NCBI GenBank assembly: GCA_963677925.2 | Contig: CAXXYH010000003.1 | Location: 1,440,001-1,504,000 of the forward strand | Direction of reading: 5' to 3' | Origin: Spirochaetia bacterium | GTDB lineage: Bacteria > Spirochaetota > Spirochaetia > UBA9216 | Length of the DNA stretch: 64,000 bases | Part shown: one piece after another, positions 1-64,000 of the stretch | How the letters are laid out: every line of letters starts with the position of its first letter | How positions within the stretch are numbered: the first letter of the stretch is position 1 | Notes under the pieces: generated by a model | The model's database searches: none | What the model was told of the DNA's origin: nothing | What the model saw: the letters and a program-made list of their open reading frames with translations, nothing else | Made by a program: the position numbers and the translations under genes

Positions 1-788
1 AATGCCGTATTTAAAAATTCCGCCCAGCTCTCAATTTCTCTTCCGGGAATGACAGGATAGAACAATACACCGTTAGCCTGAGCAGCCTTCAAATCCCCCG
101 GAGCATCACCTATTTTTATTACATTACTTCCGGTATACCGGCCATCCATAACTATCCTGATATGGTCCTCTTTAGTACCGGCTTCCTGCCCGGCAATCAC
201 CTGAACATAATCTGCAATTCCATGTTCATTCCATTCCCGTTCCAGAGCCTCCATAGGAGTAGCAGAAACAACCAGCAAGTCCGCATATACAGCTGATTTT
301 TCAAGTGTTTTATGCACACCGCTGAATGGGGGAACACCCTTAAACGATTCGGTTACAGTCCTGTTGATACCTAATGACCAGTCATAAGTTCTTTGCAGTA
401 TAGGGTCACCTGTCCGTATAACTTCTTTTTCAAGTGCAGAATTAGCCAGTGCATCAGTATTTTCTATCCAGTTTCTCAAAGAAGTGAGATCAGGCTTAAT
501 CCAGCCGCTGCTTCGAACCTCTGTTCTATCTGAAAGCATATCAAGGGAATAGACCAGAGCTTTAAAGCGGTTTACACCCCTCGTTCCTGAATACAAATTT
601 ACAAATTCCCAGACCTCTCTTGCAGGAGTCTCCAGTTCCTGAAGACCCCAATGCTTTATAAAATTCGGCGCAAAACACTCTCGATGTTTTACCCCCATAG
701 AATCAAAAACACATCCGTCGGAATCAATACAAATGAGGAAGTCGTGTTCTTTTTTAAAATTCTGAAGCCTGTATAATGAATCGTTCAT
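1..788 (-). CDS. HAD-superfamily hydrolase/phosphatase (3' end runs off the window)
   Basis: Not in the ORF track. Manual translation from ATG at 788: MNDSLYRLQNFKKEHDFLICIDSDGCVFDSMGVKHRECF..., with HAD motif I (DxDG) and later KIGDAPGD (motif IV). Confidence 0.85.
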   Translation of the reverse strand, partial: MNDSLYRLQNFKKEHDFLICIDSDGCVFDSMGVKHRECFAPNFIKHWGLQELETPAREVWEFVNLYSGTRGVNRFKALVYSLDMLSDRTEVRSSGWIKPDLTSLRNWIENTDALANSALEKEVIRTGDPILQRTYDWSLGINRTVTESFKGVPPFSGVHKTLEKSAVYADLLVVSATPMEALEREWNEHGIADYVQVIAGQEAGTKEDHIRIVMDGRYTGSNVIKIGDAPGDLKAAQANGVLFYPVIPGREIESWAEFLNTA

Positions 789-821
789 GTTCTGTCCTTT
801 TTAAGCAATTAAGTTCCTGCC

Positions 822-2570
822 TTAAAGCCGGGTTTCCCAACGGCCGCAGAAAACAGTTTCACTCGCTCTTCCCCTGAATTCTGTTTTTCCGCAGATCTTT
901 TCTATTGCTTTTCTTATACCGATCCTCTGGCTGGAATATACGTGAACAAGTGTTTTCACCTGGGGTATATCTATCAGATGATTTGTATAATTCAGGCTCA
1001 TTGCTATTGTTGGAACCTCCGGAATATACCAGGGCATTTCCTTGCTGTGGTGTATACTCCATCGAATTCGCTCGTTATTTTCCTGTGCATATCCCTTAAT
1101 GTTCAGAACCAGGAATACCAGATCATATTTCGATCTGAATTCTTTCCGTGATCCCGGCTCCAGCATCTGTCCGAAATTCATTGGGCCAGGTCCGTTTTTT
1201 ATCTCTAAATCATGGAAATTCATCAGGGCATCCACTTCAAATCCTGCATTTTGTAGTTCTTCTATTACAATATTCTTTACAGGATCACCGGAGTAAGCTC
1301 TGCTGTTGGGAATATTCGGAACATATACAAGCAGGGCCTTCTTATACTTTTCAGGGTTCACCGGGAGCAGCTCATTGGTATCTTTCACCAGAGTTATACA
1401 TTTCTCTGCTGCCGCTTCAGTATAAGAAAGATGCTGAGTACAGCCTACAATGCTTTTTCCCAATGCCGCATCAGGAAAACAGATATCAGGCTCGTTGACC
1501 CTGACCCTCGCCTTTAATGCAAGGATTCTGGTCACAGCATCATCCAGACGTTTCTCTGAAATTATACCCTTTATCAGACCGTTTCTTATAAACCCCAGAT
1601 CTTCTTCCAGATTATTGGCAAATAGAATCATGTCACATCCGGCTGCAATAGCCCTTGGAAGTGCATCTTCGCGTTTAATTACCGCAGAAAGGCCTATCAT
1701 ATGGGTAGCATCTGTTAGAATTAAACCCTGAAAGCCGAGCTTGTTTCGAAGAAGATCTGTTAGCAATTCAGGAGAAACCGTAGCAGGCATAATTTCGCTG
1801 TCCTTAATTCCCGGAACAAGTTTCCTGCTCATTGCAGGAAATGCAATATGACCGACCATTATACTTTCTATCCCGTCACTTATGAGCCCCCGGTATACTT
1901 TCCCGAAACTGGCTTCCCACTCGTCAACATCAAGACTGTTTATTCCCATAACAAGATGCTGGTCAAGTTCTTCCACTCCGTCACCGGGAAAATGTTTTGC
2001 ACAGCATGCCATATGCGGAACTCCGGCCCGCACACCTTTTATAAACGCCCGCGTATTTTTCAAAACCGTATCGGCTGTGTCGCCGAAACAGCGTGTATTT
2101 ACAATACTGTTTCTCCAGTTCATGTAAATATCTGCCACCGGATTAAAGAGCCAGTTGCAGCCGGCACTGCCGCTTTCCTTTGCAGCGACCAGTCCCATAT
2201 GATAAGCTGTCTCCTCACCATCTTCTGCTGCGGCCTGTACTGCTGTTGCGACGAAAGTTCCTTCAGGAAAGGCACCGCTGCCTCCGTCATCACAATTAGC
2301 AGCTATCAGAAGAGGAATCGGTGAATATTTCTGATAAGCAGTATTCTGATTATAGACAGCCTCCCAGTTCCCTCCCTGCCAGCGCAGGCCGCCCTGGCGT
2401 GTTTCCTGTATTGTGCTTCGGATGCTGTTTTCATCTTTATTCTGCCTGGTATCCAGCAGAATAAACAGCTGTCGAATTTTATCTTCAACATTCATCCCGG
2501 CTATCATTTTTTCAACCCAGCTAATCTGACTGTCATTTAGGTAAAAGGGATTTTCCCTGAGATTTATCAC
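822..2570 (-). CDS. Glycoside hydrolase family 3 (beta-hexosaminidase/beta-glucosidase/glucuronidase-like), cytoplasmic
   Basis: GH3 motifs KHFPGDG, IMVGHI, ILTDATHM; no signal peptide; GTG start with GGAG SD. Confidence 0.9.
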   Translation of the reverse strand: MINLRENPFYLNDSQISWVEKMIAGMNVEDKIRQLFILLDTRQNKDENSIRSTIQETRQGGLRWQGGNWEAVYNQNTAYQKYSPIPLLIAANCDDGGSGAFPEGTFVATAVQAAAEDGEETAYHMGLVAAKESGSAGCNWLFNPVADIYMNWRNSIVNTRCFGDTADTVLKNTRAFIKGVRAGVPHMACCAKHFPGDGVEELDQHLVMGINSLDVDEWEASFGKVYRGLISDGIESIMVGHIAFPAMSRKLVPGIKDSEIMPATVSPELLTDLLRNKLGFQGLILTDATHMIGLSAVIKREDALPRAIAAGCDMILFANNLEEDLGFIRNGLIKGIISEKRLDDAVTRILALKARVRVNEPDICFPDAALGKSIVGCTQHLSYTEAAAEKCITLVKDTNELLPVNPEKYKKALLVYVPNIPNSRAYSGDPVKNIVIEELQNAGFEVDALMNFHDLEIKNGPGPMNFGQMLEPGSRKEFRSKYDLVFLVLNIKGYAQENNERIRWSIHHSKEMPWYIPEVPTIAMSLNYTNHLIDIPQVKTLVHVYSSQRIGIRKAIEKICGKTEFRGRASETVFCGRWETRL

Positions 2571-2734
2571 ACAATACTCCTTTAAGCGGTAAAGATAACC
2601 GGACCGTAATTTATACTGTTTGTATTTTGATTATATAATCAAAGGTCAGAGGGTTTTGGGATAATTAAATACAATTAGGGATTATTACAACAAAACAATC
2701 ATCTGCTAAGAAGATGAAAATTTTAATCGGCTGA

Positions 2735-3487
2735 CTATACAATAAGCAGTTCGAAGCCTAACTCTTTGAAAAGATCAGGTTCCTTGAAACCTGTATCGGT
2801 TATCAATATATCGACCATTTTACTGTCAGCAAATTTTGCAAAAGCGCTGGCATTATACTTGCTGCTGTCAGACAGAATAACCCTTCGCTTTGAAGCTTTC
2901 AGGATTTCACATTTGACAGAGGCTTCAATGGAATTTCCCGACAGGAACGAACCTTCAGGGCTGAAGCTTTCCGCACCTACGAAACATATATCAAACTGCA
3001 TTTGCTTTATACCGGATTCAGTAACCGGTCCGATAAAAGAACCGGCCTCCTGTCTTAAATTTCCGCCTAATACGGTAAGCACAGCCGATTCTGATTTATT
3101 GAGAACATTAATAACCTCAAGTGAATTAGTAACAACTCTTACAGCATGCTCAATAAGTTTTTCAGCAAGCATTGCATTAGTAGTCCCTGCATCCAGACAG
3201 ACGGTATCACCGTCCTGAACAAGCTTAAGCGCATACGATGTTATCCTGTCTTTTTCATTGTAATTTCTGCTTTTCCGTGAAGAAAGATTTGTAACGGCAT
3301 TAACACTTTGAGCAAGACGGGCTCCGCCATGGCTGCGGATAATATAGCCCATATTCTCAAGCTGAGTCAGGTCTTTTCTGACAGTGACACTTGAAACGCC
3401 AAGTCTGTCCGTTAATTCAGCGACAGAAAGATTACGGAAGTTATGCAGAAATTTCAGTATCTGATCATGTCTGGGATTTCCTGGCAA
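2735..3487 (-). CDS. DeoR/GlpR family transcriptional regulator
   Basis: N-terminal HTH (LGVSSVTVRKDL) and DeoRC motifs LDAGTT, VVTNSL, LGG. Confidence 0.93.
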   Translation of the reverse strand: MPGNPRHDQILKFLHNFRNLSVAELTDRLGVSSVTVRKDLTQLENMGYIIRSHGGARLAQSVNAVTNLSSRKSRNYNEKDRITSYALKLVQDGDTVCLDAGTTNAMLAEKLIEHAVRVVTNSLEVINVLNKSESAVLTVLGGNLRQEAGSFIGPVTESGIKQMQFDICFVGAESFSPEGSFLSGNSIEASVKCEILKASKRRVILSDSSKYNASAFAKFADSKMVDILITDTGFKEPDLFKELGFELLIV

Positions 3488-3597
3488 ATTCCAACCTCTT
3501 ATATTTCATGTGCTATATAAGATAATAGAGAGAAAGTGCAGATATGTCCACAAAAAGTTTCATATTCTTACGTTTTACGAAAGTTTTAATAACACTC

Positions 3598-3626
3598 TTG
3601 ACAGACCAATACAACAGAGCAATAAT
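3598..3626 (+). promoter_or_regulatory. sigma70-type promoter for uxuB-uxaC
   Basis: TTGACA-17 nt-AATAAT ending 35 bp upstream of the ATG at 3661. Confidence 0.55.
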
Positions 3627-3660
3627 TTATCTTAAATATTTATTATAACAGGATGGAAAT

Positions 3661-4476
3661 ATGAGAGCTTTAGGCGATGAAATAGCAGTAATAACTGGAG
3701 GGACCGGTGCCATAGGGTCAAGCTTTGCTAAAGGCCTTCTGAACGCCGGGGCAAGGGTTATAATCCTTGGAAGAGGAAAAACAAAGCCGGTTGACGATGC
3801 AGTCAGAGACATTCTTTCAGACGGCAGCCTTCCCGAAGATGCAGGAAAAAGACTTTCGGGCTACACCTGTGATGTAGCTGATGAAATGGATATAAGCAGA
3901 ATTATAGACTTAATCACAAATGATGCCGGCATACCGACTATCCTTATCAATGCAGCAGGAGGAAACAAGGGCAAGGCCGATTTTGTTGATGTTGATGTGA
4001 GTATATTTAATGAAGTTGTTCAGATGAACCTTCTTGGAGGGCTCGTTGTTCCTACAAAACATATAGCCAGATTATGGATCGAGAATAAAATTCAGGGAAC
4101 CGTTATAAATATTGCATCAATGGCTTCCTACCTGCCCCTATCCGGAGTGTGGGCTTATGGAGCTTCAAAAGCAGGAGTAATGAATCTGACTGCAGGGCTT
4201 GCCAAAGAACTTGCGGAACACGGTATCAGGGTTAACGGAATTGCTCCCGGCTTCTTTGTTGGCAACCAGAACAGAGCTCTTCTGTATGAAGATTATGAAA
4301 AAGGCATTCTTACTGAAAGGGGTAAACAGATAATAGCTCATACCCCCTTCGGACGCTTTGGAAAACTCGAAGAACTAAATGGAACACTTGTATATCTCTG
4401 TGATAAGTCGCAGTCAGGATTTGTCAGCGGAGTCACAATCCCGGTCGACGGCGGATACCTGATAGATAATATCTGA
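3661..4476 (+). CDS. uxuB: SDR oxidoreductase, D-mannonate oxidoreductase/fructuronate reductase type
   Basis: TGGTGAIG, NAAGGN, YGASK, NGIAPGFF motifs typical of SDR-type UxuB; directly upstream of uxaC. Confidence 0.8.
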   Translation: MRALGDEIAVITGGTGAIGSSFAKGLLNAGARVIILGRGKTKPVDDAVRDILSDGSLPEDAGKRLSGYTCDVADEMDISRIIDLITNDAGIPTILINAAGGNKGKADFVDVDVSIFNEVVQMNLLGGLVVPTKHIARLWIENKIQGTVINIASMASYLPLSGVWAYGASKAGVMNLTAGLAKELAEHGIRVNGIAPGFFVGNQNRALLYEDYEKGILTERGKQIIAHTPFGRFGKLEELNGTLVYLCDKSQSGFVSGVTIPVDGGYLIDNI

Positions 4477-4502
4477 TAAAACTAAAAGGGAGGCTGTTAT
4501 TA

Positions 4503-5912
4503 ATGAAATTCATACACGAGGAGTTCATGCTTGAAAACACTTCTGCGTCCAGACTTTATCATGAATATGCCGAAAAACAGCCTATCATCGATTATCATTG
4601 CCACCTTGATCCGCAGGAGATTTCTGAAGATAAATCCTGGGAAAATATAACACAGGTATGGCTTTACGGTGATCATTACAAATGGCGGGCAATGCGCAGC
4701 AACGGCATTGATGAACGTTTCTGCACAGGAACTGCCTCAGATTGGGAAAAATTCAAGAGTTTTTCCGAGATAATGCCCTTCCTGCTTCGGAACCCTCTCT
4801 ATCACTGGAGCCACCTGGAACTGGCGCGAAGTTTTAAAATAGACAATCTGCTGCTCTCTGAAAAAACTGCACAGGAAGTCTGGGACAGAAGCTCAGAAAT
4901 ACTTCAGGACGGCCTGTCTGCCCGGCAATTAATGAAAAACAACAATGTACTGGCAGTCTGCACAACAGATGATCCGGCTGACAGTCTTGAACATCATATA
5001 AAGATTTCAGAATCGGAAAGCTTTACACGCGTACTGCCCACCTGGAGACCCGATAATGCACTGGCTATTGAAAAAGAATCATGGCCGGGCTATATCCGGC
5101 GTTTGTCAGAAGTTTCAGATACTGATATTTCTTCATACGATGATTTGATCGAATCCCTGAGTAAAAGACACCGGTTCTTTCATGATACCGGCTGCAGACT
5201 ATCAGATCACAGTTTGGAAACCTTCTTTATAACAGATTACAATGCAAAAGAAGTAAGGAATATTTTTACAAAAGCCGTAGCAGGAAAATCTGTAAGTATT
5301 GAAGAATCCCGGAAGTTTAAAACCGCCCTGATGCTTGAGTTCGGAAGAATGGATGCAGAAAAGGGATGGACAAAACAGATGCATATTGGAGCTCTCCGGA
5401 ACAACAGCAGCAGAATGTACAATATTCTTGGACCGGACAGCGGATTTGATTCGATAGACGATCAGCCTGTTGCACGGCCGCTTGGTCGCCTGCTTGATAT
5501 GCTTGACAGAGAAAACAGCCTGCCTAAAACCATACTGTACAATCTTAACCCTAAAGACAATGAAGTGATTGCCACCATGATTGGGAATTTTCAGGACGGC
5601 AGGATTGCCGGAAAAATTCAGTTTGGAAGCGGCTGGTGGTTTATGGATCAGAAAAACGGAATAGAGCGCCAGATTGAAGCTCTTTCACAGCTTGGCAGCT
5701 TAGGCCGTTTCGTTGGGATGCTCACTGACAGCCGTTCTTTTCTGTCATATTCCAGACACGAATATTTCCGAAGGATTCTGTGCAGCATCATAGGAAGAGA
5801 TATGGAAGCGGGAATGATTCCTGATGATTTCCAGCTTGCGGGGAAGCTGGTGGAAGATATATGCTATGGGAATGCATCAAGATACTTCGGATTCGATCTG
5901 AATCAGGATTAA
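4503..5912 (+). CDS. uxaC: Glucuronate (uronate) isomerase
   Basis: IIDYHCHL, GDHYKWRAMR, CTTDDP, GSGWWF, GMLTDSRSFLSY motifs. Confidence 0.97.
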   Translation: MKFIHEEFMLENTSASRLYHEYAEKQPIIDYHCHLDPQEISEDKSWENITQVWLYGDHYKWRAMRSNGIDERFCTGTASDWEKFKSFSEIMPFLLRNPLYHWSHLELARSFKIDNLLLSEKTAQEVWDRSSEILQDGLSARQLMKNNNVLAVCTTDDPADSLEHHIKISESESFTRVLPTWRPDNALAIEKESWPGYIRRLSEVSDTDISSYDDLIESLSKRHRFFHDTGCRLSDHSLETFFITDYNAKEVRNIFTKAVAGKSVSIEESRKFKTALMLEFGRMDAEKGWTKQMHIGALRNNSSRMYNILGPDSGFDSIDDQPVARPLGRLLDMLDRENSLPKTILYNLNPKDNEVIATMIGNFQDGRIAGKIQFGSGWWFMDQKNGIERQIEALSQLGSLGRFVGMLTDSRSFLSYSRHEYFRRILCSIIGRDMEAGMIPDDFQLAGKLVEDICYGNASRYFGFDLNQD

Positions 5913-6014
5913 AGCTGAGACCTCCTGATGCAAGTGAAAAACCCTGCATTCTCTTCCAGAGTCCTGCCATAAGGTAATTCGTTTATATGCATCAGAACCG
6001 GCCAAATATATTAT

Positions 6015-7685
6015 TTATATTTCCCTTTCATATACAGTTTTTCCTCTGAAAACAGTTTTTACAACACGTACATCTATAATCTTTTCGGGGTTGATGGAAA
6101 AAATATCTTCATCAAGAATGATAAAATCAGCAGATTTGCCTGCTTTGATCGAACCTGTCTCATCTTCAAGAAAATTTGCATAAGCAGCATTGAACGTAAA
6201 TGAGTTTATCATGGTTTTTAAATCCACTCTTTCCTCACTCCATAGCGGTTCACCATATTCCGCATCATGAGGATTACATCTAGTTATTCCGATCTGTATA
6301 GCTTCCAGAGGATTCGGATTAATTGTAACCGGAAAATCACTTGCTGATGCTACAACGATTCCCTGATCAATAAATCCAGCCATCGGATATTCATGTTCAG
6401 CCCGGTCGGCACCAAGATAGGGTACCTGAAGTTTGTAATAGTATTCATCTTTCATAAACCAGTAAGGATTGGGAATACAGACTATTCCAAGCTCACTGAT
6501 TTTTTGTATATCGTTTTCAGCGACAATCTGTAAATGTGTAATGCAATGCCTTTCATCGGTTTTGTCGGTTTCGGACAAAGCTCTTTCAAATGATTTAACT
6601 ATAAGAGCGGTTGCTGCATCGCCTATTGAATGTAAATGTACTTGAAATCCATATTCACGCGCAGACTTTATTATTGAAAAAAGCAGTTCTCCGGAATAGT
6701 ATGCCTTCCCCCTATAGCCTTCCATTCTTCCGGCAGCTTCAAGGTAAGGTTCCAGTAAAAAGGCAGTCCCGCCTTCCAATACACCATCCATGAAAATCTT
6801 TACGCTGTTAATTTTAAATTTAAGTCCCGATTCATCCCGGCCTCTTGCCTGATTTATCAGTTCAATCTGATTCAAATCACCAGCCTTATCCCATGCGTAG
6901 GCTCCCCTGAAATACATTTGCAGTTCATCACTATCTGCCAATTCCTTTATTGCCGCGACGGCATTACTTCCGGGAAACAGAACAGCATCAAAAGTTCCCG
7001 TAATCCCTAAAGAAAGTGCCATTTTCTGGTATTCAAGAAACGCATCTTTATACTGCTTTACCGAAAATTCAGGAAAATGCTTCATAACCATGTCAGCGGC
7101 AGACTCCCTGAGTGTACCTATAGGTTCACCGGAATCATCTTTTTCGATAATACCTCCGTCCGGATTTTCAGTATCCCTGCCTATCCCGGCAATCTCCAGC
7201 ATCTTTGTATTAACCCAGAGAGAGTGGTGATCTTCGGACCATAAAATAATAGGTATTTTATCTGAGATACGATCAAGAATTTTTCGGGATGGCCCCTTAT
7301 TGTCAAAAACCGTATTGGTCCAACCATTTCCGGCAATAAAGGTGGCTTCTGGATTTTCCGTCAGATACATTTCAACAGCCTCAATATACTCATCCAAAGT
7401 GTGCATTTCCGAGATATTTACGGAATTCATCAGCTCGACCATTGCTGTAGGATGACAATGAGCATCAAAAAAAGACGGAAGAACCGTATTCCCTCCAAGA
7501 TCAATGATTTCAGTTTCCTGAACGATCCAGTCAATTACACCGGAGTTATCGCCGGCATATGCATATTTACCATTTTTGACGGCTATAGAGTTTACGATTG
7601 TCTGCTCTTCATCACATGTAAAAATATTTCCATTTAGCAGAACAAATTCAGCCCCTTCCAGATTGCCAGTTTTTTTGTCTGTCAT
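6015..7685 (-). CDS. Amidohydrolase_3 (YtcJ-like) metal-dependent hydrolase
   Basis: DAHCH, KIFMDG, HSIGD, ITHLQ, SDFPV, GSIKAGKSADF motifs. Confidence 0.9.
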   Translation of the reverse strand: MTDKKTGNLEGAEFVLLNGNIFTCDEEQTIVNSIAVKNGKYAYAGDNSGVIDWIVQETEIIDLGGNTVLPSFFDAHCHPTAMVELMNSVNISEMHTLDEYIEAVEMYLTENPEATFIAGNGWTNTVFDNKGPSRKILDRISDKIPIILWSEDHHSLWVNTKMLEIAGIGRDTENPDGGIIEKDDSGEPIGTLRESAADMVMKHFPEFSVKQYKDAFLEYQKMALSLGITGTFDAVLFPGSNAVAAIKELADSDELQMYFRGAYAWDKAGDLNQIELINQARGRDESGLKFKINSVKIFMDGVLEGGTAFLLEPYLEAAGRMEGYRGKAYYSGELLFSIIKSAREYGFQVHLHSIGDAATALIVKSFERALSETDKTDERHCITHLQIVAENDIQKISELGIVCIPNPYWFMKDEYYYKLQVPYLGADRAEHEYPMAGFIDQGIVVASASDFPVTINPNPLEAIQIGITRCNPHDAEYGEPLWSEERVDLKTMINSFTFNAAYANFLEDETGSIKAGKSADFIILDEDIFSINPEKIIDVRVVKTVFRGKTVYEREI

Positions 7686-7708
7686 CGTATAAGATTCCTT
7701 ATATATCA

Positions 7709-7743
7709 GCGGTTTGCATTTACTGATGGTAAATGCAAACCGC
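7709..7743. other. Intergenic 15-bp perfect stem-loop between transporter and amidohydrolase (mRNA stabiliser or processing site)
   Basis: GCGGTTTGCATTTAC-tgatg-GTAAATGCAAACCGC with no U-tract. Confidence 0.6.
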
Positions 7744-7754
7744 CGGCAGTAATA

Positions 7755-9221
7755 TTAAAATATAAATCCTGATATCAGAAACAGGATAGCCGAAAATCCG
7801 GCAGCGATAAACCCGTAAGGCATCTGTGTAAGAGCATGTTCATAATTGTCACAGCCTGTAGCTGCCGATGTAATCAGGGTTGCATCTGAATACAGGCAGA
7901 TATGACTTCCCCATACACCTGCGGAAAGAAGAGCTCCTACGGATAAAGCAGTATTTGCACCCAGCGCCATTGACAGAGGAATTACAATCGGAAGCGCAAT
8001 AATATAAAGTGTCCAGTTTGAACCAGTTAGAAATTCAGTAATACCGAAAACAAGAAAAATAATAAACGGCATCAGCTGCGGATTCATTATCTCTTTGGCA
8101 TTGTCGATAACGAACTGAATAAATCCAATTTGATCCAGCAGACCGCCGAATGTATAGCCAAGAGCAATGATGGCAAACATGAACATCATATTTTTAAAAC
8201 CATCCACCAGAAGAACCATGAACTCCTTAATTGTAATTATCTTCTGGGGGACATACAGAAAAAAGGCAAAAACTATCCCCACAGCAGATCCCATAAAAAG
8301 ATCCACATCAAAAAAGATGGTTGCTATTATCAGCACGATTATCGGAAGGAAGAAATTAATAATCCTTGGTTTATCGGGAATATTCAGTTTCTCGTCTCCG
8401 CGAAGATCTATCTTTTCGGAGCCGGGAGGAGCAAGAACTCCTGTTGTCTGTGCCCTTTCCTCAGCTCGTTTCATCCTGCCGATCACGGGCACAACGCCAA
8501 GAATTACCAGTGGGACAATCAATACAGCAGACCAGGCATAAAAGTTATAAGGAAGGGTTTTTATAAAATAAAGCATTCCCTGACCTTCGGGTGCCCACTC
8601 GTTTGCTTCCAGCAGATTTGCAGCAAATGCTGCCCAGGTAGATATAGGGATGAGTACGGAAACCGGAGCCGCGGTTGAATCTACAATATATGAAAGCATT
8701 TCTCTGGATACTTTGTGCTTATCTGTTGCTTTAGGCATGCTTGATCCTATAGTCAGTGCATTAAGATAGTCATCGAGAAAAACTACTACCCCCAGCAGCC
8801 ATGTCCAGAGAAGAACGCCCTTTCTTGTTTTTGCTTTTTTCGCAATCAAATTACCGAATGCGATTGCACCGCCCGATCTTTCAATAACAAGAACCAGTGC
8901 CGACATAAATCCGCAGACCAGGATTACCCAGACAAAGTCTTCATTCATCAGCGTGCCGAAGAACTGACCTACGTATTCAGTAAAGAATGCTCCCTTGAAA
9001 ATCATAAAACAGGCAAATAAACTGGCAATTATCAGACCAAGAATAATTTCATTAGTTAATAGAATAAATGCCATAACAAAGACAGGAGGCACTACACTAA
9101 ACCAGCCAAGATTATCACCTGACGGATTCAGGATAAAAAATAAAACAAGAATTACAGCCGTAGCAATCAACAATAATATTTTTAATAACTTTTTATTTTC
9201 GGAAATCTGTTTACCCAACAT
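7755..9221 (-). CDS. NhaC-family Na+/H+ antiporter-like transporter (amino acid/amine transporter subfamily)
   Basis: About 12 TM helices; FLDDYLNAL, SREMLSYIVDSTAAP, GSHICLYSDAT, HALTQMPY motifs. Confidence 0.88.
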   Translation of the reverse strand: MLGKQISENKKLLKILLLIATAVILVLFFILNPSGDNLGWFSVVPPVFVMAFILLTNEIILGLIIASLFACFMIFKGAFFTEYVGQFFGTLMNEDFVWVILVCGFMSALVLVIERSGGAIAFGNLIAKKAKTRKGVLLWTWLLGVVVFLDDYLNALTIGSSMPKATDKHKVSREMLSYIVDSTAAPVSVLIPISTWAAFAANLLEANEWAPEGQGMLYFIKTLPYNFYAWSAVLIVPLVILGVVPVIGRMKRAEERAQTTGVLAPPGSEKIDLRGDEKLNIPDKPRIINFFLPIIVLIIATIFFDVDLFMGSAVGIVFAFFLYVPQKIITIKEFMVLLVDGFKNMMFMFAIIALGYTFGGLLDQIGFIQFVIDNAKEIMNPQLMPFIIFLVFGITEFLTGSNWTLYIIALPIVIPLSMALGANTALSVGALLSAGVWGSHICLYSDATLITSAATGCDNYEHALTQMPYGFIAAGFSAILFLISGFIF

Positions 9222-9289
9222 CTCTTATTCTCCTTTACAATATTTTATTTACAGTCTTCAGGGTATATCTCTATCACCTCCTTTAGAGC

Positions 9290-9330
9290 AAAAAAAAGAC
9301 CGATGCAAAATACAAATTTTGCATCGGTCT
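9290..9330 (-). terminator. Intrinsic terminator inside the 5' leader of the NhaC gene (attenuator)
   Basis: Minus strand AGACCGATGCAAAAT-ttgt-ATTTTGCATCGGTCT (15-bp perfect stem) followed by 7 U, about 70 nt upstream of the start codon. Confidence 0.88.
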
Positions 9331-9369
9331 ATTAAAAGCTATCAGCTATCTCTTTTAATCAATTCCGAT
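9323..9369 (-). promoter_or_regulatory. Candidate antiterminator hairpin overlapping the terminator 5' arm
   Basis: Minus strand ATCGG-aattg-ATTAAAAG-13 nt-CTTTTAAT-aga-CCGAT; the final agaCCGAT is also the start of the terminator stem. Confidence 0.6.
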
Positions 9370-9451
9370 AATAACGAGTAATAATTTTACTGCGTCCGAT
9401 TCTCCTGAAGCACGGAAACATCCCGTCAGCAGAAGCTCGTCGAACCCTGAA

Positions 9452-9480
9452 AGTATATCATACCTTCGGAAAACGGACAA
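9452..9480 (-). promoter_or_regulatory. sigma70 promoter (extended -10) for the NhaC-amidohydrolase leader
   Basis: Minus strand TTGTCC-17 nt-TATACT with TG at the extended -10 position. Confidence 0.65.
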
Positions 9481-9545
9481 GAATTATCCGAAGGCAGTTA
9501 AATCTGGTACTATTAAATAAAAAAAATATATAAAATCTTTACTCT

Positions 9546-10295
9546 TCAGCCTGTTAAGTATGTGAGAGTCAAAAAATCAGTATCCGCAACCGGATTAACC
9601 TCAATATCTTTTAATTTTACTTTCATTCCGATGTGTCTGGAAACAAGTTCTTCTATCTCCTGCTTGAGGATGTTATAGAATATCATTCTGTTCTGCTCTA
9701 CAATAGAGGCGTTTCGGCCTGAACGGAGAAGGGTTTTTTCAAAAACTGTCTGGACATTCAGACATCTAATTTCCAGCTGTTCCTGACCAATAAAAACGAC
9801 AATATCCCTGGGACCTTTTCCTGAATGCTTTTTTATTAAATTCATGAATTGAAATTTTATGGTTTTCTCTATTTCCTTCTTCTCCACTCCATTCAAATGA
9901 AGAACATTCCCTGTATTTTCCAATACAGATTCAGCAAAACGTTCAAGAGCCTCTTCAAGTTCCATCAATTCAATCGGTTTTATAATATATTTACTTATTC
10001 CAATATCAACGGTTTTTATAATGGAAGGAGCATCACTTAGCGCCGAAGTAATTATGACAGGATTTTGAAAGCCCGATTTCCTTACTTCTTCTATAAACTC
10101 AATCCCTCCCATATCAGGGATTACCAAATCTGTTAAAATAATATCAGGATTATATTTAAAGAACTTATCCAAAGCTTCCTTACCATTTGTTGCTGTAATA
10201 ACTTTGGTGAATCTTCTCTTTAAAAACACTGTCAGAGGTTCAAGAGTATCAACTTCATCCTCTATATATAAAATTCTCAAGTTATAATGCATCAT
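9546..10295 (-). CDS. Response regulator: REC domain plus C-terminal DUF2294/MpsC-like domain, no DNA-binding HTH
   Basis: REC motifs (YIEDE, ILTD phosphoacceptor, ITSA, KP). C-terminus KKHSGKGPRDIVVFI...TVFEKTL...VEQNR resembles the GKGP signature of DUF2294/MpsC. Start probably ATG 10295 or 10292, overlapping the kinase stop. Confidence 0.8.
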   Translation of the reverse strand: MMHYNLRILYIEDEVDTLEPLTVFLKRRFTKVITATNGKEALDKFFKYNPDIILTDLVIPDMGGIEFIEEVRKSGFQNPVIITSALSDAPSIIKTVDIGISKYIIKPIELMELEEALERFAESVLENTGNVLHLNGVEKKEIEKTIKFQFMNLIKKHSGKGPRDIVVFIGQEQLEIRCLNVQTVFEKTLLRSGRNASIVEQNRMIFYNILKQEIEELVSRHIGMKVKLKDIEVNPVADTDFLTLTYLTG

Positions 10296-12444
10296 GGTCT
10301 TTATCACTCTTATATACCGGTAAAATTATTCGGCACAATACACCTGTATTTACATTCTCAAAAGAAATACTTCCGTTTAAATGTTCTTCCACTATTATCC
10401 GTGACATATACAATCCAATTCCGGTACCGCCTCCGCCCGTTTTGGTGGTAAAGTATGGTGTGAATATATTTTCCAATATTTCTGATGGAATTCCAGGTCC
10501 GTTGTTCATTACCAAAACAGTAACCTTGGCGCCGCATTCAATTTCAATTTTTATATTCCTCTTATTCCTTGGGTTTTCCAGAAGTGCATCCTTCGAATTA
10601 TAAAGAATATTCGATATAACCTGAGAAAACTCATTGGAGCAACCCCAAACTTCTGCATCAGATTTCATATCGATTGAGATCTTTATATTTTCTATATTAA
10701 AGCTGTCTTCAATTAATTCTTTAGTAAAGAGAATATTCTTGTATACAGAGAAAATCTCTTTCTCGGCAGAAGGGCTAAGAAAATTTCTAAAGTTATCAAT
10801 TGTTTGAGACATCCTGATAATGATTTTCCTTGATTTGTCTATAACTTTACTAAGATAAGCCCCGTCAAAATTTCCATAAAAGTAAGAATCTTCAAGTTCC
10901 GATAATATAATCGAAAGACTGTTTAATGGCTGCCGCCACTGATGTGCTATATTGCCTATCATCTGTCCCAGCTTTGCCTGCCGTGACTGATAGATCATTA
11001 CAGCATCCCTCTGCCTGTTCAACTTCAATTCTTCGGAAACAAGATCTTCAAGCTTCAAATTCAACTGTTCAAGTTTATCAACAGATTCCTTCAGATTCTC
11101 ATCAACCAGTTGTTTCTCGCCGGTAATTCTCTCAATTGCCTCTGCAGCCTGAACGGCTGCATTTTGTGTCCTGTCGAATATTTTTTCAAGAAGAATATCC
11201 TTTGCTCCGATTCCGCCGGTAATTTCGAATTCTTCGATCATGTCGCTGATGATCGTCTGCATTGCGAACACTGAACGAAAAAATGCACCTAAATCATCAT
11301 CCCTGTTTCTAAGCGTTTCAGGAAAGGCATGAGTAAAATCACCTCTCTCAATAATCTTCAACTGCTGGGCTGCACTATCTATGGTTTTTGACAGTTTGTT
11401 TGAGAACAGATAGGCAGTCGAAATTGCAAGAATTATGCTTAACAGTGTAAAGAAGATAATGTATGCTGCAAGCTTGTCTATCGGTCTGTAAATTTCCGCT
11501 CTTGGGGGAATAATTACAAGAATCCAGTCATTAGACAGTTTACAGTAGCCCAGAATCTCATCTTTATCTTCACCCCTGTATTCTACTACTCCGGACCTGG
11601 AATTGAGGTTTGATGTTTCAAGGAATTTAAACATACCGTTTTTAAACTGATTTATCTCAACAGTCTCTGAGGAGTCGGGATCAACAAGCACTTTGCTGCC
11701 GTCTTCATTTAATAGAAATGCATAACCGGTTTTAAAAACTTCCATATTCTGAATAGTTTTTAATATATACTCAAAGTTTATATCGATTCCAACAACACCG
11801 ACAACAGAATCTTCAATTATTACTGGCACTACGTATGAAATAATTTTTATATCAAGCCCTATTTCAGAATAAGGTTCAAACCATATCGGCCGTTTGGAAT
11901 TCATTGTTTCATAAAGATATTTCATACCCTCATTTTCAGTATCCATAAAATAGTTCTTGGAAGGATAGTCTGAGTACAGATCCGGATTATCTATCGTGTA
12001 CCTGCTAATAAGCTCTGTAGTTATTTTATACAGATTCCCGTCACCCGTAATATCCGCAAACCAGATTTCTTCGGGCTCTGCAGTCATATACGGATTAAAA
12101 GTAATATAGACGCCTTCAGGTTCTTTGTAGTTGGAGAGCATATTCTCCAATATTTTCTCCAGTTCCATTTTATATCCGATAAGATAATCAGGATCTACTA
12201 TAAACTCGTTCATATTGAAACCTGATTTTACTATTGCCTGCAGCGCATCTACATAACTTTCAGTTCTTTTGAGGTTCTGGCTGAACTCATTTGCATAACT
12301 TCTGGCCATATATACAAGATTGTTTGATGATTCATGTTTTATATAGCCGGCACTCTGGCGCAGACTAAATCCTCCTACCAGAGTAGAAGTCAGGACAGCA
12401 CATCCTACGATTATACTCATTATCCTGGAACTGACTTTTTTCAC
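10282..12444 (-). CDS. Sensor histidine kinase (TM-dCache-TM-HAMP-HisKA-HATPase)
   Basis: Two TM segments, Cache motif WFEPY...GID, H-box IAHQWRQPLN, N-box NILYNSKDA, NNGPGI, FTPYFTTK, GTGIGL. Confidence 0.93.
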   Translation of the reverse strand: MKKVSSRIMSIIVGCAVLTSTLVGGFSLRQSAGYIKHESSNNLVYMARSYANEFSQNLKRTESYVDALQAIVKSGFNMNEFIVDPDYLIGYKMELEKILENMLSNYKEPEGVYITFNPYMTAEPEEIWFADITGDGNLYKITTELISRYTIDNPDLYSDYPSKNYFMDTENEGMKYLYETMNSKRPIWFEPYSEIGLDIKIISYVVPVIIEDSVVGVVGIDINFEYILKTIQNMEVFKTGYAFLLNEDGSKVLVDPDSSETVEINQFKNGMFKFLETSNLNSRSGVVEYRGEDKDEILGYCKLSNDWILVIIPPRAEIYRPIDKLAAYIIFFTLLSIILAISTAYLFSNKLSKTIDSAAQQLKIIERGDFTHAFPETLRNRDDDLGAFFRSVFAMQTIISDMIEEFEITGGIGAKDILLEKIFDRTQNAAVQAAEAIERITGEKQLVDENLKESVDKLEQLNLKLEDLVSEELKLNRQRDAVMIYQSRQAKLGQMIGNIAHQWRQPLNSLSIILSELEDSYFYGNFDGAYLSKVIDKSRKIIIRMSQTIDNFRNFLSPSAEKEIFSVYKNILFTKELIEDSFNIENIKISIDMKSDAEVWGCSNEFSQVISNILYNSKDALLENPRNKRNIKIEIECGAKVTVLVMNNGPGIPSEILENIFTPYFTTKTGGGGTGIGLYMSRIIVEEHLNGSISFENVNTGVLCRIILPVYKSDKDHDAL

Positions 12445-12579
12445 ACTCTATCCCCGGTGGCTGCAGAATATGTTCCCTACATCGATATATAGCATGTTAC
12501 TATTATTAAGAAAAACTTTCGGAATGTCTGCATACATAAACTCTTCCTAGAGAAATATCAGAATCAAATTCATTATATA

Positions 12580-13545
12580 TTACTGATTGAAGATAGCGGA
12601 TATCCAGACATCAGCCAGAACCGGCCATAGAGCAACTTCTTTATTCATTCTTCTATTGTATAATTCAAAATTCAAGTTTTTAAAATATTCAACGATTTCA
12701 AAAGCCTTAGTACTGAGTGCAATCTCATTACGCTCGACTGCTTCTAATACCTTTTTAATCTGTGCTAGCGTATAATCATCACCCCAGCGTCCTGCCGCCC
12801 AGTCTTCATCAGCAAGCGATAACCCATGTTCTCCCTCGGAAAAAATATGAAGCGCCTGTTTAACTCCTGCTCTCCTGCAGGCCTCTGAAAACATAATACT
12901 GTTTTCAGGCGGAACAAGCTCATCCGCGGCTGTATGCCATAAAAAGCATGGCGGAGTATTTTGGGTTACATGTTTTTCCAGAGACATGTAATCAAGCATC
13001 TCAGGATCTGGATCTTCACCAAGCAGCGCAGTAAATGATTCAGCATGCCCGAGCTTTCCGCTGCTGATAACGGGATAGCAGAGTACAGAAGCATCAGGCC
13101 GGTTTGAAAAACTGCTGTAAGCCTCTTCAGTATCAGCAATATCATCAAAGTGAACAGATAAACCTGCGCACAGATGCCCTCCAGCCGAGAATCCGCAGAG
13201 AATTACTCCTGTATGATCAATTTTAAACTTGTCCGCATTCAGCCTGAGATACCTTACAGCCCTTGAGATATCCTTCAGAGGCTGCATTTTCAGAGGTGAT
13301 GTCAGAAGAGGGTTTGTTGTATAGCTTAGAACAAAGCAGTTATATCCCATTGAATAGAATTTAAGAGCCGTTATTTCCGCTTCAGTGGGAGAAACTGACA
13401 TATAGCCGCCGCCGGGAACGACCAGCATGCAGAGACGCTTTGACTCACCTTCATGAATATAGCTGACAATATTAGGTACAAAACCGAATGCAGCGGGATA
13501 ATTATATTCAGATTCAGCCCAAAGCCTGTAAACACCGGTTTCCAT
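12580..13545 (-). CDS. Alpha/beta hydrolase (acetyl/carboxyl esterase, BD-FAE-like)
   Basis: PGGGY oxyanion motif, GFSAGG nucleophile, D(ELV) and HGL catalytic residues. Confidence 0.88.
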   Translation of the reverse strand: METGVYRLWAESEYNYPAAFGFVPNIVSYIHEGESKRLCMLVVPGGGYMSVSPTEAEITALKFYSMGYNCFVLSYTTNPLLTSPLKMQPLKDISRAVRYLRLNADKFKIDHTGVILCGFSAGGHLCAGLSVHFDDIADTEEAYSSFSNRPDASVLCYPVISSGKLGHAESFTALLGEDPDPEMLDYMSLEKHVTQNTPPCFLWHTAADELVPPENSIMFSEACRRAGVKQALHIFSEGEHGLSLADEDWAAGRWGDDYTLAQIKKVLEAVERNEIALSTKAFEIVEYFKNLNFELYNRRMNKEVALWPVLADVWISAIFNQ

Positions 13546-13778
13546 CTTAACATTATAGATCTGAAAACCTTATCGATGTAGCGGAGATTATTGATATATG
13601 TGTTCAAAAATTGATATTCAGGTAAAAAAATACCCATGGAAAGACCACTTGTCCAAAGCCCTTCCATGGGGGAAGTGAACCTGTTACCAGGTTAAATAGT
13701 ATGATGTACACAATATAGTCTCTAAATGTGTGAATTCTGTGAACAAAATCTGTATATTATTTGTAGAAAGGAAATAAT

Positions 13779-14165
13779 ATGTTAAAAGGAATACATCACG
13801 CAGCAGTTATCTGCTCTGACTATGAAAAATCAAAAAACTTTTATGTAAATATACTCGGCCTGGAGGTAATTGCTGAAAACTACAGAGAAAAAAGGGATTC
13901 ATACAAGCTGGATCTTAAACTGCCGGATAATACACAGATTGAATTGTTTTCTTTTCCTGACTCACCGGCACGACCAAGCTATCCTGAAGCAAGGGGATTA
14001 AGGCATCTGGCATTTACTGTGGAATCTGTGGAAGAATCATCAGCATATCTGATTGAAAACGGTATAGAGGTTGAAGGCATACGCATTGATGAGTATACCG
14101 GAAAAAAGTTTACCTTTTTCAAAGACCCTGATGATCTTCCGCTGGAAATTTATGAGTTGCGGTGA
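13779..14165 (+). CDS. VOC/glyoxalase family protein (YaeR-like)
   Basis: IHHAAVICSDY, IELFSF, GLRHLAF, FFKDPDDLPLE. Confidence 0.92.
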   Translation: MLKGIHHAAVICSDYEKSKNFYVNILGLEVIAENYREKRDSYKLDLKLPDNTQIELFSFPDSPARPSYPEARGLRHLAFTVESVEESSAYLIENGIEVEGIRIDEYTGKKFTFFKDPDDLPLEIYELR

Positions 14166-14240
14166 GACTTAATTACCGCAGGGGTAAACGGCAGCCGGCA
14201 GAGACTGTATAGATGCCGCGCTGATTCCGATAAAATAAAC

Positions 14241-15077
14241 TTATAAAGTCCCACGCAGTCTCGGATCAAGTGCATCACGCAGACCGTCCCCGATAAAGTT
14301 AAGAGACATTACCAGCATAACTATGCATATTCCAGGTGAAACTGCCAGTATGGGAGCGTTCATAAGGTAGCTCTTGCCATCGCTTATCATCCCGCCCCAG
14401 GTAGCTGTCGGAGGTGTTATCCCGAGTCCGAGAAAACTCATTCCGGCCTCTGCAAGTATAGTAAAACCAACAGTCTGCATCATCATTATCAGCATAGGAG
14501 ACAGAGAATTATGCAGAACATGCTTGAAGATTATTCTCCAGCTGTTAGAGCCGATTACCTTCTGTGCAAGAATGTAATCCATTTCCTTGACACTTAATAC
14601 CTGAGCCCTCATAAGTCTTACATACCCGGGAATTGCAGTAACTCCTAAAATTATAGTCAGGTTCAAAACACCTCCGCCCAGAACAGCGGACAGGGCAATG
14701 GCAAGTATTATCTGCGGAACCGACATTATCATTTCAATTATCCTCATGATTACCGCATCAATAATACCTCCGAAATATCCGGAGACCATTCCAAGCACTG
14801 CTCCGATCACAGAAGCAACACCTACAGCCAGAACACCTATTAGAAGCGAAATTCTTGCTCCGAAAATCAATCTGGAGAGGATATCTCTTCCGAATTTATC
14901 GGTACCCAGTAAATGCTGTGATGAAGGCGATTTAAGTATGTTATACAAATCCTGCTTATTCGGATCATTAGGTGCAATATAATTTGCAAATAGAGCGAAA
15001 ATAATAAACATAAGAATAATTGCAGAACTAACTACAACGACTTTTCTCTGGAACATTGTTTTAAGTATTTTGTTCAT
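14241..15077 (-). CDS. oppC: Peptide/nickel-type ABC transporter permease (OppC/DppC)
   Basis: HLLGTDKFGRD, GLRDALDPR; multiple TM helices. Confidence 0.9.
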   Translation of the reverse strand: MNKILKTMFQRKVVVVSSAIILMFIIFALFANYIAPNDPNKQDLYNILKSPSSQHLLGTDKFGRDILSRLIFGARISLLIGVLAVGVASVIGAVLGMVSGYFGGIIDAVIMRIIEMIMSVPQIILAIALSAVLGGGVLNLTIILGVTAIPGYVRLMRAQVLSVKEMDYILAQKVIGSNSWRIIFKHVLHNSLSPMLIMMMQTVGFTILAEAGMSFLGLGITPPTATWGGMISDGKSYLMNAPILAVSPGICIVMLVMSLNFIGDGLRDALDPRLRGTL

Positions 15078-15089
15078 CTATTCAGTCCC

Positions 15090-16037
15090 CTATCCGTTAA
15101 CTCTGATACGCGGATCAATATATCCGTAAAGCAGATCTACAATAAAATTTGATGTACAGAAAACAAGTGAAACAATAAGGACGCAGGCTTGCAGCATAAA
15201 AAAATCTTTTGAGGCAACACTGTAAATTATCAATTGCCCCAACCCCGGCAGCTGAAAGACACTCTCAATGAATACCGAAGTGCCTATCATAACTCCGATT
15301 TTCATTCCCATCAGAGTTACAATTGTTACCATTGTATTTTTAAGTGCATGACCATAGATAACGTTGATTTCCTTTAATCCCTTCGAACGAGCAGTTCTTA
15401 TATAATCCTGCCTGACAACTTCAAGCATACTGGATCGTGTCTGGCGGGTAATAACTGATAGGTTAACAATACCCAGACAAACAACGGGCAGGATAGTCTG
15501 TTTAATGCTTTCTCCAAAATCCTCCCAGGGCCAGACGAAACCGAAGGCCGGAAGAAGTCTCAGCTTTACACTGAAAATCAAAATCAGAACTATTCCCAGC
15601 CAGAACATAGGAGTACAGGTTCCTATATTTGCAATAGCTGTTACAAGTGTATCTTTCCATGTACCCTTATTCACCGCTGTAAATATTCCCAGAACAATCC
15701 CAACGAACGTACTTGTCAGAAGAGCAATTATTGTAAAATAAAATGTTACGGGAATTCTGCTGGCAATTATTTCTGCTACTGGTTTATTGAATTTAAAAGA
15801 CATACCAAAATCACCATGCAGCACATTCCATAGCCAGTTAATATATCTGACGATAAATGGTTTGTCCAAACCCATATAATTATACGTTTCTTCATATTGC
15901 TGTTTTGTTGCATTTTCGCCGATCACAGCCGAAACCGGATCTCCCGGTATCAAATAAAGCAATAAAAAAGAAAAGAAAGACACGAGCAGCAGTACAATTA
16001 CAGTTTGAACGACTCTCTTTCCAATAAACCCAATCAT
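15090..16037 (-). CDS. oppB: Peptide/nickel-type ABC transporter permease (OppB/DppB)
   Basis: PGDPV, DYIRTARSKGL, ESVFQLPGLG, DPRIR. Confidence 0.9.
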   Translation of the reverse strand: MIGFIGKRVVQTVIVLLLVSFFSFLLLYLIPGDPVSAVIGENATKQQYEETYNYMGLDKPFIVRYINWLWNVLHGDFGMSFKFNKPVAEIIASRIPVTFYFTIIALLTSTFVGIVLGIFTAVNKGTWKDTLVTAIANIGTCTPMFWLGIVLILIFSVKLRLLPAFGFVWPWEDFGESIKQTILPVVCLGIVNLSVITRQTRSSMLEVVRQDYIRTARSKGLKEINVIYGHALKNTMVTIVTLMGMKIGVMIGTSVFIESVFQLPGLGQLIIYSVASKDFFMLQACVLIVSLVFCTSNFIVDLLYGYIDPRIRVNG

Positions 16038-16127
16038 TATTACCTCCGCTTCTCCAATAACTGATTAATATAAAGTATTTAAATTAATCATTTTCACATT
16101 AAGAAATATTTACTTTTTGAAATTTCC

Positions 16128-16167
16128 TGCAATACAGCCCGCAGTGTTTAAGCCGCGGGGTATTGCA
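16128..16167 (-). terminator. Stem-loop after the substrate-binding protein gene (partial terminator or stabiliser)
   Basis: TGCAATAC..CCCGC / GCGGG.GTATTGCA inverted repeat between oppA and oppB. Confidence 0.45.
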
Positions 16168-16180
16168 ATTATAAGCTTAT

Positions 16181-17821
16181 TTATTCATCTATCTTCATTT
16201 CTTCCGGAGTCCACTGGATTCCTATTCGTCCGAACCCTGTAAGTCTTTCACTGGAAAACAGGTTTGAACCAAATGCCATCGTACCAATCAGAAGGTCTTC
16301 ATAACCTATGTAATAAGTAAGGGCTTTGAGTGATTCAAGACTGTCGCCCTTTGCTGTAGTCAGAGAATAATTCAGCAGCTCCGGCATTGTCATGCCTGCA
16401 TATTCAGCATATTCAGATGGAAGTTTATCTCTGGTAATAACCTGAGTTCTGTCAATTCCTTTGACATACTGAGTAGGACTATCCGAGAAAACAATTCCGT
16501 AATAATCAAGCGGATTTATATAGATACCGGTCAACTGGACAATCATGCCTTCCCATGCATCACCGTTAACGCCCATCATCTGAGCGATCTCTGAATACTG
16601 AACAATCTTTAATTCAATATCTATAAAGATTTCTCTAAGCATACCCTGCACTGCAGTTGCAAAAGGAAGATTCTGCGAAGTTGTCCATAAGGCAATTTTG
16701 CACAGATTAGAATCGCTGTATCCCTTTGAAGACATTATCTTTTTAGCAGCTTCTACGTCATATCCCCGAATATCATCAAGTTCTTTAACATATGCTGAGA
16801 CAGACGGATCAATCCATTGGGTCGAAGGTGCATCAATTCCGAATGATAAAGCTGCAACAAGTGCGTTTCGATCAAGTCCGAAAGAGACAGCCTTTCTTAT
16901 TTCAGGATCGTAGAGCGGATTATCAACTTTGGCTCCATTTACGGTTACAGTCTTATCTTTACTGTTCGGGATAAGAGCTCTGGTTGCAGCCGGAAACTGT
17001 ATTGCTTCATTAACATATCCCATATCCTGCAGTTCTTTTGAAACAGAGCTGTCTGTCGGTGCATAGAGATCAACATCTCCAGACAAAAACTGAGTCTTTG
17101 CTATAGTCTGATCTGGCTGCGGAATAATATAGATCTCGTCAATCATCGGCTTACCCGGCATTCTGTAGTTAGGATTCTTTACAAAAGTCAGACTGGAAGC
17201 AGGTACCCATTCACCAAGCATAAAAGGTCCTGTTCCAACAGGATGAGATTTAGCGTAAATCTTTCTGTCCTCTTCTGTAGCACCGCCTTTTTCATAAGCA
17301 GTCGGGGATGCTATTACCCTTGCAGCAATTTGTGCCAGAATGTTGTTTCTCCATTGATCCCATTTGCAGACAACGTTTCCATCGGAATTAACAGTAATCT
17401 CAGGTTTTCCGAATTCATTTCTTCCGGCTTCCATCCATTTTTCAAAGTTCCATTTGATGGCTTCTCCGTCACATACTGTTCCATCTGAAAACTCGACACC
17501 GTCTCTTACAACAATGGTGATTGTTTTAGAAGCCGGATCAATAATAAAGTCTTCAGCAAGGAAAGGCTTTGTATTGCCTTTTTCATCATATCGACCTAGC
17601 TGTTCATAAACCAGCTGATAGAGAATCAACTCATTAGCTGTCCCCTGATCCGGCGGAAAGAAGCTTTGCGGCTCGGTATGGATCATTTTCATAACGAGAG
17701 GACCTGATGATTTTTCAGAGACAGATGAACCTGTTTCTTCCTTTGAATTGGAACAACCTAGAACTCCGATAATCAGAAAGCTGATAACAGCAATCCTGAA
17801 AAACAATGTTCCCTTTTTCAT
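16181..17821 (-). CDS. oppA: ABC transporter substrate-binding lipoprotein, family 5 (OppA/DppA-like)
   Basis: Start at ATG 17821 (MKKGTLFF...VLGC lipobox); FSDGT, PVGTGPF, KNPNY motifs. Confidence 0.88.
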   Translation of the reverse strand: MKKGTLFFRIAVISFLIIGVLGCSNSKEETGSSVSEKSSGPLVMKMIHTEPQSFFPPDQGTANELILYQLVYEQLGRYDEKGNTKPFLAEDFIIDPASKTITIVVRDGVEFSDGTVCDGEAIKWNFEKWMEAGRNEFGKPEITVNSDGNVVCKWDQWRNNILAQIAARVIASPTAYEKGGATEEDRKIYAKSHPVGTGPFMLGEWVPASSLTFVKNPNYRMPGKPMIDEIYIIPQPDQTIAKTQFLSGDVDLYAPTDSSVSKELQDMGYVNEAIQFPAATRALIPNSKDKTVTVNGAKVDNPLYDPEIRKAVSFGLDRNALVAALSFGIDAPSTQWIDPSVSAYVKELDDIRGYDVEAAKKIMSSKGYSDSNLCKIALWTTSQNLPFATAVQGMLREIFIDIELKIVQYSEIAQMMGVNGDAWEGMIVQLTGIYINPLDYYGIVFSDSPTQYVKGIDRTQVITRDKLPSEYAEYAGMTMPELLNYSLTTAKGDSLESLKALTYYIGYEDLLIGTMAFGSNLFSSERLTGFGRIGIQWTPEEMKIDE

Positions 17822-17832
17822 ATACACACTCC

Positions 17833-19836
17833 TTAGATAATATTTACGCAACTAACATAATGCTGCGTATTAATTTCTTTTAATGGCGGCTGAATAGAAC
17901 AGGCTTCAGTTGCATTAGGACACCTGTCAAAAAACACGCACCCTTCAGTCTTTTTCAGTAAGCTGCTCACCTCACCTTTTACAGAATCAATATTTCGATT
18001 TTTCTCAATCTCCGGATCCGGTACAGGAATAGCAGAAAGCAGAGATTTAGTATAAGGATGTACAGGATTTTTATATAACTCATCGCAGTCAGCAGCTTCA
18101 ACAACTCTGCCCATATACATGACTATTATTCTGTCACTGATATGTTTTACAACAGACAGATCATGTGCTATGAACATATATGTAAGGCCCAGGTCAGCCT
18201 GAAGTTTTTCAAGCAAATTTATAATCTGTGCCTGTATCGATACGTCGAGGGCCGAGATGGGTTCATCACAAATAATAAAATCAGGGTTACTTGCGAGTGC
18301 TCGTGCTATTCCTATACGCTGCCTCTGCCCTCCTGAAAACTCATGAGGAACTCTCTCTGAGAGTTCCGGAGATAAACCGACTAGCGTGAGGATCTCGGAA
18401 ACCCGTTTACTGTATTCTTCCTTGTTATTATAAATTCTGTGAACCAGCAGCGGCTCACCTACTATGCTTCCTACAGTTTGTCGCGGGTCCAGGGAACTGA
18501 AAGGGTCCTGAAATATCATCGACATTTTGCTTCGGTATTTGCGCATCTTTGATTCAGACAAACCTGTAATATCTTCGCCGTTAAAAATTATCCGGCCTGA
18601 TGTTGGTTCATACAGTTTTAAAATAGTTTTAGCAAGTGTTGTTTTTCCGCATCCTGATTCTCCGACAACGCCAACAGTCTCGCCTTTCCGTATTTTAAAC
18701 GAAACTTTTTCAACGGCTTTGAGCTCAACCTTCGATTTTGTAATAAAAGATTTTGATAATTCTTCAAGACTTATTATTACCTTTTCTTCGATCACCTTTT
18801 GGGAAACCATCCTGGAATCTGCTGAAAGCTCTTCATCTTCCCTGCCGGCATAATAGCAGGCACATTTATGTGTAAGGCTGCCGTTAAACTCAGATAATTC
18901 AGGAACACCGTCATTTTTACACTTTTCTCCCGCATAAAGACATCTCGGAAGAAACATGCACTCCTCACCCCGCAATGCAAGATTCGGCGGCATACCATCG
19001 ATTGGTATAAGCACCCGCTCTTTTGAGTCATCAAGCCTGGGGATAGCTTTCAACAGTCCTTTAGTATAAGGATGAACCGGAGATTTAAAAATCTCCAGAC
19101 AGTCTCCTTCTTCTACAACATTGCCGGCATACATCACATAAATTCTATCTGCATATCTGGCCACAATGCCCAGATTATGAGTAATGATGAACAATGCCAG
19201 ATTTCTTTTTCTGACTATATTTTTCAGAAGTTCCAGAATCTGTGACTGCATAGTTACATCCAGAGCAGTAGTCGCCTCATCTGCAATTATAATTTCCGGC
19301 TCAGCAGCAAGAACCATCGCAATCATTACTCTTTGCCTCATTCCGCCGCTGAACTGGTGCGGATAATAGTCAAACCTGTCTTCAGCGTCCGGAATTCCTA
19401 CCTCTGTAAGAAGTTCAATCGCCCTTCTTTTTGATTTTTCGGAATCATACTTCAAATGCAGTTTGATTGACTCAGTGATTTGCCTTCCGATAGTGTAGAG
19501 CGGATTCAGCGAGGTCATCGGTTCCTGAAAAATCATACCGATTTTACCTCCGCGAATATTTCTCATCTTCTCACTTCCGGCAGGATAATCAGAGATATCG
19601 ATTCCGTTTATCTTTACTGTTCCTCCCACAACCTTTCCGGGAGCACTTATCAGCTTCAGAAGGCTTAATTGGGTTACAGACTTACCGCTTCCTGATTCTC
19701 CTACTATTCCGACAGTCTCTCCCGAATCAATATAAAAGGAGACATTATTGGAAGCCACAACAGTTTTTCCATCCACAAAGAATTCAGTTTTAATATCATC
19801 AACATTAAGAATATGCTCCAAAATTAGTACCCCCAA
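17833..19836 (-). CDS. Fused double ABC ATPase (OppD-OppF)
   Basis: Two Walker A ([16 protein letters not shown]), two FSGG signatures, two oligopeptide C-terminal HPYT/Cys domains; start may be TTG at 19821. Confidence 0.92.
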
Positions 19837-19862
19837 AAAAGCTGTGTAAATTACAATTTATT

Positions 19863-21254
19863 TTAATTACTGCACATTCTGTTTTGCGTCTTAAAAACAG
19901 ATAAAAGCAGAAATCCGATCGCTATAATACTAATACCAATAAATGCCGCATTAATTCCTCTTGCATCTGCAGTGCCGCCGGAGCCTGTTGCTGTCCTTGA
20001 AAATGTCTGCATTACTGCAACAAACAAAGCAGATCCGAATGCACCGGCAATACTGCGCAAGGTTAAAATCAAAGCTGAACCATGCGATATGTATACCGAA
20101 CTTAACGTACTCAAGCCCCAGGTCACCAAGGGCATCATTGTCAATGTAAGCCCCAGGACCCGCATAGCATATAATGTTGAGATATAGATAACAGGAGTTG
20201 AGGAATCGACAAAGGACAATCCTATACAGCCGAAAAGGATTGAAGCGCTGCTTACAATCGACAGCATTCTTATTCCAAAGCGATCATAAAATTTGCCTGC
20301 AACCGGACTGACTACAGCCATCAGCATAGACCCAGGCAGCATTACTAATCCCGAGCCGGTTGCCGTTAATCCTTTAACCCGCTGCAGGTAGATCGGCATG
20401 AGAGTTGATGTACTGATTAAGACCATAAATACAATGCAGCTCATAATTACAGAAATCCTGAACTCATAATTGATAAACGTCCGCATTTCAAGAAGAGGAT
20501 CTTTGATTTTCAATTGCCTGCTCACAAAGAAGAACAATATTATCAATCCTAGAATCATCGGCAACAATGCTGTAATAAGACTGGAAGTAGTCAAACTGAT
20601 ATTTCCTATTCCAATCAAAAATAAAGAGAACCCGATACTGCTCAGCAGGAAAGAAACAAAGTCAAATGAGGTTTCTTCATTTTCCAATACATTCTTCATT
20701 GATATCAGAGAAGCTATAAAGAAAATAATCATCAGTACGAGAGCGATAATGAATATATACCGCCAGTTGTAGTTGTCAATTATTATGCCGGCCAGAGTCG
20801 GAGCAATAACCGGCGCCAAGCCGAGTACTAATCCGTAGATACCCATAGCCGTCCCCCTCTTCTCCAGAGGGAATATTGTAAGAATAACAACTTGAGTTAA
20901 AGTTAGAATTACCCCTGTTCCCAAGGCCTGCATAAGCCTTCCCAGCAGAAGGATTGCAAAAGTGTCGGTCAATGAAGCCAACGCCAGACCCATAATATAG
21001 AAGATTATTGCTATTAAATGCAGATTTCTGGTTTTATATCTCTTTATCAAAAAGGCTGTGATAGGAGTCAAGATTCCCATAATCAGTGAATATATGCTTA
21101 TCAGCAATTGGCCGGTTGTCATCGGAATATTGAAATCATTAGTAATTCCCGGCAGAGCAACCACAAGTGCAGTATGAAGAAAAGTCCCTACAAATGAGCA
21201 TGATATAAAAATTATGAAAATCAAGTTCTTCGATTTCATTAAAGTCCTTTCCAT
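19863..21254 (-). CDS. MFS transporter, DHA2 (LmrB/EmrB-like)
   Basis: About 14 TM helices; GRLMQALG, RGTAMG, APVIAPTLAG motifs. Confidence 0.88.
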   Translation of the reverse strand: MERTLMKSKNLIFIIFISCSFVGTFLHTALVVALPGITNDFNIPMTTGQLLISIYSLIMGILTPITAFLIKRYKTRNLHLIAIIFYIMGLALASLTDTFAILLLGRLMQALGTGVILTLTQVVILTIFPLEKRGTAMGIYGLVLGLAPVIAPTLAGIIIDNYNWRYIFIIALVLMIIFFIASLISMKNVLENEETSFDFVSFLLSSIGFSLFLIGIGNISLTTSSLITALLPMILGLIILFFFVSRQLKIKDPLLEMRTFINYEFRISVIMSCIVFMVLISTSTLMPIYLQRVKGLTATGSGLVMLPGSMLMAVVSPVAGKFYDRFGIRMLSIVSSASILFGCIGLSFVDSSTPVIYISTLYAMRVLGLTLTMMPLVTWGLSTLSSVYISHGSALILTLRSIAGAFGSALFVAVMQTFSRTATGSGGTADARGINAAFIGISIIAIGFLLLSVFKTQNRMCSN

Positions 21255-21258
21255 AAAA

Positions 21259-22926
21259 TTAAAAAATCGTTTTTAAATTTAGCTCTACTTTTTTTTCACC
21301 GTGCTTTCGGCTGAACTGTTTAAGAAAAGTCCATGCAGCACGGCTTTGATCATAAACAGCTCCGTGCGGCATATTCTTTAAAAGGGTGTATCCTACCCGT
21401 ATCTCTCCATACTGGTTACAAAACCAGTATGTCTTCATTCGATCGCCGTCTGTATACCCGTTCTCTTCTGTATAAGTATTTGATTCGTCATGTATTAAAT
21501 CAGGCTTGAAAGGCAGGGGTTCCGATGAATCGTTTTCAACTATATTGCAGTGATTTACTTTCAGCATACTCTCAATCAGACTGTCTACATCCTTTCCAAG
21601 CGGAACCTTCGCATCGTTATCGCCTGTAAATATCATGCATGGAATTTCATAATCGCTTTCCAGCAATTCCCTGAAATCATTAACAAACGGGCCGCTCCAG
21701 GGAGATACTGCAGCAAATAATTCAGGCTGATAATTCGCCATTTCCCTTGTCAGCATTGCACCGTTTGAGAACCCTGTCATGTATACCCGGCTTTTATCTA
21801 TTTCGTATTTATCAAATAGTTCATCTATGATTAAGCTGAACACGGTATTGTCTCTGTCATAAAGCCAGATATTCTGTGGAGAATCCGGCAGGACCAGGAT
21901 AAATTCTTTTGTCTCATCTGCAAGTTTATCCCAGCCGTTTTTTGTCGAAAAAATCCAGGAAGGTTCTCCTCTTCCATGAACACTGAAAACAACAGGCATA
22001 TTTTTTGCTGTAGAACCAGAAACACCATCAGGCAGATAGGTAAAATAATCATATACTCTGTCTTCAACCGAAACACTGTCTTTTATAAATCTTGAGGAAT
22101 TGTAAAAATCGTATTTACTTAGACAGGGCTTAGGCGTACCATCCGGTGAATTTTTCCATCTAATAAACTTATTGAAAAATTTTTCCATAAGGACTTTCGG
22201 CAGATCTCCGTAAGATTCAGCTTCTGTAATTGAAAGTCGTAACTGGGCAGCCTTATCAGACTCGTTACTTAGTAATCTTGTTGATATTCCTCCGAGATTA
22301 ATTTCTTTACCGTCATCGGTCAGCCTGTTAACCTTGCAGAAGTATTTTTTTACAGTATCTAAATCATCCTTCCCTGAGTTAATTATCCATATGCAGACAG
22401 GAATATCTGAATTTTTCAGGTTGTAATCACTGCTTACATCGGGTACCAGCCAGTGATCAGAGTAAGCCTCCGCAGAACTGTAATTATCTGGAACCCCGTC
22501 GATCAGTACTATTCCTGCAAAACGATTCGGGTATGCTACTGCGGTATTACCTGCAAAAACGGCTCCATCATCATAACCGACAAGATAAATAATTGTCTCC
22601 CAGCACCATACAAATCCGTCACGGCCTGGAATACTGTCGCCCTGTTTTGATTTGAATTTCTGCCTGGCGGCGGCATAAATATCAGGGATAAGGGATACGG
22701 GTTCATTGGCCCAACCGTTCTTCACCAGAGGCATTACCAGAACTGCGCCGTCTTCTTCTACCTGCCTCAGCCAGCCAGAAGTCTCTGCAAACTGCTGTGC
22801 CGATTTATACTCTGAAGCAAACTGAGCAGGAGCACATACAAAAATAGTTTTAGCCGGTGTATATGTATTTGCTTTTTCAGACACATAATAAAAAATATCC
22901 AAAGTATCTAAATTACTATTATCCAC
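21259..22926 (-). CDS. Tandem-domain esterase (PHB depolymerase/LpqC-like)
   Basis: C-terminal domain VHGRG, VYMTGFSNGA, GDND, MPH; N-terminal domain is a similar fold with GYDDGA in place of GxSxG. Confidence 0.75.
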   Translation of the reverse strand: MDNSNLDTLDIFYYVSEKANTYTPAKTIFVCAPAQFASEYKSAQQFAETSGWLRQVEEDGAVLVMPLVKNGWANEPVSLIPDIYAAARQKFKSKQGDSIPGRDGFVWCWETIIYLVGYDDGAVFAGNTAVAYPNRFAGIVLIDGVPDNYSSAEAYSDHWLVPDVSSDYNLKNSDIPVCIWIINSGKDDLDTVKKYFCKVNRLTDDGKEINLGGISTRLLSNESDKAAQLRLSITEAESYGDLPKVLMEKFFNKFIRWKNSPDGTPKPCLSKYDFYNSSRFIKDSVSVEDRVYDYFTYLPDGVSGSTAKNMPVVFSVHGRGEPSWIFSTKNGWDKLADETKEFILVLPDSPQNIWLYDRDNTVFSLIIDELFDKYEIDKSRVYMTGFSNGAMLTREMANYQPELFAAVSPWSGPFVNDFRELLESDYEIPCMIFTGDNDAKVPLGKDVDSLIESMLKVNHCNIVENDSSEPLPFKPDLIHDESNTYTEENGYTDGDRMKTYWFCNQYGEIRVGYTLLKNMPHGAVYDQSRAAWTFLKQFSRKHGEKKVELNLKTIF

Positions 22927-22956
22927 AATATCTCTCCTGTTCCTGAATAGGCCTGC

Positions 22957-24117
22957 TTACGAAGTCTTTGCTGAGGTAGGATTATAAAGTCCTACTGCCT
23001 CTCTCTTCTTTCCGGATACTGCGGCCTCATCAAACCTCATATACTTAACTCCCAGCCTGTTGCAGTATGCAAATGCAAGATGAATCATACCGTCCCGGCC
23101 CTGCATCATATACGGATATTCATATTGACTGTTGTTTGTTGAGTTCTCCGGACCTGAAAAGCCTTCTCCCGGTTCCATATTCCGAATCAGCGGCCAGGTC
23201 GTTCCACCATCTTCCGACAAGGCAACCGCTACCGGACATCTAAGTCCGGGCCAGGAAGATACCCCGAATTCAGCTTCCGGAGCTCTGGTCGGATTATACG
23301 CAACTGCTATTCTGCCGCTTTCCAGTTTCAGCGCACTGATGCTTGAATTATTATTTGGAAGAATTGTCGGTTGAGGAATAGACCATGTGTCGCCGTAATC
23401 ATTGGATTCGCTTCTGTATATAAAATCTGCAAACCTGCTTCTCATTAGAGAGATCAGATGCCCGGTATCCAGTTCGATAATATTTGCGTGTACACGGCCA
23501 TTGCTCTCCGACATCTGTACCGTGCGCCATGAAACACCCTGATCATCAGAGAGCCTGAAAATCGTAGGGTCACCGGACAGATCATTCACATCAGGACTGC
23601 ATGACCAGTTACTGAAAATCCATCTTCCGTTTGAAAGGACCTGAATGGGCTGTCTGCAGAAACTACCTTCTTCTCCGAACAGGATCTCAGATTCCGTCCA
23701 GGTAATTCCTCCGTCGAAGCTTTTTTGATAACGGATAACAGAAGTAAACTGCATATTGTCATGCCCTTCAGCACGTGCAAGCTGTGAAGTATATACAAGC
23801 CATATTTCTCCTTCGTTTTTTAGAAAAAACGAAGGATTTTGTTCGCTTCTGGACGGATCGTTAGAAACTTTTACCGGACTCTCCCATTTATCCGAACCGG
23901 CGGGCAGTCTTGAACACACTATGCTGATATCCGGGCTGCCCTCAAATGAACCGGCAAACCAGGCACAGAGAAGATCTCCGTTCGGTAATTCCAGCATGGC
24001 CGGCGCATGTGCTGTTTCATACCCGCCCGGAGGAATCAGGGCTTCAAGGGTGCCCATCTTATCATTTATAAATATTCGTCCATCCACGGACATGCCGTTC
24101 ATTTTTATAAAATTCAA
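22957..24117 (-). CDS. BNR/Asp-box sialidase-like glycoside hydrolase, cytoplasmic
   Basis: Four Asp-boxes (SFDGGITW, SDDQGVSW, SNDYGDTW, SEDGGTTW), PNNNS, YEYP; no signal peptide. Confidence 0.87.
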   Translation of the reverse strand: MNFIKMNGMSVDGRIFINDKMGTLEALIPPGGYETAHAPAMLELPNGDLLCAWFAGSFEGSPDISIVCSRLPAGSDKWESPVKVSNDPSRSEQNPSFFLKNEGEIWLVYTSQLARAEGHDNMQFTSVIRYQKSFDGGITWTESEILFGEEGSFCRQPIQVLSNGRWIFSNWSCSPDVNDLSGDPTIFRLSDDQGVSWRTVQMSESNGRVHANIIELDTGHLISLMRSRFADFIYRSESNDYGDTWSIPQPTILPNNNSSISALKLESGRIAVAYNPTRAPEAEFGVSSWPGLRCPVAVALSEDGGTTWPLIRNMEPGEGFSGPENSTNNSQYEYPYMMQGRDGMIHLAFAYCNRLGVKYMRFDEAAVSGKKREAVGLYNPTSAKTS

Positions 24118-24169
24118 ATCTCCACTTCCTTATAAATCTTGCTATAGTAAAAAACTCTATTGGATTTAT

Positions 24170-25150
24170 TCAAAGTCTGTTCATCAAAAACTTAAAGGCC
24201 GTTTCGTCAGCCTCCACACCCAATGTCGGACCATGACCGCCTAAAGAACAAGACACATACATCGCATCCGCTTCGGCATCCGCCAGAAGCTTATACAGTT
24301 TCTCACTCTGCCCTATCGGGACAACCGGATCCTGACCTCCATGAAGAATAATCATCGGAGGACAATCAGAGCTTACATAATTTACCGGACTGCATTTTTC
24401 TGCCAGTTCAATATATTTCCAGTCCGGATCCTGCATATTGTTTGTTGAAAATAATTCTTCCAGTCTGGATAAAAATGCAGTTTTGTCCGGCCACCCTAAT
24501 ATGCATGACCAGAGATCAATAAAGCCAAGGCCTTTCTGACCGACCTCGGTTGAAGATAGGTCCTTTTCCCGGCTGGCTTCAGCTAATCCTTTCTTTAATA
24601 TTTCAGGAATGTCAGCAGGTGCATAATAAATCGCTGCAGCTTTCACATCGCTGCCGTACTCCAGATTTCCGCCGACATCGCCTTCAATGCTATTATCTCC
24701 GGAACTCATGGCAACCATCGCAGCCAGATGTCCGCCGGCGGAATTGCCGAAAACGCCTATTCGCTCAGGATCAATGTGATATTTTTCCGCATTAGCTTTT
24801 AAAAAACGGATAACGGCTTTGCTGTCATGGATGCAGGCGGGGAAAGGAGCCTGGGAGGCAAGCCTGTATGCAGGTGATACGATTGTGTACCCCTTCTCTA
24901 CAAGACGTATTAATTCACGGATATATACGGCCCGCTGAGTAATCTGCTTGTATTCACCCCACATCCAGCCGCCGCCGAAATAATATACGATACATGGTCC
25001 GGGGTCTTTCTGGTTAAGGTCCTGATAGATATCCATCTTCAGAATGTCAGAACTTCCATCGGAAAGAGGCACTTCAGCAAACTCAACATCCTCAAAACGG
25101 GGAGGTCTGCCCGGAGGACAGAGAGGTTTAATTTTCGGACCTTTATTCAT
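24170..25150 (-). CDS. Alpha/beta hydrolase (HSL/BD-FAE-type esterase)
   Basis: FGGGW, YRLA, GNSAGG, HGGQDPVVP, GGHG. Confidence 0.88.
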   Translation of the reverse strand: MNKGPKIKPLCPPGRPPRFEDVEFAEVPLSDGSSDILKMDIYQDLNQKDPGPCIVYYFGGGWMWGEYKQITQRAVYIRELIRLVEKGYTIVSPAYRLASQAPFPACIHDSKAVIRFLKANAEKYHIDPERIGVFGNSAGGHLAAMVAMSSGDNSIEGDVGGNLEYGSDVKAAAIYYAPADIPEILKKGLAEASREKDLSSTEVGQKGLGFIDLWSCILGWPDKTAFLSRLEELFSTNNMQDPDWKYIELAEKCSPVNYVSSDCPPMIILHGGQDPVVPIGQSEKLYKLLADAEADAMYVSCSLGGHGPTLGVEADETAFKFLMNRL

Positions 25151-25162
25151 ACATTTTCATCC

Positions 25163-26050
25163 TTACTGTTCGTAAGTTATACCAAACTCGTTCAATAACT
25201 CCAGAATCCGGTTATCCAGCTCGGCATCAGCCATAAGAGACGGGGCGCGATTATTTCCAACCGACGGATTATTGACATACACTGCCCGCTTAACCAGAGC
25301 CGGCCCGAATCCAAGAGCATATAGCTTTGTCCTGAACTCAATCAGTTTTATCTGAAGTTGTTCTGCAGACTCCATCTGGCCCAGCTCAAAGAGAGTACAA
25401 ATTCTGTTAACCCATCCTGGAACAATATTCGACAGACCGGAAACGCAGCCTGATGAACCTTTTTTCAGACCGTGAAGAATCTGTGAATCAGCACCGGCCA
25501 GGACTTCAAAGGATTCCGAAGCTATTTCACAGTATGCATCAAGATGATCAAGTTTACCGCTGCTGTCTTTAATTCCGGCGATATTCCCATGTTTTGAAAG
25601 TTTCTGTACCGTATCCGGAAGTACACCATTCTGGGTTCTTGCAGGGATATCATATATGTAGACAGGCACAGCTGACTCATCCGCAACCCTGCTGTAATGC
25701 TCATAAAGACCTTCCTGTGTGCAGTCAATAAAATACGGGTTGATAACTGCTACTGCATCAACACCCAGTCCGGTAAATCTCTCAATAAGCCTTAGAGTCT
25801 GGTAGGTAGAAGGCGCACCTGCATTGGCAATTACCCGAACCTTGCCGGAAGCTTCTTCAACAGCAGCTTTTATAATTATTTCTTTTTCGCTAGTCAAAAG
25901 ACTCGCAAAATCTCCGTTTGTTCCGCAGACGAGGAGATGATTCCCGTTTTTTATCTGCCTTCGCATTTGAGCCCTGGTGCTTTCAAGATCAACCGACTCA
26001 TCTTTACGATATGCTGTTATTACTGCAGAAAATGAATATATATTTCTCAT
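25163..26050 (-). CDS. DapA/NanA-family class I aldolase (probable 2-keto-3-deoxy-acid aldolase)
   Basis: GTNGDF, YDIPART, GIKDSSG (Schiff-base Lys); catabolic gene context. Confidence 0.85.
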   Translation of the reverse strand: MRNIYSFSAVITAYRKDESVDLESTRAQMRRQIKNGNHLLVCGTNGDFASLLTSEKEIIIKAAVEEASGKVRVIANAGAPSTYQTLRLIERFTGLGVDAVAVINPYFIDCTQEGLYEHYSRVADESAVPVYIYDIPARTQNGVLPDTVQKLSKHGNIAGIKDSSGKLDHLDAYCEIASESFEVLAGADSQILHGLKKGSSGCVSGLSNIVPGWVNRICTLFELGQMESAEQLQIKLIEFRTKLYALGFGPALVKRAVYVNNPSVGNNRAPSLMADAELDNRILELLNEFGITYEQ

Positions 26051-26057
26051 AGTATCC

Positions 26058-27083
26058 TTAAACCAGTCTTACTCCCATTTCAATAGCCTGAATCATGCTT
26101 TCAGGGTTTGCCCGGCCTTCGCCGGCCTTTCCGAAAGCCGTGCCATGATCAACTGATGATCTGATTATGGGGAGACCAAGCGTAATATTTACTCCCGACA
26201 TGGAAAGCCAGGTGTTTGTTTTCTGATCAAAATTGAATCCCGCAAGCTTTGTCGGTATATGTCCCTGATCATGGTACATAACCACCACGATGTCATACTG
26301 CCCTCCCTTCATTTTCGAGAATACAGTATCAGGAGGCAGGGGGCCTTCAACAATTTTCCCTGACTTCACGGCTTCTTCAACAGCAGGTATTATCTCTTCA
26401 ATTTCTTCAGTTCCGAACATTCCATTCTCACCGGCATGCGGATTCAATCCTGCCACCGCAATTCTTGGATTTTCAATATCCATCTTTTTAAGAGCATCAT
26501 ATGCCAAATTAATAACTTTCAAAATCCGATCTTTTTTAGTCCTTCTTATTGCCTCCTGCAGCGAAACATGTGTGGAGACATGCACTACCCGAAAATCACC
26601 TTCTGCCAGCATCATTGCATAGTCTTTGGTATTAGTTAATCTGGCGTAAATTTCAGTATGTCCGGCTTCCTTAATTCCGGCGGCATTAATTGCTTCCTTA
26701 TTAATGGGCCCTGTAATTGTTGCATCTATCTCACCTGATAGTGCAAGCATAATAACCTTTTCGATGTAGTCATATGAGGCTTTACCGCACATTGCTGAAA
26801 CTTTTTTATACTCAAGTTCAGCTAAATCTACATTTGCCATATCAAGAACATCGATTGTTCCGTACTGATAAAGACCATCAGACGGCTTCGTTACAGCTCT
26901 GGTTTCAAGATTGAGTCCTGAAAACTTAACAGCTTCATTAAATACAGCTAAGTCGCAGACAACAAGAGGTCTGCAAATTTCATATACATGTTTTTCATTT
27001 AAAGCTTTTGCTGTTATCTCAGGCCCAATCCCTGCAGGATCCCCGACACTTATTCCGAGAATAGGTTTTGTTTTTTCAGTCAT
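26058..27083 (-). CDS. pdxA: PdxA-family dehydrogenase (PdxA2, D-threonate/D-erythronate 4-phosphate dehydrogenase)
   Basis: GDPAGIGPE, GHTE, LNPHAGE, MYHDQG, RSSVDHGTA; adjacent DUF1537 kinase indicates PdxA2. Confidence 0.92.
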   Translation of the reverse strand: MTEKTKPILGISVGDPAGIGPEITAKALNEKHVYEICRPLVVCDLAVFNEAVKFSGLNLETRAVTKPSDGLYQYGTIDVLDMANVDLAELEYKKVSAMCGKASYDYIEKVIMLALSGEIDATITGPINKEAINAAGIKEAGHTEIYARLTNTKDYAMMLAEGDFRVVHVSTHVSLQEAIRRTKKDRILKVINLAYDALKKMDIENPRIAVAGLNPHAGENGMFGTEEIEEIIPAVEEAVKSGKIVEGPLPPDTVFSKMKGGQYDIVVVMYHDQGHIPTKLAGFNFDQKTNTWLSMSGVNITLGLPIIRSSVDHGTAFGKAGEGRANPESMIQAIEMGVRLV

Positions 27084-28243
27084 TTTTCCCCCAGTAATTT
27101 CATGTAGATTGATTCAATCTGTTCTTTAGAAAGCTCAATTGGATTATTATCCATTAGACGTCTATTCTGGTATGCATTCTCAACCAGTGCCGGAATATCT
27201 GCTGCTGTCACATTGAAGGCAGCCAGCGATGATATGATTTCGAGATCCTTCAGCAGCTGATGCAGTTCTCTTGTCAGATATTCAACCGGGTCAATTTCAG
27301 TATTGGTATTATCATATCCGAAACATTCTGCAACCAGAGTGGTTTTTGCAATATCAGCTGTAAGATTTATTTCCATGACAGACGGCAGCAGCATAGCATT
27401 TGCCTGACCGTGCGGAATATGAAATACAGTACCAAGCGGGTAGGACATGGCATGAACCGCATTGGTACCGGAAAGAGATATACACATCCCTGCAAAATTT
27501 GATGCTATGAGCATATTCCACCTGGCTTCAAGATCATCACTGTTTTTGAAAGCTTTTCTTAGGTTTTGAGCAATACGCTTTATGGAATCCAGAGCAAGCA
27601 GGTCACTCATGCTGTTCGCTTTCACAGACAGAAAGCACTCAATCGCGTGGCAAAGAGCATCCATTCCGGTAGTTGCAGTTATCCCTGAGGGTAATGTTGT
27701 TGTTAGAACCGGATCCAGAAATACAAGGTCCGGCAGAAGTCTTCCGCTGATCACCGCCGATTTAGTACCTCTGTCAGGAATTGCAATTATAGAATTTTTT
27801 GTAGCTTCAGAGCCGGTACCGGCTGTGGTGGGTATCAGGGCTGTAAATACGGAATGTTCCGGAACATCAGCACCATCAAGCAGCTGGAGAACATTTTTGT
27901 CCGAATGAATCAGTACTGATAAAAGTTTTCCAATATCAAGAACTGAACCGCCGCCTATTGCTACAACACCATCAGGCTTATAGGCTTTTGCTTTTTCTAC
28001 AACGGCATCTACATCAGGAACACCCGGTTCTCTTGGAATATCAGTGTAAGAATCAACTGATATACCTGATTTTGAGAGATATCCAAGAATCTTTTCTCCA
28101 ATTCCGGAATTTACAATTCCGGAATCCATTATCAGAAAAATCCTTTTCTTTGCGTATGAATCGAGGATCCGGCCTATTTCCTTACTCGATTCTGCTCCGG
28201 AAATTGTTCTTCCCGAAGCATTAAAGTCAAAATTATTATTCAT
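27080..28243 (-). CDS. Iron-containing alcohol dehydrogenase
   Basis: Start ATG 28243; GGGSVLD, PTTAGTGSE, DALCHAIE, HAMSY, HGQAN. Confidence 0.9.
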   Translation of the reverse strand: MNNNFDFNASGRTISGAESSKEIGRILDSYAKKRIFLIMDSGIVNSGIGEKILGYLSKSGISVDSYTDIPREPGVPDVDAVVEKAKAYKPDGVVAIGGGSVLDIGKLLSVLIHSDKNVLQLLDGADVPEHSVFTALIPTTAGTGSEATKNSIIAIPDRGTKSAVISGRLLPDLVFLDPVLTTTLPSGITATTGMDALCHAIECFLSVKANSMSDLLALDSIKRIAQNLRKAFKNSDDLEARWNMLIASNFAGMCISLSGTNAVHAMSYPLGTVFHIPHGQANAMLLPSVMEINLTADIAKTTLVAECFGYDNTNTEIDPVEYLTRELHQLLKDLEIISSLAAFNVTAADIPALVENAYQNRRLMDNNPIELSKEQIESIYMKLLGEK

Positions 28244-29513
28244 TACCAGCTCTCCGTAATTTATTCGACAAATATAACAATATTTTTTCAAAGGCGTCCT
28301 GCTCACCATATGATCCAGCCTTTGTAATAATCAGAATCTCACGTCCGCTTACCGGATGTACCGCTATAGCAACAGGAATACCAGGCAGAGCTTCATCGAC
28401 CAGCTGAAGATAGTTGATATTAAGCTGTTTGAGGATATGCAATGCTGTGTCTCCGCCTGAAAGCAGAAAGACATCGATCCCGCTTTCTTCCAGCAGTCTT
28501 TTCACTGAATTCCCGGCAACCGAACCTATTTTACCTGAGTCAATAACCATATTCTCACTGCAGGATTCACTCTCGGTTTTAAGAATGACAATGTTATTTT
28601 TTTCAAAATCAGACTTAATCTTATGAACTATTTTCTTAACCTCACTCTCCGGCGAATTTATCGCTCCGGAAGTTGACAGGATTGTACTCTCCGCTTTAAC
28701 TCTGTTTTCCAGCCATTCAGTCTGCCGTAAAGTTGTGTCCATTAGACTTCCAATCATAAATAGAAATCTGTAATCATCATTAAGTTTTATTATGGCAGGT
28801 GGCAGCGTTTTATAGACATCATCGAACATAGCATGATACAGGCCTGCTGCACCCACAAAAAGAACTTTTCTATGAATTGAAGCGAATGCGTCTTTTACCA
28901 TCCTCAGGTCTTCAACATTTTCTGAATCTGCAATGATAATCCTGGTATCATTGTCCATCATTTTCAAAATGTGCCTGTTTAAGCTCTGTGGAGTTGTTCT
29001 TATCTGTTCAAGCATTAAATTGTCAATTTCCCTGTTTGTCTGGCAGGATATTATATATTTCACGTCAGAACTTTTTACGGGAGTGAATGGATCACTGCTT
29101 ATTTCTGTTTCAGCAAGGGGTGTACCGTTGATAAAACACTTTCCGGAAACCACAGTTCTTCCGTTTCTAGGGGCAGCAGGCGCAACACAGACAAGATCAA
29201 AGCCTTTTCCGTCAATCATGGCATCTATTTCTGCCCCGACATTACCCCGAAGAGTTGAATCAATTTTTTTAAAGACTTCTACACCTTCTTCTGAATACTG
29301 TTTTACAGTTCTCAGAACTTTTGAATATGCATCCTTACTTGATAACATTCTGGTATTAGTATTTACGACTAGAGTACCTTCGTTTTGACCCGGAAATGCT
29401 CCGTCTGAATCTGCAACAACTCCTACAGATTTATCAAGTGATAAAAAATGAATTCCAGTGTCGTTAGCGCCGGTTAGATCATCAGCAATGATAAGTCGTT
29501 TATAATTATTCAT
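28236..29513 (-). CDS. Four-carbon acid sugar kinase (DUF1537, DtnK/DenK-like)
   Basis: IADDLTGAND, KKIDSTLRGN, SGGDTA, TKAGSYG. Confidence 0.92.
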   Translation of the reverse strand: MNNYKRLIIADDLTGANDTGIHFLSLDKSVGVVADSDGAFPGQNEGTLVVNTNTRMLSSKDAYSKVLRTVKQYSEEGVEVFKKIDSTLRGNVGAEIDAMIDGKGFDLVCVAPAAPRNGRTVVSGKCFINGTPLAETEISSDPFTPVKSSDVKYIISCQTNREIDNLMLEQIRTTPQSLNRHILKMMDNDTRIIIADSENVEDLRMVKDAFASIHRKVLFVGAAGLYHAMFDDVYKTLPPAIIKLNDDYRFLFMIGSLMDTTLRQTEWLENRVKAESTILSTSGAINSPESEVKKIVHKIKSDFEKNNIVILKTESESCSENMVIDSGKIGSVAGNSVKRLLEESGIDVFLLSGGDTALHILKQLNINYLQLVDEALPGIPVAIAVHPVSGREILIITKAGSYGEQDAFEKILLYLSNKLRRAGNE

Positions 29514-29526
29514 TTGTAGTTATTAG

Positions 29527-29543
29527 AGCTATAACTGTGCCAA
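29527..29543 (-). promoter_or_regulatory. sigma54 (-24/-12) promoter for the DUF1537-kinase operon
   Basis: Minus strand TTGGCACAGTTATAGCT (GG-N10-GC), divergent from a GAFTGA activator. Confidence 0.8.
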
Positions 29544-29615
29544 AAAAAATCAACAGCATTTGATTCTATAAATTATTACTATATAATGATTTAGTTATTG
29601 TAAAAAAACTTAAAC

Positions 29616-29632
29616 TGAAAATGAAGTTTTCA
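29616..29632. promoter_or_regulatory. Candidate upstream activator sequence for the sigma54 activator
   Basis: Palindrome TGAAAA-N5-TTTTCA about 75-90 bp upstream of the -24 element. Confidence 0.45.
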
Positions 29633-29715
29633 AGTGGTTATAATTTCACAGTTACTGATGATATTTTCACCACATTATTTCTACACCTTAGGAAAAATTC
29701 ATGATATTATGATAT

Positions 29716-31611
29716 ATGAAAATACTTATAGTAGCTCCCTATATCGAACTTGTAGAAACCTGCAAAACAGCACTCTCAAACCAGCCCTACGATATAAAAA
29801 TAATCCATGGTGATCTGCACACCGGATTACGATCAGCAATAGATGTTATTGAGAAAGAGAATATTGACATTATTATCAGCCGCGGAGGCACTGCAAATTT
29901 ACTGAAGAATAATCTATCAGTTCCGGTATTTGAAATCGAAGTATCAGGCTACGATCTTTTAAGAGCAATATATCCACATGTAAGAGCTGAGGAGAAGCTT
30001 GCAATTACCGGATTTAAAAACATAATCAGCGGAGCCAGAAGTATATCAAATATTCTGGGTATAAATCCGATATTCTATCAGATCGACCCCCAAACCGACA
30101 TTAAAAGCACAGTGATCAAAGCAAGAGAGGAAGGTGTTAAAGTTATTATCGGAGATACCATATCTGTATATACGGCAAGAGAAAATAGTATTGAAAGCTA
30201 TCTGGTACAATCAGGCCCCGAATCTATTCAAAGTGCTGTCGATTCAGCTGTAAGCTTTTATAACCATATGCAGAAAGAAATTCTGATAAATAAGCGTCTT
30301 GTCTCAATCATGGAGCATACAAGCCAGGGCGTAATATATCTTTCAACTGACAACCGGATAGAGATGCTGAATTCAAGAGCAGAAGAAATCCTTAAAATAC
30401 GCAGGAACAGGATTATCGGGGAATTATTCTCAAGCAAAGCTGTTCCGACAGGACTATCCAACTGCCTGGAAAAAAATATAAACAATCAATTAGTTACTCT
30501 CGATGATATGGATTACTTTGTTGAAATTCTTCCCATTTTAACTGACAGCATACATGCGGCAACTCTGATTTTTATTCAAAGTTCCGAACATATCAAAGAT
30601 ATTGAAGGAATTATAAGGCAGCAGCTGATAAGACGCGGCCTGGTGGCAAATTATAATTTCGACTCTATAATTGCTAAAAATTCAGGTTATAGAAATTCCA
30701 TTGAAAAAGCGAAATGCTACAGCAGCACAGATTCAACGGTTCTTCTGCTGGGAGAAACGGGTTCAGGCAAGGAAGTTTTCGCACAAAGCATTCACAACGC
30801 ATCTGTCAGAAAAAAAGGTCCATTTATAGCTGTAAATTGCGCAGCCCTTCCAGACAGCCTGCTTGAGAGTGAACTTTTCGGTTATGTAGAAGGTGCATTC
30901 ACTGGGGCGAAAAAAGGCGGCAAAGCCGGACTCTTTGAAATGGCACATAAAGGAACTATCTTTCTCGATGAAATTAATGATATGAGCAGTACTGTCCAGG
31001 CCAGACTTTTGAGAGTTCTGCAGGAAAAACAGGTCATGCGTATAGGAGATAACCGGGTATACGATGTCGACATCCGTATAATTGCAGCATGCAACAAAGA
31101 TCTGTTTGCCGAAACCGAAAAAGGAAATTTCAGAAAAGATCTTTATTACCGTCTTAAAATTCTGGATATCGAAATCGCACCGCTCAGGAAAAGACGTGAA
31201 GACATTCTTCCACTTTTCCATCACTTTATAATTCATTTCCGTAATAAATATTCACTTGATAATGCTGTAATTCCAGAGGATTTCCTTACTGCCATCCGGG
31301 AATATTCATGGCCCGGAAATATCAGACAGCTCAGGAATTTTGCAGAAAAGGTTTGCGTTCTGAATTCTCTGGACAGGGACAAGAAGCAGATTTTTCAGGA
31401 TCTGCTAAACGAATTAAAGATTGAAACATCAGAAAAACCAGAGCATTCGTATATAATGGAAGAAAGTGTAAAAATAGAACACAAAAGTCTGAAACAGATT
31501 GAATCCGAGCTCATCAGAAACATTTGGGAAAGAAATAACAGAAATACCTCCAAAACAGCCAGGGAGCTGGAAATTGACAGAGTTACCCTTAGAAAAAAGC
31601 TGAATCTATAG
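29716..31611 (+). CDS. PrpR-type sigma54-dependent transcriptional activator
   Basis: PrpR_N (IISRGGTA), PAS-like region, AAA+ ([33 protein letters not shown]), Fis-type HTH. Confidence 0.93.
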
Positions 31612-31696
31612 ATACAGCGTTTTAGCATTCATTCATTATATAAAGTAAAAATTTGCATTAGAAACATTTAAAATCATATAATTAGTTGAACAGCAA

Positions 31697-33469
31697 ATGA
31701 TTATGAAAAGAATCAACAATAAAATACTACTGCTTACCTTGTCCACTATGCTCGTAATTATCTTCATCTTTTCCTATGTCTCATTCAGATTCGCAAATAA
31801 CAAGGTGAATGAATTATATGACGATATAATTGGAAACAAAACAACACTCTGGAGCAATCATTTTGAAAATTTTCTTAAACAAAAAGAAGATTCTATAGAT
31901 ATTGTTAAATATATAATCGAAAAGAGGTTCAGCCTCGAAATACTTGAGGATCCTGATTTGCTGGAGGAAGAGTTTAACTACATTTCCGAAATAATGTCCT
32001 CAATAGTAATAACAATGAACTACCTGAATCTATATTCCTGGTTTCATCCTGATTTCACCTCTCCGGACCTGCGTATGCTTTCTGTACGGAACTATGCCCT
32101 TGATGGAGAAATAACCATAGAAACGGGGTTCAAGTACTCAACTGAAGACATGACAGCCGAAAACTGGGCATGGTTCAATGATACACTCGTAAATGATAAA
32201 AATATTTCAGATCCATTTGACTGGGAGGGTTACAGTAATAAACTCAGCTCATTTACAAAAAGTATCATTATTAACAATAAAAAGGTTGGAGTAATAGGCT
32301 CTGATTATTATATAGATGAACTTGAACAGATGATGCTTGAAGAACCCTTTATGGGCAGAGGATATTATGCTTTATTAAACAGTGACTTGGCTTTTCTGGT
32401 TAATCCACGGCATTTCATGGAAGAATGGGAGAGAGTTTTCCCCGATGATGCAGAAAAAACAACAGAAATACTAATGGACAAATCAATCAGCTCCGGAGTT
32501 CTAATATCAGGTAACCAGAAGATCGGTTTCGACAGAATGAGTAACGGATGGATAGTCCTTGCAGTTCCTGATATGAATTTGCTGAACAGAGTCCTTATCA
32601 GACTTCCGGTTACCTATCTCATTTTAACCGTGATTGTCTCAGTAGTCGTGGGAATACTAAGTCTTACGATTGCAAAAAACATTTCGAAGCCCATCATAGA
32701 TGCAAGTAATTATTCTATTAAGATTGCTGCAGGTGAACTGGACACCAGCTTATCCGCTGGAATATTAAACCGTAAAGACGAAATCGGGACATTAGGCAAT
32801 AATCTTGAATCAATGAGGAAAAGTTTAAAGAACAAAATAAAAAAGCTGAAACACGAATCCCAGAAGAGTAAATTCCTTTACCGTGAACTAGAACATAGAA
32901 CCAAGAATAATCTTCAGCTTATTCTATCTTTTATCTCCTTCGAACTAAATGATGAAAAAATAACAGATATCAGGCAGGTACTTGAAAATGTAAAAAGAAG
33001 AATATACATACTTTCAACGGTCCAGGACCTTATCAATGTCTACGAAGATCAAACTTACATTCAATTTAAAGACTTTCTTAATGAGATACTCAATTTATTA
33101 TCCTTTGAATATAATCTGTATGAAAGCACCGGAAATATAATACTCACCGGCGATTCTTCTCTTTTGAACAAACAGAATCTGGTACCGGTAGGATTTCTTA
33201 TTAATGAAATATTCTCAAGTTTTATGGATTTAGAAAGAAACAGCTCAGACAGTTTCAGTATTTCAATTGATGTTAATCATATTAATGACAGCAATATAAC
33301 ATCACTTAATATCTCTACAGATATTATTAATAAAAATTATACAGAAACAATAAATGGAAATCATATTTTAGAGATTATAAAGGAAATTGCAGAATCACAG
33401 CTTCAGGGAAGCTGTGATTTGAATGTTGCTGACAAAATCAAATATAGTTTTAAATTCAGTCAAATCTAA
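31697..33469 (+). CDS. Membrane sensor with Cache/HAMP and HisKA_2-type domain; degenerate ATPase domain
   Basis: Two TM segments, HAMP (RKDEIGTL), H-box ELEHRTKNNLQ; C-terminus has INEIFSS but no recognisable DxGxG or G2 box. Confidence 0.75.
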   Translation: MIMKRINNKILLLTLSTMLVIIFIFSYVSFRFANNKVNELYDDIIGNKTTLWSNHFENFLKQKEDSIDIVKYIIEKRFSLEILEDPDLLEEEFNYISEIMSSIVITMNYLNLYSWFHPDFTSPDLRMLSVRNYALDGEITIETGFKYSTEDMTAENWAWFNDTLVNDKNISDPFDWEGYSNKLSSFTKSIIINNKKVGVIGSDYYIDELEQMMLEEPFMGRGYYALLNSDLAFLVNPRHFMEEWERVFPDDAEKTTEILMDKSISSGVLISGNQKIGFDRMSNGWIVLAVPDMNLLNRVLIRLPVTYLILTVIVSVVVGILSLTIAKNISKPIIDASNYSIKIAAGELDTSLSAGILNRKDEIGTLGNNLESMRKSLKNKIKKLKHESQKSKFLYRELEHRTKNNLQLILSFISFELNDEKITDIRQVLENVKRRIYILSTVQDLINVYEDQTYIQFKDFLNEILNLLSFEYNLYESTGNIILTGDSSLLNKQNLVPVGFLINEIFSSFMDLERNSSDSFSISIDVNHINDSNITSLNISTDIINKNYTETINGNHILEIIKEIAESQLQGSCDLNVADKIKYSFKFSQI

Positions 33470-33540
33470 GATACTATAAATATAAGTAATAATTTGTTGA
33501 ATACCTTCAGTTCATCATCGAATCACACAGGTATGTTTTT

Positions 33541-34782
33541 TCAGCCCTCAAACTTTTCCCGGTTTATCCACAGACCTAAAGCAGGGTTTGGAATGAAGTA
33601 AATTACTTCTCCATCGGGCATTGTATTGTAACCGTATACAAGCTTTTGCGGGTCATATAATTTCACCATTTCATCATAGGATGCACTCTTAAATCCGATA
33701 TTATCAATTTCCTTCTCTGTAATATTCTTCACAGCGTAGGTAATTGAAAATCTGTCATCAGAAGAGCCGTGTATAAGATGGGCGGCAACTCCGGCATTAC
33801 CTGCAAGATCGCGGTTGTTCTTGAACTCTTCGAGGGTATTTACTCGGCCACGGTATCCGTATTTCCTGATAAGTTCGTCATTCTGAGGATCCTCACCGAA
33901 TTTATCAACACCGGGAGCAAGAACCAGCAGTTCGCCGCCATCGGCAATAGCCATACGGGTACGGTAAATACTCTTGTTCCCAAGCCAGGTGCTTTTAAAC
34001 TCTTTCGGATCAAGATACACAACACACTTCTGTATGCCGTGATCAACAAAATCAATATTCTTCTCCTGTGACAGAGCTACCGCGTCCTCCAGAACCTTTC
34101 TGGTATTGCCTATGAAAAAGCCATGGGTTTCAATATCTCCCTCCGGTGCAGTACAGACTGTGAGAGCAAACCATATCGGAAGTTCGGACAGAAACTCTTC
34201 AAGGGCATAGTCAAAGACCTTTCTGACGGGAGTAAAATCCTTGCCCATCATCTTTTCCATTCCGTATACCGCACCGACCATATGACTTTTATTGATCATG
34301 TCTGCTCCGCCGACCCCGACAAAGAGATTCTTTGCATGGTTAGCCATACCAATTACTTCATGCGGAACCACCTGCCCCACCGAAAGAATCAGGTCAAACG
34401 ATGGATCAATGACAAGCCGGTTAACCTGTACTGATATGCCTTCAGTCCAGATCCCGTCGGTAGCTTCACTTAGAAATGAACCGGGCACTTCACCGATAGT
34501 TTCAACATCGTTTCTCCAGTCATGAACCACAAAACAGGAATGCGGAATATCACCGTACATTTCACTGAGTTCTTCTTCAGTCATTGCAACATGGGTACCA
34601 AGGGCTTCAAGTATTTTTACTTCACAGCCCCGATCTGAAAGCCAGTGGTAGGCACAGTTGCATATATACCCTGCATTTGAAAAATAGCGGGTAAAATCCG
34701 GCCCTACAAGGAGAACTCTTTTGAGTTCTCCCTGCGAAGCAAGAAATGATTCAATTTGATTTTTGATTTCTGTATTTGTCAT
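33541..34782 (-). CDS. LarA/DUF2088-family racemase/epimerase (candidate D-mannonate/D-gluconate 2-epimerase)
   Basis: Real start probably ATG 34782, 4 nt after the gnd stop; PDFTR, ALGTH, VVPHEVIGMANHAKN motifs. Confidence 0.78.
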   Translation of the reverse strand: MTNTEIKNQIESFLASQGELKRVLLVGPDFTRYFSNAGYICNCAYHWLSDRGCEVKILEALGTHVAMTEEELSEMYGDIPHSCFVVHDWRNDVETIGEVPGSFLSEATDGIWTEGISVQVNRLVIDPSFDLILSVGQVVPHEVIGMANHAKNLFVGVGGADMINKSHMVGAVYGMEKMMGKDFTPVRKVFDYALEEFLSELPIWFALTVCTAPEGDIETHGFFIGNTRKVLEDAVALSQEKNIDFVDHGIQKCVVYLDPKEFKSTWLGNKSIYRTRMAIADGGELLVLAPGVDKFGEDPQNDELIRKYGYRGRVNTLEEFKNNRDLAGNAGVAAHLIHGSSDDRFSITYAVKNITEKEIDNIGFKSASYDEMVKLYDPQKLVYGYNTMPDGEVIYFIPNPALGLWINREKFEG

Positions 34783-34786
34783 AATA

Positions 34787-36241
34787 TTAAACATTGTATG
34801 TGGAAGCCGAGGTGCTTCCGCCGTGCCCGGTCCAGTTTGTATGAAAAAACTTTCCCCGTGCTTCATCAAGCCTTTCGTAGGTATGGGCGCCGAAATAATC
34901 CCTCTGAGCCTGAAGCAGGTTGGCAGGGAGCCTTTCGCATGTGTAGCCGTCGAAGTATGACAGAGCTGCTGCGAATGCAGGCACCGGAACACCGCAAAGC
35001 ACAGCCTGGGAAACAACCCTGCGCCATGGTTCAAGAAGCGATTCCATCACGCCCTTAAAGTAGGGATCAAGCAGAAGGTTTGTAAGTTCCGGATTACTGT
35101 CGAAAGCCTCTTTGATCTTCCCCAGAAATACCGAGCGGATTATACATCCGCCCCGCCACATGAGGGCAATGCCGCCGTAATTAAGGTTCCATTTGTATGT
35201 AGATGCAGCTGTCCGCATCAGGCTGTAGCCCTGAGCGTATGAAATTATCTTTGATGCATACAGTGCACTTTTAATATCAGCAATAAACTGCTTCCGGTCA
35301 CCGCTGAAGACTGATTTCTGCTTTCCCGAATATTCCCGTGCAGCCTCAACACGTTCATCCTTGATTGCCGACAGGCAGCGGCTGAAGACACTCTCACCAA
35401 TCAGCGTAAGGGGAACGCCTTCATCAAGCGCTGTAATCCCGGTCCATTTACCGGTTCCCTTCTGCCCTGCCGTATCAAGTATTTTATCTACTATAGGGTT
35501 TCCGTCGGTATCCTTGTATGCTAGAATATCACGGGTTATTTCAATCAGGTAGCTGTCAAGCTCGGTTTCGTTCCACTGCTTAAACACCTCATGCATCTCA
35601 TCGGCACTCATTCCAAGCAGGTCTTTCATAAGCTGATAAGCCTCGCAGATAATCTGCATATCACCGTACTCAATACCGTTATGAACCATCTTCACAAAAT
35701 GACCGGCACCGTTTTCACCGACCCAGTCGCAGCATGGCGAACCGTCTTCCACCTTCGCAGAGATTGCCTGAAGGATTGGCTTAACTGACGGCCATGCCGA
35801 CGGGCTGCCGCCGGGCATTATGCTCGGCCCCTTTAACGCACCTTCTTCACCGCCGGAAACACCGCTTCCTATATAATAAAGCCCCCTGCTTTCCACATAT
35901 TCAGTTCTTCTTATTGTATCAGGAAAGTGGCTGTTGCCTCCGTCGATGATAATATCACCAGGTTCAAAAACTTCCAGAAGCTGGTCTATAAGTTCATCAA
36001 CCGGCTTACCGGCCTTAACCATCATCATAACTTTTCTGGGTTTTGCAAGATTATCAGCAAGCTCGGAAAGACTGTGAGTTCCAATTATATTCTTTCCCTT
36101 AGCCCTGCCGTTTACAAAATCATCAACCTTACTTGTAGTACGATTGTAAACAGCAGCAGTGAAGCCCTTCGATTCCATATTCATTACCAGGTTCTCACCC
36201 ATAACAGCGAGACCGATAAGACCGATATCAGCTTTTTTCAT
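34787..36241 (-). CDS. gnd: 6-phosphogluconate dehydrogenase, decarboxylating (NADP+)
   Basis: GLAVMG, KMVHNGIEYGDMQ, QKGTGKW, QAQRDYFGAHTY. Confidence 0.97.
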   Translation of the reverse strand: MKKADIGLIGLAVMGENLVMNMESKGFTAAVYNRTTSKVDDFVNGRAKGKNIIGTHSLSELADNLAKPRKVMMMVKAGKPVDELIDQLLEVFEPGDIIIDGGNSHFPDTIRRTEYVESRGLYYIGSGVSGGEEGALKGPSIMPGGSPSAWPSVKPILQAISAKVEDGSPCCDWVGENGAGHFVKMVHNGIEYGDMQIICEAYQLMKDLLGMSADEMHEVFKQWNETELDSYLIEITRDILAYKDTDGNPIVDKILDTAGQKGTGKWTGITALDEGVPLTLIGESVFSRCLSAIKDERVEAAREYSGKQKSVFSGDRKQFIADIKSALYASKIISYAQGYSLMRTAASTYKWNLNYGGIALMWRGGCIIRSVFLGKIKEAFDSNPELTNLLLDPYFKGVMESLLEPWRRVVSQAVLCGVPVPAFAAALSYFDGYTCERLPANLLQAQRDYFGAHTYERLDEARGKFFHTNWTGHGGSTSASTYNV

Positions 36242-36244
36242 AAT

Positions 36245-37321
36245 TTACCTCTTTACCCGGGCATTGCCCTTGTAGATACTCCATACCTGCTCTTCATCAG
36301 CCGGAGTTCCGTAATCATCCAGAACTGAAGCGGCAAGAACGCCGGTAGCCCAGCCGAACTGTAACCACTTTTCTTCACTCCAGTTCCTAAGGATAGCATA
36401 AAGAAGGCCGGCAACAAAGCCGTCACCGCCGCCGATTCGATCAAGTACCTGTATTTCCCTGGGTTCTTCCACATGCCAGTTTTCCCCGGCAAGTACAAGC
36501 GCCCCCCACATATGCTGGTTAGCATTCAAAACCTGTCTGAGTGTTGTGGCATAAACCTGCGCACCGGGAAACTGCTTTTTAACTTCAAGAACCATCCCCT
36601 TGAATGAATCAATCTTTTCCCCCAGATCCGTACCGCCGGCCTCCGGGCCTTTCACTCCAAGCGCAAGCTGAAAATCTTCTTCATTGCCGATTAAAATATC
36701 CGCATATGATGCAATCTCGGTAAAGCTTTCCCTCAGTTCTTTCTCACGGCCTTTCCAGAAAGAAGCCCTGAAATTTAAATCAAAGGAAATAAGAGTACCG
36801 CTCTCTCTGGCAGCCCGTGCAAGCTCAAGGCAAAACTCAGTGGTTTCCGCACTCATTGCAGCAATAAGCCCTGAAAGATGAAGAATCCTCACACCTTCCT
36901 CCCCGAAGATCCTCTTTGTATCAAAATCTTTGATATTAAGAGTTCTTCCTACTTCCCCGGCCCTGTCGTTCCAGACCCGGGGCCCGCGTAAACCGTATCC
37001 GGAGTCGGCAATATTAAACTGGTGCCTCACGCCCCAGGGCCCTTCCTGCTCTACTTCGGGTCCTTCAAATTCTATATTGCGGAAACGCAGTTCACTTTTA
37101 ATAAACTGGGAAACCGGGCTGTCCTTAACAAAAGCGGTCAGAACCTTGGTTCGAAGACCAAGCGCTGCAGAGACATTAAGAACATTACTTTCGGCGCTGG
37201 TTGACTGCATCTGAAACATCCGGCTTGTATGAACCGGAAGCCTGTCTGCAGGGGTGATGCGCACACCTATACTGGTCGGGCAAATTAAATCGTATTTACC
37301 CGTAGTTTTGAGTTTAAGCAT
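36245..37321 (-). CDS. PfkB-family sugar-acid kinase (KdgK-like; possible gluconate kinase)
   Basis: Start ATG 37321 with GGAG SD; SFDLNFR, GNEED, DRIGGGDGF. Confidence 0.85.
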   Translation of the reverse strand: MLKLKTTGKYDLICPTSIGVRITPADRLPVHTSRMFQMQSTSAESNVLNVSAALGLRTKVLTAFVKDSPVSQFIKSELRFRNIEFEGPEVEQEGPWGVRHQFNIADSGYGLRGPRVWNDRAGEVGRTLNIKDFDTKRIFGEEGVRILHLSGLIAAMSAETTEFCLELARAARESGTLISFDLNFRASFWKGREKELRESFTEIASYADILIGNEEDFQLALGVKGPEAGGTDLGEKIDSFKGMVLEVKKQFPGAQVYATTLRQVLNANQHMWGALVLAGENWHVEEPREIQVLDRIGGGDGFVAGLLYAILRNWSEEKWLQFGWATGVLAASVLDDYGTPADEEQVWSIYKGNARVKR

Positions 37322-37346
37322 AATTTTCTCCTTAGTTATAGGATAT

Positions 37347-38423
37347 CTATGGATTAAAAAACTTGATGCAGACGGGAGAACCCGTATTCCAATCGTGCAA
37401 TTTTTCAAGCTGCCCGTCAGAAGCAACTCTGAATACTGTAATCAGATCACTGTCCTGATTACCAACCAGAAGATGGGTTCCGGCCGGATCTACCGCAAAA
37501 TTCCTAGGAGTTTTACCACCGCATGGGGTTCTGCCTATCAGTGCAAGATCACCGGAACTGTCTATCGCATAGCTTACAATACTGTCATGGCCCCGGTTTG
37601 AAGCATAAAGCTTTTTTCCGTCAGGGGTAAGATGCAGATCAGAACAGATATTTTCACCATTAAAATCATCCGGAAGCGTTTCAACAACCTGTTTGAAAAT
37701 AAGAGTCCCGTTCTCACATGTATAATGTATAATCCGGGAACTGATTTCGTTAATAAGGTAGAAATGCTTTCCGTCCTTACTGAACTCTCCGTAGCGGGGA
37801 CCGCTTCCGGCGGCAACTTCAATGCTCTTCGTTTCATCAGTCGAAATCATTCCATCTTCTATTTTATACGCAATAACCTTATCCAGACCTAAATCAGGAA
37901 CATAAAGCAGATTATTTTCGCTGCTGAATATACAGCTGTGGGCATGAGGGCCTGTCTGCCTGACGGGGTGAACACTGCTTCCGCGATGCTGAAAAATCGA
38001 TCTGCTGTCAGCTTTCACATCACCTTCCTGTTCAAGTGAAAAGGCAGTAACTGAACCGCTTGCAAAATTTGATATAGCAATAAAACTGGAGTCAGGTGAA
38101 ATCTCAAGATGACAGGGATCTTTTCCGCCTGCGTTCCATGTTCCTTCAACAGACATCGAAAAATCATCAGCATAGGAAAGCTGTGTAAGCCCGCCGCCTT
38201 CTTCTCCTAGGTATTCTTTCATCTCATTTACTGCATATATCTTTTTATTTTTTTCGTCGATACAGAGAAAAGAAGGATTACGAATTTCTATCTCTTTAAC
38301 TATTTCAATTTTACCATTTTCAAAGGAGCAGATAGTAATTCCTTTCCCCTGGCCCTGGTATACCTCTCCAGTGCCGAATAAAATAGGTTCAGTGTATGAA
38401 CCTAATGCAAAATACTGTTTCAT
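37347..38423 (-). CDS. pgl: Lactonase family protein (6-phosphogluconolactonase/aldonolactonase)
   Basis: NPSFL, DPCH, RQTGPHAH, GSGPR, SNRGHDS, TPRNF. Confidence 0.88.
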   Translation of the reverse strand: MKQYFALGSYTEPILFGTGEVYQGQGKGITICSFENGKIEIVKEIEIRNPSFLCIDEKNKKIYAVNEMKEYLGEEGGGLTQLSYADDFSMSVEGTWNAGGKDPCHLEISPDSSFIAISNFASGSVTAFSLEQEGDVKADSRSIFQHRGSSVHPVRQTGPHAHSCIFSSENNLLYVPDLGLDKVIAYKIEDGMISTDETKSIEVAAGSGPRYGEFSKDGKHFYLINEISSRIIHYTCENGTLIFKQVVETLPDDFNGENICSDLHLTPDGKKLYASNRGHDSIVSYAIDSSGDLALIGRTPCGGKTPRNFAVDPAGTHLLVGNQDSDLITVFRVASDGQLEKLHDWNTGSPVCIKFFNP

Positions 38424-38435
38424 CTGCCGCCTCCG

Positions 38436-39383
38436 CTATATCTGACTATTCAGTTTATCAGTTATTTTAACAGCTTCTATTATGAACCGGTCGCGTTTTT
38501 TCATATCATCATCAATACTTCTCTGACTCCAGTCATAAAAACCTTTTCCTGTGCCGGCTCCCAGATCTCCGCGCTCAACCATCTCAGAAATGTATGAGCT
38601 GGCATGTTTATCAGCATTAATTCCCGGAAGTACAGTCTGCTGAACCGAAAGCCCGAGATCTGTACCGATCGCATCAAGATGCATAAGAGGGCCCCACACC
38701 GGAAATCTCATAGCCATTCCTGCTGCAATAGCGGTATCAACATCCTCTGCCGTCGCAAGCCCGCTGGCTACTATATCAATTGATTCCCTTATTATAGCCT
38801 GAAAAACCCTGTTTGCAAGCTGTCCCGGAAGATCCCGCCGTACCAGGACTGGAGACTTCTTCCATTTTTTCAATTCATTACGGACCTTTTCCGCAACGGC
38901 AATATCAGTCCGGTCGCCCACAACAACTTCAACAAGCGGAACAAGATGTGCGGGAAGCCAGAAATGAGTTGTGACCGTACGCTCAGGATACACACATTTC
39001 TTACTTATATCGGTTATCCTGAGTCCGCTTGTATTGCTGCAAATTGCAACTTCAAGAGGAAGTATCGCATCAAGCTGAGCAAAAAGCTCCTGCTTAGCCT
39101 CAACTTTCTCAACTATGGCTTCTATTACCATGAAGGCTCTGTCCGCTGCTTTTATAATATTAGTACTTGTTTCAATCAGATCAAAGGCCGCTTCAGCCTC
39201 TGCACTTGAATTAAGCCCGTTTTCTTCTCTTAACCGGATACAGGCAAAAGCTTTTTCCTTACCTGCAGCCACTTTCTGCTCATCTACGTCAACAAGAATG
39301 GTTTTATTACCAGCCAGAGCGCTCATTGCACCTATGCCGCTTCCCATCATGCCTGAGCCGACAACTATTACACAGTCTCTCAT
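38436..39383 (-). CDS. 3-hydroxyacyl-CoA dehydrogenase family NAD-binding protein
   Basis: GSGMMG, EAIVE, SNTS, HFWLP..LVE, GQLANR, GKGFYDW. Confidence 0.85.
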   Translation of the reverse strand: MRDCVIVVGSGMMGSGIGAMSALAGNKTILVDVDEQKVAAGKEKAFACIRLREENGLNSSAEAEAAFDLIETSTNIIKAADRAFMVIEAIVEKVEAKQELFAQLDAILPLEVAICSNTSGLRITDISKKCVYPERTVTTHFWLPAHLVPLVEVVVGDRTDIAVAEKVRNELKKWKKSPVLVRRDLPGQLANRVFQAIIRESIDIVASGLATAEDVDTAIAAGMAMRFPVWGPLMHLDAIGTDLGLSVQQTVLPGINADKHASSYISEMVERGDLGAGTGKGFYDWSQRSIDDDMKKRDRFIIEAVKITDKLNSQI

Positions 39384-39400
39384 TTATTTAAATCTCCAGA

Positions 39401-40424
39401 TCAGTCTTCCATCAAAAGGACCACACGCCCCTTTGCTTCCCCGGTCTTAAGCATATTAAGCCCGCTGTTTATATCTTTAAAAGGAATTGTTTTAAAGATA
39501 TAAGGAACAATTTTTCCTTCTTCCACAAACTTGATAACCTCTGACAAGTCCTGCCGAGTCATTCCGCGAATTCCAAGAATCTCTTTTTCAAACTTCATTA
39601 CATCCTGAAAATCAGCTTCAAAAAGCGGATCATTATAACCTGCTACAATCACTTTTCCACCGGGACAAATCAACCGTAGAGAATCGTTAATGGAGGTTTT
39701 TATGCCGATGTTATCAATCACAACATCACACATATCCCCGCCAGTCAGCCGTACTATTTCCTCATACAGATCCTGCTCTTTGGTATTTATAACAGCATCG
39801 GCACCCATTTCAAGAGAAATATCAAGCTTTTCCTGCTGCCGGCTTGTAGCATAAACTTCTGCTCCGAACAGCTTTGCTATCTGAATAGCGTTCATACCAA
39901 GCCCGCCTGTACCAAGAACAAGTACACGATCTCCGGGTTTTACCATGCCGCGGTTTTTCACAGCGTTATACATACAGCCTACGGCATCTGTAATGCTGGT
40001 CATCTGGTCGAAGGGGACCGAATCTGAAATCTTAAAAGCATTATGCTCCGGAATTACGCAGTACTGAGCGTGTGAACCGTCACGTTCAAACCCGACACGT
40101 ACAAGGTTACGGCATAGATTACTGCGTCCGCTTAAACAGTACCTGCAGGTACCGCAGGTAATGTCTATTGCTCCGACAACATGATCACCGACTTTAACGC
40201 TGCTGACCTCACTTCCGGTTTTCTCTATTACACCGGCCATTTCATGGCCTGGTGTATACGGAAGTCTGACAGTGCCTATCATACCATCCTGAATATGGAT
40301 ATCTGAAACACAAAGACCGCTTGCCTTAATTTTAACAAGGACTTCATAGGGTCCCGGCTCCGGGATTTTTTTTTTCTTCTATTATAAGGGGCTGCCCGAA
40401 CTCTTTCAGAACAGCCGCCTTCAT
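39401..40424 (-). pseudogene. Zn-dependent alcohol/polyol dehydrogenase interrupted by a +1 frameshift in an A10 run
   Basis: ATG 40424 gives MKAAVLKEFGQPLIIEEKK, then a stop in frame. Removing one A from 40366-40375 gives ...KKIPEPGPYEVLVKIKASGLCVSD...GHE, joining ORF 39401-40282. Span 1024 = 3x341+1. Confidence 0.8.
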
Positions 40425-40441
40425 CACTCCATTACCTTCAA

Positions 40442-41536
40442 TCATGGATTTATTACCACCTTCAGTGAACCGTCTTTCTTGTTTTCAAATAGTTCAACAG
40501 CCTTCTCATAATCCTCGAGAGGAAATCTGTGGGTGATAAGTTTTTCTCCGTCTATCGCACCGGAAGAAAAGAATTTTAAAACTTGTTCCGATACATTTGG
40601 ATTAGCCTTTGAGCCTGTAATATGTATTTCATTAAAGTTCACTGTATTGGCAGGAATAAGCACCTCATCATCGTGGTAAGTTGCGATAATAGCTACAGAA
40701 CCTGTTTTGCGGACCATTTTACATGCCTTCATAGGAGAATCCTTCGCGCCTGAACATTCCATAACTTCATCAGCGCCGACTCCGCCTGTCAGTTCAAGTA
40801 CACGCTGTACGGGATCTTCCTTTTCAAAATCAATGCAGACATCAGCTCCCAGTTCCCTTGCTTTTTCAAGCTTGGCTCCGCGGCCGATCATGATAACCTG
40901 TCCTGAGCCCAGAGCCTTGCATTCCATCATTGCACTCAGACCGATAGCACCGGGACCTATTACCACACTTGTTCCTCCGGGGGTGACACCGGCCAGCTCT
41001 ACTCCATGGAAAGCTACGCCGGCACAGTCACACATTGAAGCAACATCATAGCTCACATTATCAGGTATTTTGTGAAGAGAACTGGTCTTGTAAACATTGT
41101 ATTCAGCATTTGCACCCTGCCAGTAAAATCCGTAATGACGGTGACCGGTATCAAGACCTCCGTCCTGTCCGTCTTTTCCGTAATCAAGGCATACTGTATA
41201 ATGCCCCTTCTTGCAGTTATCACATTTACCGCAGCCGACATGAGCCTCTCCGGCAACCCGGTCGCCGGGGGCGAAATCCTTCACGCCCTCTCCAAGAGCA
41301 ACAACCTGGCCTGACCATTCATGCCCCATTATAAAAGGATAATAAGGAGGCCAGTTGGCAAAACTGTATCCGCCGTGAATCATCTTCGGATCTGAACCGC
41401 AGATAGCTACAGATTTAATACGGCACAGTACCTCTCCCGGTCCTGGCTTCGGAACCGGAACTTCTGCTAATTCAAGTTTATCATATGCCACAAGTGTCAT
41501 TGCGTTCATTTTTTCAGGTATTTTAAAAGTGTCCAT
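40442..41536 (-). CDS. Zn-dependent MDR dehydrogenase (sorbitol/idonate/threonine DH-like)
   Basis: ICGSD, GHE, CGKCDNC..C structural Zn site, GPGAIG. Confidence 0.9.
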   Translation of the reverse strand: MDTFKIPEKMNAMTLVAYDKLELAEVPVPKPGPGEVLCRIKSVAICGSDPKMIHGGYSFANWPPYYPFIMGHEWSGQVVALGEGVKDFAPGDRVAGEAHVGCGKCDNCKKGHYTVCLDYGKDGQDGGLDTGHRHYGFYWQGANAEYNVYKTSSLHKIPDNVSYDVASMCDCAGVAFHGVELAGVTPGGTSVVIGPGAIGLSAMMECKALGSGQVIMIGRGAKLEKARELGADVCIDFEKEDPVQRVLELTGGVGADEVMECSGAKDSPMKACKMVRKTGSVAIIATYHDDEVLIPANTVNFNEIHITGSKANPNVSEQVLKFFSSGAIDGEKLITHRFPLEDYEKAVELFENKKDGSLKVVINP

Positions 41537-41537
41537 T

Positions 41538-42314
41538 TTAATCCTCTAATTTATCTTTTCCGTAAATATTTTTGACATATTTCTGCTTTTCCAATGATTT
41601 AACCTCTTCGGCAGAATGTGTCCTGGTGAATTCCAGATAATCCTTAACTCTGAGGACAAGGCTTTCCAGATGCCGATCCATCATATAAGCAGCCTCGTCA
41701 GGCTTATGCTCCTTGATACATCGGAATATCATATAATGGTAGAAACTCGAGTCTTCAACATCAGGTTTATAATAAAGAAAGCTCTCCATTTTTGATGTTG
41801 ATATCCACTTAATTAATTCCAAAAGACTTACAAATATCTCATTTTTTGATGCAACAGCAATTTTCACATGAAAATCACTGGTAAGATTTGCAAAGTCATG
41901 GCTGCTTGTTGCTTCTCTCTGAAGTTCCTCAAAATAGTGATCCATATCACGTATGTCTTCTTCAGTTGCATTTATAGCAGCCTGTCTTGCTGAGGCCATT
42001 TCAAGACCGCGTCTGAATTCCATTAAACCGACAAGATCGTTTTCATTCAGAAGGACGGAAGGAACCATATTATTCAAATACATCTGTGTTCCTATTTCTT
42101 TCAGAAAACTCCCCTCGCCTCTTCTAGTTTCAACTATTCCAAGAACAGCCAGCTTATTCAGCACAGCACGGATTGTATTTCTGCTTACACCGAACATATC
42201 CTTAAGTTCGTTTTCTGAAGGAAGCTTGTCATTTGGAGAATACTTACCACTGAGAAGCAGAGTTAAAACATCATTGTAAACAGTCTCAGTGATATTCGGT
42301 TTTGAACTAGCCAT
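41538..42314 (-). CDS. GntR/FadR family regulator
   Basis: LPSENEL..FGVSRNTIR wHTH plus FCD domain (FH...ASKN). Confidence 0.93.
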   Translation of the reverse strand: MASSKPNITETVYNDVLTLLLSGKYSPNDKLPSENELKDMFGVSRNTIRAVLNKLAVLGIVETRRGEGSFLKEIGTQMYLNNMVPSVLLNENDLVGLMEFRRGLEMASARQAAINATEEDIRDMDHYFEELQREATSSHDFANLTSDFHVKIAVASKNEIFVSLLELIKWISTSKMESFLYYKPDVEDSSFYHYMIFRCIKEHKPDEAAYMMDRHLESLVLRVKDYLEFTRTHSAEEVKSLEKQKYVKNIYGKDKLED

Positions 42315-42320
42315 TATTTC

Positions 42321-43355
42321 CTACCTCTTTTTGATATACTTCTGAGTATCAACTGCTATAGCAAATATGATTATCATACCCTTTATAATAAACTGAATGT
42401 AGGGATTAATATCCATATATACCAGACAATAGCTTAACATCTGAAATATCAAAACGCCAATAACCACACCGCTTATTTTTCCAACTCCGCCTCTAAGAGA
42501 AACACCGCCTACAACACATGAGGCAATAGCATCAAGCTCATAGCCTTCTCCAAGCATGTTGGTGGCACTTCCTGTTCTTCCGGCATCAAGGAATCCAGCG
42601 AATGCATATGCGAGTCCTGCAATAACATAAACAAGCATGATTACACCTCTGGTATTTACTCCGGAGACAATAGCTGCTTCCTTATTACCGCCGACTGCAT
42701 ACATATTTCTTCCAAGGGTTGTCCTGTTCCAGAAAACCCAGAATATTATTGTAAGCAGCACAGCATAAATGACAATGTAAGGCAGGCGGAAACTTCCAAG
42801 CTGTATGGCCCCCTGTGCAATATTTGTAAATCTGGTATCATAGCCGCCGATCGGTGATGAATGATTGACATAGTCAAAATAGAGAGACATTGAACCGTAT
42901 ACAATCATAGACATTCCAAGAGATGCTATAAACGGAGCAATCTGCAGCTTTGATATAAGCAGTGAATGAATCACTGAAAAAATCAGACAGACAACTACCG
43001 CTATGAGCAGAGGGACTATTATAGGAAGCGCTGCCATTTCAGGAAAAATTCTCAATGCGTAATCAGGCTTCTGAAGAAGAGAAGCACATATTACTCCCGC
43101 AATACCAACCATCCTGCCTGCAGATAAATCGGTACCTCCCAATATAATTATACCTGCAACTCCGAGAGCAATTACAAGCTTGGGCGCAGCCTGCTGAAGT
43201 ATAAAAGTCGCATTTCTGACGCTCAGTATTGACGGTTCCAGAATTACTATAGTCAGAATAACCGCCACAAGAACGAGATATATTGCATTCTGCATAAACC
43301 AGTGGCGGGTAGCTGTTATGCTATCCTGATTAAGTCCTTTGATTTTCAATTCCAT
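42321..43355 (-). CDS. mglC: Galactoside-type sugar ABC permease
   Basis: GTDLSAGR, GRNMYAVGGN.EAA, YELDAIA.CVVGGVSL.GG. Confidence 0.82.
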   Translation of the reverse strand: MELKIKGLNQDSITATRHWFMQNAIYLVLVAVILTIVILEPSILSVRNATFILQQAAPKLVIALGVAGIIILGGTDLSAGRMVGIAGVICASLLQKPDYALRIFPEMAALPIIVPLLIAVVVCLIFSVIHSLLISKLQIAPFIASLGMSMIVYGSMSLYFDYVNHSSPIGGYDTRFTNIAQGAIQLGSFRLPYIVIYAVLLTIIFWVFWNRTTLGRNMYAVGGNKEAAIVSGVNTRGVIMLVYVIAGLAYAFAGFLDAGRTGSATNMLGEGYELDAIASCVVGGVSLRGGVGKISGVVIGVLIFQMLSYCLVYMDINPYIQFIIKGMIIIFAIAVDTQKYIKKR

Positions 43356-43380
43356 ATTTAAACCTCTTAGTTCTCAAATC

Positions 43381-43782
43381 TTAACTGTTAACAAGCCCGG
43401 TCTCTACACAGAGATAAACCAGAGGTATATTTCCGGTATTGCGGATTCCATGAGAGCCGCCGCTGCGGATCAGAGCTATTGACCAGGGTTTAACAGGCAT
43501 TACTTTTCCACAGAGAGTTACCTCGCCCTCACCTTCAATTATCAGATAGAACTGTTCATTTCCCTCATGCGGATGTTCGCCGACCGAGCCCCCGACGGGA
43601 AGTGTTGTTCTGTGTACATAATGAAAATTTTCAGTACTCTCAGGGTTTCTCGGGCCGACAACAGGCATTTTTGCTTCATCACCGAAAAGTGTAACGTTTG
43701 CAATTGTACCGGCACCGTTTTCACAGTTTGCGACATCATATGCCGGGGCATCTTCAATATTTCTGTAAACAAATTTTTCCAT
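43381..43782 (-). CDS. Cupin domain protein
   Basis: GEHPHEGNEQFYLIIEGEG and GGSHGIRN cupin metal-binding motifs. Confidence 0.88.
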   Translation of the reverse strand: MEKFVYRNIEDAPAYDVANCENGAGTIANVTLFGDEAKMPVVGPRNPESTENFHYVHRTTLPVGGSVGEHPHEGNEQFYLIIEGEGEVTLCGKVMPVKPWSIALIRSGGSHGIRNTGNIPLVYLCVETGLVNS

Positions 43783-43818
43783 AATTACTATCTCCTAAAT
43801 TTTCAGTCCAAATACCTA

Positions 43819-45318
43819 TCACAGGTACTTTGCCGCCAGGGTCATTATTTTTTCCTGTGTACATTCTTTTGCATCAACTATTCCGGCGTTTTTGCCATTG
43901 CTCATAACCAGTATCCTGTCTGCAACACCAAGAAGCTCCGGCATTTCAGATGAAACAAATATAACAGCCTTGCCCTGCTTAGCCAGCTCTATCATGAGCT
44001 GATAGATTTCATATTTTGCACCTACATCAATTCCTCTGGTAGGTTCATCGAGCAGCAGGATACGGGGCTCTGTCAAAAGACATCGGCCAAGCAGAACTTT
44101 CTGCTGATTTCCGCCGGAAAGAGTGCTTATGAGAGTTTTGAGTGTTGCGGTTTTTATACGCATTGCCTTAACAGACCATTGTGTATTTTCCTCAACTTTA
44201 TTCATCGATATCAGACCGAATTTACCGCAGTTTTTTTCAATACTTGAAGAAACCGTATTCCATCTGATATCCATTTGAGGAAAAATCCCGGTTACCCTTC
44301 GTTCCTCGGTAACCATGGAAAGACCTGCACCCTTAGCATGTTTTCTCGATTTTAAAATATCTTTTCCATCAACATATACAGCACCGCTATCTACAGTTCT
44401 CAAACCGAAAATTGATTCAAGAAGTTCGGTACGTCCGGCACCTACAAGACCTCCGATTCCAAGAATTTCACCTGCACGAACTTCAAATGAAACATCCTTA
44501 ATCTTAGGTTCATAAACAGATGAAAGCCCCTCAATCCGAATAAGCGGATCGCCAATTTCCTTTTCCTTTGGAGGAAACCGGTTGCTAAGCTCACGGTTTA
44601 CCATAAGCTTGATGAGTTTGTTGGAATCAATATCACAAATATTCTCGGTTGCAACCCACTGCCCATCTCTGAGTACTGTAACCCTGTCGGATATGGCAAG
44701 AACTTCATCATTCTTATGGGAAATATAAATTATTCCGCAGCCGTCGTTTTTCAGTTTTCTGATTATATCAAACAGAGCCTCAGTTTCTTTTTCTGTAAGA
44801 GAAGATGTCGGCTCATCCAGAACAATGACTTTGGCATTATAAGAAACCGCTTTTACAATATCAGCCATCTGTTTCATTGAAACCGACAAATGGTTAATCT
44901 GAGTCCGCGGATCTATTTTCATATTAAATGAATTGATGATCTGCTTTGTATCTTCATACATTTTTTTATCATCAACAAATATCCCCTTCCGCGGATACCG
45001 GCCTAGCCAGATATTATCCATAACATTCCGCTGGGGTACCTGTTCAAGTTCCTGGTGAACCATAGCTATTCCGGAACGTAAGGCCTGGCTTGGATTATCA
45101 ATTACAGCCGGTTCACCGTTTAAAAAGATCTGCCCCTTATCCATTTTATTGATGCCGAAAAGGCACTTCATAAGGGTTGATTTACCTGCGCCGTTCTCAC
45201 CCATCAGGGCATGAACTTCCCCTGGCCTTACATTAATCTTTACATCCTTAAGAGCCTGTACACCGGGAAAACTCTTGGAGACATTATTCATTTCAAGCAG
45301 GTATTCTTCGGTCTGCAA
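43819..45318 (-). CDS. mglA: Galactoside-type sugar ABC ATPase
   Basis: GENGAGKST, LDEPT, LSGGNQQK, DEPTRGIDVGAK; TTG start with GGAG SD. Confidence 0.88.
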   Translation of the reverse strand: MQTEEYLLEMNNVSKSFPGVQALKDVKINVRPGEVHALMGENGAGKSTLMKCLFGINKMDKGQIFLNGEPAVIDNPSQALRSGIAMVHQELEQVPQRNVMDNIWLGRYPRKGIFVDDKKMYEDTKQIINSFNMKIDPRTQINHLSVSMKQMADIVKAVSYNAKVIVLDEPTSSLTEKETEALFDIIRKLKNDGCGIIYISHKNDEVLAISDRVTVLRDGQWVATENICDIDSNKLIKLMVNRELSNRFPPKEKEIGDPLIRIEGLSSVYEPKIKDVSFEVRAGEILGIGGLVGAGRTELLESIFGLRTVDSGAVYVDGKDILKSRKHAKGAGLSMVTEERRVTGIFPQMDIRWNTVSSSIEKNCGKFGLISMNKVEENTQWSVKAMRIKTATLKTLISTLSGGNQQKVLLGRCLLTEPRILLLDEPTRGIDVGAKYEIYQLMIELAKQGKAVIFVSSEMPELLGVADRILVMSNGKNAGIVDAKECTQEKIMTLAAKYL

Positions 45319-45336
45319 AATGCACTCCTTTAAAAG

Positions 45337-45376
45337 TCGGTTTGCAAAATTCAGTCTCCCGAATTTTACAAACCGA
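45337..45376 (-). terminator. Stem-loop after mglB
   Basis: TCGGTTTGCAAAATTC / GAATTTTACAAACCGA inverted repeat. Confidence 0.55.
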
Positions 45377-45405
45377 AAAAAATTGTTGTTAATTATAACT
45401 GATAA

Positions 45406-46452
45406 TTACTGAGCCAGCTTGTAGCCTTCAATGGCTTTATCAACATTTTCAATTGTTATCTTCTGTTCCGGAATCTTAACAATCTTGTCTACCATTTCCC
45501 ATTCAAGACCTTCATCTGCCGGTTTACCCTGAGCTACGTTCATTGAAATCTGAACAACTGCGCGGGCTGCATCATATGTACTTGTAAGAATTGAACCAAG
45601 CATAACACCGGATTTGATGAGCTCAGCAGTTTCAGGAAGTGCGTTAACACCGATAACAGGAACAGCTCTTTCTTCTGTGATAAGACCGTTGCCCCTGAGA
45701 GCTTCAACAGCACCAAGTGCCATAGCATCATTACTGCAGACAACCATTTCAATCTTGTCTCCGAATTTACCTATCCAGGAGTTCATAACTTCAACTGCTG
45801 TAGAAGTACTCCAGTTTCCAGGCTGAGTTGCAATCTGTTCTGCAGCGATTCCGGAATCATCGATGGCTGCGTAAAAACCGTTTGCACGATCGGTAGCATC
45901 ACTGTGTCCGGGTGAACCTGTCATAAGAACATACTGAAGAACACCGTCTCCGTTTGTGTCATATTTTGCAGAATCTTTATTCCATGCATCAGCTACCATT
46001 TCACCTTCAAGACGGCCCTGATAAAGAGAATCGAGACCAACATACCAGCACTTGTCATAACTGTTAAGAACTTCCATGGTAGGCATTCTGTTAAAGAATA
46101 CAATAGGAATACCTGCATTCCTTGCTTTCTCAACGATGGTATCACCGGCTGAAGAATCTACCGGGTTTACAGCGAGAACATCAACACCCCTGATGATCAT
46201 CGTATCAATTCGTTCTGTCTGTGTAGCCTGCTTGTTTTCACCATTTACCATCATGAAATCAAGCCCCGGGTACTTTTCAGCCATTTCATAATTAATACCG
46301 TTTCGGATATAACCGACAAAGGTATTAGCATAGTTGAAAATTGTAAAACCGATGAAAGGCCCGTCTGATGTTTCGGCCTCCTGGTCTCCTGATGCATGAA
46401 CAAAGCTCAGGCATGTTACTAGAACGAGCAGTACCATAATGAATCTTTTCAT
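45406..46452 (-). CDS. mglB: Galactose/glucose-type sugar-binding protein
   Basis: Start ATG 46452, signal peptide MKRFIMVLLVLVTCLSFVHASG; PIVFFNR, YVG, DTNGDG Ca-binding loop, GHSDA..R, SNDAMALG. Confidence 0.85.
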   Translation of the reverse strand: MKRFIMVLLVLVTCLSFVHASGDQEAETSDGPFIGFTIFNYANTFVGYIRNGINYEMAEKYPGLDFMMVNGENKQATQTERIDTMIIRGVDVLAVNPVDSSAGDTIVEKARNAGIPIVFFNRMPTMEVLNSYDKCWYVGLDSLYQGRLEGEMVADAWNKDSAKYDTNGDGVLQYVLMTGSPGHSDATDRANGFYAAIDDSGIAAEQIATQPGNWSTSTAVEVMNSWIGKFGDKIEMVVCSNDAMALGAVEALRGNGLITEERAVPVIGVNALPETAELIKSGVMLGSILTSTYDAARAVVQISMNVAQGKPADEGLEWEMVDKIVKIPEQKITIENVDKAIEGYKLAQ

Positions 46453-46479
46453 TATCTTCCCCCTAAATTTTTTTGAAAA

Positions 46480-46711
46480 ACCTGTCCCACAAGTCCAGTC
46501 CCAAGGCATAATATCTTAATTCATGCCCTCACTACTTGTAGTACAAGTTCTGCATAACAAACAGTTAAACACAGGTTTTTTCAGTCGTCAACATTTATTT
46601 TTAATGATTTTAGGTAGTTTTTTTTAAATATCTAATATTTTCTTATTTTTTCACTCTTTTACTTGTCCTACATCCTAGAAATTACATATATCAGGAACCT
46701 GTGGTACAACC
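46480..46711. promoter_or_regulatory. Four FadR-type operator boxes upstream of mglB
   Basis: ACCTGTCCCACAAGT 46480-46494, ACTTGTAGTACAAGT 46534-46548 (perfect), ACTTGTCCTACATCC 46661-46675, ACCTGTGGTACAACC 46697-46711. Confidence 0.75.
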
Positions 46712-46751
46712 TCTTGATATATGAACTGTATTTTTACATGTAAACACAGAA

Positions 46752-46778
46752 TTCAGGAGCAGCACAGCTGCTCCTGAA
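46752..46778 (-). terminator. Hairpin downstream of the exported TIM-barrel gene
   Basis: TTCAGGAGCAGC-aca-GCTGCTCCTGAA, 12-bp perfect stem. Confidence 0.6.
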
Positions 46779-46795
46779 GATTCAAAATACTTGAA

Positions 46796-47908
46796 TCACT
46801 CCGGGTGACTGAGTCCCAGCGAAATATACATTTCATTAAAATAATCGATACTCACTTTTATCGAACCCCAGCCGTCACGGTTATAGGAACCGGGTGAATT
46901 ATCTTCTACAAGCAGCCACTCCAGACCATGAAATGCCATTGCCCTGAGAACCTCGTTCCATTCAATATCGCCCTGCCCGCATGCGGTTGTATAATAGCCT
47001 TCACAGTCAACATCCTTTGCATGAATAAGCCTGTATTGATCTCCATGTGCCCATAGATATTTTATAAGTCCTTCCTCACCAAGAATCTCGAAGGGATAGA
47101 TGGCTTCTAAACCTACATTTGGATGGACTGCATGCGATGTATCAAAATGCCAGAGAATTTCATCACCGAACTCATCATAAAGAATATCAAGCATATAGCG
47201 GCCGCCGTAAGAATCAACCGGGATCCATTCAAGTGAATGTGCATGAAAACCAACCTGAAGATCATATCCGTTCTTCCTGATCTGATCCTGCATATATCTG
47301 AACTTTTCAGCTACATCTACTACCCATGCAGACATCATTGACTGAGTCATCTGATCAAACCAGTTATATCCGGGAGCCAGACTTATATCAAGAGAAATAC
47401 CGTCTGCTCCAACCGCATCCAGATATTTGAATATTTCTGCAAGTTCTTTATCACTGTAATCCCAGGCTGTAACCCAGTGAGGTGAGATAATAGTAAGTCC
47501 AAGCTCTTCATTCAGAGCCTTCAATTCAGCAGCATCCATGTACCACCAGTTAGTATTGGCATGGTTCGGCTGATATCCCTTATACCCCATAGCAGCAATT
47601 CTTCGAAGCGTTTCAGTCAAAGCCTCCGTAACCGCTGCTTTTTCATCCATTCCCGAAGCCATATGAGCTTCCCGGATTGCATTGTACTCATTGCGAAGTG
47701 TATACAGCGTTACACCAATCTTTGGACCGTAAACTACTTCCTTCTCCTCAGCTTCCGAAGTTCCGGCGGCCGCGGCATTCGTACCGGATGTACCCGAATT
47801 ACTTGCCGACTGCTTAGTTTCTGTCTTCGTTTCCTCAGCTGTCCCTGAGGCGCAAACGAAGCTCAAGCTTGTAATCAGTACAAGCATGATCATTGTGAAC
47901 CTTTTCAT
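46796..47908 (-). CDS. Exported sugar phosphate isomerase/epimerase (xylose-isomerase-like TIM barrel) with signal peptide and low-complexity linker
   Basis: Start ATG 47908 with GGAGG SD; IGVTLYTLR, GFHAH..E, FDTSH, IHAKD, GQGDIEW, LVEDN. Confidence 0.78.
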   Translation of the reverse strand: MKRFTMIMLVLITSLSFVCASGTAEETKTETKQSASNSGTSGTNAAAAGTSEAEEKEVVYGPKIGVTLYTLRNEYNAIREAHMASGMDEKAAVTEALTETLRRIAAMGYKGYQPNHANTNWWYMDAAELKALNEELGLTIISPHWVTAWDYSDKELAEIFKYLDAVGADGISLDISLAPGYNWFDQMTQSMMSAWVVDVAEKFRYMQDQIRKNGYDLQVGFHAHSLEWIPVDSYGGRYMLDILYDEFGDEILWHFDTSHAVHPNVGLEAIYPFEILGEEGLIKYLWAHGDQYRLIHAKDVDCEGYYTTACGQGDIEWNEVLRAMAFHGLEWLLVEDNSPGSYNRDGWGSIKVSIDYFNEMYISLGLSHPE

Positions 47909-47936
47909 TAGTTCCTCCATAACTTTTTACACAAAC

Positions 47937-48131
47937 ACTTGTTCTACATGTTGATTAAAAAAATAAGGTTTTTAATACACTTTTAACAACATGAAGTCAT
48001 GTTGTGGTTGAAAAGCAGTATAAACACGGTAATTTTTACTTGTCAAATTAATTTTTACCATTTTTTTAGCAATATTTTTCTTGACCGCAGTCTTTTTATG
48101 CTTTATCCTCAAATTCACTTGTACTACAAGT
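47937..48131. promoter_or_regulatory. Divergent promoter region with two more FadR-type operators
   Basis: ACTTGTTCTACATGT 47937-47951, ACTTGTACTACAAGT 48117-48131 (perfect); minus-strand TTGACA-18-TATACT at 48046-48017. Confidence 0.72.
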
Positions 48132-48184
48132 AACTTCTTAGATTGTGGTATAAAATTTTATTTCCCCTTATCGGCAGGTAAACA

Positions 48185-49018
48185 ATGAATATCAGATACG
48201 CATCACCAACCTTTTTATTCAGGGATAAATGTCCAAAGCAGCTGGATAAAATAATGAAAATGCTCGGCTCCATCGGCTTTGACGGACTTGAACTATTCGG
48301 GATGTTCGGGTTTGAAAGCAGTGCTATAATGGATTTCTGCAAAGAAAGCAAACTGAAAATCGTCTGTGATCATATCCCGTATGATGAATTTTCTTCTGAT
48401 ACAGAAAAGTCAATAAAAGCAAGAACAGCTCTCGGGGCAAAATATCTGACAATTGACAGACTACCCCCTGATTGTCTCCCGGGAAGCCCCGGATTCGGCT
48501 CAGCGCTTAAGGAAATTGAACGAATCTCAGGCGTTTGCAAGGATCACGGAGTGCAGCTTCTGTATCACAATCACGGTTATGATCTTATAAACAAAATTGA
48601 CGGAATCCCGGCGCTGGATCTTATTTTAGACAATACAGATCCGGAATTGCTTAAATTCCAGCCGGATCTTGGATGGCTGGCCCTTGGCGGAGGAGATCCA
48701 TATGCCTATCTTGAAAAGTACAAAACAAGATGTCCGATAATTCACATGAAAGATTACTATGCAGCAGCTCCGACCCTCCTTGAATCACCATTTCCCCTGG
48801 GCAACAGCAGGGGCGGTGAAGAGTATAACTTCTTCGAGTTCAGACCCTCAGGATACGGCATAATGAACTTTCCAAAGCTAATGCCGCTGATTCTAGCCTG
48901 TGAACCTGAATGGATAACTACAGATCATGATCTTTCCTACGAACGGAATACATACGATGACATGAAGATGGGGCTGGACTACACTAAATATCTTGTTTCA
49001 ATCAGTAATATAAATTAA
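48185..49018 (+). CDS. Sugar phosphate isomerase/epimerase (TIM barrel), cytoplasmic
   Basis: GFDGLEL, LYHNHGY, QPDLGW, IHMKD, GYGIMNF. Confidence 0.87.
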   Translation: MNIRYASPTFLFRDKCPKQLDKIMKMLGSIGFDGLELFGMFGFESSAIMDFCKESKLKIVCDHIPYDEFSSDTEKSIKARTALGAKYLTIDRLPPDCLPGSPGFGSALKEIERISGVCKDHGVQLLYHNHGYDLINKIDGIPALDLILDNTDPELLKFQPDLGWLALGGGDPYAYLEKYKTRCPIIHMKDYYAAAPTLLESPFPLGNSRGGEEYNFFEFRPSGYGIMNFPKLMPLILACEPEWITTDHDLSYERNTYDDMKMGLDYTKYLVSISNIN

Positions 49019-49023
49019 ATAAA

Positions 49024-49058
49024 AACAGGGCCTGACTGCTGACAGTTCAGGCCCTGTT
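49024..49058. terminator. Probable bidirectional terminator between convergent genes
   Basis: AACAGGGCCTGA / TCAGGCCCTGTT inverted repeat. Confidence 0.65.
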
Positions 49059-49094
49059 CTCCATGTCCTTGATATCTCTCAACCAATAAACCGC

Positions 49095-49931
49095 TCATTC
49101 CCAATTGAAAGTCAATGAAACTCCGGTCTCCCTGATATTGGCAATTTTAGCTATCTCAAGCTTACTGTCGAAATCAGTATCATGGCAGGCATAAAAATTT
49201 CCAATCTTGGCATTTTTAACATATTCAAGAGTAGATTCAAGCAGATATTCAGAAGGACTCTGCAGATGCAGTCCTCCTACTACGGAATTAATATTGTCGA
49301 TACCTGTAATTTTTTTAGCATAACTCATAATGTTGCAGATACCGTTATGTGAACATCCTGTGATAATACTTATTTCATTGTTCTTATGCTTGTATACAAG
49401 CTGTGAATCTTCATCAATAAAATCGTCTATATACTCTTCATTTTTTAATTTTTTATTTTGAGGAATCTGACATTCAAAATCATTGAGCCTTTCCACCTGT
49501 CCCATAAAAATAAGGCGTTCAGTCAGATTCATCGGTTCAGAGACAAAGCGGACATCAAAAAACTTATTAAGAGTTTCTGCATCAACATCAAAACCGGTAG
49601 CTTTATCTACCTCAAAATTGTATTTATACAAAAGCAGATCTTCACTTGCAGAGAGGAAAACCGGTTTCCTTTTCAAACCCTTCGATTTATAATATTCAAT
49701 CAGGTGCTTAACACCGCCTGCATGATCATAATGTCCATGAGAAACAATAACATAGTCAAGTTCCGTTAAATCGATCCCCATCTGTTCAGCATTCTTTATA
49801 AACGCATCTGAATAGCCTGTATCATAAAGGATCTTCTTCCCTTCATCTTCAATATATGCACTGAATCCATGTTCCGCATGAAAAAAAGTGTCATACAAAC
49901 TGTTGTTTTCCACTAATAAAACGAGTTTCAT
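49095..49931 (-). CDS. MBL-fold metallo-hydrolase (MJ0448-like)
   Basis: AEHG, YDTG, SHGHYDHAGG, TGCSHNG, GGLHL, CH motifs. Confidence 0.87.
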   Translation of the reverse strand: MKLVLLVENNSLYDTFFHAEHGFSAYIEDEGKKILYDTGYSDAFIKNAEQMGIDLTELDYVIVSHGHYDHAGGVKHLIEYYKSKGLKRKPVFLSASEDLLLYKYNFEVDKATGFDVDAETLNKFFDVRFVSEPMNLTERLIFMGQVERLNDFECQIPQNKKLKNEEYIDDFIDEDSQLVYKHKNNEISIITGCSHNGICNIMSYAKKITGIDNINSVVGGLHLQSPSEYLLESTLEYVKNAKIGNFYACHDTDFDSKLEIAKIANIRETGVSLTFNWE

Positions 49932-50044
49932 AATTCATCCCCAAAATTGATAATAGAATAATATGTCACGCAAGGGCATATCAATTTTTTACGGGGCAGA
50001 CAATTTAAACAATCAGTCCGCCCCGTTTTTATTTTTTTATTTTT

Positions 50045-51067
50045 TTATTTTTTAAACCTGTCTCTGGATAGATATTCGTCAACATTGCTGCTGTCTACGA
50101 TTGTCAGGGGAATAGCCATTTCTGTAGGAACTGAGTACCCTTTAAGCTTTGTCCAGCAGGCCTGAACAGCAAGATAAATCTGACTGTATTCAAGCTGATC
50201 ACCGGTTGCTACAACCTCTCCGCTTTTAATTGCCTGAAGAATATCTACATCAACATCAAAGCCGACCATCTTAATTCCGCTTCTGCCTGCTTCCTTGATC
50301 GCCTCATTTGCACCAAGAAGCATTTCCTTATCTGCTGATCCGATTCCGTCAATTTCAGGAAAACGCTGAAGAAGATTCTCCATTACAGCCATACCTTCCG
50401 CTCTGTTAAAATTTGCAGTCTGGGAGGCTATTACTTCAATACCGGGATATTCAGCAAGGGCATCGTTATATCCGGCGATCCTTTCAGTAGATGTGCTTGA
50501 ACCGGGAATACCTTCAAGAAGTACAACCTTTCCTTTTCCATTCATTGAATCGGCCAGCTTCACACCTAGTCTGTAACCGACATCATAATTCTCAACACCT
50601 GTCCAGGTAAGAACATCACCTCCGAAAGCCTTTGTATTCGGTGTTGCAACCAGAATACCGGCTTTGTTAGCCTTTTCAATTCCGGGAATAATTGCATTGG
50701 AATCAGACGGCGCAATAATAATGGCATCTACACCCTGAGCAATTGCATTCTCCATCAGGCGGATCTGCTCTTCAGTACTGAAGGGAGTCTCAGGACCCAG
50801 CGCATCCATCTTGATATTCATATCCGCAGCAGCTGTATTTGCGCCGTCTATCATCCTGAGCATAAACGGACTCTGCATAGTTTTAACGATGAACACCATG
50901 TGATATTGTTCTGCTGCAGTATCCGCAGCCTCATTAACTGCAGAGGGCTCCTCGCCTGCTGAACAACCGGTCATAAATACAGCCAGCATCAGCATAAGTA
51001 TAGCGGTCAGCACCAGTGTACCCGCAGTTCCGGCTCTCCTGTTTTTTCGATCTTTTCCTAGCCTCAT
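50045..51067 (-). CDS. Sugar ABC substrate-binding lipoprotein (RbsB-like)
   Basis: Lipobox MTGC; GVDAIIIAP, ERIAG, ANFNR, VGFD. Confidence 0.9.
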   Translation of the reverse strand: MRLGKDRKNRRAGTAGTLVLTAILMLMLAVFMTGCSAGEEPSAVNEAADTAAEQYHMVFIVKTMQSPFMLRMIDGANTAAADMNIKMDALGPETPFSTEEQIRLMENAIAQGVDAIIIAPSDSNAIIPGIEKANKAGILVATPNTKAFGGDVLTWTGVENYDVGYRLGVKLADSMNGKGKVVLLEGIPGSSTSTERIAGYNDALAEYPGIEVIASQTANFNRAEGMAVMENLLQRFPEIDGIGSADKEMLLGANEAIKEAGRSGIKMVGFDVDVDILQAIKSGEVVATGDQLEYSQIYLAVQACWTKLKGYSVPTEMAIPLTIVDSSNVDEYLSRDRFKK

Positions 51068-51128
51068 AAATTTTCCTCCTAAATATAGTTCTCAGACAAA
51101 ATATGTCTGCTGAAAACTGTTGTAATAA

Positions 51129-52085
51129 TCAGCAGCTGATTAAATCCTTTTTCTTTTCAATTATCTGGTTCATAAAAACCGCAATGACAATTATCAGTCC
51201 CAGATAAAGTGACTGCAGATCTGATGAAACCTGCAGAAAGTTCATTCCATTTTTAATTGTAGATATAATCACAGCCCCGACGATGGTCCCGAAAACTCCG
51301 CCCTTTCCGCCCCTGATGGATGTTCCGCCGATAAGAGCAACAGCTATTGAATTCAATGCATAATCCGACCCGCTTCCAGGTTCAGCGGCATTCAATCTGG
51401 CAAGGTACAGAATCCCGGTAAAAGCGCAGACAAGACTTCCAATCATATAGGCCGATATTACCGTTCTGTTTGATTTTATACCTGAGAATTCAGCAGCCTT
51501 CATATTGGAACCAACAAAAAATATCTTTCTGCCCCAGGTGGTCTTTGACAGCATGAAGTACAAACACAGGCCTATCAGGATGGCAAAAATGATTGTTGTG
51601 GGAATTCCAAGTATGGAACCTTTACCGATAAACCTGAAATCTGACGGGAAATCATAAATAATCATGTTACCCATAAGAAGCCAGGCAACTCCGCGGTATA
51701 TGTAATTGGTTGCGAAGGTAGCAATAAAAGGAGGAACCTTTAATTTGGTAACAATAAGTCCGGTTACAAGCCCCAGAGTCATACCGGTTATAAGTATGAG
51801 CAGAATCGGAATAATGAACGGAATATCAATTTTAAAAAGCGGTGCATAGATTACTGTCGAAAGGGCAATCATTGAACCGATTGATAAATCAATATTTCCT
51901 GAAAGCAGAATTATAGTCTGCCCCATTCCAAGCAATGCAAGCAGTGATGCCTGTCTCATTATTATTAAAAGGTTTGATGCAGTTAAATAATTATCATTCA
52001 GAACAGCAAACACGGCTATCAGAAGTACTGCAATCAACACCAGTGAGTAATTCAGAATTATATCTCTAACTTTTACGCTGAACAC
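51129..52085 (-). CDS. Sugar ABC permease (RbsC-like)
   Basis: IDLSIGS, PPFIAT, IGGTSIRGGKG. Confidence 0.9.
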   Translation of the reverse strand: MFSVKVRDIILNYSLVLIAVLLIAVFAVLNDNYLTASNLLIIMRQASLLALLGMGQTIILLSGNIDLSIGSMIALSTVIYAPLFKIDIPFIIPILLILITGMTLGLVTGLIVTKLKVPPFIATFATNYIYRGVAWLLMGNMIIYDFPSDFRFIGKGSILGIPTTIIFAILIGLCLYFMLSKTTWGRKIFFVGSNMKAAEFSGIKSNRTVISAYMIGSLVCAFTGILYLARLNAAEPGSGSDYALNSIAVALIGGTSIRGGKGGVFGTIVGAVIISTIKNGMNFLQVSSDLQSLYLGLIIVIAVFMNQIIEKKKDLISC

Positions 52086-52100
52086 TTTTCAAGACCTCCA

Positions 52101-53069
52101 TTACGCAGTCAGGCTGACTCTAACAGCCCTTCTGACAACTATTTCATTAATCAACATGCCGAAGATTAGAATCAGACCGACAATTACCATCTGCCAGTGG
52201 GTCAGCAGCCCCATGAGAGAAAAACCGTTTCTAATCATTGTAAGCGTAACAACGCCCAGGACGCCGCCGAGGAGACTGCCCTTTCCGCTGCGCAGTATAT
52301 TCCCTCCGATTATTGCCGAAACTACCGCATAGAATTCATATCCGCTTCCAACTATGGGGTCAGCACATCCAAGTCTTGAGTTCATGAGAATACCTGCAAT
52401 ACCGGCAAGCAGTCCGGAGAGTGAATAGATGATCAGTTTCCATTTGACAGTATTAATTCCGGCAAATCTCAGAACTTCTTCATTACCGCCAATCGCATAT
52501 ACATAGACACCAAGTATGGTTTTCTTGAATATGAAAATTACAACTATAACTATAAGAATGCTCAGAATAATAAAGACCGGTATACCGAGAAGCTTTTCAT
52601 TTCCTATAAAATTGAGTACAAACTCTTTTTCCCAGTAAACAGTTTTACGTTCGGATAAAGTATTTGAAAAACCTGCAGCAATGTTCATCATGGCCAGGGT
52701 TGCTATAAACGGCGGAAGCCCCATTTTTGTAATCATCAATCCGTTCGCAAAGCCGCACACGACCCCAGTCAGTACACCGCCTATAATTGACAGGCCAACC
52801 GGCACATTCATGCTCATAAGAACTCCGCATATGACACCTGACAGAGTCAGGACATTTCCTACCGACAGATCCATGCCGCCGCTGATAATTACAATAGTCA
52901 CACCAAGGGTAATTGTACAAAGAATGGAACTTTGTATCAGAATATTGGTCCAGTTGTAGACTGACAGAAACTGGCTATTAGCGATACTGAAGAGAATAAA
53001 TCCAGCTACAAATATATATAAAGTACTTGGGATATTAATCCATTCTATATTAATTTTCCTGTTCAACAT
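52101..53069 (-). CDS. Sugar ABC permease (RbsC-like), second subunit
   Basis: Start probably ATG 53069; MDLSVG, PPFIATL, YAIGGNE. Confidence 0.88.
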   Translation of the reverse strand: MLNRKINIEWINIPSTLYIFVAGFILFSIANSQFLSVYNWTNILIQSSILCTITLGVTIVIISGGMDLSVGNVLTLSGVICGVLMSMNVPVGLSIIGGVLTGVVCGFANGLMITKMGLPPFIATLAMMNIAAGFSNTLSERKTVYWEKEFVLNFIGNEKLLGIPVFIILSILIVIVVIFIFKKTILGVYVYAIGGNEEVLRFAGINTVKWKLIIYSLSGLLAGIAGILMNSRLGCADPIVGSGYEFYAVVSAIIGGNILRSGKGSLLGGVLGVVTLTMIRNGFSLMGLLTHWQMVIVGLILIFGMLINEIVVRRAVRVSLTA

Positions 53070-54570
53070 TCCTGTCCTTTCCTGTCTGCTTAAAAGCATA
53101 TTTAAGAATTTCCGCCTGACTTGTTTCACTCGACTTAAATTCACCGACAATATTTCCTGATGCCATAACATAAACACGTTCACTCATCCCGAGGATTTCA
53201 GGCAGATCCGATGAAATCATAAGAATTGCAGCGCCATTTGCAGCCAGCTCATCCATCAGTTTGTAAATCTCTGTCTTGGCGCCTACATCAATTCCTCTGG
53301 TAGGCTCGTCAAATATAAAGAGCTTCGCCCCTGTCGACAGCCATTTTGAAACTACAACCTTCTGCTGGGTTCCGCCGCTCAGCTGCCGTGCTTTCTTTTC
53401 AATAGAAGAAGTGGCAATCTTAAGACTGTCTACGTATTTCTGAACGAGCGACTTTTCCTTTTTTCCAGCGATGTATAAATTCGGGAAGTATTTTTTCATA
53501 GATGCAATCAGGACATTTTCCTTAATGCTCAAATCAAGCGAGAGCCCGAAGTTTTTCCTGTCTTCAGGCAGCAGACTCATACCTAATTCGACGTTTAGCT
53601 GAGGATTGTTTTTTGCTATCTTTTTACCGCACAGCAGAACTTCACCGCTCTCATAATCATCAACCCCGAATACGGCACAGGCAAGTTCTGTTCGGCCGGC
53701 ACCTACCAGTCCTGATAAACCTACTATTTCGCCCGATTTAACGTTCAGATTCACATTACTGAATTTTTTACCGGTAAGATCTTTAACTTCAAGAACAACA
53801 TCGCCGGGGCTCCCGATGTAGCGTGGATAAAGATTATTAATATTCCGGTTTGCTATCTTTTCAATCATTTCATTCATAGAAATTTCACTGACCGGTTTCG
53901 TATCAATAACATTCCCGTCCCGGAGAATTGTTACCCTGTCGCCTATTTCAAAATTTTCTTCAAGACGATGTGAAATATAGAAAATACTCACATCCTTCTC
54001 TTTCAGAAACCTTATCAGTCTGAAGAGTTCTTCAATCTCTTTGTTTGTAAGAGAACTTGTGGGTTCGTCAAATACAATAACCTTGGCATCGACCGACAGG
54101 GCCTTCGCTATTTCAATCATCTGCTGCTGACCTACACCAAGATCCTTTATTTTTTTCTTAGGATCAATTTTTACATTGAGCCGATCCAGAAGGGCCCTGG
54201 CCTCAGCCTCCATAATTGCGGAATCAAGCATTACAGGAAAACCTTTCTTGCTCTTCTCATGTCCCAGGTAAATATTATTCATTACCGACAATTCCGATAT
54301 CAGATTGAATTCCTGATATATCATTCTTATTCCGCAGGATTCTGCGGCTCCGGGATTGTCAAAACTTTTCTTTTCTCCCGAGATTATAATTTCGCCTTTT
54401 TCAGGCTTATAAACTCCGGCAAGTATTTTCATCAGTGTTGATTTACCTGCACCATTTTCGCCTGCAAGGATATGGACTTCGCCGGGATAGATATCAAGTG
54501 ATACATTATTTAAAGCCACTACTCCCGGAAAACTTTTACATATGTTTTTTAATTCCAGAGTCGGAATCAT
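53050..54570 (-). CDS. Sugar ABC ATPase (RbsA-like)
   Basis: GENGAGKST, FDEPT, LSGGTQQK, DEPTRGIDVGAK. Confidence 0.92.
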   Translation of the reverse strand: MIPTLELKNICKSFPGVVALNNVSLDIYPGEVHILAGENGAGKSTLMKILAGVYKPEKGEIIISGEKKSFDNPGAAESCGIRMIYQEFNLISELSVMNNIYLGHEKSKKGFPVMLDSAIMEAEARALLDRLNVKIDPKKKIKDLGVGQQQMIEIAKALSVDAKVIVFDEPTSSLTNKEIEELFRLIRFLKEKDVSIFYISHRLEENFEIGDRVTILRDGNVIDTKPVSEISMNEMIEKIANRNINNLYPRYIGSPGDVVLEVKDLTGKKFSNVNLNVKSGEIVGLSGLVGAGRTELACAVFGVDDYESGEVLLCGKKIAKNNPQLNVELGMSLLPEDRKNFGLSLDLSIKENVLIASMKKYFPNLYIAGKKEKSLVQKYVDSLKIATSSIEKKARQLSGGTQQKVVVSKWLSTGAKLFIFDEPTRGIDVGAKTEIYKLMDELAANGAAILMISSDLPEILGMSERVYVMASGNIVGEFKSSETSQAEILKYAFKQTGKDRNVEQEN

Positions 54571-54611
54571 AGATTGTTTCCTCCATTGAGTCAGATAAAG
54601 AAAATTACTTA

Positions 54612-55298
54612 TTATTCAAGTTTGTCTATTACTAAACTAAGATGTCTGCTCATGCAGCTGCTTGCTGTTTCTGAATCTCTGTTCTTGATTGCATCAAGTA
54701 TTTCAAGATGAAATTTGAATCCAAGGTTATTTCCATGACTGTTCATATTCTCCTGAAGCTGGGCAGAAAGTATTGCTTTGATGATATTCATAGTCTGTGA
54801 GAACATGGGATTTTTTGAAGCTTTGGATATTGCCACATGGAAATCGATGTCAAACTCTGCATAGCTTTCAATATCATCTTTATTTTTTATCAGTTCATCT
54901 ACAATATGCTGAAGCTCGGCTATATTCTCTTCAGTAGCATTTTTTGCTGCAAGCCATGTGGCTTCAACTTCAATCCCCTTTCTGAATTCCATAATTGTGC
55001 GATATTCATGCTTACCGAAGAAAACAACAGGGACAAGAGAATTCAGATAAAGAGAAGGTTCAAGCTTTTTAACAAAAGTACCTTCACCATGCTTCGTTTC
55101 AAGAAGTCCTAAGGCATTCAGTTTGTTAAGGGCAGCCCGTACGGTATGCCTGCTGACACCGAGATTTGTGCATAATTCATTCTCAGATGGAATTTTTGAA
55201 CCGGGCTCCCAGACATTATTGATAATTTTTTCCATCATCTGCTTATATACTTCATTACCTACATTCTGTTTTTCAATTTTCTCAAAACGGCTTCCCAA
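54612..55298 (-). CDS. GntR/FadR family regulator
   Basis: IPSENEL..LGVSRHTVR wHTH plus FCD; start probably TTG 55298, since the longer ORF would run through the promoter. Confidence 0.88.
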   Translation of the reverse strand: MGSRFEKIEKQNVGNEVYKQMMEKIINNVWEPGSKIPSENELCTNLGVSRHTVRAALNKLNALGLLETKHGEGTFVKKLEPSLYLNSLVPVVFFGKHEYRTIMEFRKGIEVEATWLAAKNATEENIAELQHIVDELIKNKDDIESYAEFDIDFHVAISKASKNPMFSQTMNIIKAILSAQLQENMNSHGNNLGFKFHLEILDAIKNRDSETASSCMSRHLSLVIDKLE

Positions 55299-55326
55299 AA
55301 CATGTCCCTTTAAATTTTTCTGCTTG

Positions 55327-55388
55327 TGTGTTGTCAGTTGTTCAACAACTGACAACACAACTATACTATTACTTAATTCAGCTGTCAA
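55327..55388 (-). promoter_or_regulatory. sigma70 promoter followed by a 33-bp perfect palindromic operator
   Basis: Minus strand TTGACA(55388-55383)-17-TATAGT(55365-55360); palindrome TGTGTTGTCAGTTGTT-C-AACAACTGACAACACA at 55327-55359. Confidence 0.8.
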
Positions 55389-55461
55389 CAAATTTAATTA
55401 CGGATTTATAAATCCTGTAAATTAAGATAAACTGCTACTTATTGCCCTTAAGGATAAATAG

Positions 55462-57387
55462 ATGAATAAGATAGTCATATTTTCAACGACCCCGGGGATG
55501 TCACAAAGTTGTGAATATGTATTGAAGAAGCTGCAGATATCCGGAATACCGGTTTATGAATTAACGACTCACACAGCTCTTGAAAAAGCCAGAGAATGCC
55601 AGAAAAACGGTACCAAAGTTCTTGTATGCCGGGGAGGAACTGCGGCACTGCTTAGAGAAAATCTTGATATGCCGATCATAGATATCAGGCACAGTTTTTT
55701 GAGCTTTTTCCTTGCTGTAAGAAAGACCAGCACAAGTTACAACAAAGTGGCCGCGATAGGTTTTTCACAATTTTGCAATATTGCCAAAAAATTTAATTCC
55801 ATTATGAATGAATCGCTAATGGTATTTCAGGTTGACAATGCAGGAGAGTTTAAAGCTGCTTTTTCAAAAGCCAGGGAAATCGGAGCGGAAGCATTTATCG
55901 GGGGGTTTCAGCTGAGGGCAATCTGTATCAAGAATAACATGCCCTTCTATTCAATTTATCCCGATGAATCGGAAGTTGAGCTGGCAATAGACGAGGCGCT
56001 ATACAGTCTTTATGTCGAAGAGGAAAGAGAAAAGCAGTACAGTTTAATTTCAACAATACTGGACAGTACCTCCGAAGGCATTATTGGTATTGATAACTCG
56101 GGAAAAATACTTAATATCAACAAAATAGCGAAAGCACTGCTGCAGCGTGAGGCTGAAGATGAGAAAACTTATATAGATACTTTGATAAATACAAGCAATA
56201 TACAAAAAACCATTCAGTCAGGAGAACCGGTTTATGATGAGCTTATTACAATCAACAGGCTCTCACTGGTATACAGCTGTCTGCCCATAGTCATAAATAA
56301 TCAGATCAACGGAGCCGTTATCTCGATACAGGAAGAGACTAATATCCAGATAATTGATTCCAAGATCAGAAAAAAGCAGATCGGCAGAGGTCATTACGCA
56401 AAAATAAACTTCTCAAATATAATCGGAGAATCAAAAACAATCCATAAAACCATCGATACAGCCAGGCTGTACGCTAAAACCGAAAGTACAATTCTTCTAA
56501 CAGGCGAAACAGGCACTGGAAAAGAAATGTTTGCCCAGAGCATACACAATGACAGTATAAGAAAGCTTAAACCCTTTATCGCAATCAACTGCGCCGCTCT
56601 CCCAAAAAGTATTCTTGAAAGTGAATTATTCGGATACGCTGAAGGAGCTTTTACCGGAGCTAAAACAGGCGGAAAAGCAGGAGTTTTCGAACAGGCTCAC
56701 AAGGGTACAGTTTTTCTGGATGAAATAACCGAAATCCCGCCGGATGTACAGGCAAAACTGCTTAGAGTTCTTCAGGAAAAAGAGATAACACGAATAGGTG
56801 ACAACAGAATAATCCCTATTGATATAAGAATTATAGCAGCCTGCAATAAAGATCTGTATAAAGAAGTAAAAAACAACAATTTCAGAGAGGATTTATATTA
56901 CAGGATTTGTGTACTCGAGCTGAAGATCCCCCCCTTAAGGGAACGAAAAGAAGACATTCCGGCCCTGTTCAGCCATTATCTTCAAAACTACAATTTTCTC
57001 ACAGAGAAAGCTGAAAAATACATCTCTAACTATTCATGGCCCGGAAACGTACGGCAGCTGAAGAATGTTACCGAAAGAGCAAATGTACTTAATAATAAAA
57101 ATCAGATTGATGAAAAACTTATTTCTGAATTAATTTCTTCAAGAGAAGATATTATCGAACGGCCTCCAAAGTCGAACCAAGGCTCAGACAGCTTTCAAAC
57201 AGACTTTCTAAAATCAATTGCAGCTGCAACGCCTCACACTGAAGGCCTGCTCAAAACGATGGAAAAAAAGCTGATTCTTGAAGTTCTGCAGCAGACAAAG
57301 GGAAACAGGGAAATGGCGGCAGCAATACTTGGAATAAGCATTACGACTTTATGGAGAAAAGAAAAACTTTTTAATTCAGAAAGCTGA
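55462..57387 (+). CDS. PrpR-type sigma54-dependent transcriptional activator (second paralog)
   Basis: VCRGGTA, PAS-like region, GETGTGKE, GAFTGA, FLDEI, WPGNVRQL, HTH LGISITTLWRK. Confidence 0.93.
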   Translation: MNKIVIFSTTPGMSQSCEYVLKKLQISGIPVYELTTHTALEKARECQKNGTKVLVCRGGTAALLRENLDMPIIDIRHSFLSFFLAVRKTSTSYNKVAAIGFSQFCNIAKKFNSIMNESLMVFQVDNAGEFKAAFSKAREIGAEAFIGGFQLRAICIKNNMPFYSIYPDESEVELAIDEALYSLYVEEEREKQYSLISTILDSTSEGIIGIDNSGKILNINKIAKALLQREAEDEKTYIDTLINTSNIQKTIQSGEPVYDELITINRLSLVYSCLPIVINNQINGAVISIQEETNIQIIDSKIRKKQIGRGHYAKINFSNIIGESKTIHKTIDTARLYAKTESTILLTGETGTGKEMFAQSIHNDSIRKLKPFIAINCAALPKSILESELFGYAEGAFTGAKTGGKAGVFEQAHKGTVFLDEITEIPPDVQAKLLRVLQEKEITRIGDNRIIPIDIRIIAACNKDLYKEVKNNNFREDLYYRICVLELKIPPLRERKEDIPALFSHYLQNYNFLTEKAEKYISNYSWPGNVRQLKNVTERANVLNNKNQIDEKLISELISSREDIIERPPKSNQGSDSFQTDFLKSIAAATPHTEGLLKTMEKKLILEVLQQTKGNREMAAAILGISITTLWRKEKLFNSES

Positions 57388-57399
57388 TATAACCTGAAT

Positions 57400-57424
57400 A
57401 AAAAAAGGCCGGATCATTCCGGCC
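57400..57424 (-). terminator. Intrinsic terminator of the kor-sucD operon
   Basis: GGCCGGA-4 nt-TCCGGCC followed by a U run on the minus strand. Confidence 0.7.
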
Positions 57425-57449
57425 CTGTATAATAAGATTACTTATCTTT

Positions 57450-58817
57450 TTAATTATTCCATAGAATATCCTCTGACGGTATTTCAGCATCCTTCATTAA
57501 ATATCCGATTCTTGAAACATTGATCAGATGAGTATATGTCAGGTTCTCGGAAATACTGTTATTTCCCCACGAGCCGCAGCCCAGAGTTGTTGTCGGAGAA
57601 AAACCGTTAAACCAGCTTCCGCCAGCGCTTGTTGACGACGGCTGATTAATTACAAACCTGCTTGCCTTCAGTCTCAGAGCGGCGGCTTCAATATGCTCTT
57701 CACTGTGGCTGTGCAGAGAAACGGAATGGCCGGCCCCCTCATATTCCAGATTTGCTTCAGCAATATCTACTGCTTCATCAAAATTTTTATATGTATATAT
57801 TGAAAGTACCGGACACATTTTTTCCTTGGAAAGAAAATCTTCTCTTCCCGCTCCGGCGGCTCTAAGCAGAATCACTCTGGTATCTTCAGGAATTTCAGAA
57901 CCTGCCAGCTCAGCCACCCTGGCTGTTGACTGCCCCACAAGATCAGGATTCATTTTCCCATTCGGGAAGAGAGCCTTCCGGAATGAGTCAACTTCCTGTT
58001 CATCAAAAACAACATATCCGCTGTTCTTTTTAAACTCTTCCATGACAGCATTAAGATCCTCTTCATGAACAATTACAGTCTGCTCTCCCGAACATATGAT
58101 TCCGTAATCAAAACTTCTGCCGCTGACAATCTTTGGTACCACTTCTCTAAAATCAACACCTCTGTCTATGATGCACTGCACATTTCCCGCACCTACACCA
58201 AGGGCCGGCTTTCCGCTGCTGTATGCAGCCTTGACCATACTCATTCCCCCGGTCGCCACGACAGTATCCGCGGCAGAGATCAGCTCCCGGGTATTTTCCC
58301 TGGACTGATGATCAATAATCTGTACAAGATTTTCAGGAGCACCAATCTTCTGCAGCTCTTCATTTATAAGTCTAACAGTTTCCTCGCTTGTTTTAAAGGA
58401 GCGATGATGGGGAGTGATAACCACTGCGTTTCCGCCTTTCAGAGCAAACATTGCATTACACATCGGTGTAACAACCGGGTTAGTACAGGGTGTAATTGCA
58501 GCAATTACTCCGATGGGTTTTGCGATTTCAGTAATTCCGGTTTGCGCATCCCTTTTGATTATTCCTCTTGATTTTTTTCCTTTGAGACTGTTCCAGATTA
58601 TACCGGCCTTTCCTCTGTTTTTTAGAATTTTATCAGGAACATTTCCCATTTCGGTTTCAGCTACTGCCATCCCGGCAAGATATTCGGCATTGTCGTATAC
58701 CACTTTTGCAATCAGTCTTACTGCCTCATCCACCTGCTCCTGTGACCAGGCCTCAAATTCCTTCTGAGCCTTTCTCGCTCTGTCCATATAACCGGCAATA
58801 TATTCAACTGTGTTCAT
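57450..58817 (-). CDS. CoA-acylating aldehyde dehydrogenase (succinate-semialdehyde dehydrogenase, clostridial SucD-like)
   Basis: TPCTNPVVTPMCNAM, ATGG..VKAAYSSG, IICSGEQ, EKMCPVL, PTTTLGCGSWGNNSISENL; resembles the C. kluyveri SucD type from memory. Confidence 0.85.
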   Translation of the reverse strand: MNTVEYIAGYMDRARKAQKEFEAWSQEQVDEAVRLIAKVVYDNAEYLAGMAVAETEMGNVPDKILKNRGKAGIIWNSLKGKKSRGIIKRDAQTGITEIAKPIGVIAAITPCTNPVVTPMCNAMFALKGGNAVVITPHHRSFKTSEETVRLINEELQKIGAPENLVQIIDHQSRENTRELISAADTVVATGGMSMVKAAYSSGKPALGVGAGNVQCIIDRGVDFREVVPKIVSGRSFDYGIICSGEQTVIVHEEDLNAVMEEFKKNSGYVVFDEQEVDSFRKALFPNGKMNPDLVGQSTARVAELAGSEIPEDTRVILLRAAGAGREDFLSKEKMCPVLSIYTYKNFDEAVDIAEANLEYEGAGHSVSLHSHSEEHIEAAALRLKASRFVINQPSSTSAGGSWFNGFSPTTTLGCGSWGNNSISENLTYTHLINVSRIGYLMKDAEIPSEDILWNN

Positions 58818-58884
58818 ACAATCGCTCCTGTATAAAAATCTCTTAATACTAAATTCAAATTCTCAATATTGTTCTGTTACAAAA

Positions 58885-59745
58885 TCAGCGGAACCTGTTC
58901 ATGATATGCCTGACGGAAACATCCAGCCCTTCGCCCTTCTGCCTTTCAAGAGCCCGTTCCTGAACCTCAACAAGCCGCTCTTCCAAAGTCGGTTTTCTAA
59001 CCTGATAAAATATTCCAGTATAAAGCTTATCCTTCGAAAAAGCATAGGGCATGGCGGTCATTACATCCTGAACAGGAAATCCTTCCGGAAGACTGCAGGT
59101 CTTTTCTTTAAGTTTCTTCCACTCAAGAGAGGGGTGAGTCACACAGGGCGAATGAACATAAATAATCGAAAACCCCGGGTGCTTTATCCCCTCTGTAATC
59201 AGATGTGTAAGCTGCTTAATATCAAAACTGTGACCGCGCGCAATAAATGATGCGCCGTATGTAAGGAAAACCGGTATTGGATTCAGCTCTTCCTCCGTCA
59301 CTCCATAAGGAGAGGTCTTCCCCTGATAACCGACGGGAGTAGTTGGTGAGGTTTGACCCTTGGTGAGTCCGTAAATATGATTATCCAAAAGAAGATAGGT
59401 AATGTTTGCATTCCTTCTTGCAGTATGACTTATATGGCCTCCGCCGATCGACAGTCCGTCTCCATCACCGCCTACCGCAAGCACAGTCATTTCCGGACTG
59501 GCAGCTTTGGCTCCGCATGCTGTAGGCAGGGCCCTGCCGTGAGTACCGTGAAGACTGTAGGTATTAAGGTAATGTGAAAAACGTCCAGAACATCCTATTC
59601 CCGATATCACCATGATTTCTTCGGGCAAAAGCTGCAGCTCAACAAGAGACTTTTTAAGGGCCGTAAGAACGCCGTAATCACCGCAGCCCGGACACCATAC
59701 AGGCTTTACCCCTTCCCTGTTAAAAGAATTTACTGTGTTCATCAT
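58885..59745 (-). CDS. korB: 2-oxoacid:ferredoxin oxidoreductase beta subunit
   Basis: WCPGCG, SGIGCS, HGRA, GGDGD TPP motif, YGLTKGQTSPT. Confidence 0.9.
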   Translation of the reverse strand: MMNTVNSFNREGVKPVWCPGCGDYGVLTALKKSLVELQLLPEEIMVISGIGCSGRFSHYLNTYSLHGTHGRALPTACGAKAASPEMTVLAVGGDGDGLSIGGGHISHTARRNANITYLLLDNHIYGLTKGQTSPTTPVGYQGKTSPYGVTEEELNPIPVFLTYGASFIARGHSFDIKQLTHLITEGIKHPGFSIIYVHSPCVTHPSLEWKKLKEKTCSLPEGFPVQDVMTAMPYAFSKDKLYTGIFYQVRKPTLEERLVEVQERALERQKGEGLDVSVRHIMNRFR

Positions 59746-61558
59746 TGTCCAACCTCGCTACCTTTTCAATTCCTTCATAAATTTCTTCTGCGGTCAGAGG
59801 TATACCCTGACATTTTCGTATATTCTGAGGATTAATCCTGAATTTGGCTTTTAGATAATTTGTAAATTGACCGGTAAGATTCTCTTCCACCACGATAAGA
59901 TGATCAAGCCTGGCCAGGAACAGGGATATCTGCCTGTGAGGAAGCGGACTTATAGTATGCGGATGAAGATGACGGATTTTAATACCGTTTTTTTCAGCCA
60001 TGTATCTGGCTTCACGGATAGCACCCTCGGTAGAACCCCAGCCTATAACCCCGATTGTGGCGTCAGGATCGCCGTAAAACTCTATCGGGTTTTTTTCAAA
60101 CTCTTTTGAGATTGCCTCCATCTTCCTGAATCTCTTAAGGCTCATTTTCTGATGGTTAAGCGGTGATTGATCGGTATGACCGTATTCATCATGCTCCAGA
60201 CCGGTAGCAAGATACTGACCTCCGGGGGTTCCCGGCCTTGCAATCGGACTGACTCCGTCCGGGGTATCAAGATACCTCTTATAATCTTCAAGATCATTCG
60301 AATCGGGCTCCCTTCTTCGCCTGAGATCAATTTTATTCGCATGGGGTATACGCAGACTTTTAAAACACTCCATCTGATCGAGTTCTTTAATCTGATCAAA
60401 ATTAGGCATTTTAACAGTTGCTTTCCGGTATCCTATGGACTGATCAAGAAGCAGAATTACCGGAATCTGGTATCTTTCAGACAGATTAAATGCCCTGATA
60501 GTCTGATAGAAAGTATCTTCCACCGTTGTTGGCGCCATGATAATTCTTGGACTGTCTCCAGCTGCACCGTAAACGGCAAACTTAAGGTCCGACTGTTCAG
60601 TTTTTGTGGGAAGACCTGTAGACGGACCTGCACGCTGTACATCGACAAGAACCATCGGCACTTCGATCATCGAGGCAAGACTCAGCTGCTCCGTCATAAG
60701 CATCAGCCCGGGACCGGAGGTTGGTATAATTACCTTTTCACCGGCGAATGAAGCTCCAATCACAGCACTAATAGCAGCAATCTCATCCTCCATCTGAACA
60801 GCCCTGCCGCCTACAAGCGGCATAAGCCTGGTAAGGGTTTCAAAAATGGATGTAGAAGGAGTTATCGGATAACCGGCTGTGAACCTGCAGCCGGCAGCAA
60901 TAGCACCGAGCGCCACCGCCTGGTTACCGCTTATAAACATATAATCTTCACCGGCAGGTTTCAGGTCTGTAATTCTGAAATTGACGGGAATATCAATTCT
61001 GGCTGCCGCATCCATTCCAGCATGGAGAGCTTTGTTATTCTTTTCTATAACATCAGCACCCTTTTTTCCGAATTTTTCTTTCAGCAAAGCCCGCAGCAGA
61101 TTAGTATCTATTCCCAGTACACTGCCCAGCGTACCAAGAGCAACCACGTTTTTACCAAGAACAGCTCCTGTAGTCTCCCGTGCAAGAGCCGTAAAAGGAA
61201 CGGGTTTGAGCTGACAGTCTTTCATATCACTTACATCAACCGTATCCGGATCATATATCAGAACCCCGCCTTCTCTGAGTGCTGATCGGGTATTTTCAAG
61301 CGCCTCCTGATTAAAGACAACCAGACAATCCACATTGCTTCCCATGGAATATATTGTTATATCCCTCAGCCTTATCTGGATCATGGAAAATCCGCCCCTC
61401 ATTTCTGACGGATAGGTAATGAAAGTAAAAACATGAAATTCCGTACGTGCAGCAGCCTGTGCAAGAAGTTCACCGCAGCTTATAACGCCGTCTCCTCCTT
61501 CTCCACCTATTCTAATGGTGTAGTCCAGAGTTGACACCAGTTTCGGCTTTTTACTCAT
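59720..61558 (-). CDS. korA: 2-oxoacid:ferredoxin oxidoreductase alpha subunit (gamma-alpha fusion)
   Basis: GGEGGDG, YPSEMRGG, GYPITP, QMEDE, TSGPG, QRAGPSTGLPT. Confidence 0.9.
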   Translation of the reverse strand: MSKKPKLVSTLDYTIRIGGEGGDGVISCGELLAQAAARTEFHVFTFITYPSEMRGGFSMIQIRLRDITIYSMGSNVDCLVVFNQEALENTRSALREGGVLIYDPDTVDVSDMKDCQLKPVPFTALARETTGAVLGKNVVALGTLGSVLGIDTNLLRALLKEKFGKKGADVIEKNNKALHAGMDAAARIDIPVNFRITDLKPAGEDYMFISGNQAVALGAIAAGCRFTAGYPITPSTSIFETLTRLMPLVGGRAVQMEDEIAAISAVIGASFAGEKVIIPTSGPGLMLMTEQLSLASMIEVPMVLVDVQRAGPSTGLPTKTEQSDLKFAVYGAAGDSPRIIMAPTTVEDTFYQTIRAFNLSERYQIPVILLLDQSIGYRKATVKMPNFDQIKELDQMECFKSLRIPHANKIDLRRRREPDSNDLEDYKRYLDTPDGVSPIARPGTPGGQYLATGLEHDEYGHTDQSPLNHQKMSLKRFRKMEAISKEFEKNPIEFYGDPDATIGVIGWGSTEGAIREARYMAEKNGIKIRHLHPHTISPLPHRQISLFLARLDHLIVVEENLTGQFTNYLKAKFRINPQNIRKCQGIPLTAEEIYEGIEKVARLDNDEHSKFF

Positions 61559-61609
61559 GCCGTTCTCCTTATGGTATTCACTGTTAACTATTTATTTGTT
61601 GATTGTTTT

Positions 61610-62746
61610 TTAGAATTCCTGGTCACGATAGACAATTTTTCCATCCTTTATTGTCGCCATGGCTTTTAGAAACGATTTCCCCTTCAGGGTGTTTCCTGTT
61701 CTATCCCCAAAAATGACATCCTTTTTTATATTACGGAAAACCGCTATATCAGCAGCAGCACCTTCTTTCAGCACAGCAGTTACTCCGGCCTTTCCGATTA
61801 TTTTTGCAGGGTTGACCGTACACATATCGAAAACCTGCCTTACAGATAATCCAAGGCTGATATATTTTGACATGACATGCAGAAGATTAAAAACATTCGG
61901 ACGAAGATACAGGCTCCTGGTAGTTAAATCTGTACTGATGGTATCCGGAAGAAATCCCTCTGAAATCGCCTGTCTTGCAACCTCGAATGAGAAATGAATA
62001 TTCGCGTTTGCTACATCAAAGACAACACCACGTTTTCTTGCGGATTTTGCGGATTCAGATATCCGTCCGTCAGGACCGAGAATGCTCCCGCCCTTATCCT
62101 GAAAGGCATGCGTAAAAATATCCCCCTTCCTTAAGAGATTAAGGATATCATCCATTACTCCCGGCGGATTTGAGCAGTGAACCATCACCGGTACATCAAG
62201 TTCTTCCGCAAGCCTGATTGTTTCTTTAAGCGGCTTCAACCCGAGGGAACCAACAATCTCTTTCCCCTGCCTGATTTTAAGCCCTATCAGTTCCCGGTTT
62301 CCCCATTTTTCAAAATATTCTGTAATTTTTTCCCTGTCATAATACTGAGGGTCCGGGTTTTCCAGATAACGGCCTGTAGCAAGCCCTGCAGAACAGACAT
62401 GCATAAAGGTAAAAACGTTAAGAGAGCTGGCTGCTATTGCCGGTCTGTGCCCGGCATAGGTTCCGGCCCCGGCACTGCCGCAGTCCACAACTGTTGTTAC
62501 TCCCGAAGGAAAGCATGCAGCCTCTCCGCAGACTCCGATTTCAGCAAGCGGAGCCAGATGTAAATGAAAATCCACAAGGCCCGGGCTGACAATACAATCT
62601 GAAGCATCTATTACATGTTTTGATTCAGATGCTGAGATTTTTCCAATTCTGACAATCTTATTCCCTGCGATCCCTATATCGTTGTTTTCGGGCGTCTCTT
62701 GTCCGGATAACAGCAGATTTCCGTTTTTGATAAGTAAGTCAAACAT
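61610..62746 (-). CDS. Dihydroorotase-like amidohydrolase/deacetylase family metallohydrolase
   Basis: PGLVDFHLH, GVTTVVDCGSAG, GLKIR, MVH, TH, ISTD. Confidence 0.85.
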   Translation of the reverse strand: MFDLLIKNGNLLLSGQETPENNDIGIAGNKIVRIGKISASESKHVIDASDCIVSPGLVDFHLHLAPLAEIGVCGEAACFPSGVTTVVDCGSAGAGTYAGHRPAIAASSLNVFTFMHVCSAGLATGRYLENPDPQYYDREKITEYFEKWGNRELIGLKIRQGKEIVGSLGLKPLKETIRLAEELDVPVMVHCSNPPGVMDDILNLLRKGDIFTHAFQDKGGSILGPDGRISESAKSARKRGVVFDVANANIHFSFEVARQAISEGFLPDTISTDLTTRSLYLRPNVFNLLHVMSKYISLGLSVRQVFDMCTVNPAKIIGKAGVTAVLKEGAAADIAVFRNIKKDVIFGDRTGNTLKGKSFLKAMATIKDGKIVYRDQEF

Positions 62747-62766
62747 AGTTTTTCCAGTAATTTAAA

Positions 62767-63582
62767 TCAGCAGCAGTTCTCTTCAAACTGCTTCATCTTG
62801 GATGAAAGCATTCTGCGCCAGGCATCTGTATCAATAAACTTTTCACTGCCTCTGGAAGTATCATAGCCAAGGCCCAGAAAATCATAATCTACAGCATGTC
62901 CGACATGAGAAGGCAGAACAATATCTACATGCTTCTCCATCATTTCTTCAAGCTGCCTTCTGTAATCATCATGAAGAGACACAGGCAGCCGGTTTTCAAT
63001 CAATTCAGGCTTGCTCACTCCATGAATGCCCAGCCCGCCATGCATTGCGCAAGTAAGATTCTTACCTTCATTCTGGGTCTCAATAAAAAAGCTGGTTGTA
63101 CCCGGAGTATGGCCCGGACAGTGAACAGGCTTTATAACTGTACCGCCGAAATTAATTTCTGAATCATAATCATATGTATTGGTAATTTTAAATTCAGGAA
63201 CAGTGTGTTCAAAAAATATCAGATCACGGCGTTCTTCAAAAAAGAACAGATCATCTTTTCCTATCCATATCTCGCATCCAGTCATTTCCTGAATTGCACG
63301 GGCAGCACCGCAGTGATCGAAATGTCCATGTGATATAAATAGTTTTTTTATATCACGCGGATTGAAGCCCGCCTGGTGTATACCGTCAACAAGCTGGTAG
63401 AGTGTCTCCTGCATTGCACAGTCGATCAGAATCAAGCCTTCTTCTGTTTCAATAAGAAAGCATGATACCCAGGAAGTTCCAACAAAATATATATTGCCTA
63501 CTACATGGAAGGGTTTTGTCATGATAATCCATGGTTCTGCAAGACGCTTATTGGTCAGTTCTGTAATTTCTGTGATATCCAT
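62767..63582 (-). CDS. MBL-fold hydrolase, subclass B3-like, no signal peptide
   Basis: PFHVVGNIYFVG, SHGHFDHCG, PGHTPG, PSH; start ATG 63582 (or 63588). Confidence 0.85.
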   Translation of the reverse strand: MDITEITELTNKRLAEPWIIMTKPFHVVGNIYFVGTSWVSCFLIETEEGLILIDCAMQETLYQLVDGIHQAGFNPRDIKKLFISHGHFDHCGAARAIQEMTGCEIWIGKDDLFFFEERRDLIFFEHTVPEFKITNTYDYDSEINFGGTVIKPVHCPGHTPGTTSFFIETQNEGKNLTCAMHGGLGIHGVSKPELIENRLPVSLHDDYRRQLEEMMEKHVDIVLPSHVGHAVDYDFLGLGYDTSRGSEKFIDTDAWRRMLSSKMKQFEENCC

Positions 63583-63584
63583 AA

Positions 63585-64000
63585 TCATTCTCCAGCAGCA
63601 GCTGCTGCACGCTTCTCTGCACGACCTGCCCTTATTTGAGAAACAAATGCAAATACTATGATAAGAAGGCACAAAGAAAGCAATGTTACACATAAGGGTC
63701 GGGTCAGAAAAGGCATAATAGATCCCCGGCTGTGCTGAACTGCACGCCGCAGATTAGTCTCAACTGACGGCCCCAGTACAAAGCCCAGTACCAAGGGGGC
63801 TCTCGGAATACCAATCTTAAATAAAAGAAACCCGAATACACCGAATATCAGCAATGTCCATACATCAAACATATTATTGTTGTTTGCATATGAACCGACA
63901 ATGCAGAGCACCAGTATAATCGGAAGAAGTATGCCTTTTGGAACATTCAGCGCCTTTACGAACAGCCGCAAGCCGAAATATTCTATGAAAAACATAATAA
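63585..64000 (-). CDS. tctA: Tripartite tricarboxylate transporter large permease TctA (C-terminal part; 5' end outside the window)
   Basis: LLPIILVLCIVGSY, APLVLGFVLGP..ETNLRRA, FLTRP. Confidence 0.85.
   Translation of the reverse strand, partial: IMFFIEYFGLRLFVKALNVPKGILLPIILVLCIVGSYANNNNMFDVWTLLIFGVFGFLLFKIGIPRAPLVLGFVLGPSVETNLRRAVQHSRGSIMPFLTRPLCVTLLSLCLLIIVFAFVSQIRAGRAEKRAAAAAGE

Follow-up and report, generated by a model that had tools for sequence, protein, structure and literature searches.

The response regulator of a two-component system in the 64,000-nt stretch of Spirochaetia DNA analysed here (hereafter the window) carries an MpsC (DUF2294) domain as its sole output, and the operon beside it is preceded by a conserved RNA element which can adopt two mutually exclusive folds, one of them an intrinsic terminator. 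The element occurs in cis to genes for such REC-MpsC proteins and almost nowhere else. We consider that the locus probably (at roughly 65%) represents signal-responsive transcription attenuation, in which the phosphorylated regulator stabilises an antiterminator. Direct binding of RNA by MpsC, activation through phosphorylation and the direction of the switch are the parts of this scheme that we infer.

The regulator and its locus

The operon region runs on the minus strand from position 12444 to 6015 of the window, with genes for the kinase and the regulator followed by a 324-nt leader and by genes for an NhaC-family transporter, whose ATG is preceded by a GGAG-type ribosome site, and an amidohydrolase (Table 1). 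The kinase matches dCache_1 (E 4.4e-12) and HATPase_c (E 1.9e-18), its HisKA score of 24.5 bits lying slightly below the Pfam cut-off of 26.9. Kinases that are 45-49% identical to it over 98-99% of their length sit 5' of the regulator gene in three related loci (L002, L003 and L007).

The MpsC match in the regulator scores 57.3 bits (gathering cut-off 23; E 1.9e-15), spans profile positions 2-103 of 111 and is the only one in its 5.04-Mb genome. Beyond Response_reg and MpsC no Pfam family matched the regulator at E <= 0.01, and it therefore has no HTH or wHTH. Alignment of 14 REC-MpsC proteins reveals that D17, D60 and K110 are invariant and S88 nearly so, residues which we take to fill, respectively, the acidic pocket, phospho-acceptor Asp, Lys and Thr/Ser roles of a REC domain. 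The Response_reg match, these conserved pocket residues and the overlapping kinase gene together mark the protein as a two-component response regulator. In the MpsC domain the GxGP motif (G163, G165, P166) is invariant and K164 nearly invariant across the same 14 proteins, and the domain's net charge averages +2.4, making it only mildly basic. A sequence search of the PDB with MpsC found no relative. The original prediction, made from the bare DNA sequence, had proposed a Cache sensor kinase, a regulator lacking HTH or wHTH, a C-terminal DUF2294/MpsC domain with a GKGP-type pattern, and an NhaC transporter and amidohydrolase downstream; all of these are borne out by the Pfam matches and the alignment.

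Table 1. Features of the operon region, in window coordinates
Feature	Positions	Strand	Basis and remarks
Sensor histidine kinase, 720 aa	10282..12444	-	ORF and Pfam: dCache_1 sensor, HisKA-like region, HATPase_c
Response regulator, 253 aa, REC + MpsC	9546..10307	-	ORF and Pfam; 26-nt overlap with kinase gene
REC domain, residues 12-121	9945..10274	-	Pfam Response_reg, E 1.6e-21
MpsC/DUF2294 domain, residues 143-244, sole output domain	9576..9881	-	Pfam PF10057
Leader, 324 nt	9222..9545	-	
Candidate sigma-70-like promoter, TTGTCC-17-TATACT, TG-extended	9452..9480	-	9/12 match, alone not significant
5' leader hairpin P0 with CUGAC	9397..9439	-	Predicted fold
Entire conserved leader element	9289..9371	-	Covariance model R1, 64.7 bits, E 1.8e-8
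Antiterminator 5' strand UAUCGG	9365..9370	-	Pairs with CCGAUG, 9327-9322
Hairpin P1: 8-bp outer stem P1a, small internal loop, short inner stem P1b	9331..9359	-	Predicted fold
Intrinsic terminator hairpin, 15 bp	9297..9330	-	5' arm contains antiterminator 3' strand 9322-9327
Terminator U-tract	9289..9296	-	T-run directly 3' of 15-pair stem
NhaC-family transporter, 488 aa, first regulated gene	7755..9221	-	Pfam Na_H_antiporter, E 1.1e-28
Amidohydro_3 family amidohydrolase, 556 aa, second regulated gene	6015..7685	-	Pfam Amidohydro_3, E 1.2e-80

The leader element and its alternative folds

The promoter is the weakest of the listed window features and an unproven candidate. The sigma-70 promoter of the original prediction has a counterpart, which aligns with a conserved TTGACA-17-TGnTAnAnT-like block in the closest relatives (L007, L003 and L150) and whose -10 box ends 80 nt 5' of the motif, inside the 64-100 nt range of 18 of the 27 leaders, but its match is 9/12 and promoter-type matches are not enriched in the region (17 found against 22 +/- 4.6 expected). 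As for P0, a CUGAC(A/G)G block and a hairpin are conserved in L002, L007, L003 and L150, as read by eye from the alignment. The strong leader terminator overlapped by an alternative hairpin, also claimed originally, is clearly present: its 83-nt motif region has a folding energy of -27.4 kcal/mol (z = -5.99), matched by none of 200 shuffled sequences, and the 15-pair stem is followed by its T-run. UAUCGG competes for the CCGAUG segment within the terminator 5' arm, and this alternative pairing becomes the minimum-energy fold of the window leader when the terminator 3' arm is withheld.

Across loci the order of the parts is constant, with the 5' strand followed by the two-part hairpin P1 and then by the terminator, to whose 5' arm the first strand pairs. 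Taken together, P1 and the terminator have 92.8% of alignment cells paired and compensatory changes in 17 of 20 pairs, a result equalled by none of 500 shuffles, while slid controls reached at most 53%. The terminator alone has 96% of cells paired and compensatory changes in 11 of 13 pairs, and is predicted independently by RNAalifold, which, unaided, recovered the terminator only and not P1. On a plain MAFFT alignment, which was not fitted to structure, P1a and P1b are paired in 90.5% and 95.1% of cells, with compensatory changes in 11 of 12 pairs and, again, no shuffle out of 500 doing as well. Thermodynamically P1 is a weak hairpin (mean z -1.8), most of all in the window itself (z -0.52; model R2 23.5 bits, E 0.41), and it contains frequent G-U pairs, which fits RNA pairing rather than a DNA palindrome. 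Its apical loop, read from folds, measures 3-9 nt, and is a hexaloop in three of the 25 leaders showing the bipartite shape. We propose P1 as the site of protein recognition, for which it is the likeliest element. This hairpin, lying between the two competing strands, was absent from the original prediction.

Homologous loci, at which a leader of this kind had been anticipated, do conserve it, and the short 5' strand and the terminator 5' arm covary between clades. In columns outside the model fitting, the core pairs of the antiterminator are kept in 23-26 of 27 rows, with CG/UA/UG, UA/CG and AU/GC exchanges. The helix is fully paired in 22 of the 27 rows, through 10 distinct sequence types, and passes from AUCGG/CCGAU in the window to CCGG/CCGG, CAUUGG/CCAAUG, UUGAC/GUCAG, GUAGA/UCUAC and AUGGA/UCCAU in other clades. 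Its duplex energy is -6.69, compared with -3.57 +/- 0.38 for shuffles (0 of 500 as low), and each sequence's own partner strand beats swapped partners in 23 of 27 cases. Twelve leaders outside the seed set replicate this, at -6.63 against -3.64 +/- 0.58 (0 of 500). Many of the sampled genomes are also the sources of the seed loci, and the sequences share ancestry, so that the shuffle statistics given here overstate independence. When the terminator 3' arm is left out of the calculation, 26 of the 27 leaders form the antiterminator helix and 25 form P1a in their minimum-energy fold; the terminator state is the more stable by 16.6 kcal/mol on average. Rfam gave only chance-level matches in window positions 5800-12800, no match at gathering score in eleven related loci, and nothing near gathering score in the leaders of L034 and L016.

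Genomic association and regulated operons

Model R1 matches 27 REC-MpsC loci at E <= 1.6e-5 and yielded no match at E <= 1 on 28 fetched loci with MpsC-less regulators; with filters off, the best score in eight of these control loci (99 kb) was 17.6 bits. The window's own genome contains a single MpsC gene and a single strong R1 match, and the two adjoin. Matches were found in four of 151 sampled genomes of the same class, three of these being the only ones that have a REC-sized MpsC gene of low score, for which adjacency was confirmed by a check, and 12 genomes of the sample with stand-alone MpsC gave no element match. Five further genomes have a cis match for 10 of 12 REC-sized MpsC genes and for none of four stand-alone ones. 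Among 151 genomes of a clostridial order there were 36 distinct matches, 32 of them in cis to a REC-sized MpsC gene (23 adjacent and nine 10.3-12.3 kb upstream on the same strand). Once filter-off searches are included, 49 (32+3+14) of the 56 REC-sized clostridial genes, a class defined by an open-frame length of at least 245 aa, have a cis match, scores of 24-31 bits being near the clostridial background, in which one unrelated terminator reached 27.1 bits. The element was not found for seven of these 56 genes and nine of 53 fetched loci, several of them cut by contig ends.

The element goes with the regulated operon and is not tied to the regulator gene's 3' end. In L003 and L007 it lies upstream of the kinase, with amidohydrolase homologues (43-45% identity) directly behind it; in L038 an NhaC of 49% identity sits 3' of it; elsewhere it stands at the head of citCDEFX-tctCBA-kinase-regulator operons. 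Two copies are present in the citDEF / tctCBA-oad-kinase-regulator cluster of L168, and in L033 the element faces a divergent gene. Such positions already contradict the view of the hairpin as an ordinary terminator of the kinase-regulator operon, similar between loci merely through shared descent, which we regard as very improbable. An element directly behind the regulator gene, as in 23 of 36 sampled cases, would indeed stop read-through, but at other loci it lies 6-12 kb upstream at the operon head, is duplicated or faces away. Moreover, a plain terminator requires neither P1 nor a covarying upstream strand, and the shape of the element is kept though the regulators are just 35-53% identical.

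The kinase and regulator are the only genes common to all loci, and the sensors of the kinases vary too. At citrate loci the regulated genes encode a 2HCT transporter with citrate lyase, and at others a xanthine permease with a molybdo-dehydrogenase, an M28 peptidase, an amino-acid permease or a sigma-54 activator. This variety of controlled genes speaks against a metabolite riboswitch, a candidate rejected for the unrelated pathways downstream and for the confinement of the element to REC-MpsC loci.

Response regulators are in the majority DNA-binding, P1a read as DNA forms an inverted repeat, and in 18 of 27 leaders promoter-like boxes precede the element by 64-100 nt, all of which would suit a DNA-binding activator or repressor with a novel domain, the terminator being run separately by a metabolite riboswitch or other factor. 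We nevertheless judge this improbable. The element sits downstream of the promoter-like boxes, and at several loci the -35 box begins within ~10 nt of the regulator stop codon, so that an activator site would not fit upstream of it, while the promoter candidates themselves are near consensus (at least 10/12 in 15 of 27 leaders). Compensatory and G-U changes in P1 and the antiterminator helix are expected of RNA and not of an operator, no single metabolite makes sense for citrate, purine, peptidase and amino-acid genes, and the restriction of the element essentially to REC-MpsC genes speaks against separate control.

Proposed mechanism and relation to known systems

In the attenuation mechanism that we favour, the dCache kinase would sense an extracellular substrate and phosphorylate the REC-MpsC regulator. 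The antiterminator 5' strand, P1 and the terminator 5' arm would be transcribed in that order, the antiterminator helix and P1 forming one long irregular hairpin of about -11 to -13 kcal/mol. On emergence of the 3' arm, the terminator (about -27 to -30 kcal/mol) would displace the short antiterminator helix and transcription would end ahead of the transporter gene. The activated regulator would bind P1 and the junction via its MpsC domain, keeping the antiterminator helix closed, and RNA polymerase would then continue into the NhaC and amidohydrolase genes.

Termination might instead be relieved indirectly, by MpsC docking on RNA polymerase, NusA/NusG or another host factor, with P1 as a pause or loading site. 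The mildly basic character of MpsC and its lack of similarity, by Pfam and PDB, to any solved or known RNA-binding domain would be in keeping with this, and the cis association means that regulator and leader cooperate, not that they touch. We rank such a route foremost among the alternatives, yet unlikely, for it does not account for the conservation of P1 and its internal loop exclusively next to REC-MpsC genes, nor for the distinct leader variants found with distinct regulator clades. Single genomes, furthermore, contain up to four paralogous systems, which need a specificity determinant such as direct protein-RNA contact would provide.

The genome-wide tie to REC-MpsC genes, and the way in which the element follows the operon, thus argue for antitermination logic of the ANTAR or RAT type. 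ANTAR-like logic had been suggested for this locus, and finds support in the mutually exclusive leader folds, their covariation and the cis link to a receiver-bearing regulator. As in the ANTAR regulators EutV, AmiR and NasT, the receiver is joined to an output domain other than a DNA-binding one, the leader has an intrinsic terminator whose 5' arm is captured by an alternative fold, and a single regulator can serve several attenuators of one cluster (two in L168, compared with four T-loops in the eut operon in the available text of PMC8934654). The ANTAR target, as that text describes it, consists of two hexaloop hairpins with A1 and G4 in the loop, the second overlapping the terminator (PMC8934654). 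Here, by contrast, a single bipartite hairpin, P1, is enclosed by a long-range helix without the paired hexaloops, and no ANTAR domain matched the window regulator in Pfam at E <= 0.01.

The RAT site of BglG/SacY/LicT is, according to the accessible portion of a 2025 review, a ~30-nt protein-stabilised stem-loop partly overlapping a terminator (PMC12591593). Those systems resemble the present one in the substrate-specific induction of transport and catabolic operons, but are controlled through the PTS rather than a histidine kinase; the strand that here competes with the terminator lies 5' of the hairpin as a short segment of its own, and Pfam gave no match to CAT or PRD domains in the window regulator. 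HutP, whose RNA site is composed of triplet repeats, differs in being ligand-activated and without a receiver domain, and has no sequence relation by Pfam. It is a small alpha/beta RNA-binding antiterminator of a catabolic operon in Bacillus subtilis, and the same portion of the review covers only the CAT, ANTAR and HutP families of RNA-binding antiterminators, ANTAR being its RNA-binding output domain of two-component regulators (PMC12591593). Many relatives of the present system flank citrate lyase, oxaloacetate decarboxylase and citrate/tricarboxylate transporter genes and have sensors with Cache-type periplasmic domains, as does CitA/CitB, whose physiological role they would fill. CitB-type regulators, though, are DNA-binding activators, whereas the REC-MpsC regulators have MpsC and a leader attenuator instead. 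Literature searches on DUF2294, PF10057 or COG5609 found no relevant paper, and none was found on MpsC as a response regulator. Our results suggest that, besides ANTAR proteins, there is another class of response regulators acting on RNA, one not described before.

The founding member of PF10057, MpsC of Staphylococcus aureus, is a stand-alone protein of ~120 aa encoded next to mpsAB; its deletion gave no phenotype and it was dispensable for MpsAB function in the available part of the report (PMC6689103). It belongs to the same Pfam family as the window regulator, in which the domain is fused to REC, and stand-alone forms score ~113-135 bits with the Pfam model compared with 37-76 for REC-fused ones. 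The leader element was not found at the stand-alone MpsC genes examined, and our claim is therefore limited for now to the REC-fused subfamily: the earlier proposal of DUF2294 as an antitermination domain is supported for REC-fused loci, where the element occurs. The lack of the element there, together with the S. aureus deletion result, means that an RNA role may not be general to the MpsC domain.

For the wider proposal our confidence is only a little better than even. It holds that REC-fused MpsC/DUF2294 is a new RNA-binding antiterminator domain and that REC-MpsC systems join ANTAR as the second class of RNA-acting response regulators. They would have their own RNA element (antiterminator strand, bipartite P1 and terminator), serve citrate fermentation, purine, peptide and amino-acid catabolic operons of anaerobic Bacillota, and have been transferred horizontally into the window's lineage. 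On this view the widespread stand-alone MpsC proteins, among them those of S. aureus and B. subtilis, may also regulate by binding RNA. If true, the element would be a new RNA family, absent from Rfam 15, and engineering would gain a compact protein-RNA switch, ~85 nt long, in which Cache sensors could be interchanged. The MpsC/DUF2294 family would gain its first molecular function, as a second output domain unrelated to ANTAR with the same job, and the induction of citrate fermentation and other catabolic operons would be accounted for in many anaerobic Bacillota.

Domain architecture and distribution of the regulator

The module consists of four genes on the minus strand, tabulated here with their neighbours and the features of the leader. 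The original prediction had described a response regulator lacking any HTH or wHTH domain, with DUF2294/MpsC as its output and genes for an NhaC transporter and an amidohydrolase downstream, and this arrangement is borne out: Pfam detects only a receiver and an MpsC domain (57.3 bits, cut-off 23). The receiver looks functional, a view based on D17, D60 and K110, which are invariant across 14 aligned regulator homologues. Pfam finds no DNA-binding family in the protein at E ≤ 0.01, and the net charge of the MpsC domain is uninformative. A main rival explanation is that the regulator binds DNA, the leader being controlled separately.

Features of the module, its leader and its flanks
Feature	Position	Strand	Remarks
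Histidine kinase, 720 aa	12444..10282	minus	dCache_1 + HATPase_c (Pfam)
Response regulator, 253 aa	10307..9546	minus	Overlaps kinase gene; Response_reg 12-121, MpsC/PF10057 143-244
10-bp hairpin	9462-9497	minus	Just past regulator stop codon; overlaps candidate -35 box; no U-tract
Promoter-like site	9480..9452	minus	
5' hairpin	9397-9439	minus	Conserved CUGAC(A/G)G block; between promoter-like site and element; also in loci L002, L007, L003, L150 of the window's clade
Alternative pairing, UAUCGG with CCGAUG	9370-9365 with 9327-9322	minus	
Terminator, 15 bp + U-tract	9330..9289	minus	In 324-nt gap
NhaC-family transporter, 488 aa	9221..7755	minus	324-nt gap separates it from regulator gene
Amidohydro_3 enzyme, 556 aa	7685..6015	minus	Last of four head-to-tail genes
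BD-FAE/alpha-beta hydrolase	12580-13545	minus	Just upstream of kinase
SDR-like ORF and 469-aa ORF	3661-5912	plus	Flanking genes on other side of module

The family of REC-MpsC regulators (i.e. receiver plus MpsC) is small. A word-based search retrieved 14 such proteins, the closest with 53% identity, while the domain, used as query in a full HMMER scan, brought up 96 cluster representatives, mostly of around 250 aa. In a scan of species-representative genomes, the match covered both domains in 52 of the best 80 loci among 211 relatives, and these 52 come nearly all from anaerobic Bacillota. Cultivable carriers of a citrate-type system include strains of Geosporobacter, Alkaliphilus and Wukongibacter. 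A candidate fusion partner of 1326 aa (P0091) proved to be an ankyrin-repeat protein, its match spurious and hence a false positive; the remaining odd-length matches are truncated REC-MpsC fragments or a tandem MpsC, and P0117, of 270 aa, has two tandem MpsC domains. The domain has no relative in the PDB by sequence or by profile and no NCBIfam equivalog, and the nearest structures to homologue P0006 in the ESM Atlas are MpsC clusters only. The namesake MpsC of S. aureus is described as a stand-alone protein without known role (PMC6689103). Literature searches for DUF2294, PF10057, COG5609 or MpsC as a response regulator returned nothing relevant, and the family is absent from the consulted text of a 2025 review of RNA-binding antiterminators (PMC12591593).

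In most loci a kinase gene lies directly upstream of the regulator, its sensor domains varying between dCache_1, with or without PAS, and NMT1-like plus PAS. In 40 loci the next called gene downstream shares the regulator's strand, and in 30 of these a gap of 125-570 nt precedes it. That gene usually encodes a transporter, most often of the 2HCT (7/40) or xanthine/uracil permease (7/40) families and less often an amino-acid permease, NhaC, MFS or other protein.

The rarity of the module in its own class (REC-sized MpsC genes in 3 of 151 genomes), the nesting of its regulator among Bacillota sequences (support 100/98) and its low G+C (0.36-0.38, or 0.36-0.41 over positions 6000-12500, vs 0.40-0.44 in the surroundings) suggest acquisition by horizontal transfer. 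No mobile-element gene was seen among the flanking genes. A congeneric genome without the system carries the two flanks on different contigs, so that the comparison gives no view of the insertion site.

Structure of the leader element

The leader was originally thought to hold a terminator overlapped by an alternative pairing, and both are present; the 83-nt region around the terminator has a fold energy z-score of -5.99 relative to shuffles. The site also proposed as the promoter of the operon is weak by itself, though it aligns with a promoter-like block kept in the nearest relatives. As a whole, the observation is confirmed.

The same layout recurs in the corresponding gaps of relatives: a short 5' strand comes first, followed by a hairpin (P1); two or three bases further on stands a long terminator hairpin, with a U-run behind it. 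A covariance model of P1 plus terminator (R1), built from 20 leaders, matched 27 REC-MpsC loci within 941 kb of fetched sequence (E ≤ 1.6e-5) and none of 28 loci whose regulators lack MpsC. With filters off, the best R1 score in 99 kb of MpsC-less control loci was 17.6 bits, and Rfam 15 contains nothing like the element.

Pairing across P1 and the terminator is 92.8% in the alignment fitted to the model, compensatory changes affect 17 of 20 pairs, and slid controls reach at most 53%. Since such an alignment leans towards the model, P1 was retested on a plain MAFFT alignment, where its outer stem is 90.5% and its inner stem 95.1% paired, compensatory changes are seen in 11 of 12 pairs and none of 500 shuffles is as good. 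P1 is therefore a hairpin in two parts, interrupted by a small internal loop, a shape also read in the free minimum-energy folds of some 24 of the 27 leaders. RNAalifold alone predicted the terminator and not P1. The hairpin is thermodynamically weak (mean z -1.8; -0.52 in the window), as would be expected of a site stabilised by protein, yet this is also a caveat.

A search of the leaders with a covariance model of P1 (R2) revealed no second P1-like site. By eye, seven leaders of the 2HCT/citDEF type (L016, L020, L021, L028, L043, L049, L072) carry an extra 5' hairpin about 45-95 nt past the regulator stop, with P1-like outer and inner stems followed by AUAG; it gave no R2 score and could be a second binding site. 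Separately, at L021:6896-6930 P1 is kept (R2 28 bits) with no terminator after it, and this leader may be decayed or constitutively open.

The 5' strand lies outside the R1 structure, and its columns therefore offer an unbiased test of the antiterminator. Each of the four core pairs is intact in 23-26 of the 27 rows, with exchanges CG/UA/UG, UA/CG and AU/GC, and 22 rows are fully paired in 10 sequence combinations. The free-register duplex energy with the strand's own partner averages -6.69 kcal/mol over the 27 leaders, compared with -3.57 ± 0.38 kcal/mol for shuffled strands (0 of 500 as low) and -3.06 for strands swapped between loci; 12 non-seed leaders replicate the result (-6.63 vs -3.64 ± 0.58, 0 of 500). 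In one clade the strand reads UUGAC, and its identification as a -35 box was rejected: other clades have AUCGG, CCGG, CAUUGG or AUGGA, and a transcript begun there would miss the antiterminator strand.

With the 3' arm of the terminator withheld, the best fold of 26 of the 27 leaders is the antiterminator helix plus P1. Once that arm is present the terminator is favoured by a mean of 16.6 kcal/mol; termination would therefore be the default, and the alternative fold would require a factor to keep it in place.

Association with REC-MpsC genes

The window genome (5.04 Mb) has a single MpsC gene and a single strong R1 match, side by side. Among 151 genomes of its class, R1 matches occur in four: three are the only genomes with a REC-sized MpsC gene, each with the match adjacent, and the fourth has a weak match (42.8 bits) and no MpsC. 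Twelve genomes of the class with stand-alone MpsC yield no match. In five further genomes the element occurs in cis at 10 of 12 REC-sized MpsC genes and at none of four stand-alone ones. The neighbourhoods of 12 stand-alone genes are variable, without pattern and without a P1-like element.

A sample of 151 genomes from a clostridial order gave 39 match rows, or 36 after removal of three opposite-strand echoes. Directly behind a REC-sized MpsC gene lie 23, a further nine are on the same strand 10.3-12.3 kb upstream, and four are unlinked, two of these being on a contig other than the gene's (one at a contig end). Of the 56 MpsC genes with an open frame of at least 245 aa, for which the receiver is inferred from length, 32 have a match in the filtered search. 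Unfiltered search of 21 of the remaining 24 found a same-strand match 100-400 nt downstream in 3/3 and 14/18, bringing the total to 49 of 56. A caveat on these counts and those above is that many of the sampled genomes had supplied seed leaders. These later matches are weaker (24-44 bits, where one unrelated terminator scored 27.1 bits) and belong to variant clades, whose leaders fold to the same plan through new complementary pairs, AUGGA/UCCAU for example. One variant clade (L147, L148, L149), with the element downstream of the regulator, has short genes of about 377-381 aa in the kinase position (no Pfam match in the one tested) and has as its targets a protein of 197-220 aa, which gives a faint HTH_38 match, and, in L148, an MCP carrying a dCache sensor.

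Its positions elsewhere show that the element is more than a terminator for the operon of kinase and regulator. In L003 and L007 it precedes an amidohydrolase gene upstream of the kinase; in L033 it points towards a gene of divergent orientation; and in the distal cases it heads operons such as citC-citD-citE-citF-citX-tctC-tctB-tctA-kinase-regulator. L168 has it twice, before citDEF (442-531) and before tctCBA, oxaloacetate decarboxylase genes, kinase and regulator (3467-3558). These copies are separated by 3 kb within a single citrate-fermentation cluster, and the same tandem spacing is seen in two other genomes. Weak variants, oriented against the regulator gene, occur at L033:3916-3982 (-), with a 729-aa gene behind it, and at L039:8989-9054 (-), before an M28 peptidase gene.

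Among the genes under control are citrate lyase with a 2HCT transporter, xanthine permease with molybdenum dehydrogenase, M28 peptidases, an amino-acid permease and a sigma-54 activator. The same RNA design stands before such unlike pathways and is always accompanied by its own sensor kinase and MpsC regulator, which speaks against a metabolite riboswitch and for the regulator as trans-acting partner. The other main rival is that the regulator acts indirectly, via RNA polymerase or a host factor.

A putative antitermination mechanism

The logic matches that of two known systems. ANTAR regulators share it (PMC8934654), but the regulator here has no ANTAR domain; their target RNA is a dual hexaloop motif (PMC8934654), which, by the loop sizes read from folds, this leader is not. 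BglG/LicT with its RAT target also follows it (PMC12591593), whereas this regulator has neither a CAT nor a PRD domain.

As far as comparative genomics reaches, the interpretation offered by the original prediction is supported. The kinase would sense substrate and phosphorylate D60 of the regulator, which would bind the nascent P1/junction RNA through its MpsC domain and clamp the short antiterminator helix. The terminator would thereby be blocked, and the transporter and enzyme genes would be transcribed.

Follow-up and report, generated by a model that had tools for sequence, protein, structure and literature searches.

Here, we describe a twelve-gene operon in a 64,000-nucleotide stretch of DNA from a Spirochaetia bacterium (the window), built around a gene cluster that is real and widely shared. 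We give a probability of about one half to the reading that the operon takes up an acidic 2-keto-3-deoxy sugar with a carboxylate at both ends and catabolises it to pyruvate and DHAP. [quoted passage not shown] A preliminary description of this DNA had proposed catabolism of Dha or a similar C7 ulosonate; its lower module, co-conservation and diacid chemistry are supported, whereas oligosaccharide import is doubtful and a ketosidase role a guess.

The twelve genes form one co-directional run on the minus strand from 29513 to 14241, as first described, with intergenic gaps of at most 143 nt. Control by sigma54, also proposed then, is supported by two features just outside the range given for the operon (14241-29513), a -24/-12 promoter and a divergent GAFTGA-bearing activator. 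The sigma54-dependent activator (29716-31611, plus strand) has a PrpR_N sensor (Pfam, 148 bits) that probably binds a polycarboxylate, an AAA+ domain (Sigma54_activat, 223 bits) with GAFTGA at residue 393, and a Fis-type HTH (HTH_8). The promoter element, TGGCAC-N5-TAGC (TGGCACAGTTATAGC; 29528-29542, minus strand), is the sole match to the pattern TGGCACN5TWGC within the 64 kb window, for which the chance expectation is 0.22 and at least one match occurs in 20 of 100 shuffles. The sigma54 gene, rpoN, is encoded in the same genome. Only 14 nt separate the -12 element from the ATG of the kinase, and no ribosome-binding site is visible; both points count against the proposed reading.

The lower module is of the D-threonate type. 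The DUF1537 four-carbon acid-sugar kinase (28236-29513; Pfam SBD_N 190 bits and NBD_C 76 bits) has D-threonate kinase as its best NCBIfam model (242 bits, under the 450-bit cut-off) and is 27% identical to E. coli dtnK. The same model is the best for six of six other cluster kinases, with the Brenneria ortholog passing the equivalog cut-off (611 vs 450 bits), so that the D-threonate-type lower pathway proposed earlier agrees with every cluster kinase tested. The PdxA-family oxidative decarboxylase (26058-27083; Pfam PdxA 343 bits; TIGR00557 334 bits vs a 290-bit cut-off) is PdxA2-type by context, and the window's match to the NCBIfam D-threonate-4-P dehydrogenase model reaches 307 bits, under the 583 cut-off. 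No PdxJ was found in the genome (99.6% complete), which argues that this PdxA is the catabolic type and does not serve vitamin B6 synthesis by the DXP-dependent route. Between these two genes lies that for an iron-containing alcohol dehydrogenase (Fe-ADH, 27080-28309; Pfam Fe-ADH and ADH_Fe_C), which reaches no NCBIfam equivalog and probably begins at Met23 instead, near 28243.

The DHDPS/NAL-family class I aldolase (25163-26050; Pfam DHDPS 193 bits) is not DapA, with 195.4 bits on the NCBIfam dapA model (cut-off 206.15); two relatives' aldolases score 225 and 215 bits against the 206-bit cut-off. It carries the motifs GTNGD, Y133, R138 and K161DSSG, with the Schiff-base Lys161 kept. The motif GTNG[ED] is private to cluster aldolases, and Arg138, which in DapA binds the carboxylate of the C4 acid-aldehyde, is kept in 60 of 61 cluster-linked orthologs. 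The two best NCBIfam models for cluster aldolases are DapA and TIGR02313, 2,4-dihydroxyhept-2-ene-1,7-dioate aldolase, both of which handle C7 diacids from pyruvate and a C4 acid-aldehyde. Best models and conserved Arg138 thus resemble 4-hydroxy-2-oxoheptanedioate/DapA chemistry, although scores are below or just at the cut-offs and the proposed substrate is cyclic with two extra hydroxyls. On NanA models the window aldolase scores lower than on DapA (90-111 bits), and NanA has Leu at the position of Arg138. FastTree places it inside a clade of cluster-linked aldolases (SH-like support 99), separate from the same genome's DapA-like paralog, and its identity to the aldolases of other clusters is 32-40% (39% to that of E. 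coli).

The six-bladed sialidase-fold protein, or propeller (22957-24117; Pfam BNR_2 199 bits), is the most conserved gene product of the cluster, with orthologs 58-70% identical across phyla and 40% identity between the window's protein and that of E. coli. Its structure model (pLDDT 82.9) aligns with GH33 sialidases at VIA-align Z 36 and rmsd 2.5 Å over 312 residues. Neither the propeller nor the esterases have a visible signal peptide, and these proteins are read as cytoplasmic. The preliminary description noted that sialidase-fold enzymes cleave ulosonic acid glycosides; a partial alignment sets His210 against the catalytic Glu of NanB and HAP against the expected RIP, suggesting that part of the sialidase catalytic set is absent. 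These differences speak against ordinary ketosidase chemistry, and 'ketosidase' is a guess. A cytoplasmic sialidase-fold enzyme would have no obvious job if free Dha were imported. B. thetaiotaomicron BT1020, deposited under the name sialidase, gave no sequence or fold match to the propeller among the matches listed. The GH143 domain of BT1020 is the only enzyme on Dha ketosides (RG-II side chain D) listed in the table of PMC13501991; BT1020 is periplasmic and acts on polymer, whereas the window propeller is cytoplasmic.

The remaining genes, for esterases, an MFS protein and an ABC importer, are not conserved in relatives. The cytoplasmic BD-FAE/Abhydrolase_3 esterase (24170-25150; Pfam BD-FAE 180 bits) has orthologs in 9 of 77 related loci (390-430 bits), and Est2 is present in 11 of the 77; both esterase types are thus found in a minority of relatives. 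A 555-aa esterase (21259-22926) with the serine motif GFSNGA had been called a tandem esterase, a description that the family matches do not confirm: its PHB-depolymerase/CE1-like matches (Pfam and NCBIfam) are confined to residues 292-532, in the C-terminal half, and the N-terminal half matches no family in either collection. The MFS transporter (19863-21254) passes the cut-off of the DHA2 (EmrB-type) efflux subfamily (TIGR00711, 252 vs 230 bits) and therefore need not be an importer; it has no match of at least 90 bits in the 77 related loci and one weak match (41 bits, in L059). Four genes matched by Pfam (14241-19836) encode an Opp/Nik-type ABC importer, comprising a fused OppD/F-type double ATPase (17833-19836), an SBP_bac_5 lipoprotein with a lipobox (16181-17851) and two permeases (15090-16037 and 14241-15077). 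The binding protein's best NCBIfam matches are nickel and staphylopine binders, all far under cut-off. Import of oligosaccharides, as first suggested, is doubtful, because relatives have CitMHS, SLC13 or TRAP carriers, which typically take small acids, and because H. ducreyi takes up sialic acid as a monomer through an SBP_bac_5 ABC system (PMC8461474).

Five core genes (DUF1537 kinase, Fe-ADH, PdxA, DHDPS-type aldolase and cytoplasmic sialidase-fold protein) are clearly co-conserved: 37 of the 40 loci flanked by at least 8 kb on either side carry all four propeller partners (PdxA in 40, aldolase in 39, kinase in 38, Fe-ADH in 38), and the four occur together in 56 of 80 loci found via the propeller, counts that are conditional on the propeller and include related genomes, which are not independent samples. 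Represented among the loci are Bacillota, Pseudomonadota and Spirochaetota (including Succinivibrio, Brachyspira and Brenneria); the hosts are gut, rumen and plant-associated organisms, and gene orders differ. YhcH/DUF386, which passes open-chain sialic acid to NanA according to PMC8141875, is present in 32 of 77 loci. A 115-aa VOC-fold protein occurs in 15 other loci, never together with YhcH/DUF386, and is proposed to substitute for this ring-opening anomerase. Neither is in the window's operon, and the genome's sole DUF386 gene sits in an unrelated yiaL-like cluster. Carriers in the 77 loci include CitMHS (32), fused TRAP (21), DctQ (11) and DctM (11). The anomerase and the di/tricarboxylate-type carriers point to a cyclic ulosonic acid bearing two or more carboxylates, and Na/Ca exchangers (8 loci) and P-type cation ATPases (5 loci) fit a metal-chelating polycarboxylate; MatE proteins occur in 5 loci. 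Together with Arg138, YhcH and the acid carriers support a diacid as the C7 2-keto-3-deoxy acid that the preliminary description had split into pyruvate and a C4 product.

In E. coli, the upper module (Fe-ADH, DHDPS family, TerC, sialidase family, YhcH and SLC13 permease) reaches at least 80% coverage in about 1047 of 5426 complete genomes, and an adjacent dtnK/D-threonate-4-P dehydrogenase pair in 1050 of the same 5426. The island kinase bears the NCBI name D-threonate kinase and is annotated dtnK. The published counterpart is a 'pdxA-like cluster', reportedly also treated by Thiaville et al. 2016. PMC12928451 describes it in ExPEC E. coli (GR6, strain BEN2908) and S. meliloti 1021, and it shares with the present cluster a CitT/SLC13-like carrier, NanQ-like protein, COG4692 'sialidase', DapA-like protein, Fe-ADH, DtnK-like kinase, PdxA2 and DeoR regulator. 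By comparison, the window adds sigma54 control, the Opp-type ABC importer, two esterases and the MFS gene, and is without the anomerase. The paper names no substrate and links the pair of kinase and PdxA2 with PLP synthesis (PMC12928451); although the cluster has thus drawn notice in the literature, we found no function assigned to it there.

Gene content, folds, co-location and the D-threonate type of the lower module are observed; in the route that we infer from them, the substrate and every reaction are proposals. The ABC system would import the substrate, a task that CitMHS, SLC13 or TRAP carriers would perform in relatives, and the cytoplasmic esterases and sialidase-fold protein would turn whatever is imported (be it an ester, a lactone, a ketoside or another cyclic derivative) into the free ulosaric acid; these roles are putative, that of the propeller above all. 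Ring opening would fall to a YhcH-type or VOC-fold protein in most relatives. The DHDPS-type aldolase would then yield pyruvate and 2,3-dihydroxy-4-oxobutanoate (tartrate semialdehyde, 'threuronate'), which Fe-ADH would reduce to D-threonate. A hand Fischer-projection check agrees with the earlier claim that D-lyxo Dha leads to D-threonate, the Dha centres C5 and C6 becoming C3 and C2. The DUF1537 kinase would form 4-phospho-D-threonate, and the PdxA2-type enzyme would oxidise and decarboxylate it to DHAP and CO2. Expression would require sigma54 and the PrpR_N-type activator. Against this reading stand the scores of the window's kinase and D-threonate-4-P dehydrogenase match below the NCBIfam cut-offs, the low identity of its kinase (27%) and aldolase (32-40%) to their counterparts in other clusters, and an operon that has neither DUF386 nor the VOC-fold protein.

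The same enzyme logic could instead serve a different cyclic polycarboxylate giving rise to a 4-hydroxy-2-oxo C7 diacid, such as another stereoisomer, an ulosaric acid derived from a bacterial glycan or a small conjugate of plant origin, unmasked by the propeller and esterases. We regard this as unlikely, if worth keeping in view. A cytoplasmic propeller so conserved across phyla, beside small-acid carriers, hints at a single, defined small compound requiring processing rather than free Dha; some loci have esterases too (9 of 77 for BD-FAE, 11 for Est2), and nearby efflux pumps (the DHA2-type MFS here, MatE elsewhere) could dispose of an aglycone. However, no candidate compound can be named, the D-threonate-type kinases match the D-lyxo configuration exactly, and pectin-rich habitats agree with the host range. 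An amino variant has very little probability: a hydroxylated tetrahydrodipicolinate-like C7 amino-diacid would give pyruvate and 3-hydroxy-aspartate semialdehyde, reduced to 4-hydroxy-L-threonine and phosphorylated for the canonical PdxA reaction. The aldolases lie near or above the DapA cut-off, PdxA passes TIGR00557, and 4-hydroxy-L-threonine is phosphorylated by a DUF1537 kinase (PMC10971088, citing Thiaville 2016), but the genome lacks the PdxJ that would use the product, the kinases match the D-threonate kinase model best, the cluster has no aminotransferase or deaminase, and YhcH and the sialidase fold indicate a sugar acid with an O-heterocyclic ring.

That the operon is a variant sialic acid or Kdo cluster, its propeller a sialidase or Kdo hydrolase and its aldolase NanA or a Kdo aldolase, seems highly improbable. 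It resembles nan catabolism (PMC8141875) in its sialidase-fold protein, with a very strong match to GH33, in its relatives' anomerase (YhcH being a nan-operon protein) and in its class I DHDPS/NAL pyruvate aldolase, and sialic acid is imported by SBP_bac_5 and TRAP systems (PMC8461474). However, the operon is without the NanK, NanE, NagA and NagB families, its propeller is cytoplasmic, relatives have di/tricarboxylate-type carriers, and neither ManNAc nor arabinose would supply a D-threonate kinase and PdxA2 with substrate. In addition, the aldolase scores lower on NanA models than on DapA, with a DapA-like Arg in place of the NanA Leu. Equally hard to credit is that there is no single pathway, only a D-threonate or 4-hydroxythreonine salvage pair beside unrelated hydrolase, aldolase and transporter genes. 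Salmonella LT2 does have a smaller pdxA-like cluster without these partners (according to PMC12928451), and the esterase, MFS and ABC genes are not conserved, but the four partners persist in shuffled gene orders across three phyla, both E. coli modules are in about a fifth of complete genomes, and a kinase-propeller fusion protein exists (P0123).

Catabolism of such a diacid, plausibly Dha, remains our preferred reading, and we found no published description of a route from a diacid 2-keto-3-deoxy sugar acid to pyruvate and DHAP. Its two-enzyme lower module is the one by which DtnK (DUF1537) and PdxA2 catabolise D-threonate (Zhang et al. 2016 PNAS, cited through PMC10971088 and PMC9997740), with the Brenneria and E. 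coli islands at equivalog level and the window's own proteins under the equivalog cut-offs. Unlike in that pathway, the pair here is embedded with an aldolase, Fe-ADH and propeller, to which relatives add an anomerase and an acid carrier. Consequently, D-threonate would be an intracellular intermediate in these bacteria, and not an imported nutrient.

Twelve minus-strand ORFs, separated by gaps of no more than 143 nt, run from 29513 down to 14241, and Pfam places them, as transcribed, in the order DUF1537 kinase (SBD_N/NBD_C), Fe-ADH, PdxA, DHDPS-family aldolase (P0002, 25163-26050), BD-FAE esterase, BNR_2 propeller (22957-24117), 555-aa esterase (21259-22926), MFS protein, fused Opp/Dpp-type double ATPase, SBP_bac_5 binding protein and two permeases. 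These families agree with the gene assignments of the preliminary description for all twelve ORFs, except that its "tandem esterase" could not be verified, because esterase-family matches (Pfam, NCBIfam) are confined to the C-terminal half of the 555-aa protein. The MFS protein scores above the DHA2 efflux subfamily cut-off, the SBP_bac_5 protein has a lipobox, and no signal peptide was found on the propeller or on either operon esterase. The longest Fe-ADH ORF (27080-28309, minus strand) overlaps the kinase gene by 74 nt; since homology begins near residue 25-34, Met23 (around 28243) is the likelier start. Downstream of the operon lie a convergent SMU1112c/YaeR-family VOC gene just past its end (13779-14165, plus strand; 206 bits, cut-off 140), a third cytoplasmic BD-FAE esterase (12580-13545, minus strand), whose best models, lp_1002 arylesterase and PaeX pectin acetylesterase, are both under cut-off, and, beyond it, genes for a dCache histidine kinase and an MpsC-domain response regulator (9546-12444, minus strand).

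The operon had been described as sigma54-dependent, and this held. The divergent activator (29716-31611, plus strand) carries PrpR_N, full Sigma54_activat and HTH_8 domains (Pfam) with GAFTGA at residue 393, the genome encodes sigma54 (rpoN), and the -24/-12 element TGGCACAGTTATAGC (29528-29542, minus strand) is the sole match to the pattern in the window; activator and promoter element lie just outside the originally noted range of 14241..29513. Taken alone, the -24/-12 match has one-in-five odds of occurring by chance somewhere in the window (chance expectation 0.22; at least one match anywhere in 20 of 100 shuffles). It ends an unusually short 14 nt from the kinase ATG, no ribosome-binding site was seen at the kinase gene start, and scans for sigma70 and terminator consensus sequences did no better than shuffled controls. 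The window also contains a second PrpR_N sigma54 activator (55462-57387, plus strand), transcribed divergently from the genes of a GntR regulator and of an ABC sugar importer of the ribose type (50045-54570), and is rich in acid-sugar genes, with UxaC at 4503-5912 and a 6-phosphogluconate dehydrogenase, a PfkB kinase and a 7-bladed lactonase at 34787-38423.

The cluster recurs well outside this lineage. Propeller homologs number 3006 at E<=1e-10 among 5506 candidates scored, and a scan of species-representative genomes gave 357 propeller relatives, of which the best 80 loci were analysed; their propellers are 58-70% identical to the window's, and their hosts are Lachnospiraceae, Oscillospiraceae, Erysipelotrichaceae, Streptococcus, Enterococcus, Succinivibrio, Brachyspira and Brenneria. 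When six-frame ORFs of the 80 loci were searched with the window proteins, raw hits beside the propeller were found for PdxA in 65 loci, the aldolase in 63, Fe-ADH in 62, the kinase in 61 and all four partners in 56, counts that are conditional on the propeller used to pick the loci and that come from related, and so not independent, genomes. For the 40 loci with at least 8 kb on both sides of the propeller, the corresponding numbers are 40, 39, 38, 38 and 37, and with all four partners in 37 of 40 the five core genes of the preliminary description prove to be co-conserved. Their order takes several forms (kinase-ADH-aldolase-PdxA-propeller; ADH-PdxA-kinase-...-propeller-aldolase; divergent modules), and because it varies between loci, co-location of the core genes is maintained and not merely inherited. 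An 835-aa protein, P0123, joins a DUF1537 kinase to a propeller (65% identity across the propeller), which supports a functional link between kinase and propeller and nothing beyond that. In two other proteins of about 935 aa (P0127 and P0128), a BNR_2 domain with 38-40% identity is joined to a fumarate-reductase-like flavoprotein.

Closer to home, among 31 genomes searched, the window's own included, no propeller ortholog turned up in the one further genome from its genus or in nine more of the family, and two genomes of other families gave weak matches (26-36% identity); the cluster is an accessory trait in this lineage. A metagenome scan with the aldolase returned one locus at 50% identity with a differing, crowded ORF pattern. 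One related locus (L029 / G031) lies on a contig labelled as a Bacteroides thetaiotaomicron MAG, yet its cluster is of the Firmicutes style and has a PrpR_N regulator. A propeller-profile search of the genome behind it found the ortholog itself and no further relative, and mis-binning of the contig is possible.

The versions are not all regulated alike. The window's is a true sigma54 system. Divergent regulators at Bacillota loci have PrpR_N and HTH_8 domains, a degenerate AAA+ domain and no GAFTGA, and from their sequences look like sigma54-independent descendants of an enhancer-binding protein. Ahead of the first cluster gene, the strict -24/-12 pattern is present in 0 of 45 related loci and a looser pattern in 1 of 32, and many Bacillota loci (e.g. 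L013, L047 and L063) show by eye a TGTTTCA...GAAACA palindrome in the intergenic region. Proteobacterial versions have DeoR regulators.

The aldolase has the Schiff-base lysine, tyrosine and GxxGE-type motif of the DHDPS/NAL class I pyruvate aldolases, namely K161 in GIKDSSG, Y133 and GTNGD, and it contains the sequence YDIPARTQ. Across 61 cluster-linked aldolases K161, Y133 and a private GTNGE are invariant, so that position 47 is E in these orthologs and D in the window, and R138 is kept in 60 of 61. The numbering presumably coincides with that of E. coli DapA, whose R138 binds the carboxylate of aspartate semialdehyde and is replaced by Leu in NanA. The best two NCBIfam models are DapA and a DHDPS-family 2,4-dihydroxyhept-2-ene-1,7-dioate aldolase, and both enzymes make or break a C7 diacid composed of pyruvate and a four-carbon acid-aldehyde. 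That P0002 is simply the DapA of this genome was rejected: it scores 195.4 bits against the dapA model TIGR00674, below the 206.15 cut-off, a stronger DHDPS-family candidate lies elsewhere (C4:2137376, 332 bits, Pfam), and the two stand apart in a FastTree phylogeny of 27 rows. In that tree P0002 falls inside the cluster-aldolase clade (support 99), where its exact place is unsure because its branch is long.

For the lower module, formed by a DtnK-type kinase and a PdxA2-type enzyme, the best NCBIfam model of the window kinase is D-threonate kinase at 242 bits, below a 450-bit cut-off set on a model built for Gammaproteobacteria. The same model is best for six kinases from other loci (171-611 bits), and the Brenneria kinase, at 611 bits, exceeds the equivalog cut-off of 450. 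The window PdxA scores 343 bits to the PdxA family and 307 bits to the D-threonate-4-phosphate dehydrogenase model, under its cut-off of 583, so the model assigns it no substrate. A role in vitamin B6 synthesis was also considered. PdxJ had no match in the window's genome (99.63% complete), control genomes being matched, and because the genome is without PdxJ, this PdxA stands outside DXP-dependent B6/PLP synthesis. DtnK is a characterised D-threonate kinase and PdxA2 a catabolic paralog for organic acids, according to PMC10971088 and PMC9997740, both citing Zhang et al. 2016.

In E. coli APEC O18 (L091, NZ_CP006830.1), an island between glnS and nagE encodes a DeoR regulator, D-threonate 4-phosphate dehydrogenase and dtnK, and on a divergent arm Fe-ADH, DHDPS-family, TerC, sialidase-family and YhcH-family proteins and an SLC13 permease. 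The TerC-family gene is annotated as frameshifted (13484-14234), and TerC is also present in Brenneria clusters. Of 5426 complete E. coli genomes, 1050 have a match to the kinase/dehydrogenase DNA, and 1047, the type strain included, have the upper module at 80% coverage or more. The Brenneria propeller gene, searched as DNA, had no match in E. coli; kinase/pdxA2 DNA did match. Between the window and E. coli, identity is 40% for the propeller, 39% for the aldolase and 27% for the kinase.

The propeller (Pfam BNR_2, 199 bits) is cytoplasmic and is the most constrained gene of the cluster. Its model (pLDDT 82.9) is six-bladed with BNR/Asp-box repeats, as in GH33, and leaves no doubt about a GH33 sialidase fold (Foldseek E 7e-19 to 1e-16), with VIA alignment giving Z 36.3 and an rmsd of 2.5 A over 312 residues to the Micromonospora viridifaciens enzyme and Z 35 to human cytosolic Neu2. 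In sequence, only the central blades are similar (profile E 2e-10 against NanC). In the NanB/NanC alignments (domain E 1e-8), an invariant His210 takes the position of the NanB Glu, which we take to be E541, that partners the nucleophilic Tyr, and R226 aligns with the Arg of NanB FFRT, presumably its second Arg. R293 shows a weak alignment (E 3.5) to the third-Arg region of M. viridifaciens sialidase; the place expected for RIP holds an invariant H37-A-P, in a region where the N-terminal profile has no significant sialidase alignment; and Tyr334, and not Tyr332, is kept in the E. coli homolog. From this pattern the propeller thus appears to be a relative of sialidases in which part of the catalytic set differs and many Arg residues are conserved. 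N- and C-terminal sub-profiles and single-sequence halves gave no significant PDB alignments. An N-terminal likeness to GH93 exo-arabinanase was not significant (E 0.14). BT1020/GH143 is absent among the Foldseek, VIA and HMM matches listed, which says nothing for or against kinship.

A sialidase fold beside a pyruvate aldolase invites comparison with nan clusters, whose downstream enzymes (NanK/NanE and NagA/NagB) are absent here: the 12 operon proteins include no ROK, NanE or amidohydrolase/deaminase family by Pfam. It had also been proposed that imported oligosaccharides are de-acylated and trimmed in the cell. The presence of a cytoplasmic propeller beside small-acid carriers argues against that picture, and the window's Opp-type system has a precedent for monomer import through an SBP_bac_5 protein in SatABCD, which takes up monomeric sialic acid (PMC8461474). 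As candidate reactions, the propeller may hydrolyse a small Dha ketoside, take arabinofuranose off the acid-labile disaccharide of side chain D, or convert a lactone, anhydro or 2,3-ene form. The propeller is the weak link of the proposed pathway.

Unmatched neighbours in the related loci were clustered and representatives scanned, for 77 of the 80 loci because greedy ORF choice dropped the propeller in three. The commonest are a CitMHS carrier and DUF386/YhcH (32 of 77 each), fused TRAP DctQM (21), a TAXI binding protein and a conserved 115-aa protein (15 each) and separate DctQ and DctM (11 each), followed by a DeoR regulator (9, in Proteobacteria and Brachyspira), an SDR and a Na/Ca exchanger (8 each) and a P-type cation ATPase (5); KdgT and altronate/galactarate dehydratase are occasional neighbours. 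BD-FAE occurs in 9 of 77 loci and a match to the 555-aa esterase (Est2) in 11, mainly in Hungatella, Enterocloster and Erysipelotrichaceae. With a threshold of 90 bits, the SBP and MFS proteins of the window have counterparts in 0 of 77 loci each and its ATPase in 4, and one locus (L077) has a weaker but complete Opp-type set.

YhcH is a metalloprotein that gives NanA open-chain sialic acid (PMC8141875). DUF386 and the 115-aa protein occur together in 0 of 77 loci, and one or the other in 47. The 115-aa gene follows the CitMHS gene in the 15 loci (e.g. L025:11202-11549, L047:15889-16236 and L066:13590-13946), and its product matches no Pfam family above threshold. The model (pLDDT 82) resembles VOC/methylmalonyl-CoA-epimerase proteins, with a Foldseek E of 2e-4 and mostly VOC-superfamily proteins among the matches listed, and on this structural likeness the protein may be a non-homologous stand-in for the YhcH anomerase. 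Comparison with the YaeR-like VOC protein of the window detected no relation (hhalign probability 0.85%). The window operon has neither DUF386 nor the 115-aa protein, as is the case for 10 of 39 full-flank loci, and the single DUF386 of its genome lies in an unrelated FGGY-kinase/TIM-barrel cluster.

In the proposed scheme, the DHDPS-type aldolase would release pyruvate from a 4-hydroxy-2-oxo acid and leave OHC-CHOH-CHOH-COOH, because the conserved Arg and the D-threonate module call for such a product, and the Fe-ADH would reduce this C4 acid-aldehyde to a tetronate. Together the aldolase, the Arg and the Fe-ADH would make the substrate a 3-deoxy-hept-2-ulosaric acid. In Fischer projections worked by hand, D-lyxo Dha has C4 and C5 to the left and C6 to the right; once the acid is cleaved and reduced and the product is numbered from its carboxylate, C2 lies left and C3 right, as in D-threonate, the DtnK substrate. 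A cyclic, metal-chelating acid with two carboxylates fits the ring-opening anomerase, the di/tricarboxylate-type carriers, the Ca-handling genes nearby and the PrpR_N sensor, a domain known for binding 2-methylcitrate. The hosts live in guts, rumen and trees. The preliminary proposal, in which a C7 ulosaric acid would yield pyruvate and D-threonate and the latter DHAP, is strengthened by several independent comparative lines. We rate the cluster as a putative sugar-acid pathway assembled from known families, and give the general scheme, with Dha or a close derivative as putative substrate, a probability of about 0.5.

RG-II is a dietary glycan degraded by Bacteroides. The cluster itself has already been noticed, as region GR6 of ExPEC strain BEN2908, in a 2026 genome paper that attributes a similar cluster in S. 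meliloti to Thiaville et al. 2016 and, in the extracts available, ties the kinase/PdxA2 pair to PLP synthesis and names no substrate (PMC12928451). No catabolic route for Dha is described in the literature searched, which did not extend to Thiaville 2016 or Zhang 2016; within it, D-threonate is never paired with rhamnogalacturonan, nor the kinase's annotation name with "sialidase", and PMC12994016 mentions none of D-threonate, PdxA or sialidase. As excerpted, a 2026 review has GH143 Dha hydrolase as its sole entry for Dha (PMC13501991), and a 2026 preprint describes the pathways of other gut microbes for some sugars that B. thetaiotaomicron secretes while using RG-II (e.g. Kdo) as unconfirmed (10.64898/2026.03.13.711244).

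A fuller and more tentative reading, which we hold to be somewhat improbable as a whole, is that this cluster family is the missing catabolic route for Dha, a C7 diacid found in pectin RG-II, and includes two unprecedented catalysts. One would be a cytoplasmic enzyme of sialidase fold that has His where Arg and Glu are usual and works on a small derivative of an ulosaric acid, and the other the 115-aa VOC-fold protein in place of the YhcH anomerase. Carriers of the route would be gut Clostridia, rumen Succinivibrio, Brachyspira, the tree pathogen Brenneria and about one fifth of complete E. coli genomes. The E. coli type strain carries the island and so offers a tractable organism in which to test the hypothesis. 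If true, it would provide a testable pathway for a plant sugar that is among the rarest, a physiological origin for D-threonate, the substrate of the characterised DtnK/PdxA2 pair, a function for the "sialidase family protein" annotated in more than 1000 E. coli genomes and many gut Firmicutes, and a cross-feeding trait that distinguishes E. coli lineages.
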